From Eledone cirrhosa (taxonomy: Eukaryota), in the NCBI GenBank assembly GCA_964016885.1, contig OZ024741.1, positions 247,628,001 to 247,692,000 on the forward strand: a DNA stretch of 64,000 nucleotides, in the 5' to 3' direction. The translations under genes and the position numbers were made by a program. Positions within the stretch are counted from its first letter, which is position 1. The number at the start of each line of letters is the position of its first letter. The notes beneath the pieces were generated by a model, which made no database searches, was not told the origin of the DNA, and worked only from the letters and a program-made list of their open reading frames with translations. This document shows, piece after piece, positions 1-64,000 of the stretch.

Positions 1-3000
1 CTGGAAATTATCTCCCCTTGGACGGCTGGAAATTATCTCCCCTTGGATGGCTAGATATTACCTCCCCTTGGACGGCTGGAAATTATCTCCCCTTGATTTT
101 TTTTACAAATTATCTCCCCCTGATTTTTTTTTACAAATTATCTCCCCCTGATTTTTTTTTACAAATTATCTCCCCCTGATTTTTGTTTACAAATTATCTC
201 CGCCTGATTTTTTTTTAAAAATTATCTCCCCTTGGACGGCTGGAAATTATCTCCCCTTGGACGGCTAGAAATTACCTCTCCTTGGACGGCTGAAAATTAT
301 CTCCCCTTGGACGGCTGGAAATTATCTCCCCTTGATTTTTTTACAAATTATCTCCCCCTGATTTTTTTTTTACAAATTATCTCCCCCTGATTTTTTTTTT
401 ACAAATTATCTCCCCCTGATTTTTTTACAAATTATCTCCCCCTAATTTTTTTTACAAATTATCTCCGCCTGATTTTTTTAAATATTATCTCTCCTTGGCT
501 GGCGGGAAATTATCTCCCCTAGGACGGCTGGAAATTATCTCCCCTTGGAAGGATGGAAATTATCTCCCCTTGGACGGCTGGAAATTATCTACCCCTGATT
601 TTTTTTACAAATTATCTCCCCCTGATTTTTTTTACAAATTATCTCCCCCTGATTTTTTTTTACAAATTATCTACCCCTGATTTTTTTTACAAATTATCTC
701 CCCCTGATTTTTTTTACAAATTATCTCCCCCTGATTTTTTTTACAAATTATCTCCACCTGATTTTTTTACAAATTATCTCCCCCTGATTTTTTTTACAAA
801 TTATCTTCCTCTGATTTTTTTACAAATTTTCTCCCCTTGGCTGGCTGGAAATTATCTCCCCTTGGACGGCTAGAAATTACCTCTCCTTGGATGGCTGGAA
901 ATTATCTCCCCTTGGACGGCTGGAAATTATCTCCCCTTGGACGGATAGATATTACCTCCCCTTGGACGGCTGGAAATTATCTCCCCTTGATTTTTTTACA
1001 AATTATCTCCCCCTGATTTATTTTACAAATCTGCCAATGATTTTTAAAAAAAAATTATCTCCCCTTCGCTGGCTGGAAATTATCTCCCCTTGGACGCTGG
1101 AAATTATAGCCCCTTGGAGGGCTGGAAATTATCTTCCCTTGGACGGCTGGAAATTATCTCCCCTTGATTTTTTTTACAAATTATCTCCCCCTGATTTTTT
1201 TTACAAATTATCTCCCCCTGATTTTTTTTACAAATTATCTACCCCTGATTTTTTTTACAAATTATCTCCCTCTGATTTTTTTTACAAATTATCTCCCCCT
1301 GGAGATTTTTTTTTACAAATTATCTCCCCCTGATTTTTTTTACAAATTATCTCCCCCTGATTTTTTTTACAAATTATCTACCCCTGATTTTTTTTACAAA
1401 TTATCTCCCCCTGATTTTTTTTTACAAATTATCTCCCCCTGATTTTTTTTACAAATTATCTCCCCCTGATTTTTTTACAAATTATCTCCCCCTGATTTTT
1501 TTTACAATCTCCGCCTGATTTTTTTAAAAATTATCTTCCCTTGGCTGGCTGGAAATTATCTCCCCTTGGACACTGGAAATTATAGCCCCTTGGAGGGCTG
1601 GAAATTATCTTCCCTTGGACGGCTGGAAATTATCTCCCCTTGATTTTTTTTACAAATTATCTCCGCCTGATTTTTTTTTACAAATTATCTCCCCCTGATT
1701 TTTTTTTACAAATTATCTACCCCTGATTTTTTTTTACAAATTATCTCCCCCTGATTTTTTTTACAAATTATCTCCCCCTGATTTTTCTTTTACAAATTAT
1801 CTCCCCCTGATTTTTTTACAAATTATCTCCCCCTGATTTTTTTTACAAATTATCTCCGCCTGATTTTTTTAAATATTATCTTCCCTTGGCTGGCGGGAAA
1901 TTATCTCCCCTTGGACGGCTGGAAATTATCTACCCTTGATTTTCTTTTTACAAATTATCTTCCACTGATTTTTTTTACAAATTATCTCCACCTGATTTTT
2001 TTAAAAATTATCTCCCCTTGGAAGGCTGGAAATTATCTCCCCTTGGCTGGAAATTATCTCCCCTTGGACGGCTAGAAATTATCTCTCTTTGGACGGCTGG
2101 AAATTATCACCCCTTGAGTTTTTTACAAATTATCTCCCCCTGATTTTTTTTACAAATCTCCCAGTGATTTTAAAAAAAAAATTATCTCCCCTTCGCTGGC
2201 TGGAAATTATCTCCCCTTGGACGCTGGAAATTATAGCCCCTTGGAGGGCTGGAAATTATCTTCCCTTGGACGGCTGGAAATTATCTCCCCTTGATTTTTT
2301 TTACAAATTATCTCCCCCTGATTTTTTTTTACAAATTATCTCCCCCTGATTTTTTTTACAACTTATCTGCGCCTGATTTTTTTAAAAAAATTATCTCCCC
2401 TTGGACGGCTGGAAATTATCTCCCCTTGGACGGCTGGAAATTATCTCTCCTTGGACGGCTAGAATTTACCTCTCCTTGGACGGCTGAAAATTATCTCCCC
2501 TTGGACGGCTGGAAATTATCTCCCCTTGATTTTTTTTACAAATTATCTCCCCCTGATTTTTTTTTACAAATTATCTCCCCCTGATTTTTTTACAAATTAT
2601 CTCCCCTTGGCTGGCTGGAAATTATCTCCCCTTGGAGGCTGGAACTTATCTCCCCTTGGACGGCTAGAAATTACCTCTCCTTGGACGGCTGGAAAATATG
2701 TCTCCTTGGACGGCTGGATATTATCTCCCCTTGGACGGCTGGAAATTATCTCCCCTTGGACGGCTGGAAATTATCTCCCCTTGGATGGCTAGATATTACC
2801 TCCCCTTGGACGGCTGGAAATTATCTCCCCTTGATTTTTTTTACAAATTATCTCCCCCTGATTTTTTTTACAAATTATCTCCCCCTGATTTTTTTTTACA
2901 AATTATCTCCCCCTGATTTTTGTTTACAAATTATCTCCGCCTGATTTTTTTAAATATTATCTCTCCTTGGCTGGCGGGAAATTATCTCCCCTTGGACGGC

Positions 3001-6000
3001 TGGAAATTATCTCCCCTTGGAAGGATGGAAATTATCTCCCCTTGGACGGCTGGAAATTATCTACCCCTGATTTTTTTTACAAATTATCTCCCCCTGATTT
3101 TTTTTACAAATTATCTCCCCCTGATTTTTTTTACAAATTATCTACCCCTGATTTCTTTTACAAATTATCTCCCCCTGATTTTTTTTACAAATTATCTCCC
3201 CCTGATTTTTTTTTTACAAATTATCTCCCCCTGATTTTTTTACAAATTATCTCCCCCTGATTTTTTTTACAAATTATCTCCGCCTGATTTTTTTAAATAT
3301 TATCTTCCCTTGGCTGGCTGGAAATTATCTCCCCTTGGACGGCTAGAAATTACCTCTCCTTGGACGGCTGGAAATTATCTCCCCTTGGACGGCTGGAAAT
3401 TATCTCCCCTTGGACGGATAGATATTACCTCCCCTTGGACGGCTGGAAATTATCTCCCCTTGATTTTTTTACAAATTATCTCCCCCTGATTTATTTTACA
3501 AATCTCCCAATGATTTTTAAAAAAAAATTATCTCCCCTTCGCTGGCTGGAAATTATCTCCCCTTGGACGCTGGAAATTATCTCCCCTTGGACGGCTGAAA
3601 ATTATCTCCCCTTGGACGGCTGGAAATTATCTCCCCTTGATTTTTTTTACAAATTATCTCCCCCTGATTTTTTTTTACAAATTATCTCCGCCTGATTTTT
3701 TTTACAAATTATCTCCCCCTGATTTTTTTTTACAAATTATCTCCCCCTGATTTTTTTACAAATTATCTCCCCCTGATTTTTTTTACAAATTATCTCCGCC
3801 TGATTTTTTAAAATATTATCTTCCCTTGGCTGGCGGGAAATTATCTCCCCTTGGACGGCTGGAAATTATCTGCCCTTGATTTTCTTTTTACAAATTATCT
3901 TCCACTGATTTTTTTTACAAATTATCTCCACCTGATTTTTTAAAAAATTATCTCCCCTTGGACGGCTGGAAATTATCTCCCCTTGGACGGCTGGAAATTA
4001 TCTCCCCTTGGACGGCTGGAAATTATCTCTCCTTGGACGGCTAGAATTTACCTCTCCTTGGACGGCTGAAAATTATCTCCCCTTGGACGGCTGGAAATTA
4101 TCTCCCCTTGGACGGCTGGAAATTATCTCCCCTTGGACGGCTGGAAATTATCTCTCCTTGGACGGCTAGAAATTACCTCTCCTTGGACGGCTGGAAAATA
4201 TGTCTCCTTGGACGGCTGGATATTATCTCCCCTTGGACGGCTGGAAATTATCTCCCCTTGGACGGCTGGAAATTATCTCCCCTTGGATGGCTAGATATTA
4301 CCTCCCCTTGGACGGCTGGAAATTATCTCCCCTTGATTTTTTTACAAATTATCTCCCCCTGATTTTTTTTTACAAATTATCTCCCCCTGATTTTTTTTTA
4401 CAAATTATCTCCCCCTGATTTTTGTTTACAAATTATCTCCGCCTGATTTTTTTTTTTAAATTATCTCCCCTTGGACGGCTGGAAATTATCTCCCCTTGGA
4501 CGGCTAGAAATTACCTCTCCTTGGACGGCTGAAAATTATCTCCCCTTGGACGGCTGGAAATTATCTCCCCTTGATTTTTTTACAAATTATCTCCCCCTGA
4601 TTTTTTTTTTACAAATTATCTCCCCCTGATTTTTTTTTACAAATTATCTACCCCTGATTTTTTTTTACAAATTATCTCCCCCTGATTTTTTTTTACAAAT
4701 TATCTACCCCTGATTTTTTTTACAAATTATCTCCCCCTGATTTTTTTTACAAATTATCTCCCCCTGATTTTTTTTTTACAAATTATCTCCCCCTGATTTT
4801 TTTACAAATTATCTCCCCTTGATTTTTTTTTACAACTTATCTGCGCCTGATTTTTTTAAAAAAATTATCTCCCCTTGGACGGCTGGAAATTATCTCCCCT
4901 TGGACGGCTGGAAATTATCTCTCCTTGGACGGCTAGAATTTACCTCTCCTTGGACGGCTGAAAATTATCTCCCCTTGGACGGCTGGGAATTATCTCCCCT
5001 TGATTTTTTTTACAAATTATCTCCTCCTGATTTTTTTTTACAAATTATCTCCCCCTGATTTTTTTTTACAAATTATCTCCCCCTGATTTTTTTTTACAAA
5101 TTATCTCCCCCTGATTTTTTTACAAATTATCTCCCCTTGGCTGGCTGGAAATTATCTCCCCTTGGAGCCTGGAACTTATGTCCCCTTGGACGGCTAGAAA
5201 TTACCTCTCCTTGGACGGCTGGAAAATATGTCTCCTTGGACGGCTGGATATTATCTCCCCTTGGACGGCTGGAAATTATCTCCCCTTGGACGGCTGGAAA
5301 TTATCTCCCCTTGGATGGCTAGATATTACCTCCCCTTGGACGGCTGGAAATTATCTCCCCTTGATTTTTTTTACAAATTATCTCCCCCTGATTTTTTTTT
5401 ACAAATTATCTCCCCCTGATTTTTTTTTACAAATTATCTCCCCCTGATTTTTGTTTACAAATTATCTCCGCCTATTTTTTTTTAAAAATTATCTCCCCTT
5501 GGACGGCTGGAAATTATCTCCCCTTGGACGGCTAGAAATTACCTCTCCTTGGACGGCTGAAAATTATCTCCCCTTGGACGGCTGGAAATTATCTCCCCTT
5601 GATTTTTTTACAAATTATCTCCCCCTGATTTTTTTTTTACAAATTATCTCCCCCTGATTTTTTTTTTACAAATTATCTCCCCCTGATTTTTTTACAAATT
5701 ATCTCCCCCTAATTTTTTTTACAAATTATCTCCGCCTGATTTTTTTAAATATTATCTCTCCTTGGCTGGCGGGAAATTATCTCACCTTGGACGGCTGGAA
5801 ATTATCTCCCCTTGGAAGAATGGAAATTATCTCCCCTTGGACGGCTGGAAATTATCTACCCCTGATTTTTTTTACAAATTATCTCCCCCTGATTTTTTTT
5901 ACAAATTATCTCCCCCTGATTTTTTTTTACAAATTATCTACCCCTGATTTTTTTTACAAATTATCTCCCCCTGATTTTTTTTACAAATTATCTCCCCCTG

Positions 6001-9000
6001 ATTTTTTTTTACAAATTATCTACCCCTGATTTTTTTTACAAATTATCTCCCCCTGATTTTTTTTTACAAATTATCTCCCCCTGATTTTTTTACAAATTAT
6101 CTCCCCCTGATTTTTTTTACAATCTCCGCCTGATTTTTTTAAAAATTATCTTCTCTTGGCTGGCTGGAAATTATCTCCCCTTGGACACTGGAAATTATAG
6201 CCACTTGGAGGGCTGGAAATTATCTTCCCTTGGACGGCTGGAAATTATCTCCCCTTGATTTTTTTTACAAATTATCTCCGCCTGATTTTTTTTTACAAAT
6301 TATCTCCCCCTGATTTTTTTTTACAAATTATCTACCCCTGATTTTTTTTTACAAATTATCTCCCCCTGATTTTTTTTACAAATTATCTCCCCCTGATTTC
6401 TCTTTTACAAATTATCTCCCCCTGATTTTTTTACAAATTATCTCCCCCTGATTTTTTTTACAAATTATCTCCGCCTGATTTTTTTAAATATTATCTTCCC
6501 TTGGCTGGCGGGAAATTATCTCCCCTTGGACGGCTGGAAATTATCTACCCTTGATTTTCTTTTTACAAATTATCTTCCACTGATTTTTTTTACAAATTAT
6601 CTCCACCTGATTTTTTAAAAAATTATCTACCCTTGGAAGGCTGGAAATTATCTCCCCTTGGCTGGAAATTATCTCCCCTTGGACGGCTAGAAATTATCTC
6701 TCTTTGGACGGCTGGAAATTATCACCCCTTGAGTTTTTTACAAATTATCTCCCCCTGATCTTTTTACAAATTATCTCCCCCTGATTTTTTTTACAAATTA
6801 TCTCCGCCTGATTTTTTTAAATATTATCTTCCCTTGGCTGGCGGGAAATTATCTCCCCTTGGACGGCTGAAAATTATCTCCCCTTGGACGGCTGGAAATT
6901 ATCTCCCCTTGATTTTTTTTACAAATTATCTCCCCCTGATTTTTTTTTACAAATTATCTCCCCCTGATTTTTTTACAAATTATCTCCCCTTGGACGCTGG
7001 AAATTATAGCCCCTTGGAGGGCTGGAAATTATCTTCCCTTGGACGGCTGGAAATTATCTCCCCTTGATTTTTTTTACAAATTATCTCCCCCTGATTTTTT
7101 TTACAAATTATCTCCCCCTGATTTTTTTTACAAATTATCTACCCCTAATTTTTTTTACAAATTATCTCCCCCTGATTTTTTTTTACAAATTATCTCCCCC
7201 TGATTTTTTTTTACAAATTATCTCCCCCTGATTTTTTTACAAATTATCTCCCCCTGATTTTTTTTACAATCTCCGCCTGATTTTTTTAAAAATTATCTTC
7301 TCTTGGCTGGCTGGAAATTATCTCCCCTTGGACACTGGAAATTATAGCCACTTGGAGGGCTGGAAATTATCTTCCCTTGGACGGCTGGAAATTATCACCC
7401 CTTGATTTTTTTTACAAATTATCTCCGCCTGATTTTTTTTTACAAATTATCTCCCCCTGATTTTTTTTTACAAATTATCTAACCCTGATTTTTTTTTACA
7501 AATTATCTCCCCCTGATTTTTTTTACAAATTATCTCCCCCTGATTTCTCTTTTACAAATTATCTCCCCCTGATTTTTTTACAAATTATCTCCCCCTGATT
7601 TTTTTTACAAATTATCTCCGCCTGATTTTTTTAAATATTATCTTCCCTTGGCTGGCGGGAAATTATCTCCCCTTGGACGGCTGGAAATTATCTACCCTTG
7701 ATTTTCTTTTTACAAATTATCTTCCACTGATTTTTTTTACAAATTATCTCCACCTGATTTTTTAAAAAATTATCTCCCCTTGGAAGGCTGGAAATTATCT
7801 CCCCTTGGCTGGAAATTATCTCCCCTTGGACGGCTAGAAATTATCTCTCTTTGGACGGCTGGAAATTATCACCCCTTGAGCTTTTTACAAATTATCTCCC
7901 CCTGATTTTTTTTACAAATCTCCCTGTGATTTTTTAAAAAAAATTATCTCCCCTTCGCTGGCTGGAAATTATCTCCCCTTGGACGCTGGAAATTATAGCC
8001 CCTTGGAGGGCTGGAAATTATCTTCCCTTGGACGGCTGGAAATTATCTCCCCTTGATTTTTTTTACAAATTATCTCCCCCTGATTTTTTTTACAACTTAT
8101 CTGCGCCTGATTTTTTTTTAAAAATTATCTCCCCTTGGACGGCTGGAAATTATCTCCCCTTGGACGGCTGGAAATTATCTCTCCTTGGACGGCTAGAATT
8201 TACCTCTCCTTGGACGGCTGAAAATTATCTCCCCTTGGACGGCTGGAAATTATCTCCCCTTGATTTTTTTTACAAATTATCTCCCCCTGATTTTTTTTTA
8301 CAAATTATCTCCCCCTGATTTTTTTTTACAAATTATATCCCCCTGATTTTTTTTTACAAATTATCTACCCCTGATTTTTTTTTACAAATTATCTCCCCTT
8401 GGCTGGCTGGAAATTATCTCCCCTTGGAGGCTGGAACTTATCTCCCCTTGGACGGCTAGAAATTACCTCTCCTTGGTCGGCTGGAAAATATGTCTCCTTG
8501 GACGGCTGGATATTATCTCCCCTTGGACGGCTGGAAATTATCTCCCCTTGGACGGCTGAAAATTATCTCCCCTTGATTTTTTTTACAAATTATCTCCCCC
8601 TGATTTTTTTTTACAAATTATCTCCCCCTGATTTTTGTTTACAAATTATCTCCGCCTGATTTTTTAAAAAAATTATCTCCCCTTGGACGGATAGAAATTA
8701 CCTCTCCTTGGACGGCTGAAAATTATCTCCCCTTTGACGGCTGGAAATTATCTCCCCTTGATTTTTTTACAAATTATCTCCCCCTGATTTTTTTTTTACA
8801 AATTATCTCCCCCTGATTTTTTTTTACAAATTATCTACCCCTGATTTTTTTTTACAAATTATCTCCCCCTGATTTTTTTTACAAATTATCTCCCCCTGAT
8901 TTTTTTTTACAAATTATCTCCCCCTGATTTTTTTACAAATTATCTCCCCCTGATTTTTTTTACAAATTATCTCCGCCTGATTTTTTTAAATATTATCTCT

Positions 9001-12000
9001 CCTTGGCTGGCGGGAAATTATCTCCCCTTGGACGGCTGGAAATTATCTCCCCTTGGAAGGATGGAAATTATCTCCCCTTGGACGGCTGGAAATTATCTAC
9101 CCCTGATTTTTTTTACAAATTATCTCCCCCTGATTTTTTTTACAAATTATCTCCCCCTGATTTTTTTTACAAATTATCTACCCCTGATTTTTTTTACAAA
9201 TTATCTCCCCCTGATTTTTTTTACAAATTATCTCCCCCTGATTTTTTTTTTACAAATTATCTCACCCTGATTTTTTTACAAATTATCTCCCCCTGATTTT
9301 TTTTACAAATTATCTCCGCCTGATTTTTTTAAATATTATCTTCCCTTGGCTGGCGGGAAATTATCTCCCCTTGAAGGGCTGAAAATTATCTCCCCTTGGA
9401 CGGCTGGAAATTATCTCCCCTTGATTTTTTTTACAAATTATCTCCCCCTGATTTTTTTTTACAAATTATCTCCCCCTGATTTTTTTTACAAATTATCTCC
9501 CCCTGATTTTTTTTTACAAATTATCTGCCGCTGATTTTTTTTACAAATTATCTCCCCCTGATTTTTTTACAAATTATCTCCCCTTGGCTGGCTGGAAATT
9601 ACCTCCCCTTGGAGGCTGGAATTTATCTCCCCTTGGACGGCTAGAAATTACCTCTCCTTGGACGGCTGGAAAATATGTCTCCTTGGACGGCTGGATATTA
9701 TCTCCCCTTGGACGGCTGGAAATTATCTCCCCTTGGACGGCTGGAAATTATCTCCCCTTGGACGGATAGATATTACCTCCCCTTGGACGGCTGGAAATTA
9801 TCTCCCCTTGGACGGCTGGAAATTATCTCCCCATGGACGGCTGGAAATTATCTCCCCTTGGACGGCTAGAAATTATCTCTCCTTGGACGGCTGAAAATTA
9901 TCTCCCCTTGGACGGCTGGAAATTATCTCCCGTTGGACGGCTGGAAATTATCTCGCCTTGGACGGCTAGAATTTACCTCTCCTTGGACGGCTGAAAATTA
10001 TCTCCCCTTGGACGGCTGGAAATTATCTCCCCTTGATTTTTTTTACAAATTATCTCCCCCTGATTCTTTTTTACAAATTATCTCCCCCTGATTTTTTTTT
10101 ACAAATTATCTCCCCCTGATTTTTTTTTACAAATTATCTCCCCCGGATTTTTTTTTACGAATTATCTCCCCCTGATTTTTTTTTACAAATTATCTCCCCC
10201 TGATTTTTTTTTAGAAATTATCTCCCCCTGATTTTTTTACAAATTATCTCCCCTTGGCTGGCTGGAAATTATCTCCCCTAGGAGGCTGGAACTTATCTCC
10301 CCTTGGACGGCTAGAAATTACCTCTCTTTGGACGGCTGGAAAATATGTCTCCTTGGACGGCTGGATATTATCTCCCCTTGGACGGCTGGAAATTATCTCC
10401 CCTTGGACGGCTGGAAATTATCTCCCCTTGGATGGCTAGATATTACCTCCCTTTGGACGGCTGGAAATTATCTCCCCTTGATTTTTTTTACAAATTATCT
10501 CCCCCTGATTTTTTTTTACAAATTATCTCCCCCGATTTTTTTTTACAAATTATCTCCCCCTGATTTTTTTTTACAAATTATCTCCCCCTGATTTTTGTTT
10601 ACAAATTATCTCCCCTTGGACGGCTGGAAATTATCTCCCCTTGGACGGCTAGAAATTACCTCTCCTTGGACGGCTGAAAATTATCCTCCCTTGGACGGCT
10701 GGAAATTATCTCCCCTTGATTTTTTTACAAATTATCTCCCCCTGATTTTTTTTTTACAAATTATCTCACCCTGATTTTTTTTACAAATTATCTACCCCTG
10801 ATTTTTTTTTACAAATTATCTCCCCCTGATTTTTTTTACAAATTATCTCCCACTGATTTTTTTTTTACAAATTATCTCCCCCTGATTTTTTTACAAATTA
10901 TCTCCCCCTGATTTTTTTTACAAATTATATCCGCCTGATTTTTTTAAATATTATCTCTCCTTGGCTGGCGGGAAATTATCTCCCCTTGGACGGCTGGAAA
11001 TTATCTCCCCTTGGAAGGATGGAAATTATCTCCCCTTGGACGGCTGGAAATTATCTACCCCTGATTTTTTTTACAAATTATCTCCCCCTGATTTTTTTTA
11101 CAAATTATCTCCCCCTGATTTTTTTTTTACAAATTATCTCCCCCTGATTTTTTTACAAATTATCTCCCCCTGATTTTTTTTACAAATTATCTCCGCCTGA
11201 TTTTTTAAAATATTATCTTACCTTGGCTGGCGGGAAATTATATCCCCTTGGACGGCTGAAAATTATCTCCCCTTGGACGGCTGGAAATTATCTCCCCTTG
11301 ATTTTTTTTACAAATTATCTCCCCCTGATTTTTTTTTACAAATTATCTCCCCCTGATTTTTTTTACAAATTATCTCCCCCCTGATTTTTTTACAAATTAT
11401 CTCCCCTTGGCTGGCTGGAAATTATCTCCCCTTGGAGGCTGGAACTTATCTCCCCTTGGACGGCTAGAAATTACCTCTCCTTGGACGGCTGGAAAATATG
11501 TCTCCTTGGACGGCTGGATATTATCTCCCCTTGGACGGCTGGAAATTATCTCCCCTTGGACGGCTGGAAATTATCTCCCCTTGGATGGCTAGATATTACC
11601 TCCCCTTGGACGGCTGGAAATTATCTCCCTTTGATTTTTTTTACAAATTATCTCCCCCTGATTTTTTTTTACAAATTATCTCCCCCTGATTTTTTTTTAC
11701 AAATTATCTCCCCCTGATTTTTGTTTACAAATTATCTCCGCCTGATTTTTTTTTAAAAATTATCTCCCCTTGGACGGCTGGAAATTATCTCCCCTTGGAC
11801 GGCTAGAAATTACCTCTCCTTGGACGGCTGAAAATTATCTCCCCTTGGACGGCTGGAAATTATCTCCCCTTGATTTTTTTACAAATTATCTCCCCCTGAT
11901 TTTTTTTTTACAAATTATCTCCCCCTGATTTTTTTTTACAAATTATCTACCCCTGATTTTTTTTTACAAATTATCTCCCCCTGATTTTTTTTACAAATTA

Positions 12001-15000
12001 TCTCCCCCTGATTTTTTTTTACAAATTATCTCCCCCTGATTTTTTTACAAATTATCTCCCCCTGATTTTTTTTACAAATTGTCTCCGCCTGATTTTTTTA
12101 AATATTATCTCTCCTTGGCTGGCGGGAAATTATCTCCCCTTGGACGGCTGGAAATTATCTCCCCTTGGAAGGATGGAAATTATCTCCCCTTGGACGGCTA
12201 GAAATTATCTCTCTTTGGACGGCTGGAAATTATCACCCCTTGAGTTTTTTACAAATTATCTCCCCCTGATTTTTTTTACAAATCTCCCAGTGATTTTTAA
12301 AAAAAAATTATCTCCCCTTCGCTGGCTGGAAATTATCTCCCCTTGGACGCTGGAAATTATAGCACCTTGGAGGGCTGGAAATTATCTTCCCTTGGACGGC
12401 TGGAAATTATCTCCCCTTGATTTTTTTTACAAATTATCTCCCCCTGATTTTTTTTTACAAATTATCTCCCCCTGATTTTTTTTTACAACTTATCTGCGCC
12501 TGATTTTTTTAAAAAAATTATCTCCCCTTGGACGGCTGGAAATTATCTCCCCTTGGACGGCTGGAAATTATCTCTCCTTGGACGGCTAGAATTTACCTCT
12601 CCTTGGACGGCTGAAAATTATCTCCCCTTGGACGGCTGGAAATTATCTCCCCTTGATTTTTTTTACAAATTATCTCCCCCTGATTTTTTTTTACAAATTA
12701 TCTCCCCCTGATTTTTTTTACAAATTATCTCCCCCTGATTTTTTTTTACAAATTATCTCCCCCTGATTTTTTTTACAAATTATCTCCCCCTGATTTTCTT
12801 ACAAATTATCTCCCCTTGGCTGGCTGGAAATTATCTCCCCTTGGACGGCTGGAAATTATCTCCCATTGGATGGCTAGATATTACCTCCCCTTGGACGGCT
12901 GGAAATTATCTCCCCTTGATTTTTTTTACAAATTATCTCCCCCTGATTTTTTTTACAAATTATCTCCCCCTGATTTTTTTTTACAAATTATCTCCCCCTG
13001 ATTTTTGTTTACAAATTATCTCCGCCTGATTTTTTTTTAAAAATTATCTCCCCTTGGACGGCTGGAAATTATCTCCCCCTGGACGGCTAGAAATTACCTC
13101 TCCTTGGACGGCTGAAAATTATCTCCCCTTGGACGGCTGGAAATTATCTCCCCTTGATTTTTTTACAAATTATCTCCCCCTGATTTTTTTTTTACAAATT
13201 ATCTCCCCCTGATTTTTTTTTTACAAATTATCTCCCCCTGATTTTTTTACAAATTATCTCCCCCTAATTTTTTTTACAAATTATCTCCGCCTGATTTTTT
13301 TAAATATTATCTCTCCTTGGCTGGCGGGAAATTATCTCCCCTTGGACGGCTGGAAATTATCTCCCCTTGGAAGGATGGAAATTATCTCCCCTTGGACGGC
13401 TGGAAATTATCTACCCCTGATTTTTTTTACAAATTATCTCCCCCTGATTTTTTTTACAAATTATCTCCCCCTGATTTTTTTTTACAAATTATCTACCCCT
13501 GATTTTTTTTACAAATTATCTCCCCCTGATTTTTTTTACAAATTATCTCCCCCTGATTTTTTTTTACAAATTATCTACCCCTGATTTTTTTTACAAATTA
13601 TCTCCCCCTGATTTTTTTTTACAAATTATCTCCCCCTGATTTTTTTACAAATTATCTCCCCCTGATTTTTTTTACAATCTCCGCCTGATTTTTTTAAAAA
13701 TTATCTTCTCTTGGCTGGCTGGAAATTATCTCCCCTTGGACACTGGAAATTATAGCCACTTGGAGGGCTGGAAATTATCTTCCCTTGGACGGCTGGAAAT
13801 TATCTCCCCTTGATTTTTTTTACAAATTATCTCCGCCTGATTTTTTTTTACAAATTATCTCCCCCTGATTTTTTTTTACAAATTATCTACCCCTGATTTT
13901 TTTTTACAAATTATCTCCCCCTGATTTTTTTTACAAATTATCTCCCCCTGATTTCTCTTTTACAAATTATCTCCCCCTGATTTTTTTACAAATTATCTCC
14001 CCCTGATTTTTTTTACAAATTATCTCCGCCTGATTTTTTTAAATATTATCTTCCCTTGGCTGGCGGGAAATTATCTCCCCTTGGACGGCTGGAAATTATC
14101 TACCCTTGATTTTCTTTTTACAAATTATCTTCCACTGATTTTTTTTACAAATTATCTCCACCTGATTTTTTAAAAAATTATCTCCCATTGGAAGGCTGGA
14201 AATTATCTCCCCTTGGACGGCTGGAAATTATCTCTCCTTGGACGGCTGGAAATTATCTCTCCTTGGACGGCTAGAATTTACCTCTCCTTGGACGGCTGAA
14301 AATTATCTCCCCTTGGACGGCTGGAAATTACCTCCCCTTGAACGGCTGGAAATTATCTCCCTTGGACGGCTGGAAATTATCTCCCCTTGGATGGCTAGAT
14401 ATTACCTCCCCTTGGACGGCTGGAAATTATCTCTCCTTGGACGGCTAGAATTTACCTCTCCTTGGACGGCTGAAAATTATCTCCCCTTGGACGGCTGGAA
14501 ATTACCTCCCCTTGATTTTTTTTACAAATTATCTCCCCCTGATTTTTTTTTACAAATTATCTCCCCCTGATTTTTTTTTACAAATTATCTCCCCCTGATT
14601 TTTTTTTACAAATTATCTCCCCCTGATTTTTTTTACAAATTATCTCCCCTTGGCTGGCTGGAAATTATCTCCCCTTGGAGGCTGGAACTTATCTCCCCTT
14701 GGACGGCTAGAAATTACCTCTCCTTGGACGGCTGGAAAATATGTCTCCTTGGACGGCTGGAAATTATCTCCCCTTGGACGGCTGGAAATTATCTCCCTTG
14801 GACGGCTGGAAATTATCTCCCCTTGGATGGCTAGATATTACCTCCCCTTGGACGGCTGGAAATTATCTCCCCTTGATTTTTTTTAGAAATTATCTCCCCC
14901 TGATTTTTTTTTACAAATTATCTCCCCCTGATTTTTTATTACAAATTATCTCCCCCTGATTTTTGTTTACAAATTATCTCCGCCTGATTTTTTTTTTAAA

Positions 15001-18000
15001 ATTATCTCCCCTTGGACGGCTGGAAATTATCTCCCCTTGGACGGCTAGAAATTACCTCTCCTTGGACGGCTGAAAATTATCTCCACTTGGACGGCTGGAA
15101 ATTATCTACCCCTGATTTTTTTTACAAATTATCTCCCCCTGATTTTTTTTACAAATTATCTCCCCCTGATTTTTTTTTACAAATTATCTACCCCTGATTT
15201 TTTTTACAAATTATCTCCCCCTGATTTTTTTACAAATTGTCTCCCCCTGATTTTTTTTTACAAATTATCTCCCCCTGATTGTTTTACAAATTATCTCCCC
15301 CTGATTTTTTTTACAAATTATCTCCGCCTGATTTTTTTAAATATTATCTTCCCTTGGCTGGCGGGAAATTATCTCCCCTTGGAAGGATGGAAATTATCTC
15401 CCCTTGGACGGCTGGAAATTATCTCCCCTTGCACTGCTGGAAATTATCTCCCCTTGGACGACTGGAAATTATCTGCCCTTGATTTTGTTTTTACAAATTA
15501 TCTTCCCCTCATTTTTTTTACAAATTATCTCCACCTGATTTTTTAAAAAATTATCTCCCCTTGGACGGCTGGAAATTATCTCCCCTTGGCTGGAAATTAT
15601 CTCCCCTTGGACGGCTAGAAATTATCTCTCTTTGGACGGCTGGAAATTATCTCCCCTTGATTTTTTTTACAAATTATCTCCCCCTGATTTTTTTTACAAA
15701 TCTCCCAGTGATTTTTAAAAAAAAATTATCTTCCTTTCGCTGGTTGGAAATTATCTCCCCTTGGACGCTGGAAATTATAGCCCCTTGGAGGGCTGGAAAT
15801 TATCTTCCCTTGGACGGCTGGAAATTATCTCCCCTTGATTTTTTTACATTTTATCTCCCCCTGATTTTTTTTTACAAATTATCTCCCCGATTTTTTTTTA
15901 CAAATTATCTCCGCCTGATTTTTTTAAAAAAATTATCTTCCCTTGGACGGCTGGAAATTATCTCCCCTTGGACGGCTGGAAATTATCTCGCCTTGGACGG
16001 CTAGAAATTACCTCTCCTTGGACGGCTGAAAATTATCTCCCCTTGGACGCTGGAAATTATAGCCCCTTGGAGGGCTGGAAATTATGTCCCCTTGATTTTT
16101 TTTACAAATTATCTCCCCCTGATTTTTTTTTACAAATTATCTCCCCCTGATTTTTTTTTTACAAATTATCTCCCCCTGATTTTTTTTTACAAATTATCTC
16201 CCCCTGATTTTTTTACAAATTATCTCCCCTTGGCTGGCTGTAAATTATCTCCCCTTGGAGGCTGGAATTTATCTCCCCTTGGACGGCTGGAAATAATCTC
16301 CCCTTGGACGGCTAGAAATTACCTCTCCTTGGACGGCTGGAAATTATCTCCCCTTGAACGGCTGGAAATTATCTCCCCTTGGACGGCTGGAAATTATCTC
16401 CCCTTGGACGGCTGGAAATTATCTCCCCTTGGACGGCTAGAAATTACCTCTCCTTGGACGGCTGGAAATTATCTCCACTTGGACGGCTGGAAATTATCTC
16501 CCCTTCGCTGGCTGGAAATCATCTCCCTTTGGACGGCTGGAAATTATAGCTGCTTGTAGGGCTGGAAATTATCTCCCCTTGGACGGCTGGAAATTATCTC
16601 CCCTTGATTTATTTTACTAATTATCTCCCCCTGATTTTTTTTACAAATTATCTCCGCCTGATTTTTTTTTAAAAATTATCTCCCCTTGGCTGGATGGAAA
16701 TTATCTCCCCTTGGACGGCTGGAAATTATCTCCCCTTGGAGCCTAGAAATTACCTCTCCTTGGACAGCTGTAAATTATCTCCCCTTGGACGGCTGGAAAT
16801 TATCTCGCCTTGGACGGCTGGAAATTATCTCCCCTTGATTTTGTATACAAATTATCTCCCCCTGATTTTTTTTTACAAATTATCTGCCCCTGATTATATT
16901 TTTACAAATTAGCTCCGCCTGATTTTTTAAAAAAATTATCTCCCCTTGGACGGCTGGAAATTATCTCCCCTTGGACGGCTGGAAATTATCTCCCCTTGAA
17001 CGGCTAGAAATTACCTCTCCTTGGAGGGCTGGAAATTATCATCCCTTGGACGGCTGGAAATTATCTCCCCTTGATTTTTTTTACAAATTATCTCCCCTTG
17101 GACGGCTGGAAATTATCTCCCCTTGGACGGCTGGAAATTATCTCCCCTTGGACGGCTAGAAATTACCTCTCCTTGGACGGCTGAAAATTATCTCCCCTTG
17201 GACGGCTGGAAATTATCTCCCCTTGATTTTTTTTTACAAATTATCTCCCCCTGATTTTTTTTACAAATTATCTACCCCTGATTTTTTTTACAAATTATCT
17301 CCCCCTGATTTTTTTTACAAATTATCTCCCCCTGATTTTTTTTACAAATTATCTCCCCCTGATTTTTTTTTACAAATTATCTCCCCCTGATTTTTTTACA
17401 AATTATCTCCCCCTGTTTTTTTTACAAATTATCTCCGCCTGATTTTTTTAAATATTATCTTCCCTTGGCTGGCGGGAAATTATCTCCCCTTGGACGGCTG
17501 AAAATTATCTCCCCTTGGACGGCTGGAAATTATCTCCCCTTGATTTTTTTTACAAATTATCTCCCCCTGATTTTTTCTTACAAATTATCTCCCCCTGATT
17601 TTTTTACAAATTATCTCCCCCTGATTTTTTTTTACAAATTGTCTCCCCCTGATTTTTTTTACAAATTATCTCCCTCTGATTTTTTTACAAATTATCTCCC
17701 CTTGGCTGGCTGGAAATTATCTCCCCTTGGACGGCTAGAAATTACCTCTCCTTGGACGGCTGGAAAATATGTCTCCTTGGACGGCTGGATATTATCTCCC
17801 CTTGGACGGCTGGAAATTATCTCCCCTTGGACGGCTGGAAATTATCTCCCCTTGATTTTTTTACAAATTATCTCCCCCTGATTTATTTTACAAATCTCCC
17901 AATTTAAAAAAAAAAATTATCTCCCCTTCGCTGGCTGGAAATTATCTCCCCTTGGACGCTGGAAATTATAGCCCCTTGGAGGGCTGGAAATTATCTTCCC

Positions 18001-21000
18001 TTGGACGGCTGGAAATTATCTCCCCTTGATTTTTTTTACAAATTATCTCCCCCTGATTTTTTTTACAAATTATCTCCCCCTGATTTTTTTTACAAATTAT
18101 CTACCCCTGATTTTTTTTACAAATTATCTCCCCCTGATTTTTTTTTACAAATTATCTCCCCCTGATTTTTTTTTACAAATTATCTCCCCCTGATTTTTTT
18201 ACAAATTATCTCCCCCTGATTTTTTTTACAATCTCCGCCTGATTTTTTTAAAAATTATCTTCCCTTGGCTGGCTGGAAATTATCTCCCCTTGGACACTGG
18301 AAATTATAGCCCCTTGGAGGGCTGGAAATTATCTTCCCTTGGACGGCTGGAAATTATCTCCCCTTGATTTTTTTTACAAATTATCTCCGCCTGATTTTTT
18401 TTTACAAATTATCTCCCCCTGATTTTTTTTTACACATTATCTACCCCTGATTTTTTTTTACAAATTATCTCCCCCTGATTTTTTTTACAAATTATCTCCC
18501 CCTGATTTTTCTTTTACAAATTATCTCCCCCTGATTTTTTTACAAATTATCTCCCCCTGATTTTTTTTACAAATTATCTCCGCCTGATTTTTTTAAATAT
18601 TATCTTCCCTTGGCTGGCGGGAAATTATCTCCCCTTGGACGGCTGGAAATTATCTGCCCTTGATTTTCTTTTTACAAATTATCTTCCACTGATTTTTTTT
18701 ACAAATTATCTCCACCTGATTTTTTAAAAAATTATCTCCCCTTGGAAGGCTGGAAATTATCTCCCCTTGGACGGCTGGAAATTATCTCCCCTTGGACGGC
18801 TAGAAATTATCTGTCCTTGGACGGCTGAAAATTATCTCCCCTTGGACGGCTGCAAATTATCTCCCCTTGATTTTTTTTACAAATTTTCTCCCCCTGATTT
18901 TTTTTACAAATTATCTCCCCCTGATTTTTTTACAAATTATCTCCCCCTGATTTTTTTTTACAAATTATCTCCCCCTGATTTTTTTTTACAAATTATCTCC
19001 CCCTGATTTTTTTTACAATCTCCGCCTGATTTTTTTAAAAATTATCTTCCCTTGGCTGGCGGGAAATTATCTCCCCTTGGACGGCTGGAAATTATCTCAC
19101 CTTGGAAGGATGGAAATTATCTCCCCTCGGACGGCTGGAAATTATCTCCCCTTGCACGGCTGGAAATTATCTCCCCTTGGCTGGAAATTATCTCCCCTTG
19201 GACGGCTAGAAATTATCTCTCTTTGGACGGCTGCAAATTATCTCCCTTTGATTTTTTTTACAAATTATCTCCCTCTGATTTTTTTTACAAATCTCCCCCT
19301 GATTTTTTTAAAAAAATTATCTCCCCTTCGCTGGCTGGAAATTATCTTCCCTTGGACGGCTGGAAATTATCTCCCCTTGATTTTTTTTACAAATTATCTC
19401 CGCCTGATTTTTTTTAAAAATTATCTCTCCTTGGACGGCTGGAAATTATCTCCCCTTGATTTTTTTACAAATTATCTCCCCCTGATTTTTTTTTACAAAT
19501 TATCTCCCCCTGATTTTTTTTTACAAATTATCTACCCCTGATTTTTTTTTACAAATTATCTCCCCCTGATTTTTTTTTACAAATTATCTACCCCTGATTT
19601 TTTTTACAAATTATCTCCCCCTGATTTTTTTTACAAATTATCTCCCCCTGATTTTTTTTTTACAAATTATCTCCCCCTGATTTTTTTACAAATTATCTCC
19701 CCCTGATTTTTTTTACAAATTATCTCCGCCGGATTTTTTTAAATATTATCTTCCCTTGGCTGGCGGGAAATTATCTCCCCTTGGACGGCTGAAAATTATC
19801 TCCCTTTGGACGGCTGGAAATTATCTCCCCTTGATTTTTTTTACAAATTATCTCCCCCTGATTTTTTTTTACAAATTATCTCCCCCTGATTTTTTTTACA
19901 AATTATCTCCCCCTGATTTTTTTTTACAAATTATCTCCCCCTGATTTTTTTTACAAATTATCTCCCCCTGATTTTTTTTACAAATTATCTCCCCCTGATT
20001 TTTTTTTACAAATTATCTCCCCTGATTTTTTTACAAATTATCTCCCCCTGATTTTTTTTACAAATTATCTCCGCCTGATTTTTTAAAATATTATCTTCCC
20101 TTGGCTGGCGGGAAATTATCTCCCCTTGGACGGCTGGAAATTATCTGCCCTTGATTTTCTTTTTACAAATTATCTTCCACTGATTTTTTTTACAAATTAT
20201 CTCCACCTGATTTTTTAAAAAATTATCTCCCCTTGGAAGACTGGAAATTATCTCCCCTTGGCTGGAAATTATCTCCCCTTGGACGGCTAGAAATTATCTC
20301 TCTTTGGACGGCTGGAAATTATCACCCCTTGAGTTTTTTACAAATTATCTCCCCCTGATTTTTTTTACAAATCTCCCAGTGATTTTTAAAAAAAAATTAT
20401 CTCCCCTTCGCTGGCTGGAAATTATCTCCCCTTGGACGCTGGAAATTATAGCACCTTGGAGGGCTGGAAATTATCTTCCCTTGGACGGCTGGAAATTATC
20501 TCCCCTTGACTTTTTTTACAAATTATCTCCCCCTGATTTTTTTTTACAAATTATCTCTCCCTGATTTTTTTTTACAACTTATCTGCGCCTGATTTTTTTA
20601 AAAAAATTATCTCCCCTTGGACGGCTGGAAATTATCTCCCCTTGGACGGCTGGAAATTATCTCTCCTTGGACGGCTAGAATTTACCTCTCCTTGGACGGC
20701 TGAAAATTATCTCCCCTTGGACGGCTGGAAATTATCTCCCCTTGATTTTTTTTACAAATTATCTCCCCCTGATTTTTTTTTACAAATTATCTCCCCCTGA
20801 TTTTTTTTACAAATTATCTCCCCCTGATTTTTTTTTACAAATTATCTCCCCCTGATTTTTTTTACAAATTATCTCCCCCTGATTTTCTTACAAATTATCT
20901 CCCCTTGGCTGGCTGGAAATTATCTCCCCTTGGAGGCTGGAACTTATGTCCCCTTGGACGGCTAGAAATTACCTCTCCTTGGACGGCTGGATGATATGTC

Positions 21001-21036
21001 TCCTTGGACGGCTGGATATTATCTCCCCTTGGACGG
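1..21036 (+). repeat. Higher-order repeat copy 1 (21,036 bp; phase set arbitrarily at the window start)
   Basis: The window-start context recurs at 21037. Marker ORF 887 recurs at 21923 (+21036), and the rare CCCCCTGGAGATTT variant at ~1296 recurs at ~22332. Confidence 0.92.
15230..17060 (+). repeat. Diverged monomer domain within the HOR (second copy ~41700-43540)
   Basis: Dense private variants (TTGCACTGCTGG, GGACGACTGG, CCCCTCATTT, TAGCTGCTTGTAGG, TTACTAATT, TTGTATAC, TGATTATATT, TTAGCTCC, TATCATCCC) were seen only here and at +26477. Confidence 0.8.
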
Positions 21037-24000
21037 CTGGAAATTATCTCCCCTTGGACGGCTGGAAATTATCTCCCCTTGGATGGCTAGATATTACCTC
21101 CCCTTGGACGGCTGGAAATTATCTCCCCTTGATTTTTTTTACAAATTATCTCCCCCTGATTTTTTTTTACAAATTATCTCCCCCTGATTTTTTTTTACAA
21201 ATTATCTCCCCCTGATTTTTGTTTACAAATTATCTCCGCCTGATTTTTTTTTAAAAATTATCTCCCCTTGGACGGCTGGAAATTATCTCCCCTTGGACGG
21301 CTAGAAATTACCTCTCCTTGGACGGCTGAAAATTATCTCCCCTTGGACGGCTGGAAATTATCTCCCCTTGATTTTTTTACAAATTATCTCCCCCTGATTT
21401 TTTTTTTACAAATTATCTCCCCCTGATTTTTTTTTTACAAATTATCTCCCCCTGATTTTTTTACAAATTATCTCCCCCTAATTTTTTTTACAAATTATCT
21501 CCGCCTGATTTTTTTAAATATTATCTCTCCTTGGCTGGCGGGAAATTATCTCCCCTTGGACGGCTGGAAATTATCTCCCCATGGAAGGATGGAAATTATC
21601 TCCCCTTGGACGGCTGGAAATTATCTACCCCTGATTTTTTTTACAAATTATCTCCCCCTGATTTTTTTTACAAATTATCTCCCCCTGATTTTTTTTTACA
21701 AATTATCTACCCCTGATTTTTTTTACAAATTATCTCCCCCTGATTTTTTTTACAAATTATCTCCCCCTGATTTTTTTTACAAATTATCTCCACCTGATTT
21801 TTTTACAAATTATCTCCCCCTGATTTTTTTTACAAATTATCTTCCTCTGATTTTTTTACAAATTTTCTCCCCTTGGCTGGCTGGAAATTATCTCCCCTTG
21901 GACGGCTAGAAATTACCTCTCCTTGGATGGCTGGAAATTATCTCCCCTTGGACGGCTGGAAATTATCTCCCCTTGGACGGATAGATATTACCTCCCCTTG
22001 GACGGCTGGAAATTATCTCCCCTTGATTTTTTTACAAATTATCTCCCCCTGATTTATTTTACAAATCTGCCAATGATTTTTAAAAAAAAATTATCTCCCC
22101 TTCGCTGGCTGGAAATTATCTCCCCTTGGACGCTGGAAATTATAGCCCCTTGGAGGGCTGGAAATTATCTTCCCTTGGACGGCTGGAAATTATCTCCCCT
22201 TGATTTTTTTTACAAATTATCTCCCCCTGATTTTTTTTACAAATTATCTCCCCCTGATTTTTTTTACAAATTATCTACCCCTGATTTTTTTTACAAATTA
22301 TCTCCCTCTGATTTTTTTTACAAATTATCTCCCCCTGGAGATTTTTTTTTACAAATTATCTCCCCCTGATTTTTTTTACAAATTATCTCCCCCTGATTTT
22401 TTTTACAAATTATCTACCCCTGATTTTTTTTACAAATTATCTCCCCCTGATTTTTTTTTACAAATTATCTCCCCCTGATTTTTTTTACAAATTATCTCCC
22501 CCTGATTTTTTTACAAATTATCTCCCCCTGATTTTTTTTACAATCTCCGCCTGATTTTTTTAAAAATTATCTTCCCTTGGCTGGCTGGAAATTATCTCCC
22601 CTTGGACACTGGAAATTATAGCCCCTTGGAGGGCTGGAAATTATCTTCCCTTGGACGGCTGGAAATTATCTCCCCTTGATTTTTTTTACAAATTATCTCC
22701 GCCTGATTTTTTTTTACAAATTATCTCCCCCTGATTTTTTTTTACAAATTATCTACCCCTGATTTTTTTTTACAAATTATCTCCCCCTGATTTTTTTTAC
22801 AAATTATCTCCGCCTGATTTTTTTAAATATTATCTTCCCTTGGCTGGCGGGAAATTATCTCCCCTTGGACGGCTGGAAATTATCTACCCTTGATTTTCTT
22901 TTTACAAATTATCTTCCACTGATTTTTTTTACAAATTATCTCCACCTGATTTTTTTAAAAATTATCTCCCCTTGGAAGGCTGGAAATTATCTCCCCTTGG
23001 CTGGAAATTATCTCCCCTTGGACGGCTAGAAATTATCTCTCTTTGGACGGCTGGAAATTATCACCCCTTGAGTTTTTTACAAATTATCTCCCCCTGATTT
23101 TTTTTACAAATCTCCCAGTGATTTTAAAAAAAAAATTATCTCCCCTTCGCTGGCTGGAAATTATCTCCCCTTGGACGCTGGAAATTATAGCCCCTTGGAG
23201 GGCTGGAAATTATCTTCCCTTGGACGGCTGGAAATTATCTCCCCTTGATTTTTTTTACAAATTATCTCCCCCTGATTTTTTTTTACAAATTATCTCCCCC
23301 TGATTTTTTTTACAACTTATCTGCGCCTGATTTTTTTAAAAAAATTATCTCCCCTTGGACGGCTGGAAATTATCTCCCCTTGGACGGCTGGAAATTATCT
23401 CTCCTTGGACGGCTAGAATTTACCTCTCCTTGGACGGCTGAAAATTATCTCCCCTTGGACGGCTGGAAATTATCTCCCCTTGATTTTTTTTACAAATTAT
23501 CTCCCCCTGATTTTTTTTTACAAATTATCTCCCCCTGATTTTTTTACAAATTATCTCCCCTTGGCTGGCTGGAAATTATCTCCCCTTGGAGGCTGGAACT
23601 TATCTCCCCTTGGACGGCTAGAAATTACCTCTCCTTGGACGGCTGGAAAATATGTCTCCTTGGACGGCTGGATATTATCTCCCCTTGGACGGCTGGAAAT
23701 TATCTCCCCTTGGACGGCTGGAAATTATCTCCCCTTGGATGGCTAGATATTACCTCCCCTTGGACGGCTGGAAATTATCTCCCCTTGATTTTTTTTACAA
23801 ATTATCTCCCCCTGATTTTTTTTACAAATTATCTCCCCCTGATTTTTTTTTACAAATTATCTCCCCCTGATTTTTGTTTACAAATTATCTCCGCCTGATT
23901 TTTTTAAATATTATCTCTCCTTGGCTGGCGGGAAATTATCTCCCCTTGGACGGCTGGAAATTATCTCCCCTTGGAAGGATGGAAATTATCTCCCCTTGGA

Positions 24001-27000
24001 CGGCTGGAAATTATCTACCCCTGATTTTTTTTACAAATTATCTCCCCCTGATTTTTTTTACAAATTATCTCCCCCTGATTTTTTTTACAAATTATCTACC
24101 CCTGATTTCTTTTACAAATTATCTCCCCCTGATTTTTTTTACAAATTATCTCCCCCTGATTTTTTTTTTACAAATTATCTCCCCCTGATTTTTTTACAAA
24201 TTATCTCCCCCTGATTTTTTTTACAAATTATCTCCGCCTGATTTTTTTAAATATTATCTTCCCTTGGCTGGCTGGAAATTATCTCCCCTTGGACGGCTAG
24301 AAATTACCTCTCCTTGGACGGCTGGAAATTATCTCCCCTTGGACGGCTGGAAATTATCTCCCCTTGGACGGATAGATATTACCTCCCCTTGGACGGCTGG
24401 AAATTATCTCCCCTTGATTTTTTTACAAATTATCTCCCCCTGATTTATTTTACAAATCTCCCAATGATTTTTAAAAAAAAATTATCTCCCCTTCGCTGGC
24501 TGGAAATTATCTCCCCTTGGACGCTGGAAATTATCTCCCCTTGGACGGCTGGAAATTATCTCCCCTTGATTTTTTTTACAAATTATCTCCCCCTGATTTT
24601 TTTTTACAAATTATCTCCGCCTGATTTTTTTTACAAATTATCTCCCCCTGATTTTTTTTTACAAATTATCTCCCCCTGATTTTTTTACAAATTATCTCCC
24701 CCTGATTTTTTTTACAAATTATCTCCGCCTGATTTTTTAAAATATTATCTTCCCTTGGCTGGCGGGAAATTATCTCCCCTTGGACGGCTGGAAATTATCT
24801 GCCCTTGATTTTCTTTTTACAAATTATCTTCCACTGATTTTTTTTACAAATTATCTCCACCTGATTTTTTAAAAAATTATCTCCCCTTGGACGGCTGGAA
24901 ATTATCTCCCCTTGGACGGCTGGAAATTATCTCCCCTTGGACGGCTGGAAATTATCTCTCCTTGGACGGCTAGAATTTACCTCTCCTTGGACGGCTGAAA
25001 ATTATCTCCCCTTGGACGGCTGGAAATTATCTCCCCTTGGACGGCTGGAAATTATCTCCCCTTGGACGGCTGGAAATTATCTCTCCTTGGACGGCTAGAA
25101 ATTACCTCTCCTTGGACGGCTGGAAAATATGTCTCCTTGGACGGCTGGATATTATCTCCCCTTGGACGGCTGGAAATTATCTCCCCTTGGACGGCTGGAA
25201 ATTATCTCCCCTTGGATGGCTAGATATTACCTCCCCTTGGACGGCTGGAAATTATCTCCCCTTGATTTTTTTACAAATTATCTCCCCCTGATTTTTTTTT
25301 ACAAATTATCTCCCCCTGATTTTTTTTTACAAATTATCTCCCCCTGATTTTTGTTTACAAATTATCTCCGCCTGATTTTTTTTTTTAAATTATCTCCCCT
25401 TGGACGGCTGGAAATTATCTCCCCTTGGACGGCTAGAAATTACCTCTCCTTGGACGGCTGAAAATTATCTCCCCTTGGACGGCTGGAAATTATCTCCCCT
25501 TGATTTTTTTACAAATTATCTCCCCCTGATTTTTTTTTTACAAATTATCTCCCCCTGATTTTTTTTTACAAATTATCTACCCCTGATTTTTTTTTACAAA
25601 TTATCTCCCCCTGATTTTTTTTTACAAATTATCTACCCCTGATTTTTTTTACAAATTATCTCCCCCTGATTTTTTTTACAAATTATCTCCCCCTGATTTT
25701 TTTTTTACAAATTATCTCCCCCTGATTTTTTTACAAATTATCTCCCCTTGATTTTTTTTTACAACTTATCTGCGCCTGATTTTTTTTAAAAAATTATCTC
25801 CCCTTGGACGGCTGGAAATTATCTCCCCTTGGACGGCTGGAAATTATCTCTCCTTGGACGGCTAGAATTTACCTCTCCTTGGACGGCTGAAAATTATCTC
25901 CCCTTGGACGGCTGGGAATTATCTCCCCTTGATTTTTTTTACAAATTATCTCCTCCTGATTTTTTTTTACAAATTATCTCCCCCTGATTTTTTTTTACAA
26001 ATTATCTCCCCCTGATTTTTTTTTACAAATTATCTCCCCCTGATTTTTTTACAAATTATCTCCCCTTGGCTGGCTGGAAATTATCTCCCCTTGGAGCCTG
26101 GAACTTATGTCCCCTTGGACGGCTAGAAATTACCTCTCCTTGGACGGCTGGAAAATATGTCTCCTTGGACGGCTGGATATTATCTCCCCTTGGACGGCTG
26201 GAAATTATCTCCCCTTGGACGGCTGGAAATTATCTCCCCTTGGATGGCTAGATATTACCTCCCCTTGGACGGCTGGAAATTATCTCCCCTTGATTTTTTT
26301 TACAAATTATCTCCCCCTGATTTTTTTTTACAAATTATCTCCCCCTGATTTTTTTTTACAAATTATCTCCCCCTGATTTTTGTTTACAAATTATCTCCGC
26401 CTATTTTTTTTTAAAAATTATCTCCCCTTGGACGGCTGGAAATTATCTCCCCTTGGACGGCTAGAAATTACCTCTCCTTGGACGGCTGAAAATTATCTCC
26501 CCTTGGACGGCTGGAAATTATCTCCCCTTGATTTTTTTACAAATTATCTCCCCCTGATTTTTTTTTTACAAATTATCTCCTCCTGATTTTTTTTTTACAA
26601 ATTATCTCCCCCTGATTTTTTTACAAATTATCTCCCCCTAATTTTTTTTACAAATTATCTCCGCCTGATTTTTTTAAATATTATCTCTCCTTGGCTGGCG
26701 GGAAATTATCTCACCTTGGACGGCTGGAAATTATCTCCCCTTGGAAGAATGGAAATTATCTCCCCTTGGACGGCTGGAAATTATCTACCCCTGATTTTTT
26801 TTACAAATTATCTCCCCCTGATTTTTTTTACAAATCTCCCAGTGATTTAAAAAAAAAAATTATCTCCCCTTCGCTGGCTGGAAATTATCTCCCCTTGGAC
26901 GCTGGAAATTATAGCCCCTTGGAGGGCTGGAAATTATCTTCCCTTGGACGGCTGGAAATTATCTCCCCTTGATTTTTTTTACAAATTATCTCCCCCTGAT

Positions 27001-30000
27001 TTTTTTTTACAAATTATCTCCCCCTGATTTTTTTTACAACTTATCTGCGCCTGATTTTTTTAAAAAAATTATCTCCCCTTGGACGGCTGGAAATTATCTC
27101 CCCTTGGACGGCTGGAAATTATCTCTCCTTGGACGGCTAGAATTTACCTCTCCTTGGACGGCTGAAAATTATCTCCCCTTGGACGGCTGGAAATTATCTC
27201 CCCTTGATTTTTTTTACAAATTATCTCCCCCTGATTTTTTTTTACAAATTATCTCCCCCTGATTTTTTTACAAATTATCTCCCCTTGGCTGGCTGGAAAT
27301 TATCTCCCCTTGGAGGCTGGAACTTATCTCCCCTTGGACGGCTAGAAATTACCTCTCCTTGGACGGCTGGAAAATATGTCTCCTTGGACGGCTGGATATT
27401 ATCTCCCCTTGGACGGCTGGAAATTATCTCCCCTTGGACGGCTGGAAATTATCTCCCCTTGGATGGCTAGATATTACCTCCCCTTGGACGGCTGGAAATT
27501 ATCTCCCCTTGATTTTTTTTACAAATTATCTCCCCCTGATTTTTTTTACAAATTATCTCCCCCTGATTTTTTTTTACAAATTATCTCCCCCTGATTTTTG
27601 TTTACAAATTATCTCCGCCTGATTTTTTTAAATATTATCTCTCCTTGGCTGGCGGGAAATTATCTCCCCTTGGACGGCTGGAAATTATCTCCCCTTGGAA
27701 GGATGGAAATTATCTCCCCTTGGACGGCTGGAAATTATCTACCCCTGATTTTTTTTACAAATTATCTCCCCCTGATTTTTTTTACAAATTATCTCCCCCT
27801 GATTTTTTTTACAAATTATCTACCCCTGATTTCTTTTACAAATTATCTCCCCCTGATTTTTTTTACAAATTATCTCCCCCTGATTTTTTTTTTACAAATT
27901 ATCTCCCCCTGATTTTTTTACAAATTATCTCCCCCTGATTTTTTTTACAAATTATCTCCGCCTGATTTTTTTAAATATTATCTTCCCTTGGCTGGCTGGA
28001 AATTATCTCCCCTTGGACGGCTAGAAATTACCTCTCCTTGGACGGCTGGAAATTATCTCCCCTTGGACGGCTGGAAATTATCTCCCCTTGGACGGATAGA
28101 TATTACCTCCCCTTGGACGGCTGGAAATTATCTCCCCTTGATTTTTTTACAAATTATCTCCCCCTGATTTATTTTACAAATCTCCCAATGATTTTTAAAA
28201 AAAAATTATCTCCCCTTCGCTGGCTGGAAATTATCTCCCCTTGGACGCTGGAAATTATCTCCCCTTGGACGGCTGAAAATTATCTCCCCTTGGACGGCTG
28301 GAAATTATCTCCCCTTGATTTTTTTTACAAATTATCTCCCCCTGATTTTTTTTTACAAATTATCTCCGCCTGATTTTTTTTACAAATTATCTCCCCCTGA
28401 TTTTTTTTTACAAATTATCTCCCCCTGATTTTTTTACAAATTATCTCCCCCTGATTTTTTTTACAAATTATCTCCGCCTGATTTTTTAAAATATTATCTT
28501 CCCTTGGCTGGCGGGAAATTATCTCCCCTTGGACGGCTGGAAATTATCTGCCCTTGATTTTCTTTTTACAAATTATCTTCCACTGATTTTTTTTACAAAT
28601 TATCTCCACCTGATTTTTTAAAAAATTATCTCCCCTTGGACGGCTGGAAATTATCTCCCCTTGGACGGCTGGAAATTATCTCCCCTTGGACGGCTGGAAA
28701 TTATCTCTCCTTGGACGGCTAGAATTTACCTCTCCTTGGACGGCTGAAAATTATCTCCCCTTGGACGGCTGGAAATTATCTCCCCTTGGACGGCTGGAAA
28801 TTATCTCCCCTTGGACGGCTGGAAATTATCTCTCCTTGGACGGCTAGAAATTACCTCTCCTTGGACGGCTGGAAAATATGTCTCCTTGGACGGCTGGATA
28901 TTATCTCCCCTTGGACGGCTGGAAATTATCTCCCCTTGGACGGCTGGAAATTATCTCCCCTTGGATGGCTAGATATTACCTCCCCTTGGACGGCTGGAAA
29001 TTATCTCCCCTTGATTTTTTTACAAATTATCTCCCCCTGATTTTTTTTTACAAATTATCTCCCCCTGATTTTTTTTTACAAATTATCTCCCCCTGATTTT
29101 TGTTTACAAATTATCTCCGCCTGATTTTTTTTTTTAAATTATCTCCCCTTGGACGGCTGGAAATTATCTCCCCTTGGACGGCTAGAAATTACCTCTCCTT
29201 GGACGGCTGAAAATTATCTCCCCTTGGACGGCTGGAAATTATCTCCCCTTGATTTTTTTACAAATTATCTCCCCCTGATTTTTTTTTTACAAATTATCTC
29301 CCCCTGATTTTTTTTTACAAATTATCTACCCCTGATTTTTTTTTACAAATTATCTCCCCCTGATTTTTTTTTACAAATTATCTACCCCTGATTTTTTTTA
29401 CAAATTATCTCCCCCTGATTTTTTTTACAAATTATCTCCCCCTGATTTTTTTTTTACAAATTATCTCCCCCTGATTTTTTTACAAATTATCTCCCCTTGA
29501 TTTTTTTTTACAACTTATCTGCGCCTGATTTTTTTTAAAAAATTATCTCCCCTTGGACGGCTGGAAATTATCTCCCCTTGGACGGCTGGAAATTATCTCT
29601 CCTTGGACGGCTAGAATTTACCTCTCCTTGGACGGCTGAAAATTATCTCCCCTTGGACGGCTGGGAATTATCTCCCCTTGATTTTTTTTACAAATTATCT
29701 CCTCCTGATTTTTTTTTACAAATTATCTCCCCCTGATTTTTTTTTACAAATTATCTCCCCCTGATTTTTTTTTACAAATTATCTCCCCCTGATTTTTTTA
29801 CAAATTATCTCCCCTTGGCTGGCTGGAAATTATCTCCCCTTGGAGCCTGGAACTTATGTCCCCTTGGACGGCTAGAAATTACCTCTCCTTGGACGGCTGG
29901 AAAATATGTCTCCTTGGACGGCTGGATATTATCTCCCCTTGGACGGCTGGAAATTATCTCCCCTTGGACGGCTGGAAATTATCTCCCCTTGGATGGCTAG

Positions 30001-33000
30001 ATATTACCTCCCCTTGGACGGCTGGAAATTATCTCCCCTTGATTTTTTTTACAAATTATCTCCCCCTGATTTTTTTTTACAAATTATCTCCCCCTGATTT
30101 TTTTTTACAAATTATCTCCCCCTGATTTTTGTTTACAAATTATCTCCGCCTATTTTTTTTTAAAAATTATCTCCCCTTGGACGGCTGGAAATTATCTCCC
30201 CTTGGACGGCTAGAAATTACCTCTCCTTGGACGGCTGAAAATTATCTCCCCTTGGACGGCTGGAAATTATCTCCCCTTGATTTTTTTACAAATTATCTCC
30301 CCCTGATTTTTTTTTTACAAATTATCTCCCCCTGATTTTTTTTTTACAAATTATCTCCCCCTGATTTTTTTACAAATTATCTCCCCCTAATTTTTTTTAC
30401 AAATTATCTCCGCCTGATTTTTTTAAATATTATCTCTCCTTGGCTGGCGGGAAATTATCTCACCTTGGACGGCTGGAAATTATCTCCCCTTGGAAGAATG
30501 GAAATTATCTCCCCTTGGACGGCTGGAAATTATCTACCCCTGATTTTTTTTACAAATTATCTCCCCCTGATTTTTTTTACAAATTATCTCCCCCTGATTT
30601 TTTTTTACAAATTATCTACCCCTGATTTTTTTTACAAATTATCTCCCCCTGATTTTTTTTACAAATTATCTCCCCCTGATTTTTTTTTACAAATTATCTA
30701 CCCCTGATTTTTTTTACAAATTATCTCCCCCTGATTTTTTTTTACAAATTATCTCCCCCTGATTTTTTTACAAATTATCTCCCCCTGATTTTTTTTACAA
30801 TCTCCGCCTGATTTTTTTAAAAATTATCTTCTCTTGGCTGGCTGGAAATTATCTCCCCTTGGACACTGGAAATTATAGCCACTTGGAGGGCTGGAAATTA
30901 TCTTCCCTTGGACGGCTGGAAATTATCTCCCCTTGATTTTTTTTACAAATTATCTCCGCCTGATTTTTTTTTACAAATTATCTCCCCCTGATTTTTTTTT
31001 ACAAATTATCTACCCCTGATTTTTTTTTACAAATTATCTCCCCCTGATTTTTTTTACAAATTATCTCCCCCTGATTTCTCTTTTACAAATTATCTCCCCC
31101 TGATTTTTTTACAAATTATCTCCCCCTGATTTTTTTTACAAATTATCTCCGCCTGATTTTTTTAAATATTATCTTCCCTTGGCTGGCGGGAAATTATCTC
31201 CCCTTGGACGGCTGGAAATTATCTACCCTTGATTTTCTTTTTACAAATTATCTTCCACTGATTTTTTTTACAAATTATCTCCACCTGATTTTTTAAAAAA
31301 TTATCTCCCCTTGGAAGGCTGGAAATTATCTCCCCTTGGCTGGAAATTATCTCCCCTTGGACGGCTAGAAATTATCTCTCTTTGGACGGCTGGAAATTAT
31401 CACCCCTTGAGTTTTTTACAAATTATCTCCCCCTGATTTTTTTACAAATTATCTCCCCCTGATTTTTTTTACAAATTATCTCCGCCTGATTTTTTTAAAT
31501 ATTATCTTCCCTTGGCTGGCGGGAAATTATCTCCCCTTGGACGGCTGAAAATTATCTCCCCTTGGACGGCTGGAAATTATCTCCCCTTGATTTTTTTTAC
31601 AAATTATCTCCCCCTGATTTTTTTTTACAAATTATCTCCCCCTGATTTTTTTACAAATTATCTCCCCTTGGACGCTGGAAATTATAGCCCCTTGGAGGGC
31701 TGGAAATTATCTTCCCTTGGACGGCTGCAAATTATCTCCCCTTGATTTTTTTTACAAATTATCTCCCCCTGATTTTTTTTACAAATTATCTCCCCCTGAT
31801 TTTTTTTACAAATTATCTACCCCTAATTTTTTTTACAAATTATCTCCCCCTGATTTTTTTTTACAAATTATCTCCCCCTGATTTTTTTTTACAAATTATC
31901 TCCCCCTGATTTTTTTACAAATTATCTCCCCCTGATTTTTTTTACAATCTCCGCCTGATTTTTTTAAAAATTATCTTCTCTTGGCTGGCTGGAAATTATC
32001 TCCCCTTGGACACTGGAAATTATAGCCACTTGGAGGGCTGGAAATTATCTTCCCTTGGACGGCTGGAAATTATCACCCCTTGATTTTTTTTACAAATTAT
32101 CTCCGCCTGATTTTTTTTTACAAATTATCTCCCCCTGATTTTTTTTTACAAATTATCTAACCCTGATTTTTTTTTACAAATTATCTCCCCCTGATTTTTT
32201 TTACAAATTATCTCCCCCTGATTTCTCTTTTACAAATTATCTCCCCCTGATTTTTTTACAAATTATCTCCCCCTGATTTTTTTTACAAATTATCTCCGCC
32301 TGATTTTTTTAAATATTATCTTCCCTTGGCTGGCGGGAAATTATCTCCCCTTGGACGGCTGGAAATTATCTACCCTTGATTTTCTTTTTACAAATTATCT
32401 TCCACTGATTTTTTTTACAAATTATCTCCACCTGATTTTTTAAAAAATTATCTCCCCTTGGAAGGCTGGAAATTATCTCCCCTTGGCTGGAAATTATCTC
32501 CCCTTGGACGGCTAGAAATTATCTCTCTTTGGACGGCTGGAAATTATCACCCCTTGAGCTTTTTACAAATTATCTCCCCCTGATTTTTTTTACAAATCTC
32601 CCTGTGATTTTTTAAAAAAAATTATCTCCCCTTCGCTGGCTGGAAATTATCTCCCCTTGGACGCTGGAAATTATAGCCCCTTGGAGGGCTGGAAATTATC
32701 TTCCCTTGGACGGCTGGAAATTATCTCCCCTTGATTTTTTTTACAAATTATCTCCCCCTGATTTTTTTTTACAAATTATCTCCCCCTGATTTTTTTTACA
32801 ACTTATCTGCGCCTGATTTTTTTTTAAAAATTATCTCCCCTTGGACGGCTGGAAATTATCTCCCCTTGGACTGCTGGAAATTATCTCTCCTTGGACGGCT
32901 AGAATTTACCTCTCCTTGGACGGCTGAAAATTATCTCCCCTTGGACGGCTGGAAATTATCTCCCCTTGATTTTTTTTACAAATTATCTCCCCCTGATTTT

Positions 33001-36000
33001 TTTTTACAAATTATCTCCCCCTGATTTTTTTTTACAAATTATCTCCCCCTGATTTTTTTTTACAAATTATCTACCCCTGATTTTCTTTTACAAATTATCT
33101 CCCCTTGGCTGGCTGGAAATTATCTCCCCTTGGAGGCTGGAACTTATCTCCCCTTGGACGGCTAGAAATTACCTCTCCTTGGTCGGCTGGAAAATATGTC
33201 TCCTTGGACGGCTGGATATTATCTCCCCTTGGACGGCTGGAAATTATCTCCCCTTGGACGGCTGAAAATTATCTCCCCTTGATTTTTTTTACAAATTATC
33301 TCCCCCTGATTTTTTTTTACAAATTATCTCCCCCTGATTTTTGTTTACAAATTATCTCCGCCTGATTTTTTAAAAAAATTATCTCCCCTTGGACGGATAG
33401 AAATTACCTCTCCTTGGACGGCTGAAAATTATCTCCCCTTTGACGGCTGGAAATTATCTCCCCTTGATTTTTTTACAAATTATCTCCCCCTGATTTTTTT
33501 TTTACAAATTATCTCCCCCTGATTTTTTTTTACAAATTATCTACCCCTGATTTTTTTTTACAAATTATCTCCCCCTGATTTTTTTTACAAATTATCTCCC
33601 CCTGATTTTTTTTTACAAATTATCTCCCCCTGATTTTTTTACAAATTATCTCCCCCTGATTTTTTTTACAAATTATCTCCGCCTGATTTTTTTAAATATT
33701 ATCTCTCCTTGGCTGGCGGGAAATTATCTCCCCTTGGACGGCTGGAAATTATCTCCCCTTGGAAGGATGGAAATTATCTCCCCTTGGACGGCTGGAAATT
33801 ATCTACCCCTGATTTTTTTTACAAATTATCTCCCCCTGATTTTTTTTACAAATTATCTCCCCCTGATTTTTTTTACAAATTATCTACCCCTGATTTTTTT
33901 TACAAATTATCTCCCCCTGATTTTTTTTACAAATTATCTCCCCCTGATTTTTTTTTTACAAATTATCTCACCCTGATTTTTTTACAAATTATCTCCCCCT
34001 GATTTTTTTTACAAATTATCTCCGCCTGATTTTTTTAAATATTATCTTCCCTTGGCTGGCGGGAAATTATCTCCCCTTGAAGGGCTGAAAATTATCTCCC
34101 CTTGGACGGCTGGAAATTATCTCCCCTTGATTTTTTTTACAAATTATCTCCCCCTGATTTTTTTTACAAATTATCTCCCCCTGATTTTTTTTACAAATTA
34201 TCTCCCCCTGATTTTTTTTTACAAATTATCTGCCGCTGATTTTTTTTACAAATTATCTCCCCCTGATTTTTTTACAAATTATCTCCCCTTGGCTGGCTGG
34301 AAATTACCTCCCCTTGGAGGCTGGAATTTATCTCCCCTTGGACGGCTAGAAATTACCTCTCCTTGGACGGCTGGAAAATATGTCTCCTTGGACGGCTGGA
34401 TATTATCTCCCCTTGGACGGCTGGAAATTATCTCCCCTTGGACGGCTGGAAATTATCTCCCCTTGGACGGATAGATATTACCTCCCCTTGGACGGCTGGA
34501 AATTATCTCCCCTTGGACGGCTGGAAATTATCTCCCCATGGACGGCTGGAAATTATCTCCCCTTGGACGGCTAGAAATTATCTCTCCTTGGACGGCTGAA
34601 AATTATCTCCCCTTGGACGGCTGGAAATTATCTCCCCTTGGACGGCTGGAAATTATCTCTCCTTGGACGGCTAGAATTTACCTCTCCTTGGACGGCTGAA
34701 AATTATCTCCCCTTGGACGGCTGGAAATTATCTCCCCTTGATTTTTTTTACAAATTATCTCCCCCTGATTTTTTTTTACAAATTATCTCCCCCTGATTTT
34801 TTTTTACAAATTATATCCCCCTGATTTTTTTTTACAAATTATCTACCCCTGATTTTTTTTTACAAATTATCTCCCCTTGGCTGGCTGGAAATTATCTCCC
34901 CTTGGAGGCTGGAACTTATCTCCCCTTGGACGGCTAGAAATTACCTCTCCTTGGTCGGCTGGAAAATATGTCTCCTTGGACGGCTGGATATTATCTCCCC
35001 TTGGACGGCTGGAAATTATCTCCCCTTGGACGGCTGAAAATTATCTCCCCTTGATTTTTTTTACAAATTATCTCCCCCTGATTTTTTTTTACAAATTATC
35101 TCCCCCTGATTTTTGTTTACAAATTATCTCCGCCTGATTTTTTAAAAAAATTATCTCCCCTTGGACGGATAGAAATTACCTCTCCTTGGACGGCTGAAAA
35201 TTATCTCCCCTTTGACGGCTGGAAATTATCTCCCCTTGATTTTTTTACAAATTATCTCCCCCTGATTTTTTTTTTACAAATTATCTCCCCCTGATTTTTT
35301 TTTACAAATTATCTACCCCTGATTTTTTTTTACAAATTATCTCCCCCTGATTTTTTTTACAAATTATCTCCCCCTGATTTTTTTTTACAAATTATCTCCC
35401 CCTGATTTTTTTACAAATTATCTCCCCCTGATTTTTTTTACAAATTATCTCCGCCTGATTTTTTTAAATATTATCTCTCCTTGGCTGGCGGGAAATTATC
35501 TCCCCTTGGACGGCTGGAAATTATCTCCCCTTGGAAGGATGGAAATTATCTCCCCTTGGACGGCTGGAAATTATCTACCCCTGATTTTTTTTACAAATTA
35601 TCTCCCCCTGATTTTTTTTACAAATTATCTCCCCCTGATTTTTTTTACAAATTATCTACCCCTGATTTTTTTTACAAATTATCTCCCCCTGATTTTTTTT
35701 ACAAATTATCTCCCCCTGATTTTTTTTTTACAAATTATCTCACCCTGATTTTTTTACAAATTATCTCCCCCTGATTTTTTTTACAAATTATCTCCGCCTG
35801 ATTTTTTTAAATATTATCTTCCCTTGGCTGGCGGGAAATTATCTCCCCTTGAAGGGCTGAAAATTATCTCCCCTTGGACGGCTGGAAATTATCTCCCCTT
35901 GATTTTTTTTACAAATTATCTCCCCCTGATTTTTTTTTACAAATTATCTCCCCCTGATTTTTTTTACAAATTATCTCCCCCTGATTTTTTTTTACAAATT

Positions 36001-39000
36001 ATCTGCCGCTGATTTTTTTTACAAATTATCTCCCCCTGATTTTTTTACAAATTATCTCCCCTTGGCTGGCTGGAAATTACCTCCCCTTGGAGGCTGGAAT
36101 TTATCTCCCCTTGGACGGCTAGAAATTACCTCTCCTTGGACGGCTGGAAAATATGTCTCCTTGGACGGCTGGATATTATCTCCCCTTGGACGGCTGGAAA
36201 TTATCTCCCCTTGGACGGCTGGAAATTATCTCCCCTTGGACGGATAGATATTACCTCCCCTTGGACGGCTGGAAATTATCTCCCCTTGGACGGCTGGAAA
36301 TTATCTCCCCATGGACGGCTGGAAATTATCTCCCCTTGGACGGCTAGAAATTATCTCTCCTTGGACGGCTGAAAATTATCTCCCCTTGGACGGCTGGAAA
36401 TTATCTCCCGTTGGACGGCTGGAAATTATCTCGCCTTGGACGGCTAGAATTTACCTCTCCTTGGACGGCTGAAAATTATCTCCCCTTGGACGGCTGGAAA
36501 TTATCTCCCCTTGATTTTTTTTACAAATTATCTCCCCCTGATTCTTTTTTACAAATTATCTCCCCCTGATTTTTTTTTACAAATTATCTCCCCCTGATTT
36601 TTTTTTACAAATTATCTCCCCCGGATTTTTTTTTACGAATTATCTCCCCCTGATTTTTTTTTACAAATTATCTCCCCCTGATTTTTTTTTAGAAATTATC
36701 TCCCCCTGATTTTTTTACAAATTATCTCCCCTTGGCTGGCTGGAAATTATCTCCCCTAGGAGGCTGGAACTTATCTCCCCTTGGACGGCTAGAAATTACC
36801 TCTCTTTGGACGGCTGGAAAATATGTCTCCTTGGACGGCTGGATATTATCTCCCCTTGGACGGCTGGAAATTATCTCCCCTTGGACGGCTGGAAATTATC
36901 TCCCCTTGGATGGCTAGATATTACCTCCCTTTGGACGGCTGGAAATTATCTCCCCTTGATTTTTTTTACAAATTATCTCCCCCTGATTTTTTTTTACAAA
37001 TTATCTCCCCCGATTTTTTTTTACAAATTATCTCCCCCTGATTTTTTTTTACAAATTATCTCCCCCTGATTTTTGTTTACAAATTATCTCCCCTTGGACG
37101 GCTGGAAATTATCTCCCCTTGGACGGCTAGAAATTACCTCTCCTTGGACGGCTGAAAATTATCCTCCCTTGGACGGCTGGAAATTATCTCCCCTTGATTT
37201 TTTTACAAATTATCTCCCCCTGATTTTTTTTTTACAAATTATCTCACCCTGATTTTTTTTACAAATTATCTACCCCTGATTTTTTTTTACAAATTATCTC
37301 CCCCTGATTTTTTTTACAAATTATCTCCCACTGATTTTTTTTTTACAAATTATCTCCCCCTGATTTTTTTACAAATTATCTCCCCCTGATTTTTTTTACA
37401 AATTATATCCGCCTGATTTTTTTAAATATTATCTCTCCTTGGCTGGCGGGAAATTATCTCCCCTTGGACGGCTGGAAATTATCTCCCCTTGGAAGGATGG
37501 AAATTATCTCCCCTTGGACGGCTGGAAATTATCTACCCCTGATTTTTTTTACAAATTATCTCCCCCTGATTTTTTTTACAAATTATCTCCCCCTGATTTT
37601 TTTTTACAAATTATCTCCCCCTGATTTTTTTACAAATTATCTCCCCCTGATTTTTTTTACAAATTATCTCCGCCTGATTTTTTAAAATATTATCTTACCT
37701 TGGCTGGCGGGAAATTATATCCCCTTGGACGGCTGAAAATTATCTCCCCTTGGACGGCTGGAAATTATCTCCCCTTGATTTTTTTTACAAATTATCTCCC
37801 CCTGATTTTTTTTTACAAATTATCTCCCCCTGATTTTTTTTACAAATTATCTCCCCCCTGATTTTTTTACAAATTATCTCCCCTTGGCTGGCTGGAAATT
37901 ATCTCCCCTTGGAGGCTGGAACTTATCTCCCCTTGGACGGCTAGAAATTACCTCTCCTTGGACGGCTGGAAAATATGTCTCCTTGGACGGCTGGATATTA
38001 TCTCCCCTTGGACGGCTGGAAATTATCTCCCCTTGGACGGCTGGAAATTATCTCCCCTTGGATGGCTAGATATTACCTCCCCTTGGACGGCTGGAAATTA
38101 TCTCCCTTTGATTTTTTTTACAAATTATCTCCCCCTGATTTTTTTTTACAAATTATCTCCCCCTGATTTTTTTTTACAAATTATCTCCCCCTGATTTTTG
38201 TTTACAAATTATCTCCGCCTGATTTTTTTTTAAAAATTATCTCCCCTTGGACGGCTGGAAATTATCTCCCCTTGGACGGCTAGAAATTACCTCTCCTTGG
38301 ACGGCTGAAAATTATCTCCCCTTGGACGGCTGGAAATTATCTCCCCTTGATTTTTTTACAAATTATCTCCCCCTGATTTTTTTTTTACAAATTATCTCCC
38401 CCTGATTTTTTTTTACAAATTATCTACCCCTGATTTTTTTTTACAAATTATCTCCCCCTGATTTTTTTTACAAATTATCTCCCCCTGATTTTTTTTTACA
38501 AATTATCTCCCCCTGATTTTTTTACAAATTATCTCCCCCTGATTTTTTTTACAAATTGTCTCCGCCTGATTTTTTTAAATATTATCTCTCCTTGGCTGGC
38601 GGGAAATTATCTCCCCTTGGACGGCTGGAAATTATCTCCCTTTGGAAGGATGGAAATTATCTCCCCTTGGACGGCTAGAAATTATCTCTCTTTGGACGGC
38701 TGGAAATTATCACCCCTTGAGTTTTTTACAAATTATCTCCCCCTGATTTTTTTTACAAATCTCCCAGTGATTTTTAAAAAAAAATTATCTCCCCTTCGCT
38801 GGCTGGAAATTATCTCCCCTTGGACGCTGGAAATTATAGCACCTTGGAGGGCTGGAAATTATCTTCCCTTGGACGGCTGGAAATTATCTCCCCTTGATTT
38901 TTTTTACAAATTATCTCCCCCTGATTTTTTTTTACAAATTATCTCCCCCTGATTTTTTTTTACAACTTATCTGCGCCTGATTTTTTTAAAAAAATTATCT

Positions 39001-42000
39001 CCCCTTGGACGGCTGGAAATTATCTCCCCTTGGACGGCTGGAAATTATCTCTCCTTGGACGGCTAGAATTTACCTCTCCTTGGACGGCTGAAAATTATCT
39101 CCCCTTGGACGGCTGGAAATTATCTCCCCTTGATTTTTTTTACAAATTATCTCCCCCTGATTTTTTTTTACAAATTATCTCCCCCTGATTTTTTTTACAA
39201 ATTATCTCCCCCTGATTTTTTTTTACAAATTATCTCCCCCTGATTTTTTTTACAAATTATCTCCCCCTGATTTTCTTACAAATTATCTCCCCTTGGCTGG
39301 CTGGAAATTATCTCCCCTTGGACGGCTGGAAATTATCTCCCATTGGATGGCTAGATATTACCTCCCCTTGGACGGCTGGAAATTATCTCCCCTTGATTTT
39401 TTTTACAAATTATCTCCCCCTGATTTTTTTTACAAATTATCTCCCCCTGATTTTTTTTTACAAATTATCTCCCCCTGATTTTTGTTTACAAATTATCTCC
39501 GCCTGATTTTTTTTTAAAAATTATCTCCCCTTGGACGGCTGGAAATTATCTCCCCCTGGACGGCTAGAAATTACCTCTCCTTGGACGGCTGAAAATTATC
39601 TCCCCTTGGACGGCTGGAAATTATCTCCCCTTGATTTTTTTACAAATTATCTCCCCCTGATTTTTTTTTTACAAATTATCTCCCCCTGATTTTTTTTTTA
39701 CAAATTATCTCCCCCTGATTTTTTTACAAATTATCTCCCCCTAATTTTTTTTACAAATTATCTCCGCCTGATTTTTTTAAATATTATCTCTCCTTGGCTG
39801 GCGGGAAATTATCTCCCCTTGGACGGCTGGAAATTATCTCCCCTTGGAAGGATGGAAATTATCTCCCCTTGGACGGCTGGAAATTATCTACCCCTGATTT
39901 TTTTTACAAATTATCTCCCCCTGATTTTTTTTACAAATTATCTCCCCCTGATTTTTTTTTACAAATTATCTACCCCTGATTTTTTTTACAAATTATCTCC
40001 CCCTGATTTTTTTTACAAATTATCTCCCCCTGATTTTTTTTTACAAATTATCTACCCCTGATTTTTTTTACAAATTATCTCCCCCTGATTTTTTTTTACA
40101 AATTATCTCCCCCTGATTTTTTTACAAATTATCTCCCCCTGATTTTTTTTACAATCTCCGCCTGATTTTTTTAAAAATTATCTTCTCTTGGCTGGCTGGA
40201 AATTATCTCCCCTTGGACACTGGAAATTATAGCCACTTGGAGGGCTGGAAATTATCTTCCCTTGGACGGCTGGAAATTATCTCCCCTTGATTTTTTTTAC
40301 AAATTATCTCCGCCTGATTTTTTTTTACAAATTATCTCCCCCTGATTTTTTTTTACAAATTATCTACCCCTGATTTTTTTTTACAAATTATCTCCCCCTG
40401 ATTTTTTTTACAAATTATCTCCCCCTGATTTCTCTTTTACAAATTATCTCCCCCTGATTTTTTTACAAATTATCTCCCCCTGATTTTTTTTACAAATTAT
40501 CTCCGCCTGATTTTTTTAAATATTATCTTCCCTTGGCTGGCGGGAAATTATCTCCCCTTGGACGGCTGGAAATTATCTACCCTTGATTTTCTTTTTACAA
40601 ATTATCTTCCACTGATTTTTTTTACAAATTATCTCCACCTGATTTTTTAAAAAATTATCTCCCATTGGAAGGCTGGAAATTATCTCCCCTTGGACGGCTG
40701 GAAATTATCTCTCCTTGGACGGCTGGAAATTATCTCTCCTTGGACGGCTAGAATTTACCTCTCCTTGGACGGCTGAAAATTATCTCCCCTTGGACGGCTG
40801 GAAATTACCTCCCCTTGGACGGCTGGAAATTATCTCCCTTGGACGGCTGGAAATTATCTCCCCTTGGATGGCTAGATATTACCTCCCCTTGGACGGCTGG
40901 AAATTATCTCTCCTTGGACGGCTAGAATTTACCTCTCCTTGGACGGCTGAAAATTATCTCCCCTTGGACGGCTGGAAATTACCTCCCCTTGATTTTTTTT
41001 ACAAATTATCTCCCCCTGATTTTTTTTTACAAATTATCTCCCCCTGATTTTTTTTTACAAATTATCTCCCCCTGATTTTTTTTTACAAATTATCTCCCCC
41101 TGATTTTTTTTACAAATTATCTCCCCTTGGCTGGCTGGAAATTATCTCCCCTTGGAGGCTGGAACTTATCTCCCCTTGGACGGCTAGAAATTACCTCTCC
41201 TTGGACGGCTGGAAAATATGTCTCCTTGGACGGCTGGAAATTATCTCCCCTTGGACGGCTGGAAATTATCTCCCTTGGACGGCTGGAAATTATCTCCCCT
41301 TGGATGGCTAGATATTACCTCCCCTTGGACGGCTGGAAATTATCTCCCCTTGATTTTTTTTAGAAATTATCTCCCCCTGATTTTTTTTTACAAATTATCT
41401 CCCCCTGATTTTTTATTACAAATTATCTCCCCCTGATTTTTGTTTACAAATTATCTCCGCCTGATTTTTTTTTTAAAATTATCTCCCCTTGGACGGCTGG
41501 AAATTATCTCCCCTTGGACGGCTAGAAATTACCTCTCCTTGGACGGCTGAAAATTATCTCCACTTGGACGGCTGGAAATTATCTACCCCTGATTTTTTTT
41601 ACAAATTATCTCCCCCTGATTTTTTTTACAAATTATCTCCCCCTGATTTTTTTTTACAAATTATCTACCCCTGATTTTTTTTACAAATTATCTCCCCCTG
41701 ATTTTTTTACAAATTGTCTCCCCCTGATTTTTTTTTACAAATTATCTCCCCCTGATTGTTTTACAAATTATCTCCCCCTGATTTTTTTTACAAATTATCT
41801 CCGCCTGATTTTTTTAAATATTATCTTCCCTTGGCTGGCGGGAAATTATCTCCCCTTGGAAGGATGGAAATTATCTCCCCTTGGACGGCTGGAAATTATC
41901 TCCCCTTGCACTGCTGGAAATTATCTCCCCTTGGACGACTGGAAATTATCTGCCCTTGATTTTGTTTTTACAAATTATCTTCCCCTCATTTTTTTTACAA

Positions 42001-45000
42001 ATTATCTCCACCTGATTTTTTAAAAAATTATCTCCCCTTGGACGGCTGGAAATTATCTCCCCTTGGCTGGAAATTATCTCCCCTTGGACGGCTAGAAATT
42101 ATCTCTCTTTGGACGGCTGGAAATTATCTCCCCTTGATTTTTTTTACAAATTATCTCCCCCTGATTTTTTTTACAAATCTCCCAGTGATTTTTAAAAAAA
42201 AATTATCTTCCTTTCGCTGGTTGGAAATTATCTCCCCTTGGACGCTGGAAATTATAGCCCCTTGGAGGGCTGGAAATTATCTTCCCTTGGACGGCTGGAA
42301 ATTATCTCCCCTTGATTTTTTTACATTTTATCTCCCCCTGATTTTTTTTTACAAATTATCTCCCCGATTTTTTTTTACAAATTATCTCCGCCTGATTTTT
42401 TTAAAAAAATTATCTTCCCTTGGACGGCTGGAAATTATCTCCCCTTGGACGGCTGGAAATTATCTCGCCTTGGACGGCTAGAAATTACCTCTCCTTGGAC
42501 GGCTGAAAATTATCTCCCCTTGGACGCTGGAAATTATAGCCCCTTGGAGGGCTGGAAATTATGTCCCCTTGATTTTTTTTACAAATTATCTCCCCCTGAT
42601 TTTTTTTTACAAATTATCTCCCCCTGATTTTTTTTTTACAAATTATCTCCCCCTGATTTTTTTTTACAAATTATCTCCCCCTGATTTTTTTACAAATTAT
42701 CTCCCCTTGGCTGGCTGTAAATTATCTCCCCTTGGAGGCTGGAATTTATCTCCCCTTGGACGGCTGGAAATAATCTCCCCTTGGACGGCTAGAAATTACC
42801 TCTCCTTGGACGGCTGGAAATTATCTCCCCTTGAACGGCTGGAAATTATCTCCCCTTGGACGGCTGGAAATTATCTCCCCTTGGACGGCTGGAAATTATC
42901 TCCCCTTGGACGGCTAGAAATTACCTCTCCTTGGACGGCTGGAAATTATCTCCACTTGGACGGCTGGAAATTATCTCCCCTTCGCTGGCTGGAAATCATC
43001 TCCCTTTGGACGGCTGGAAATTATAGCTGCTTGTAGGGCTGGAAATTATCTCCCCTTGGACGGCTGGAAATTATCTCCCCTTGATTTATTTTACTAATTA
43101 TCTCCCCCTGATTTTTTTTACAAATTATCTCCGCCTGATTTTTTTTTAAAAATTATCTCCCCTTGGCTGGATGGAAATTATCTCCCCTTGGACGGCTGGA
43201 AATTATCTCCCCTTGGAGCCTAGAAATTACCTCTCCTTGGACAGCTGTAAATTATCTCCCCTTGGACGGCTGGAAATTATCTCGCCTTGGACGGCTGGAA
43301 ATTATCTCCCCTTGATTTTGTATACAAATTATCTCCCCCTGATTTTTTTTTACAAATTATCTGCCCCTGATTATATTTTTACAAATTAGCTCCGCCTGAT
43401 TTTTTAAAAAAATTATCTCCCCTTGGACGGCTGGAAATTATCTCCCCTTGGACGGCTGGAAATTATCTCCCCTTGAACGGCTAGAAATTACCTCTCCTTG
43501 GAGGGCTGGAAATTATCATCCCTTGGACGGCTGGAAATTATCTCCCCTTGATTTTTTTTACAAATTATCTCCCCTTGGACGGCTGGAAATTATCTCCCCT
43601 TGGACGGCTGGAAATTATCTCCCCTTGGACGGCTAGAAATTACCTCTCCTTGGACGGCTGAAAATTATCTCCCCTTGGACGGCTGGAAATTATCTCCCCT
43701 TGATTTTTTTTTACAAATTATCTCCCCCTGATTTTTTTTACAAATTATCTACCCCTGATTTTTTTTACAAATTATCTCCCCCTGATTTTTTTTACAAATT
43801 ATCTCCCCCTGATTTTTTTTACAAATTATCTCCCCCTGATTTTTTTTTACAAATTATCTCCCCCTGATTTTTTTACAAATTATCTCCCCCTGTTTTTTTT
43901 ACAAATTATCTCCGCCTGATTTTTTTAAATATTATCTTCCCTTGGCTGGCGGGAAATTATCTCCCCTTGGACGGCTGAAAATTATCTCCCCTTGGACGGC
44001 TGGAAATTATCTCCCCTTGATTTTTTTTACAAATTATCTCCCCCTGATTTTTTCTTACAAATTATCTCCCCCTGATTTTTTTACAAATTATCTCCCCCTG
44101 ATTTTTTTTTACAAATTGTCTCCCCCTGATTTTTTTTACAAATTATCTCCCTCTGATTTTTTTACAAATTATCTCCCCTTGGCTGGCTGGAAATTATCTC
44201 CCCTTGGACGGCTAGAAATTACCTCTCCTTGGACGGCTGGAAAATATGTCTCCTTGGACGGCTGGATATTATCTCCCCTTGGACGGCTGGAAATTATCTC
44301 CCCTTGGACGGCTGGAAATTATCTCCCCTTGATTTTTTTACAAATTATCTCCCCCTGATTTATTTTACAAATCTCCCAATTTAAAAAAAAAAATTATCTC
44401 CCCTTCGCTGGCTGGAAATTATCTCCCCTTGGACGCTGGAAATTATAGCCCCTTGGAGGGCTGGAAATTATCTTCCCTTGGACGGCTGGAAATTATCTCC
44501 CCTTGATTTTTTTTACAAATTATCTCCCCCTGATTTTTTTTACAAATTATCTCCCCCTGATTTTTTTTACAAATTATCTACCCCTGATTTTTTTTACAAA
44601 TTATCTCCCCCTGATTTTTTTTTACAAATTATCTCCCCCTGATTTTTTTTTACAAATTATCTCCCCCTGATTTTTTTACAAATTATCTCCCCCTGATTTT
44701 TTTTACAATCTCCGCCTGATTTTTTTAAAAATTATCTTCCCTTGGCTGGCTGGAAATTATCTCCCCTTGGACACTGGAAATTATAGCCCCTTGGAGGGCT
44801 GGAAATTATCTTCCCTTGGACGGCTGGAAATTATCTCCCCTTGATTTTTTTTACAAATTATCTCCGCCTGATTTTTTTTTACAAATTATCTCCCCCTGAT
44901 TTTTTTTTACACATTATCTACCCCTGATTTTTTTTTACAAATTATCTCCCCCTGATTTTTTTTACAAATTATCTCCCCCTGATTTTTCTTTTACAAATTA

Positions 45001-47513
45001 TCTCCCCCTGATTTTTTTACAAATTATCTCCCCCTGATTTTTTTTACAAATTATCTCCGCCTGATTTTTTTAAATATTATCTTCCCTTGGCTGGCGGGAA
45101 ATTATCTCCCCTTGGACGGCTGGAAATTATCTGCCCTTGATTTTCTTTTTACAAATTATCTTCCACTGATTTTTTTTACAAATTATCTCCACCTGATTTT
45201 TTAAAAAATTATCTCCCCTTGGAAGGCTGGAAATTATCTCCCCTTGGACGGCTGGAAATTATCTCCCCTTGGACGGCTAGAAATTATCTGTCCTTGGACG
45301 GCTGAAAATTATCTCCCCTTGGACGGCTGCAAATTATCTCCCCTTGATTTTTTTTACAAATTTTCTCCCCCTGATTTTTTTTACAAATTATCTCCCCCTG
45401 ATTTTTTTACAAATTATCTCCCCCTGATTTTTTTTTACAAATTATCTCCCCCTGATTTTTTTTTACAAATTATCTCCCCCTGATTTTTTTTACAATCTCC
45501 GCCTGATTTTTTTAAAAATTATCTTCCCTTGGCTGGCGGGAAATTATCTCCCCTTGGACGGCTGGAAATTATCTCACCTTGGAAGGATGGAAATTATCTC
45601 CCCTCGGACGGCTGGAAATTATCTCCCCTTGCACGGCTGGAAATTATCTCCCCTTGGCTGGAAATTATCTCCCCTTGGACGGCTAGAAATTATCTCTCTT
45701 TGGACGGCTGCAAATTATCTCCCTTTGATTTTTTTTACAAATTATCTCCCTCTGATTTTTTTTACAAATCTCCCCCTGATTTTTTTAAAAAAATTATCTC
45801 CCCTTCGCTGGCTGGAAATTATCTTCCCTTGGACGGCTGGAAATTATCTCCCCTTGATTTTTTTTACAAATTATCTCCGCCTGATTTTTTTTAAAAATTA
45901 TCTCTCCTTGGACGGCTGGAAATTATCTCCCCTTGATTTTTTTACAAATTATCTCCCCCTGATTTTTTTTTACAAATTATCTCCCCCTGATTTTTTTTTA
46001 CAAATTATCTACCCCTGATTTTTTTTTACAAATTATCTCCCCCTGATTTTTTTTTACAAATTATCTACCCCTGATTTTTTTTACAAATTATCTCCCCCTG
46101 ATTTTTTTTACAAATTATCTCCCCCTGATTTTTTTTTTACAAATTATCTCCCCCTGATTTTTTTACAAATTATCTCCCCCTGATTTTTTTTACAAATTAT
46201 CTCCGCCGGATTTTTTTAAATATTATCTTCCCTTGGCTGGCGGGAAATTATCTCCCCTTGGACGGCTGAAAATTATCTCCCTTTGGACGGCTGGAAATTA
46301 TCTCCCCTTGATTTTTTTTACAAATTATCTCCCCCTGATTTTTTTTTACAAATTATCTCCCCCTGATTTTTTTTACAAATTATCTCCCCCTGATTTTTTT
46401 TTACAAATTATCTCCCCCTGATTTTTTTTACAAATTATCTTCCCCTGATTTTTTTTACAAATTATCTCCCCCTGATTTTTTTTTACAAATTATCTCCCCT
46501 GATTTTTTTACAAATTATCTCCCCCTGATTTTTTTTACAAATTATCTCCGCCTGATTTTTTAAAATATTATCTTCCCTTGGCTGGCGGGAAATTATCTCC
46601 CCTTGGACGGCTGGAAATTATCTGCCCTTGATTTTCTTTTTACAAATTATCTTCCACTGATTTTTTTTACAAATTATCTCCACCTGATTTTTTAAAAAAT
46701 TATCTCCCCTTGGAAGGCTGGAAATTATCTCCCCTTGGCTGGAAATTATCTCCCCTTGGACGGCTAGAAATTATCTCTCTTTGGACGGCTGGAAATTATC
46801 ACCCCTTGAGTTTTTTACAAATTATCTCCCCCTGATTTTTTTTACAAATCTCCCAGTGATTTTTAAAAAAAAATTATCTCCCCTTCGCTGGCTGGAAATT
46901 ATCTCCCCTTGGACGCTGGAAATTATAGCACCTTGGAGGGCTGGAAATTATCTTCCCTTGGACGGCTGGAAATTATCTCCCCTTGACTTTTTTTACAAAT
47001 TATCTCCCCCTGATTTTTTTTTACAAATTATCTCTCCCTGATTTTTTTTTACAACTTATCTGCGCCTGATTTTTTTAAAAAAATTATCTCCCCTTGGACG
47101 GCTGGAAATTATCTCCCCTTGGACGGCTGGAAATTATCTCTCCTTGGACGGCTAGAATTTACCTCTCCTTGGACGGCTGAAAATTATCTCCCCTTGGACG
47201 GCTGGAAATTATCTCCCCTTGATTTTTTTTACAAATTATCTCCCCCTGATTTTTTTTTACAAATTATCTCCCCCTGATTTTTTTTACAAATTATCTCCCC
47301 CTGATTTTTTTTTACAAATTATCTCCCCCTGATTTTTTTTACAAATTATCTCCCCCTGATTTTCTTACAAATTATCTCCCCTTGGCTGGCTGGAAATTAT
47401 CTCCCCTTGGAGGCTGGAACTTATGTCCCCTTGGACGGCTAGAAATTACCTCTCCTTGGACGGCTGGATGATATGTCTCCTTGGACGGCTGGATATTATC
47501 TCCCCTTGGACGG
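21037..47513 (+). repeat. Higher-order repeat copy 2 (26,477 bp = 20,981 base + 3,724 + 1,772 extra)
   Basis: Marker ORF offsets of +26477: 21923->48400, 23043->49520, 15561->42038, 20304->46781. Internal re-runs: 23245->26969 (+3724) and 33105->34877 (+1772). Confidence 0.92.
23073..30584 (+). repeat. Tandem duplication of a ~3.75-kb segment (23073-26835 and 26797-30584)
   Basis: The ORF series 23245..26691 repeats at 26969..30440. The offset is +3724, becoming +3749 after a 25-bp monomer loss near 24545. At ~26836 the sequence jumps back to the CAAATCTCCCAGTG block. Confidence 0.9.
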
Positions 47514-50500
47514 CTGGAAATTATCTCCCCTTGGACGGCTGGAAATTATCTCCCCTTGGATGGCTAGATATTACCTCCCCTTGGACGGCTGGAAATTATC
47601 TCCCCTTGATTTTTTTTACAAATTATCTCCCCCTGATTTTTTTTTACAAATTATCTCCCCCTGATTTTTTTTTACAAATTATCTCCCCCTGATTTTTGTT
47701 TACAAATTATCTCCGCCTGATTTTTTTTTAAAAATTATCTCCCCTTGGACGGCTGGAAATTATCTCCCCTTGGACGGCTAGAAATTACCTCTCCTTGGAC
47801 GGCTGAAAATTATCTCCCCTTGGACGGCTGGAAATTATCTCCCCTTGATTTTTTTACAAATTATCTCCCCCTGATTTTTTTTTTACAAATTATCTCCCCC
47901 TGATTTTTTTTTTACAAATTATCTCCCCCTGATTTTTTTACAAATTATCTCCCCCTAATTTTTTTTACAAATTATCTCCGCCTGATTTTTTTAAATATTA
48001 TCTCTCCTTGGCTGGCGGGAAATTATCTCCCCTTGGACGGCTGGAAATTATCTCCCCATGGAAGGATGGAAATTATCTCCCCTTGGACGGCTGGAAATTA
48101 TCTACCCCTGATTTTTTTTACAAATTATCTCCCCCTGATTTTTTTTACAAATTATCTCCCCCTGATTTTTTTTTACAAATTATCTACCCCTGATTTTTTT
48201 TACAAATTATCTCCCCCTGATTTTTTTTACAAATTATCTCCCCCTGATTTTTTTTACAAATTATCTCCACCTGATTTTTTTACAAATTATCTCCCCCTGA
48301 TTTTTTTTACAAATTATCTTCCTCTGATTTTTTTACAAATTTTCTCCCCTTGGCTGGCTGGAAATTATCTCCCCTTGGACGGCTAGAAATTACCTCTCCT
48401 TGGATGGCTGGAAATTATCTCCCCTTGGACGGCTGGAAATTATCTCCCCTTGGACGGATAGATATTACCTCCCCTTGGACGGCTGGAAATTATCTCCCCT
48501 TGATTTTTTTACAAATTATCTCCCCCTGATTTATTTTACAAATCTGCCAATGATTTTTAAAAAAAAATTATCTCCCCTTCGCTGGCTGGAAATTATCTCC
48601 CCTTGGACGCTGGAAATTATAGCCCCTTGGAGGGCTGGAAATTATCTTCCCTTGGACGGCTGGAAATTATCTCCCCTTGATTTTTTTTACAAATTATCTC
48701 CCCCTGATTTTTTTTACAAATTATCTCCCCCTGATTTTTTTTACAAATTATCTACCCCTGATTTTTTTTACAAATTATCTCCCTCTGATTTTTTTTACAA
48801 ATTATCTCCCCCTGGAGATTTTTTTTTACAAATTATCTCCCCCTGATTTTTTTTACAAATTATCTCCCCCTGATTTTTTTTACAAATTATCTACCCCTGA
48901 TTTTTTTTACAAATTATCTCCCCCTGATTTTTTTTTACAAATTATCTCCCCCTGATTTTTTTTACAAATTATCTCCCCCTGATTTTTTTACAAATTATCT
49001 CCCCCTGATTTTTTTTACAATCTCCGCCTGATTTTTTTAAAAATTATCTTCCCTTGGCTGGCTGGAAATTATCTCCCCTTGGACACTGGAAATTATAGCC
49101 CCTTGGAGGGCTGGAAATTATCTTCCCTTGGACGGCTGGAAATTATCTCCCCTTGATTTTTTTTACAAATTATCTCCGCCTGATTTTTTTTTACAAATTA
49201 TCTCCCCCTGATTTTTTTTTACAAATTATCTACCCCTGATTTTTTTTTACAAATTATCTCCCCCTGATTTTTTTTACAAATTATCTCCGCCTGATTTTTT
49301 TAAATATTATCTTCCCTTGGCTGGCGGGAAATTATCTCCCCTTGGACGGCTGGAAATTATCTACCCTTGATTTTCTTTTTACAAATTATCTTCCACTGAT
49401 TTTTTTTACAAATTATCTCCACCTGATTTTTTTAAAAATTATCTCCCCTTGGAAGGCTGGAAATTATCTCCCCTTGGCTGGAAATTATCTCCCCTTGGAC
49501 GGCTAGAAATTATCTCTCTTTGGACGGCTGGAAATTATCACCCCTTGAGTTTTTTACAAATTATCTCCCCCTGATTTTTTTTACAAATCTCCCAGTGATT
49601 TTAAAAAAAAAATTATCTCCCCTTCGCTGGCTTGAAATTATCTCCCCTTGGACGCTGGAAATTATAGCCCCTTGGAGGGCTGGAAATTATCTTCCCTTGG
49701 ACGGCTGGAAATTATCTCCCCTTGATTTTTTTTACAAATTATCTCCCCCTGATTTTTTTTTACAAATTATCTCCCCCTGATTTTTTTTACAACTTATCTG
49801 CGCCTGATTTTTTTAAAAAAATTATCTCCCCTTGGACGGCTGGAAATTATCTCCCCTTGGACGGCTGGAAATTATCTCTCCTTGGACGGCTAGAATTTAC
49901 CTCTCCTTGGACGGCTGAAAATTATCTCCCCTTGGACGGCTGGAAATTATCTCCCCTTGATTTTTTTTACAAATTATCTCCCCCTGATTTTTTTTTACAA
50001 ATTATCTCCCCCTGATTTTTTTACAAATTATCTCCCCTTGGCTGGCTGGAAATTATCTCCCCTTGGAGGCTGGAACTTATCTCCCCTTGGACGGCTAGAA
50101 ATTACCTCTCCTTGGACGGCTGGAAAATATGTCTCCTTGGACGGCTGGATATTATCTCCCCTTGGACGGCTGGAAATTATCTCCCCTTGGACGGCTGGAA
50201 ATTATCTCCCCTTGGATGGCTAGATATTACCTCCCCTTGGACGGCTGGAAATTATCTCCCCTTGATTTTTTTTACAAATTATCTCCCCCTGATTTTTTTT
50301 ACAAATTATCTCCCCCTGATTTTTTTTTACAAATTATCTCCCCCTGATTTTTGTTTACAAATTATCTCCGCCTGATTTTTTTAAATATTATCTCTCCTTG
50401 GCTGGCGGGAAATTATCTCCCCTTGGACGGCTGGAAATTATCTCCCCTTGGAAGGATGGAAATTATCTCCCCTTGGACGGCTGGAAATTATCTACCCCTG

Positions 50501-53500
50501 ATTTTTTTTACAAATTATCTCCCCCTGATTTTTTTTACAAATTATCTCCCCCTGATTTTTTTTACAAATTATCTACCCCTGATTTCTTTTACAAATTATC
50601 TCCCCCTGATTTTTTTTACAAATTATCTCCCCCTGATTTTTTTTTTACAAATTATCTCCCCCTGATTTTTTTACAAATTATCTCCCCCTGATTTTTTTTA
50701 CAAATTATCTCCGCCTGATTTTTTTAAATATTATCTTCCCTTGGCTGGCTGGAAATTATCTCCCCTTGGACGGCTAGAAATTACCTCTCCTTGGACGGCT
50801 GGAAATTATCTCCCCTTGGACGGCTGGAAATTATCTCCCCTTGGACGGATAGATATTACCTCCCCTTGGACGGCTGGAAATTATCTCCCCTTGATTTTTT
50901 TACAAATTATCTCCCCCTGATTTATTTTACAAATCTCCCAATGATTTTTAAAAAAAAATTATCTCCCCTTCGCTGGCTGGAAATTATCTCCCCTTGGACG
51001 CTGGAAATTATCTCCCCTTGGACGGCTGAAAATTATCTCCCCTTGGACGGCTGGAAATTATCTCCCCTTGATTTTTTTTACAAATTATCTCCCCCTGATT
51101 TTTTTTTACAAATTATCTCCGCCTGATTTTTTTTACAAATTATCTCCCCCTGATTTTTTTTTACAAATTATCTCCCCCTGATTTTTTTACAAATTATCTC
51201 CCCCTGATTTTTTTTACAAATTATCTCCGCCTGATTTTTTAAAATATTATCTTCCCTTGGCTGGCGGGAAATTATCTCCCCTTGGACGGCTGGAAATTAT
51301 CTGCCCTTGATTTTCTTTTTACAAATTATCTTCCACTGATTTTTTTTACAAATTATCTCCACCTGATTTTTTAAAAAATTATCTCCCCTTGGACGGCTGG
51401 AAATTATCTCCCCTTGGACGGCTGGAAATTATCTCCCCTTGGACGGCTGGAAATTATCTCTCCTTGGACGGCTAGAATTTACCTCTCCTTGGACGGCTGA
51501 AAATTATCTCCCCTTGGACGGCTGGAAATTATCTCCCCTTGGACGGCTGGAAATTATCTCCCCTTGGACGGCTGGAAATTATCTCTCCTTGGACGGCTAG
51601 AAATTACCTCTCCTTGGACGGCTGGAAAATATGTCTCCTTGGACGGCTGGATATTATCTCCCCTTGGACGGCTGGAAATTATCTCCCCTTGGACGGCTGG
51701 AAATTATCTCCCCTTGGATGGCTAGATATTACCTCCCCTTGGACGGCTGGAAATTATCTCCCCTTGATTTTTTTACAAATTATCTCCCCCTGATTTTTTT
51801 TTACAAATTATCTCCCCCTGATTTTTTTTTACAAATTATCTCCCCCTGATTTTTGTTTACAAATTATCTCCGCCTGATTTTTTTTTTTAAATTATCTCCC
51901 CTTGGACGGCTGGAAATTATCTCCCCTTGGACGGCTAGAAATTACCTCTCCTTGGACGGCTGAAAATTATCTCCCCTTGGACGGCTGGAAATTATCTCCC
52001 CTTGATTTTTTTACAAATTATCTCCCCCTGATTTTTTTTTTACAAATTATCTCCCCCTGATTTTTTTTTACAAATTATCTACCCCTGATTTTTTTTTACA
52101 AATTATCTCCCCCTGATTTTTTTTTACAAATTATCTACCCCTGATTTTTTTTACAAATTATCTCCCCCTGATTTTTTTTACAAATTATCTCCCCCTGATT
52201 TTTTTTTTACAAATTATCTCCCCCTGATTTTTTTACAAATTATCTCCCCTTGATTTTTTTTTACAACTTATCTGCGCCTGATTTTTTTTAAAAAATTATC
52301 TCCCCTTGGACGGCTGGAAATTATCTCCCCTTGGACGGCTGGAAATTATCTCTCCTTGGACGGCTAGAATTTACCTCTCCTTGGACGGCTGAAAATTATC
52401 TCCCCTTGGACGGCTGGGAATTATCTCCCCTTGATTTTTTTTACAAATTATCTCCTCCTGATTTTTTTTTACAAATTATCTCCCCCTGATTTTTTTTTAC
52501 AAATTATCTCCCCCTGATTTTTTTTTACAAATTATCTCCCCCTGATTTTTTTACAAATTATCTCCCCTTGGCTGGCTGGAAATTATCTCCCCTTGGAGCC
52601 TGGAACTTATGTCCCCTTGGACGGCTAGAAATTACCTCTCCTTGGACGGCTGGAAAATATGTCTCCTTGGACGGCTGGATATTATCTCCCCTTGGACGGC
52701 TGGAAATTATCTCCCCTTGGACGGCTGGAAATTATCTCCCCTTGGATGGCTAGATATTACCTCCCCTTGGACGGCTGGAAATTATCTCCCCTTGATTTTT
52801 TTTACAAATTATCTCCCCCTGATTTTTTTTTACAAATTATCTCCCCCTGATTTTTTTTTACAAATTATCTCCCCCTGATTTTTGTTTACAAATTATCTCC
52901 GCCTATTTTTTTTTAAAAATTATCTCCCCTTGGACGGCTGGAAATTATCTCCCCTTGGACGGCTAGAAATTACCTCTCCTTGGACGGCTGAAAATTATCT
53001 CCCCTTGGACGGCTGGAAATTATCTCCCCTTGATTTTTTTACAAATTATCTCCCCCTGATTTTTTTTTTACAAATTATCTCCCCCTGATTTTTTTTTTAC
53101 AAATTATCTCCCCCTGATTTTTTTACAAATTATCTCCCCCTAATTTTTTTTACAAATTATCTCCGCCTGATTTTTTTAAATATTATCTCTCCTTGGCTGG
53201 CGGGAAATTATCTCACCTTGGACGGCTGGAAATTATCTCCCCTTGGAAGAATGGAAATTATCTCCCCTTGGACGGCTGGAAATTATCTACCCCTGATTTT
53301 TTTTACAAATTATCTCCCCCTGATTTTTTTTACAAATTATCTCCCCCTGATTTTTTTTTACAAATTATCTACCCCTGATTTTTTTTACAAATTATCTCCC
53401 CCTGATTTTTTTTACAAATTATCTCCCCCTGATTTTTTTTTACAAATTATCTACCCCTGATTTTTTTTACAAATTATCTCCCCCTGATTTTTTTTTACAA

Positions 53501-56500
53501 ATTATCTCCCCCTGATTTTTTTACAAATTATCTCCCCCTGATTTTTTTTACAATCTCCGCCTGATTTTTTTAAAAATTATCTTCTCTTGGCTGGCTGGAA
53601 ATTATCTCCCCTTGGACACTGGAAATTATAGCCACTTGGAGGGCTGGAAATTATCTTCCCTTGGACGGCTGGAAATTATCTCCCCTTGATTTTTTTTACA
53701 AATTATCTCCGCCTGATTTTTTTTTACAAATTATCTCCCCCTGATTTTTTTTTACAAATTATCTACCCCTGATTTTTTTTTACAAATTATCTCCCCCTGA
53801 TTTTTTTTACAAATTATCTCCCCCTGATTTCTCTTTTACAAATTATCTCCCCCTGATTTTTTTACAAATTATCTCCCCCTGATTTTTTTTACAAATTATC
53901 TCCGCCTGATTTTTTTAAATATTATCTTCCCTTGGCTGGCGGGAAATTATCTCCCCTTGGACGGCTGGAAATTATCTACCCTTGATTTTCTTTTTACAAA
54001 TTATCTTCCACTGATTTTTTTTACAAATTATCTCCACCTGATTTTTTAAAAAATTATCTCCCCTTGGAAGGCTGGAAATTATCTCCCCTTGGCTGGAAAT
54101 TATCTCCCCTTGGACGGCTAGAAATTATCTCTCTTTGGACGGCTGGAAATTATCACCCCTTGAGTTTTTTACAAATTATCTCCCCCTGATTTTTTTACAA
54201 ATTATCTCCCCCTGATTTTTTTTACAAATTATCTCCGCCTGATTTTTTTAAATATTATCTTCCCTTGGCTGGCGGGAAATTATCTCCCCTTGGACGGCTG
54301 AAAATTATCTCCCCTTGGACGGCTGGAAATTATCTCCCCTTGATTTTTTTTACAAATTATCTCCCCCTGATTTTTTTTTACAAATTATCTCCCCCTGATT
54401 TTTTTACAAATTATCTCCCCTTGGACGCTGGAAATTATAGCCCCTTGGAGGGCTGGAAATTATCTTCCCTTGGACGGCTGCAAATTATCTCCCCTTGATT
54501 TTTTTTACAAATTATCTCCCCCTGATTTTTTTTACAAATTATCTCCCCCTGATTTTTTTTACAAATTATCTACCCCTAATTTTTTTTACAAATTATCTCC
54601 CCCTGATTTTTTTTTACAAATTATCTCCCCCTGATTTTTTTTTACAAATTATCTCCCCCTGATTTTTTTACAAATTATCTCCCCCTGATTTTTTTTACAA
54701 TCTCCGCCTGATTTTTTTAAAAATTATCTTCTCTTGGCTGGCTGGAAATTATCTCCCCTTGGACACTGGAAATTATAGCCACTTGGAGGGCTGGAAATTA
54801 TCTTCCCTTGGACGGCTGGAAATTATCACCCCTTGATTTTTTTTACAAATTATCTCCGCCTGATTTTTTTTTACAAATTATCTCCCCCTGATTTTTTTTT
54901 ACAAATTATCTAACCCTGATTTTTTTTTACAAATTATCTCCCCCTGATTTTTTTTACAAATTATCTCCCCCTGATTTCTCTTTTACAAATTATCTCCCCC
55001 TGATTTTTTTACAAATTATCTCCCCCTGATTTTTTTTACAAATTATCTCCGCCTGATTTTTTTAAATATTATCTTCCCTTGGCTGGCGGGAAATTATCTC
55101 CCCTTGGACGGCTGGAAATTATCTACCCTTGATTTTCTTTTTACAAATTATCTTCCACTGATTTTTTTTACAAATTATCTCCACCTGATTTTTTAAAAAA
55201 TTATCTCCCCTTGGAAGGCTGGAAATTATCTCCCCTTGGCTGGAAATTATCTCCCCTTGGACGGCTAGAAATTATCTCTCTTTGGACGGCTGGAAATTAT
55301 CACCCCTTGAGCTTTTTACAAATTATCTCCCCCTGATTTTTTTTACAAATCTCCCTGTGATTTTTTAAAAAAAATTATCTCCCCTTCGCTGGCTGGAAAT
55401 TATCTCCCCTTGGACGCTGGAAATTATAGCCCCTTGGAGGGCTGGAAATTATCTTCCCTTGGACGGCTGGAAATTATCTCCCCTTGATTTTTTTTACAAA
55501 TTATCTCCCCCTGATTTTTTTTTACAAATTATCTCCCCCTGATTTTTTTTACAACTTATCTGCGCCTGATTTTTTTTTAAAAATTATCTCCCCTTGGACG
55601 GCTGGAAATTATCTCCCCTTGGACTGCTGGAAATTATCTCTCCTTGGACGGCTAGAATTTACCTCTCCTTGGACGGCTGAAAATTATCTCCCCTTGGACG
55701 GCTGGAAATTATCTCCCCTTGATTTTTTTTACAAATTATCTCCCCCTGATTTTTTTTTACAAATTATCTCCCCCTGATTTTTTTTTACAAATTATCTCCC
55801 CCTGATTTTTTTTTACAAATTATCTACCCCTGATTTTCTTTTACAAATTATCTCCCCTTGGCTGGCTGGAAATTATCTCCCCTTGGAGGCTGGAACTTAT
55901 CTCCCCTTGGACGGCTAGAAATTACCTCTCCTTGGTCGGCTGGAAAATATGTCTCCTTGGACGGCTGGATATTATCTCCCCTTGGACGGCTGGAAATTAT
56001 CTCCCCTTGGACGGCTGAAAATTATCTCCCCTTGATTTTTTTTACAAATTATCTCCCCCTGATTTTTTTTTACAAATTATCTCCCCCTGATTTTTGTTTA
56101 CAAATTATCTCCGCCTGATTTTTTAAAAAAATTATCTCCCCTTGGACGGATAGAAATTACCTCTCCTTGGACGGCTGAAAATTATCTCCCCTTTGACGGC
56201 TGGAAATTATCTCCCCTTGATTTTTTTACAAATTATCTCCCCCTGATTTTTTTTTTACAAATTATCTCCCCCTGATTTTTTTTTACAAATTATCTACCCC
56301 TGATTTTTTTTTACAAATTATCTCCCCCTGATTTTTTTTACAAATTATCTCCCCCTGATTTTTTTTTACAAATTATCTCCCCCTGATTTTTTTACAAATT
56401 ATCTCCCCCTGATTTTTTTTACAAATTATCTCCGCCTGATTTTTTTAAATATTATCTCTCCTTGGCTGGCGGGAAATTATCTCCCCTTGGACGGCTGGAA

Positions 56501-59500
56501 ATTATCTCCCCTTGGAAGGATGGAAATTATCTCCCCTTGGACGGCTGGAAATTATCTACCCCTGATTTTTTTTACAAATTATCTCCCCCTGATTTTTTTT
56601 ACAAATTATCTCCCCCTGATTTTTTTTACAAATTATCTACCCCTGATTTTTTTTACAAATTATCTCCCCCTGATTTTTTTTACAAATTATCTCCCCCTGA
56701 TTTTTTTTTTACAAATTATCTCACCCTGATTTTTTTACAAATTATCTCCCCCTGATTTTTTTTACAAATTATCTCCGCCTGATTTTTTTAAATATTATCT
56801 TCCCTTGGCTGGCGGGAAATTATCTCCCCTTGAAGGGCTGAAAATTATCTCCCCTTGGACGGCTGGAAATTATCTCCCCTTGATTTTTTTTACAAATTAT
56901 CTCCCCCTGATTTTTTTTTACAAATTATCTCCCCCTGATTTTTTTTACAAATTATCTCCCCCTGATTTTTTTTTACAAATTATCTGCCGCTGATTTTTTT
57001 TACAAATTATCTCCCCCTGATTTTTTTACAAATTATCTCCCCTTGGCTGGCTGGAAATTACCTCCCCTTGGAGGCTGGAATTTATCTCCCCTTGGACGGC
57101 TAGAAATTACCTCTCCTTGGACGGCTGGAAAATATGTCTCCTTGGACGGCTGGATATTATCTCCCCTTGGACGGCTGGAAATTATCTCCCCTTGGACGGC
57201 TGGAAATTATCTCCCCTTGGACGGATAGATATTACCTCCCCTTGGACGGCTGGAAATTATCTCCCCTTGGACGGCTGGAAATTATCTCCCCATGGACGGC
57301 TGGAAATTATCTCCCCTTGGACGGCTAGAAATTATCTCTCCTTGGACGGCTGAAAATTATCTCCCCTTGGACGGCTGGAAATTATCTCCCGTTGGACGGC
57401 TGGAAATTATCTCGCCTTGGACGGCTAGAATTTACCTCTCCTTGGACGGCTGAAAATTATCTCCCCTTGGACGGCTGGAAATTATCTCCCCTTGATTTTT
57501 TTTACAAATTATCTCCCCCTGATTTTTTTTTACAAATTATCTCCCCCTGATTTTTTTTTACAAATTATCTCCCCCTGATTTTTTTTTACAAATTATCTCC
57601 CCCTGATTTTTTTTACAAATTATCTCCCCCCTGATTTTTTAACAAATTATCTCCCCTTGGCTGGCTGGAAATTATCTCCCCTTGGAGGCTGGAACTTATC
57701 TCCCCTTGGACGGCTAGAAATTACCTCTCCTTGGACGGCTGGAAAATATGTCTCCTTGGACGGCTGGATATTATCTCCCTTTGGACGGCTGGAAATTATC
57801 TCCCCTTGGACGGCTGGAAATTATCTCCCCTTGGATGGCTAGATATTACCTCCCCTTGGACGGCTGGAAATTATCTCCCTTTGATTTTTTTTACAAATTA
57901 TCTCCCCCTGATTTTTTTTTACAAATTATCTCCCCCTGATTTTTTTTTACAAATTATCTACCCCTGATTTTTTTTTACAAATTATCTCCCCCTGATTTTT
58001 TTTACAAATTATCTCCCCCTGATTTTTTTTTACAAATTATCTCCCCCTGATTTTTTTACAAATTATCTCCCCCTGATTTTTTTTACAAATTATCTCCGCC
58101 TGATTTTTTTAAATATTATCTCTCCTTGGCTGGCGGGAAATTATCTCCCCTTGGACGGCTGGAAATTATCTCCCCTTGGAAGGATGGAAATTATCTCCCC
58201 TTGGACGGCTGGAAATTATCTACCCCTGATTTTTTTTACAAATTATCTCCCCCTGATTTTTTTTACAAATTATCTCCCCCTGATTTTTTTTACAAATTAT
58301 CTACCCCTGATTTTTTTTACAAATTATCTCCCCCTGATTTTTTTTACAAATTATCTCCCCCTGATTTTTTTTTTACAAATTATCTCACCCTGATTTTTTT
58401 ACAAATTATCTCCCCCTGATTTTTTTTACAAATTATCTCCGCCTGATTTTTTTAAATATTATCTTCCCTTGGCTGGCGAGAAATTATCTCCCCTTGAAGG
58501 GCTGAAAATTATCTCCCCTTGGACGGCTGGAAATTATCTCCCCTTGATTTTTTTTACAAATTATCTCCCCCTGATTTTTTTTTACAAATTATCTCCCCCT
58601 GATTTTTTTTACAAATTATCTCCCCCTGATTTTTTTTTACAAATTATCTGCCGCTGATTTTTTTTACAAATTATCTCCCCCTGATTTTTTTACAAATTAT
58701 CTCCCCTTGGCTGGCTGGAAATTACCTCCCCTTGGAGGCTGGAATTTATCTCCCCTTGGACGGCTAGAAATTACCTCTCCTTGGACGGCTGGAAAATATG
58801 TCTCCTTGGACGGCTGGATATTATCTCCCCTTGGACGGCTGGAAATTATCTCCCCTTGGACGGCTGGAAATTATCTCCCCTTGGACGGATAGATATTACC
58901 TCCCCTTGGACGGCTGGAAATTATCTCCCCTTGGACGGCTGGAAATTATCTCCCCATGGACGGCTGGAAATTATCTCCCCTTGGACGGCTAGAAATTATC
59001 TCTCCTTGGACGGCTGAAAATTATCTCCCCTTGGACGGCTGGAAATTATCTCCCGTTGGACGGCTGGAAATTATCTCGCCTTGGACGGCTAGAATTTACC
59101 TCTCCTTGGACGGCTGAAAATTATCTCCCCTTGGACGGCTGGAAATTATCTCCCCTTGATTTTTTTTACAAATTATCTCCCCCTGATTTTTTTTTACAAA
59201 TTATCTCCCCCTGATTTTTTTTTACAAATTATCTCCCCCTGATTTTTTTTTACAAATTATCTCCCCCTGATTTTTTTTACAAATTATCTCCCCCCTGATT
59301 TTTTAACAAATTATCTCCCCTTGGCTGGCTGGAAATTATCTCCCCTTGGAGGCTGGAACTTATCTCCCCTTGGACGGCTAGAAATTACCTCTCCTTGGAC
59401 GGCTGGAAAATATGTCTCCTTGGACGGCTGGATATTATCTCCCTTTGGACGGCTGGAAATTATCTCCCCTTGGACGGCTGGAAATTATCTCCCCTTGGAT

Positions 59501-62500
59501 GGCTAGATATTACCTCCCCTTGGACGGCTGGAAATTATCTCCCTTTGATTTTTTTTACAAATTATCTCCCCCTGATTTTTTTTTACAAATTATCTCCCCC
59601 TGATTTTTTTTTACAAATTATCTACCCCTGATTTTTTTTTACAAATTATCTCCCCCTGATTTTTTTTACAAATTATCTCCCCCTGATTTTTTTTTACAAA
59701 TTATCTCCCCCTGATTTTTTTACAAATTATCTCCCCCTGATTTTTTTTACAAATTATCTCCGCCTGATTTTTTTAAATATTATCTCTCCTTGGCTGGCGG
59801 GAAATTATCTCCCCTTGGACGGCTGGAAATTATCTCCCCTTGGAAGGATGGAAATTATTTCCCCTTGGACGGCTGGAAATTATCTACCCCTGATTTTTTT
59901 TACAAATTATCTCCCCCTGATTTTTTTTACAAATTATCTCCCCCTGATTTTTTTTACAAATTATCTACCCCTGATTTTTTTTACAAATTATCTCCCCCTG
60001 ATTTTTTTTACAAATTATCTCCCCCTGATTTTTTTTTTACAAATTATCTCACCCTGATTTTTTTACAAATTATCTCCCCCTGATTTTTTTTACAAATTAT
60101 CTCCGCCTGATTTTTTTAAATATTATCTTCCCTTGGCTGGCGAGAAATTATCTCCCCTTGAAGGGCTGAAAATTATCTCCCCTTGGACGGCTGGAAATTA
60201 TCTCCCCTTGATTTTTTTTACAAATTATCTCCCCCTGATTTTTTTTTACAAATTATCTCCCCCTGATTTTTTTTACAAATTATCTCCCCCTGATTTTTTT
60301 TTACAAATTATCTGCCGCTGATTTTTTTTACAAATTATCTCCCCCTGATTTTTTTACAAATTATCTCCCCTTGGCTGGCTGGAAATTACCTCCCCTTGGA
60401 GGCTGGAATTTATCTCCCCTTGGACGGCTAGAAATTACCTCTCCTTGGACGGCTGGAAAATATGTCTCCTTGGACGGCTGGATATTATCTCCCCTTGGAC
60501 GGCTGGAAATTATCTCCCCTTGGACGGCTGGAAATTATCTCCCCTTGGACGGATAGATATTACCTCCCCTTGGACGGCTGGAAATTATCTCCCCTTGGAC
60601 GGCTGGAAATTATCTCCCCATGGACGGCTGGAAATTATCTCCCCTTGGACGGCTAGAAATTATCTCTCCTTGGACGGCTGAAAATTATCTCCCCTTGGAC
60701 GGCTGGAAATTATCTCCCGTTGGACGGCTGGAAATTATCTCGCCTTGGACGGCTAGAATTTACCTCTCCTTGGACGGCTGAAAATTATCTCCCCTTGGAC
60801 GGCTGGAAATTATCTCCCCTTGATTTTTTTTACAAATTATCTCCCCCTGATTCTTTTTTACAAATTATCTCCCCCTGATTTTTTTTTACAAATTATCTCC
60901 CCCTGATTTTTTTTTACAAATTATCTCCCCCGGATTTTTTTTTACGAATTATCTCCCCCTGATTTTTTTTTACAAATTATCTCCCCCTGATTTTTTTTTA
61001 CAAATTATCTCCCCCTGATTTTTTTACAAATTATCTCCCCTTGGCTGGCTGGAAATTATCTCCCCTAGGAGGCTGGAACTTATCTCCCCTTGGACGGCTA
61101 GAAATTACCTCTCTTTGGACGGCTGGAAAATATGTCTCCTTGGACGGCTGGATATTATCTCCCCTTGGACGGCTGGAAATTATCTCCCCTTGGACGGCTG
61201 GAAATTATCTCCCCTTGGATGGCTAGATATTACCTCCCTTTGGACGGCTGGAAATTATCTCCCCTTGATTTTTTTTACAAATTATCTCCCCCTGATTTTT
61301 TTTTACAAATTATCTCCCCCGATTTTTTTTTACAAATTATCTCCCCCTGATTTTTTTTTACAAATTATCTCCCCCTGATTTTTGTTTACAAATTATCTCC
61401 CCTTGGACGGCTGGAAATTATCTCCCCTTGGACGGCTAGAAATTACCTCTCCTTGGACGGCTGAAAATTATCCTCCCTTGGACGGCTGGAAATTATCTCC
61501 CCTTGATTTTTTTACAAATTATCTCCCCCTGATTTTTTTTTTACAAATTATCTCACCCTGATTTTTTTTACAAATTATCTACCCCTGATTTTTTTTTACA
61601 AATTATCTCCCCCTGATTTTTTTTACAAATTATCTCCCACTGATTTTTTTTTTACAAATTATCTCCCCCTGATTTTTTTACAAATTATCTCCCCCTGATT
61701 TTTTTTACAAATTATATCCGCCTGATTTTTTTAAATATTATCTCTCCTTGGCTGGCGGGAAATTATCTCCCCTTGGACGGCTGGAAATTATCTCCCCTTG
61801 GAAGGATGGAAATTATCTCCCCTTGGACGGCTGGAAATTATCTACCCCTGATTTTTTTTACAAATTATCTCCCCCTGATTTTTTTTACAAATTATCTCCC
61901 CCTGATTTTTTTTTTACAAATTATCTCCCCCTGATTTTTTTACAAATTATCTCCCCCTGATTTTTTTTACAAATTATCTCCGCCTGATTTTTTAAAATAT
62001 TATCTTACCTTGGCTGGCGGGAAATTATATCCCCTTGGACGGCTGAAAATTATCTCCCCTTGGACGGCTGGAAATTATCTCCCCTTGATTTTTTTTACAA
62101 ATTATCTCCCCCTGATTTTTTTTTACAAATTATCTCCCCCTGATTTTTTTTACAAATTATCTCCCCCCTGATTTTTTTACAAATTATCTCCCCTTGGCTG
62201 GCTGGAAATTATCTCCCCTTGGAGGCTGGAACTTATCTCCCCTTGGACGGCTAGAAATTACCTCTCCTTGGACGGCTGGAAAATATGTCTCCTTGGACGG
62301 CTGGATATTATCTCCCCTTGGACGGCTGGAAATTATCTCCCCTTGGACGGCTGGAAATTATCTCCCCTTGGATGGCTAGATATTACCTCCCCTTGGACGG
62401 CTGGAAATTATCTCCCTTTGATTTTTTTTACAAATTATCTCCCCCTGATTTTTTTTTACAAATTATCTCCCCCTGATTTTTTTTTACAAATTATCTCCCC

Positions 62501-64000
62501 CTGATTTTTGTTTACAAATTATCTCCGCCTGATTTTTTTTAAAAAATTATCTCCCCTTGGACGGCTGGAAATTATCTCCCCTTGGACGGCTAGAAATTAC
62601 CTCTCCTTGGACGGCTGAAAATTATCTCCCCTTGGACGGCTGGAAATTATCTCCCCTTGATTTTTTTACAAATTATCTCCCCCTGATTTTTTTTTTACAA
62701 ATTATCTCCCCCTGATTTTTTTTTACAAATTATCTACCCCTGATTTTTTTTTACAAATTATCTCCCCCTGATTTTTTTTACAAATTATCTCCCCCTGATT
62801 TTTTTTTACAAATTATCTCCCCCTGATTTTTTTACAAATTATCTCCCCCTGATTTTTTTTACAAATTGTCTCCGCCTGATTTTTTTAAATATTATCTCTC
62901 CTTGGCTGGCGGGAAATTATCTCCCCTTGGACGGCTGGAAATTATCTCCCCTTGGAAGGATGGAAATTATCTCCCCTTGGACGGCTAGAAATTATCTCTC
63001 TTTGGACGGCTGGAAATTATCACCCCTTGAGTTTTTTACAAATTATCTCCCCCTGATTTTTTTTACAAATCTCCCAGTGATTTTTAAAAAAAAATTATCT
63101 CCCCTTCGCTGGCTGGAAATTATCTCCCCTTGGACGCTGGAAATTATAGCACCTTGGAGGGCTGGAAATTATCTTCCCTTGGACGGCTGGAAATTATCTC
63201 CCCTTGATTTTTTTTACAAATTATCTCCCCCTGATTTTTTTTTACAAATTATCTCCCCCTGATTTTTTTTTACAACTTATCTGCGCCTGATTTTTTTAAA
63301 AAAATTATCTCCCCTTGGACGGCTGGAAATTATCTCCCCTTGGACGGCTGGAAATTATCTCTCCTTGGACGGCTAGAATTTACCTCTCCTTGGACGGCTG
63401 AAAATTATCTCCCCTTGGACGGCTGGAAATTATCTCCCCTTGATTTTTTTTACAAATTATCTCCCCCTGATTTTTTTTTACAAATTATCTCCCCCTGATT
63501 TTTTTTACAAATTATCTCCCCCTGATTTTTTTTTACAAATTATCTCCCCCTGATTTTTTTTACAAATTATCTCCCCCTGATTTTCTTACAAATTATCTCC
63601 CCTTGGCTGGCTGGAAATTATCTCCCCTTGGACGGCTGGAAATTATCTCCCATTGGATGGCTAGATATTACCTCCCCTTGGACGGCTGGAAATTATCTCC
63701 CCTTGATTTTTTTTACAAATTATCTCCCCCTGATTTTTTTTACAAATTATCTCCCCCTGATTTTTTTTTACAAATTATCTCCCCCTGATTTTTGTTTACA
63801 AATTATCTCCGCCTGATTTTTTTTTAAAAATTATCTCCCCTTGGACGGCTGGAAATTATCTCCCCCTGGACGGCTAGAAATTACCTCTCCTTGGACGGCT
63901 GAAAATTATCTCCCCTTGGACGGCTGGAAATTATCTCCCCCTGATTTTTTTACAAATTATCTCCCCCTAATTTTTTTTACAAATTATCTCCGCCTGATTT
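47514..64000 (+). repeat. Higher-order repeat copy 3 (partial; carries 2 x 1,664 bp extra)
   Basis: Marker ORFs 36732->61041 (+24309 = 20981 + 2x1664) and 39293->63603 (+24310). Confidence 0.9.
56250..60850 (+). repeat. Local 1,664-bp tandem repeat (~2.8 copies)
   Basis: ORFs 56462/58126/59790, 57043/58707/60371 and 57657/59321 are spaced exactly 1664 apart. Confidence 0.9.

What the first reader, a model, noticed from the sequence alone, without database searches (positions are those of the whole stretch)
1..64000. Binary core-plus-linker satellite: one 16-bp core with two alternative, unrelated linkers
Seen: a constant core AAATTATCTCCCC(C/T)TG is followed either by GC-rich GACGGCTGG or by AT-rich A(T)nAC. 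The two types form runs of 1 to ~18 monomers (A-run ~9590-10030; B-run ~1160-1530), so the array reads as a two-letter string. The core is retained across both types while the linkers share no similarity. Inference: the core is either a constrained protein-binding element or the recombination handle that let two minisatellites interleave. I do not recognise this as a described family, but I cannot search.
Basis: partly seen in the sequence, partly recalled or inferred. Interest (0 to 1): 0.75.

Follow-up and report, generated by a model that had tools for sequence, protein, structure and literature searches.

The report
Two-unit octopus satellite with sister array
This window is part of an estimated 17-million-base octopus repeat in which two short units alternate in runs; the part the units share is no better preserved than the rest, the pattern likely arose once from an older spacer-interrupted repeat and was then copied to the middles of the four giant chromosomes, and a centromere-related role there is possible but untested.

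Summary
The window is 2,456 monomers: 1,161 of type A (25 bp) and 1,295 of type B (26-29 bp). They share a 16-bp segment and form runs (446 runs against 1,224 expected). The interpretation largely fails. The joints are not fresh crossovers: the same marked first-B, last-B and first-A monomers recur in all arrays sampled. The true unit is an A(n)B(m) module of about 290 bp with elastic run lengths, later duplicated in blocks up to 26.5 kb. The host is an octopod. The family totals about 17 Mb, lying mid-chromosome on the four giant chromosomes and on C21, and is likely present in two related species. A sister array on C1 has pure A-like runs plus a ~300-bp AT-rich spacer. It joins the binary array in register and shares its junction marker, so it likely preserves the ancestral layout. 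The closest known organisation is Tribolium madens TmSat1/TmSat2. I found no paper with the motif; Dfam and Repbase were not available. No earlier scan note covers this family.

The parts
1..64000 (+). Binary satellite array, gap-free and in one orientation; part of a 2.7-Mb block at G000:C2:245.586-248.283 Mb
5..29 (+). Consensus A monomer (25 bp): shared core at 5-20, GC-rich linker at 21-29 with one CpG
   Evidence: 285 exact copies in the window
609..635 (+). Consensus inner B monomer (27 bp): shared core at 609-624 with C at position 14, T-run linker at 625-635 (T-run length 7-10)
   Evidence: 240 exact copies
9571..10019 (+). Longest A-run (18 monomers); five more of the same length occur in duplicated blocks
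1151..1527 (+). Longest B-run (14 monomers)
9995..10046 (+). Typical A-to-B joint: the first B keeps the A-type T at core position 14 (198 of 223 joints in the window)
9307..9357 (+). Typical B-to-A joint: marked last B (position-12 change, ends in an A-run) followed by marked first A (sister-family base at position 18)
11120..51028 (+). Large higher-order duplication: 11120-24551 recurs 26,477 bp downstream with 5 mismatches in 13,432 bp
56248..60852 (+). Local 1,664-bp higher-order repeat

Best explanation
The window is a non-coding octopod satellite built from A(n)B(m) modules of about 290 bp with fixed, marked junction monomers, which likely descends from one ancestral A-run-plus-AT-rich-spacer repeat whose spacer was likely replaced once by a T-rich unit (B). 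The shared core is then a leftover of that single origin, not a selected element. Steps. (1) Shown: a 25-bp A-like minisatellite exists without B, in runs of 4-49 separated by a 100-420-bp AT-rich spacer that starts right after a core (sister array, C1). (2) Inferred: in one module the spacer was replaced by, or collapsed into, a short T-rich linker, creating a core-plus-T-run monomer with one A-to-B and one B-to-A joint. (3) Inferred from run-length variation with fixed ends: slippage or unequal exchange inside runs grew and shrank A-runs and B-runs, and position 18 was homogenised in inner A copies but not in the junction copy. (4) Shown as near-identical blocks: duplications of 1.1-26.5 kb and more amplified modules to megabases. 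(5) Inferred: inter-chromosomal exchange spread the family among mid-chromosome satellite clusters, mainly on the four giant chromosomes. Its likely role is bulk pericentromeric heterochromatin rather than the pan-centromeric sequence.
For: No core constraint. Positional grammar in the window: last B lacks the inner ending in 176 of 222 vs 4 of 1,071 other B; first A carries the junction linker in 159 of 222 vs 35 of 937. The same pattern holds on C1, C2, C3, both C4 arrays, C21 and unplaced contigs. A-to-B joints have T14 in 719 of 811, against about 2 in 15 expected from uniform crossovers in the core; 85 of 94 in the first 26.5 kb alone. The sister consensus differs from A only at position 18. 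The sister sample holds 0 B-linkers, and 0 of 3,945 binary A monomers carry the sister linker. It joins the binary array in register without a gap at C1:252.024 Mb and C1:251.771 Mb. First A monomers of binary modules keep the sister base at position 18 in 508 of 782, against 30 of 2,795 other A. In both families the first monomer after the interruption is specially marked: 89 of 107 vs 264 of 1,921 lack the CpG in the sister. The sister is more diverse: pi 0.121 vs 0.093 for A and 0.067 for B. Arrays lie at 37-60% of chromosome length among other satellites.
Against: The B linker is no closer to the spacer than to shuffled spacers (152 of 300 shuffles scored as high), so its source is unproven. 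Direction is not shown: higher diversity may reflect slower homogenisation, and the sister could derive from the first-A variant of the binary array. The sister is small (747 exact matches), and the 100 listed places are all on C1. Common alleles are somewhat rarer in the A core than in the A linker at the 0.5% threshold (16 of 48 vs 16 of 27, p 0.051; p 0.20 and 0.78 at 1% and 2%), and core positions 1 and 6 vary 1.5% or less in all three monomer types, so a small constrained subset is not excluded. Pooled counts are not independent, because block duplications repeat them. There are no chromatin data.
Confidence: 0.6

Rival explanations
1. The binary satellite is itself the functional centromere DNA of the four giant, probably fused, chromosomes and of C21; the alternation of GC-rich and T-tract blocks, not the core sequence, is what is maintained.
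For: Multi-megabase, young and homogeneous arrays near mid-chromosome on all four giant chromosomes. The A fraction is 0.46-0.54 in all 8 groups sampled. Telomere-type arrays face each other on either side of the C2 array, at 243.0 and 251.17-251.19 Mb. Likely kept in two related species.
Against: The two rare-variant searches listed in full (18 and 75 hits) hit no other chromosome-scale contig, so most chromosomes seem to lack it. C4 has two arrays 65 Mb apart. No dyad symmetry: folding z-scores +3.2 to -1.1 against shuffles. A different AT-rich satellite lies beside the C1 and C4 arrays, and an earlier unreviewed note proposes an AT-rich family on 12 of 27 chromosomes as the centromere. A constant A fraction is also what recent common descent gives. 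None of 20 further flank probes showed telomere-type repeats.
Confidence: 0.2
2. The binary array is ancestral, and the sister array arose from it on C1 by expansion of the first-A variant and gain of a spacer.
For: The binary family is far larger and more widespread, and is likely shared with related species. The in-register joint does not show direction.
Against: The sister monomer is one step from both the consensus A and the first-A variant, which are two steps from each other. This route needs a T-to-C gain that creates a CpG. The sister is more diverse.
Confidence: 0.15
3. One reading: two independent minisatellites shared a constrained, protein-bound core and interleaved repeatedly by recombination in it.
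For: The linkers are unrelated. An A-like repeat exists without B. 89 of 811 A-to-B joints have the B-type core, 41 of them without the one clonal marker, so secondary exchanges in the core do occur. The core holds a GATA-type hexamer (motif recalled, not tested), intact in 80% of A and 91% of B.
Against: The core is as variable as the linkers. 719 of 811 joints contradict crossovers spread over the core. No pure-B array was found in any locus decomposed.
Confidence: 0.08
4. Linker B was captured from a neighbouring ~13-bp T-run satellite by microhomology-mediated exchange rather than derived from the spacer.
For: That satellite lies on the 5' side of the arrays on C2 (245.2-245.586 Mb) and C3 (168.0-168.7 Mb) in the same strand polarity, and has variable T-runs that resemble linker B by eye.
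Against: On C2 the contact is across an assembly gap; on C3 a 9-bp satellite lies between them. The sequences are low-complexity and no significance test was run on this pair.
Confidence: 0.12

Closest known systems
Tribolium madens TmSat1/TmSat2 (PMC13081366; abstract and sections 7 and 8 read; supplements not read)
   Same: Two related repeats intermingled over multi-megabase putative (peri)centromeric regions, with two conserved transition zones built from modified subunits and a varying number of repeats between them; shared across contigs.
   Different: There the units are 225 and 704 bp and the arrays are kilobases long (medians 14 and 2.2 kb), with macro-dyad inversions. Here the units are 25-29 bp, runs are 1-18 monomers, the shared part is a 16-bp segment of each monomer, and no inversion occurs in the window. 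The C2 strand switch lies across an assembly gap.
Tribolium madens TmSat4 with (AC)n spacers (PMC13081366, section 8)
   Same: Satellite regularly interrupted by a microsatellite-like spacer of variable length, as in the sister array on C1.
   Different: There a single 692-bp monomer lies between spacers; here a run of 4-49 short monomers does.
[quoted passage not shown]
   Same: A rare microhomology-mediated event makes a hybrid joint that is then copied to many loci, so joints fall into few types.
   Different: Those satellites are unrelated long monomers in small euchromatic clusters, joined by 4-7 bp of microhomology; here both units share 16 bp and alternate hundreds of times per 64 kb.
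Minisatellite variant-repeat arrays such as human MS32, and the Drosophila dodeca satellite (recalled; only a search listing for dodeca seen)
   Same: Short tandem units of two types that read as a binary string.
   Different: There the types differ by a base or a small indel (recalled); here they differ by an unrelated 9-13-bp linker.

Membership tests
Satellite DNA with higher-order structure | Head-to-tail array of megabase size | tested here: met
   2.7-Mb block around the window; about 16.7 Mb estimated from 56,233 genome matches vs 215 in the window
Satellite DNA with higher-order structure | Near-identical multi-monomer blocks | tested here: met
   26,477-bp shift with 5 mismatches in 13,432 bp; other shifts from 1.1 to 51 kb. 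The spacings vary, so these are serial duplications, not one fixed unit.
Satellite DNA with higher-order structure | Non-coding | tested here: met
   Longest stop-free frame 196 aa over six frames; transcription not tested
Intermingled two-satellite arrays of the TmSat1/TmSat2 kind (works like; not homologous) | Two related repeats with conserved transition monomers and variable copy number between them | tested here: met
Intermingled two-satellite arrays of the TmSat1/TmSat2 kind (works like; not homologous) | Macro-dyad symmetry with conserved inversion sites | tested here: not met
   One orientation through the window; the C2 switch is at a 200-N gap and about 210 kb of other sequence; the C3 switch was only probed
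Functional centromeric satellite | Present once on every chromosome | tested here: not met
   Seen on 5 chromosome-scale contigs and 3 unplaced contigs; two searches listed in full, one listed 100 of 198; the assembly may be incomplete
Functional centromeric satellite | CENP-A binding or primary-constriction position | not testable with these tools
   No chromatin or cytogenetic data
Functional centromeric satellite | Dyad symmetry or non-B folding potential | tested here: not met
   Six 150-base folds no more stable than shuffles; 0 G-quadruplex motifs
Satellite with a constrained protein-binding box (CENP-B-box kind, recalled) | Box less variable than the rest of the monomer | tested here: not met
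   one borderline test, p 0.051
A described repeat family (Dfam, Repbase) | Match to a library entry | not testable with these tools

The most novel reading that the evidence does not exclude
This satellite marks, and expanded at, the fusion-point centromeres of the four giant chromosomes of an octopod; what is conserved is the ~290-bp alternation of GC-rich and T-tract blocks, and the ancestral spacer-interrupted form survives attached to it on C1. It would be a first sequence-defined octopod centromere marker with its birth record intact.
Probability: 0.2. Interest if true: 0.65.

Novelty: new variant of a known kind. Interest (0 to 1): 0.37.

Why it matters
Ten literature searches found no described octopod centromeric satellite sequence. 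A 17-Mb family concentrated at the middles of four giant chromosomes gives a ready FISH and CUT&Tag probe for octopod centromeres and for recent chromosome fusions. The sister array joined in register, and the marked junction monomers, make it an unusually readable case of how a composite satellite is born, homogenised and spread. The special claim of a constrained core does not hold, which lowers the surprise.

Tried and rejected
Core constraint: tested per site on all copies, on distinct variants, by base class and by common alleles; rejected. Megabase palindrome on C2: the strand switch falls at a scaffold gap, so it is not evidence. Non-B DNA, G-quadruplex and coding role: no support. Broad cross-species conservation: one search lists 14 coded organisms, but only 4 non-host runs were laid on the satellite (X5-X8) and 3 of them on a control gene. 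B linker from the spacer by sequence likeness: not significant. The sister-monomer statistics were spoiled by a faulty spacer pattern and redone (2,028 monomers kept, 98 dropped below 64% identity); the alignment and linker-count results do not depend on that fault except for using a shortened spacer. A rare-variant search for the neighbouring AT-rich satellite found only its own copy. The protein atlas held no entry. Sequence look-up of earlier notes gave unrelated hits, and none lay near the window. Where the remaining 647 unlisted sister matches lie is left open.

Full report
1. Observation. The window is one gap-free tandem array in a single orientation. Decomposition against two monomers gives 2,456 units, 1,161 A (25 bp) and 1,295 B (26-29 bp, T-run 7-10). 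A-runs are 50% GC and B-runs 28%. The linkers are unrelated. The description is right.

2. The core is not constrained. Substitution per site in core vs linker: window A 0.051 vs 0.055, B 0.036 vs 0.020; distinct variants A 0.066 vs 0.085, B 0.074 vs 0.073. In 8,081 monomers pooled from the window and 38 loci on five chromosomes and two unplaced contigs: A 0.046 vs 0.057 (p 0.41), B 0.040 vs 0.031 (p 0.64); only 53% of A and 62% of B have a perfect core. Against this reading: one of six common-allele tests is borderline (p 0.051), A/T sites of the B core vary less than those of the B linker (0.008 vs 0.023), linkers carry more indels, and core positions 1 and 6 are quiet in all families. Copies are not independent because of block duplications.

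3. The array has a fixed grammar. Position 14 is T in A, C inside B-runs, T in 719 of 811 A-to-B joints and T in 802 of 806 B-to-A joints. Repeated crossovers spread over the core would put C in most A-to-B joints, so most joints descend from very few events. Of the 89 C-type joints, 47 share a second marker and look clonal, and 41 look like later exchanges. Last B monomers and first A monomers are marked variants (176 of 222 vs 4 of 1,071; 159 of 222 vs 35 of 937), and the same holds in all eight groups sampled. Modules average 288 bp, and recurring module types are shared between chromosomes. Above that lie near-identical duplications, the largest in the window at 26,477 bp.

4. Host and position. 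The window is G000:C2:247.63-247.69 Mb in a 3.0-Gb genome with four contigs of 443, 416, 379 and 379 Mb and much smaller others. A protocadherin at C2:240 Mb is 89-90% identical to Octopus and Argonauta proteins, so the host is an octopod. Its closest Octopus vulgaris hit lies on a contig of 84.7 Mb, and octopods typically have 30 chromosomes with a trend to fusion (10.1101/2025.05.16.652989, passages), so the giants are likely fusions (inference). Arrays were found at C1 251.19-252.2 Mb, C2 245.59-251.13, C3 162.70-167.89, C4 about 140.1 and 205.5-206.4, C21 17.55-17.70, and on C123, C1058 and C1453. Scaling exact matches gives about 16.7 Mb. Several array ends are assembly gaps. The real ends seen abut a 6.1-kb macro-repeat, a 7-bp satellite and a 9-bp satellite. 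The C2 strand switch is across a gap.

5. A sister array. On C1 the binary array runs in register, without a gap, into an array of pure A-like runs (median 18 monomers) separated by an AT-rich spacer of 100-420 bp that begins right after a core. The joint occurs twice, 253.7 kb apart. The sister consensus differs from A only at position 18. The first A of binary modules keeps the sister base (508 of 782 vs 30 of 2,795), the first monomer after the spacer is likewise marked (89 of 107 vs 264 of 1,921), and the sister is more diverse. B-runs therefore occupy the spacer's place. That B came from the spacer is inferred from position only; sequence likeness was not significant. An orphan copy of one run plus the start of the spacer lies at C1:231.58 Mb.

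6. Other species. Runs X5 and X6 (organisms B and C, one study) hold A, B and the joint at summed depths up to 41,295 and 10,976. They cover the protocadherin in 28 of 30 bins with differences from the host run X1, and hold only 0.32 and 0.24 of the sampled words against 0.72 for X1. A variant from X6, a weak two-contig consensus, has 0 matches in G000. The family is thus likely shared with two relatives; carry-over is not fully excluded, and X1 may be the assembly's own source. X7 lacks the gene and is not counted.

7. Mechanism. Best reading (0.6): a single replacement of the spacer by a T-rich linker, slippage within runs, homogenisation of inner copies, block duplication and inter-chromosomal spread, giving pericentromeric bulk. 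The sister array, the grammar and the duplications are shown; order, direction and role are inferred. Rivals: functional centromere of the fused chromosomes (0.2), reverse direction of descent (0.15), capture of B from a neighbouring T-run satellite (0.12, differing from the best reading only in the source of B), and constrained core with repeated interleaving (0.08). Folding, G-quadruplex and reading-frame tests gave nothing special.

8. Known systems. It works like Tribolium madens TmSat1/TmSat2, two related repeats intermingled with conserved transition zones and elastic copy number (PMC13081366, abstract and sections 7-8), and like the copied hybrid joints of 1.688/Rsp-like (PMC7403614, passages). 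It is homologous to neither by anything I tested, and lacks the macro-dyads. Octopod C-bands are mainly centromeric, and that paper never uses the word satellite (PMC6160780, passages); molluscs have CENP-A (PMC12210499, passages). The motif search gave 0 papers. Searches (listings only, unless named above) showed no description of this family. No supplements were read; repeat tables in genome-paper supplements, Dfam or Repbase could already hold it.

9. Verdict. A real, apparently undescribed octopod satellite, a new variant of a known kind. The value lies in the readable history and in a testable link to centromeres and fusions. Interest 0.37.

Noticed in passing
G000:C1:251.77-252.2 Mb (L175-L184, L198): Sister composite satellite: A-like runs plus an AT-rich spacer, module median 759 bp, duplicated together with the binary array as a block of about 254 kb.
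   Followed up: yes
G000:C1:231.58 Mb (L193): Isolated ~680-bp copy of one sister run with the start of its spacer, in unique DNA; likely an excised and reinserted piece.
   Followed up: partly
G000:C2:243.0 Mb (L023) and 251.17-251.19 Mb (L099, L083): Interstitial telomere-type (TTAGGG) arrays in opposite orientations on either side of the satellite cluster, as expected at a fusion site; gaps lie between them.
   Followed up: partly
G000:C2:245.07-245.14, 248.28-248.33, 250.5-250.7 Mb; C4:140.0, 142.5, 204.7-205.06 Mb (L128-L152): A ~6.1-kb macro-repeat shared by C2 and C4, sitting next to and inside the binary arrays.
   Followed up: partly
L028:1-3080 (C1:251.185 Mb) and L172 (C4:206.7 Mb): Very AT-rich satellite with a 91-bp period near two of the arrays (63% of 14-mers shared); possibly the centromere candidate of note e1-10311123, identity not checked.
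   Followed up: partly
L058-L059, L068-L072, L088-L090 (C2:245.2-245.586 Mb); L106, L208, L209 (C3:168.0-168.7 Mb): A ~13-bp T-run satellite of several hundred kb on the 5' side of the arrays on two chromosomes.
   Followed up: partly
L109, L110, L115-L117, L155, L156 (C3); L096, L121, L123, L192 (C2, C4); L022, L221; L019; L020, L021: Further satellites with 9-bp, 7-bp, ~228-bp, ~5-bp and ~16-bp units cluster around the arrays; the 9-bp one flanks both C3 blocks in mirror image, which could be a real inversion or retained haplotypes.
   Followed up: no
L024:1-750 minus strand (C2:240.0 Mb): Protocadherin exon about 5.6 Mb from the array, placing protocadherin sequence on a 416-Mb chromosome.
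   Followed up: partly
window, linker A CpG: The CpG in linker A shows no excess of C-to-T or G-to-A change (62 and 34 of 3,945 copies, fewer than C-to-A and C-to-G), hinting at low methylation.
   Followed up: no

What the first reader, a model, noticed from the sequence alone, without database searches (positions are those of the whole stretch)
34599..34636. The apparent 1.77-kb repeat is the scar of a 22.75-kb out-of-register duplication
Seen: left of this point, copy 2 shares variants with copy 3 and not copy 1 (CCCCATGGAAGG ~21578/~48055, the 82-bp deletion, GGCTGCAAATT ~31725/~54478, GGACTGCTGG ~32868/~55621, TTTTCTTTTAC ~33081/~55834). Right of it, copy 2 shares variants with copy 1 and not copy 3 (TTATATCCCC ~34811/~8333, TTTAGAAATT ~36688/~10210, T9A5 ~38223/~11746). 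The switch falls within a 38-bp A-monomer homology equal to 8121-8158 and 57353-57390. I saw only a handful of differences between the two 22.75-kb copies (e.g. 14341, 20240, 38641, 46441). Inference: one recent unequal exchange or break-induced replication event, misaligned by 1,772 bp, created a new repeat period using only ~38 bp of perfect homology.
Basis: partly seen in the sequence, partly recalled or inferred. Interest (0 to 1): 0.7.

Follow-up and report, generated by a model that had tools for sequence, protein, structure and literature searches.

The report
Young duplication inside a satellite array
This 38-base stretch is the seam between two nearly identical 23-kilobase blocks of repetitive satellite DNA, likely left by one recent mis-registered DNA repair event, and dozens of similar seams lie in the same array, so it is an ordinary example of how such arrays grow.

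Summary
The window is all satellite, built of a 25-bp and a 27-28-bp monomer, inside an array of at least 2.6 Mb. Variant sharing flips at 34599-34636: 11 of 12 informative sites to the left side with copy 3, and 5 of 5 SNPs to the right with copy 1. A blind copying path over 864 kb switches at exactly that interval, and the junction occurs once in the 3-Gb assembly. It is best read as the seam of one tandem duplication of 22,754 bp; the 1.77-kb repeat is its by-product. Three corrections. (1) The copies are now 26.5 and 22.8 kb, because the first holds a nested 3.75-kb duplication. (2) 'Only 38 bp' understates the homology: the donor sites stay 98.5% alike for 262 bp, including 154 bp perfect. 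(3) No new period spread: there are two copies, in a patchwork of nested duplications, not a regular HOR. Among 38 clean duplication junctions in 1.46 Mb the median exact overlap is 39.5 bp, so this one is typical. It matches known out-of-register repair in plant and human satellites. BIR versus unequal exchange and read support are untested.

The parts
34599..34636 (+). Duplication junction: 38-bp interval in which the sequence passes from the end of the duplicated segment to its start
   Evidence: Left flank matches 57390 and upstream (offset 22,754/22,753), right flank matches 8121 and downstream (offset 26,478); spanning 121-mer occurs once in G000
8121..34636 (+). First copy (S1) of the duplicated segment, 26,516 bp including a nested 3.75-kb duplication
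34599..57390 (+). Second copy (S2), 22,792 bp (period 22,754 bp, about 820 monomers by a rough parse)
8121..8382 (+). Upstream donor site: 262 bp with 4 mismatches to the downstream site (8159, 8182, 8337, 8367); perfect runs of 38 and 154 bp; unlike sequence (B monomer against A monomer) to its left
   Evidence: 2 edits in 150 bp right of the interval, 43 in 150 bp left
57353..57614 (+). Downstream donor site, partner of 8121-8382
32827..36371 (+). Apparent 1,772-bp tandem repeat (32827-34598, 34599-36371): by-product of the long duplication; left half has copy-3 alleles, right half copy-1 alleles
   Evidence: Three SNPs and one T-run indel between the halves
23073..30584 (+). Nested tandem duplication of 3,749 bp in S1 only; junction 26797-26835 (39-bp overlap); its first copy carries a 25-bp deletion near 24552 and a SNP at 26581
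1..14405 (+).
   Evidence: about 0.95 differences per kb against 0.13-0.43 for S1/S2
56248..60852 (+). Three copies of a 1,664-bp block, from two further local duplications whose junctions lie right of the S2 end
1..64000 (+). Satellite array of two monomer types (A, 25 bp; B, 27-28 bp with a T run) in runs of mostly 1-9 monomers, all on one strand
   Evidence: no inverted 20-mers; no Rfam match

Best explanation
34599-34636 is the single-copy seam between two near-identical blocks of a multi-megabase satellite array, likely made by one recent homology-directed repair event, most likely a break-induced replication restart, that would have copied 22,754 bp twice. Shown: the junction joins the end of segment S (57390 side) to its start (8121 side); both copies carry private changes; the two donor sites are in monomer phase and share 262 bp at 98.5%. 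Inferred: a broken end paired with one of about a dozen equivalent monomer blocks, one that lies 1,773 bp from the in-register position of an older 21-kb duplicate, so the product shows a 1.77-kb repeat that was never copied locally. Inferred: the 3.75-kb duplication in the first copy came later. Inferred: the switch sits at the left edge of the shared tract because a non-matching end was trimmed back to where homology begins, or because mismatches in the paired tract were resolved to the 8121 alleles. The same process is common in this array. Odds: single-event history about 0.85; within it BIR-type restart slightly ahead of reciprocal exchange, on grounds from the literature and not from this sequence.
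For: Variant switch 11 of 12 left, 5 of 5 right. Blind path and an automated tandem-duplication finder both return 34599-34636 with offsets 22,754/26,478. Junction unique in 864 kb and in the genome. Alleles that are unique in 864 kb and common in the other state lie on both copies: S1 at 20240, 26581 and the 25-bp deletion; S2 at 38641, 46441, 49633; 14341/40818 is unique on both sides. Array survey: 26 clean unique junctions of 34 unique (40 clusters) in 864 kb, and 12 of 24 unique (33 clusters, 32 evaluated) in a held-out 600 kb; exact overlap >=30 bp in 16 of 26 and 9 of 12 against 21% and 26% for random in-phase same-type monomer pairs (binomial p 1.1e-5 and 4.7e-4); pooled median 39.5 bp. 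Passages of 10.1101/2025.06.02.657473 report the same class of repeat-preserving kb-scale tandem duplications arising in Arabidopsis mutation-accumulation lines, raised in rtel1 and called consistent with BIR.
Against: One assembled haplotype cannot show whether a reciprocal deletion product was made, so BIR is not separated from unequal exchange. Junctions show no consistent polarity of flanking homology (left less alike in 11 of 16, then 4 of 9). 10 of 26 and 3 of 12 junctions have overlaps under 30 bp, several under 10, so long homology is favoured but not required. The null does not copy the detection filter, and later conversion can change interval lengths. No reads were examined. The order of the 22.75-kb and 3.75-kb events is by parsimony only: the nested copies differ at 2 sites in 3.7 kb, no fewer than the rate of the large pair.
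Confidence: 0.5

Rival explanations
1. The same single duplication arose by reciprocal unequal exchange between sister chromatids or homologues (Smith model). If between homologues, the S1/S2 differences and the 3.75-kb block may predate the event.
For: It gives an identical junction and variant switch. The 3.75-kb nested copies are no more alike than S1 and S2, as expected if they were inherited from one parent chromosome. Model as described in passages of PMC8997354.
Against: Nothing in this sequence argues against it. The literature passages seen lean to BIR for short-range satellite duplications. A crossover might be expected in the 154-bp perfect run more often than in the 38-bp edge run (38 of 262 bp), a weak point.
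Confidence: 0.3
2. Assembly artefact: a haplotype switch or false duplication placed two allelic versions in tandem.
For: S1/S2 differences (6 SNPs, 3 small indels, one 3.75-kb block) could be heterozygosity. No read support was seen; one search listed no long raw reads.
Against: The junction is a novel adjacency found once in the genome between sites whose left flanks are unlike (43 edits in 150 bp); by general knowledge overlap assemblers do not join on 38 bp, so the adjacency should be in reads. No N in 864 kb. Dozens of like junctions exist, some recopied by later duplications (6 of 40 and 8 of 32 clusters flagged as copies), which an assembler error would not produce.
Confidence: 0.1
3. 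Two steps: an in-register 21-kb duplication plus a separate local 1.77-kb tandem duplication, with gene conversion sorting the alleles.
For: Local duplications of 1.2-2 kb are common here, and the automated finder also lists a 1,773-bp candidate at this place.
Against: It needs three extra conversions (32872/34644, 33043/34815, 33085/34857) all in the direction that mimics one junction; edit cost 4 against 0.
Confidence: 0.07
4. Microhomology-mediated end joining or MMBIR that happened to fall on like monomers.
For: A 22.7-kb adjacent duplication in maize centromere 10 has a 5-nt match and was ascribed to alternative end joining (passages of PMC4806543). Some junctions in this array have overlaps under 10 bp.
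Against: Here the overlap is 38 bp with 262 bp of 98.5% identity; only 6.5% of random in-phase pairs reach 38 bp (12% for same-type monomers).
Confidence: 0.03

Closest known systems
Repeat-preserving tandem duplications in Arabidopsis CEN178 arrays (bioRxiv 10.1101/2025.06.02.657473; passages)
   Same: Adjacent duplications of whole monomers, chimeric unit at the breakpoint, homology-directed origin, build-up of homogenised blocks.
   Different: There 1-31 units of 178 bp (mean 1,870 bp) seen de novo; here about 820 short monomers (22.75 kb), inferred from one assembly; centromere status untested.
Out-of-register unequal exchange (Smith 1976) and out-of-register BIR (Rice, bioRxiv 10.1101/731471; review PMC8997354; passages)
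   Same: Mis-registered pairing in a tandem array duplicates the intervening block and can make a new higher-order unit.
   Different: Those models shift by whole HOR units in regular alpha-satellite arrays; this array has no fixed HOR and the new period has not been amplified.
Maize CEN10 adjacent duplications and local CentC HORs (PMC4806543, PMC13011684; passages)
   Same: Local higher-order patterns that are single adjacent duplications; a 22.7-kb tandem duplication of like size.
   Different: The maize 22.7-kb event used a 5-nt match in retrotransposon sequence; this one uses 38 bp exact within 262 bp near-exact satellite.

Membership tests
Homology-directed, out-of-register tandem duplication in a satellite array | Two adjacent near-identical copies whose junction joins segment end to segment start | tested here: met
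Homology-directed, out-of-register tandem duplication in a satellite array | Monomer phase kept; junction lies in sequence shared by both donor sites, no inserted bases | tested here: met
   38-bp shared interval, edit cost 0
Homology-directed, out-of-register tandem duplication in a satellite array | One switch of diagnostic variants at the junction | tested here: met
   11 of 12 left, 5 of 5 right
Homology-directed, out-of-register tandem duplication in a satellite array | Present on one real chromosome (read support) | not testable with these tools
   No long raw reads listed; 31-mers cannot span the two diagnostic edges of a 38-bp interval
Regular higher-order repeat (alpha-satellite type) variant | A fixed multi-monomer unit repeated many times in tandem | tested here: not met
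   Junction single-copy; closest-copy offsets vary from about 1 kb to over 100 kb
Microhomology-mediated joining (MMEJ/MMBIR) | Junction match of about 1-15 bp (range as used in PMC12350158) without longer flanking homology | tested here: not met
   38 bp exact within 262 bp at 98.5%
Break-induced replication (as against reciprocal exchange) | Non-reciprocal gain with no matching deletion product | not testable with these tools
   Single haplotype
Break-induced replication (as against reciprocal exchange) | Directional signature at junctions across the array | tested here: inconclusive
   Left flank less alike in 11 of 16 and 4 of 9 junctions
Centromeric satellite | CENP-A/CENH3 occupancy | not testable with these tools
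   Only position (about 245.6-251 Mb of a 416-Mb contig) and size are known

The most novel reading that the evidence does not exclude
Because its monomers are only 25-28 bp and of two types, this array keeps a base-resolved fossil record of its own growth, and that record shows a rule: kilobase-to-100-kb duplications choose partners with about 30 bp or more of exact match (25 of 38 junctions against about 21-26% by chance) and often resolve at the edge of a longer near-perfect tract. That would be a homology requirement between end joining and classical ectopic recombination, measurable in one genome, and would make the unequal-exchange versus BIR question testable by junction statistics.
Probability: 0.2. 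Interest if true: 0.55.

Novelty: new member of a known kind. Interest (0 to 1): 0.27.

Why it matters
The single event is ordinary: out-of-register duplication is the standard account of satellite growth and has been watched arising in Arabidopsis. Its use is as a clean worked case that an apparent short repeat can be the by-product of a much longer duplication, which period-finding tools would misread, and as one entry in a catalogue of about 38 resolvable junctions in this array. With reads from several individuals that catalogue could give homology lengths and gain-to-loss ratios for satellite turnover in a 3-Gb eukaryote genome.

Tried and rejected
1) A narrow 33-48-bp mode of junction overlaps seen in a hand-picked set (13 of 26 evaluated; 7 of 33 candidates had no anchor) did not replicate: with a fixed rule 9 of 26 fell at 30-49 bp in the first region but 1 of 12 in the held-out region. 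Rejected; only the excess at >=30 bp stands. 2) Polarity of flanking homology as a sign of fork direction: none. 3) Gain versus loss bias: for large events the polarising rule is unreliable (it called the 3.7-kb duplication a deletion), so it was dropped; for monomer-scale indels 24 deletions, 4 insertions and 15 uncalled of 43, with insertions under-called by design, so no bias is claimed. 4) Pairing guided by the 21-kb repeat: the used site is the nearest of 13 out-of-register equivalents to the in-register site within 50 kb, but the finding was picked for that very feature; not counted as support. 5) First chain-based finders missed this junction or read it as a 1,772-bp duplication, because the 154-bp run extends the chain; replaced by the copying path and edit-distance method. 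6) A second near-full BLAST hit at 98% does not carry the junction. 7) Rfam: no match in the window or three flanking samples. 9) Earlier findings near this place: none. Four paper searches were on mechanism; I did not search for this satellite by name, so I make no claim that it is undescribed. No supplements were read; those of the bioRxiv papers are closed and may hold breakpoint-homology tables that bear on the novel case.

Full report
Setting. The window is G000:C2:247,628,001-247,692,000, on a 416-Mb contig of a 3.0-Gb genome. It is satellite from end to end, built of a 25-bp A monomer and a 27-28-bp B monomer with a T run, which share their first dozen bases and come in runs of mostly 1-9. 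All copies are on one strand. Samples show the satellite in this orientation from 245.6 to 248.28 Mb, and reversed at 248.5-250.3 Mb and again at 251.0 Mb.

Observation. Exact matches lay out the structure: 8121-26835 matches 34599-53337 at offsets 26,477-26,502, and 26881-34636 matches 49634-57390 at 22,753-22,754. The interval 34599-34636 is identical to 8121-8158 and to 57353-57390. Left of it copy 2 sides with copy 3 at 11 of 12 informative sites; the odd one is an allele found only in copy 3. Right of it copy 2 sides with copy 1 at 5 of 5 SNPs. As a blind check I computed, over 864 kb centred on the window, the cheapest path that copies each position from elsewhere in the array; it changes from a source 22,754 bp downstream to one 26,478 bp upstream at exactly 34599-34636. 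An automated tandem-duplication finder returns the same pair. A 121-bp pattern over the junction has one match in the genome.

What it is. The junction joins the end of a segment to its start, the mark of a tandem duplication with period 22,754 bp. The new duplication is 1,773 bp longer than that older period as it now stands (20,981 bp), so it leaves 1,772 bp of related sequence twice in a row, with copy-3 alleles in the left half and copy-1 alleles in the right. Reading that as a local duplication costs 4 edits near the junction against 0.

Corrections. First, the two copies are 26,516 and 22,792 bp, because the first holds a 3,749-bp duplication with its own 39-bp junction at 26797-26835. 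Apart from it the copies differ by 6 SNPs, two 1-bp T-run indels and one 25-bp monomer, with private alleles on both copies. That the small duplication came later is parsimony, not proof. Second, 38 bp is the resolution of the switch, not the homology on offer. The 38-mer is near-consensus (103 copies in the window), and the donor sites go on matching for 262 bp with 4 mismatches, including 154 bp without one; to the left they are unlike at once, B monomer against A. Third, 14 of 73 sites with that 38-mer within 50 kb upstream have equally good flanking homology, so no pairing through the 21-kb repeat is needed. Fourth, the period has not spread, and the array is not a regular HOR: closest-copy offsets run from about 1 kb to over 100 kb. 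By differences per kb this pair is young but not the youngest: its two parts rank 6th and 16th of 35 segments of 5 kb or more.

How ordinary. With one fixed rule (one chain covering at least 95% of both copies, junction placed by edit distance, copies of one junction merged, at most 3 edits near it) I found 26 clean junctions among 34 unique in the 864 kb, and 12 among 24 unique in a held-out 600 kb from the reversed part of the array. This junction is not in that set, as its nested duplication breaks the chain; its 1,773-bp misreading was dropped at cost 4. Exact overlaps range from 0 to 354 bp, pooled median 39.5. Overlaps of 30 bp or more make up 16 of 26 and 9 of 12, against 21% and 26% for random in-phase pairs of same-type monomers and 11% and 14% for any type. 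So homology guides these events, and 38 bp is typical. A tighter 33-48-bp mode seen in a hand-picked list failed in the held-out region (1 of 12). Among junctions of 30 bp or more, 5 of 16 and 5 of 9 have one near-identical 100-bp flank, against 14% and 19% in the null, with no fixed side. The null does not mimic the detection filter, and the two regions share 46% of their 100-mers, so they are not fully independent.

Mechanism. Shown: in-phase joining within shared sequence, no inserted bases, one switch. Inferred: a broken end paired with a like block 22.75 kb away and the stretch between was copied twice. I put BIR-type restart at 0.5 and reciprocal unequal exchange at 0.3. The sequence cannot separate them; the lean comes from passages read on Arabidopsis mutation-accumulation lines (56 large indels, all keeping monomer phase, 35 insertions and 21 deletions, rates raised in rtel1; 10.1101/2025.06.02.657473), on maize (PMC13011684) and from a review (PMC8997354). 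The position of the switch at the very edge of the shared tract fits trimming of a non-matching 3' end, a step recalled from general knowledge of repair and not tested. Misassembly gets 0.1: the adjacency is new, short and free of gaps, and like junctions have been recopied by later duplications, but no reads were seen.

Known kin and novelty. The event works like the out-of-register duplications of the Smith and Rice models (passages) and like those seen in Arabidopsis and maize (passages). It fails the tests for a regular HOR variant and for microhomology joining. For human structural variants, passages of PMC12350158 report no inflection in breakpoint-homology length, which cautions against a sharp threshold here. 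All six papers were seen as passages only. Verdict: real, well read by the first stage in its main point, and an ordinary member of a known class; interest 0.27.

Noticed in passing
G000:C2 about 245.5-251.0 Mb (L042-L060, L161-L177): The satellite forms at least two multi-megabase blocks in opposite orientation (+ at 245.6-248.28 Mb, - at 248.5-250.3 Mb, - again at 251.0 Mb), with about 0.2 Mb of other DNA between them. An AT-rich 12-13-bp repeat was sampled near three block edges (245.5, 248.3, 250.6 Mb).
   Followed up: partly
L041 (G000:C2:245,000,001-245,002,000): A separate 227-bp tandem repeat, 48% GC, 98% identity between units; no Rfam match.
   Followed up: partly
window 56248-60852; also near -328038, 129453, 191925, 202733, 289872 in window coordinates: Local repeats of 1,656-1,666 bp recur through the array; some are copies of one old junction, others have different junctions, which suggests reuse of a sub-block spacing.
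   Followed up: partly
864 kb around the window (L001-L040, L061-L100): Larger and younger near-identical segments exist, e.g. 17 kb with 1 difference at offset 15.9 kb, 12 kb with none at offset 30 kb, and segments at offsets of 60-116 kb. Those without differences are the best candidates for assembly checks.
   Followed up: no
young duplicate pairs in the 864 kb: Monomer-scale indels (25-109 bp) are mostly derived deletions where they could be polarised: 24 deletions, 4 insertions, 15 uncalled; insertions are under-called by the method.
   Followed up: partly
864-kb region, clean junction set: 16 of 26 junctions lie wholly in B (T-run) monomers, but only 2 of 12 in the held-out region, where longer mixed intervals dominate.
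   Followed up: partly
   Followed up: no
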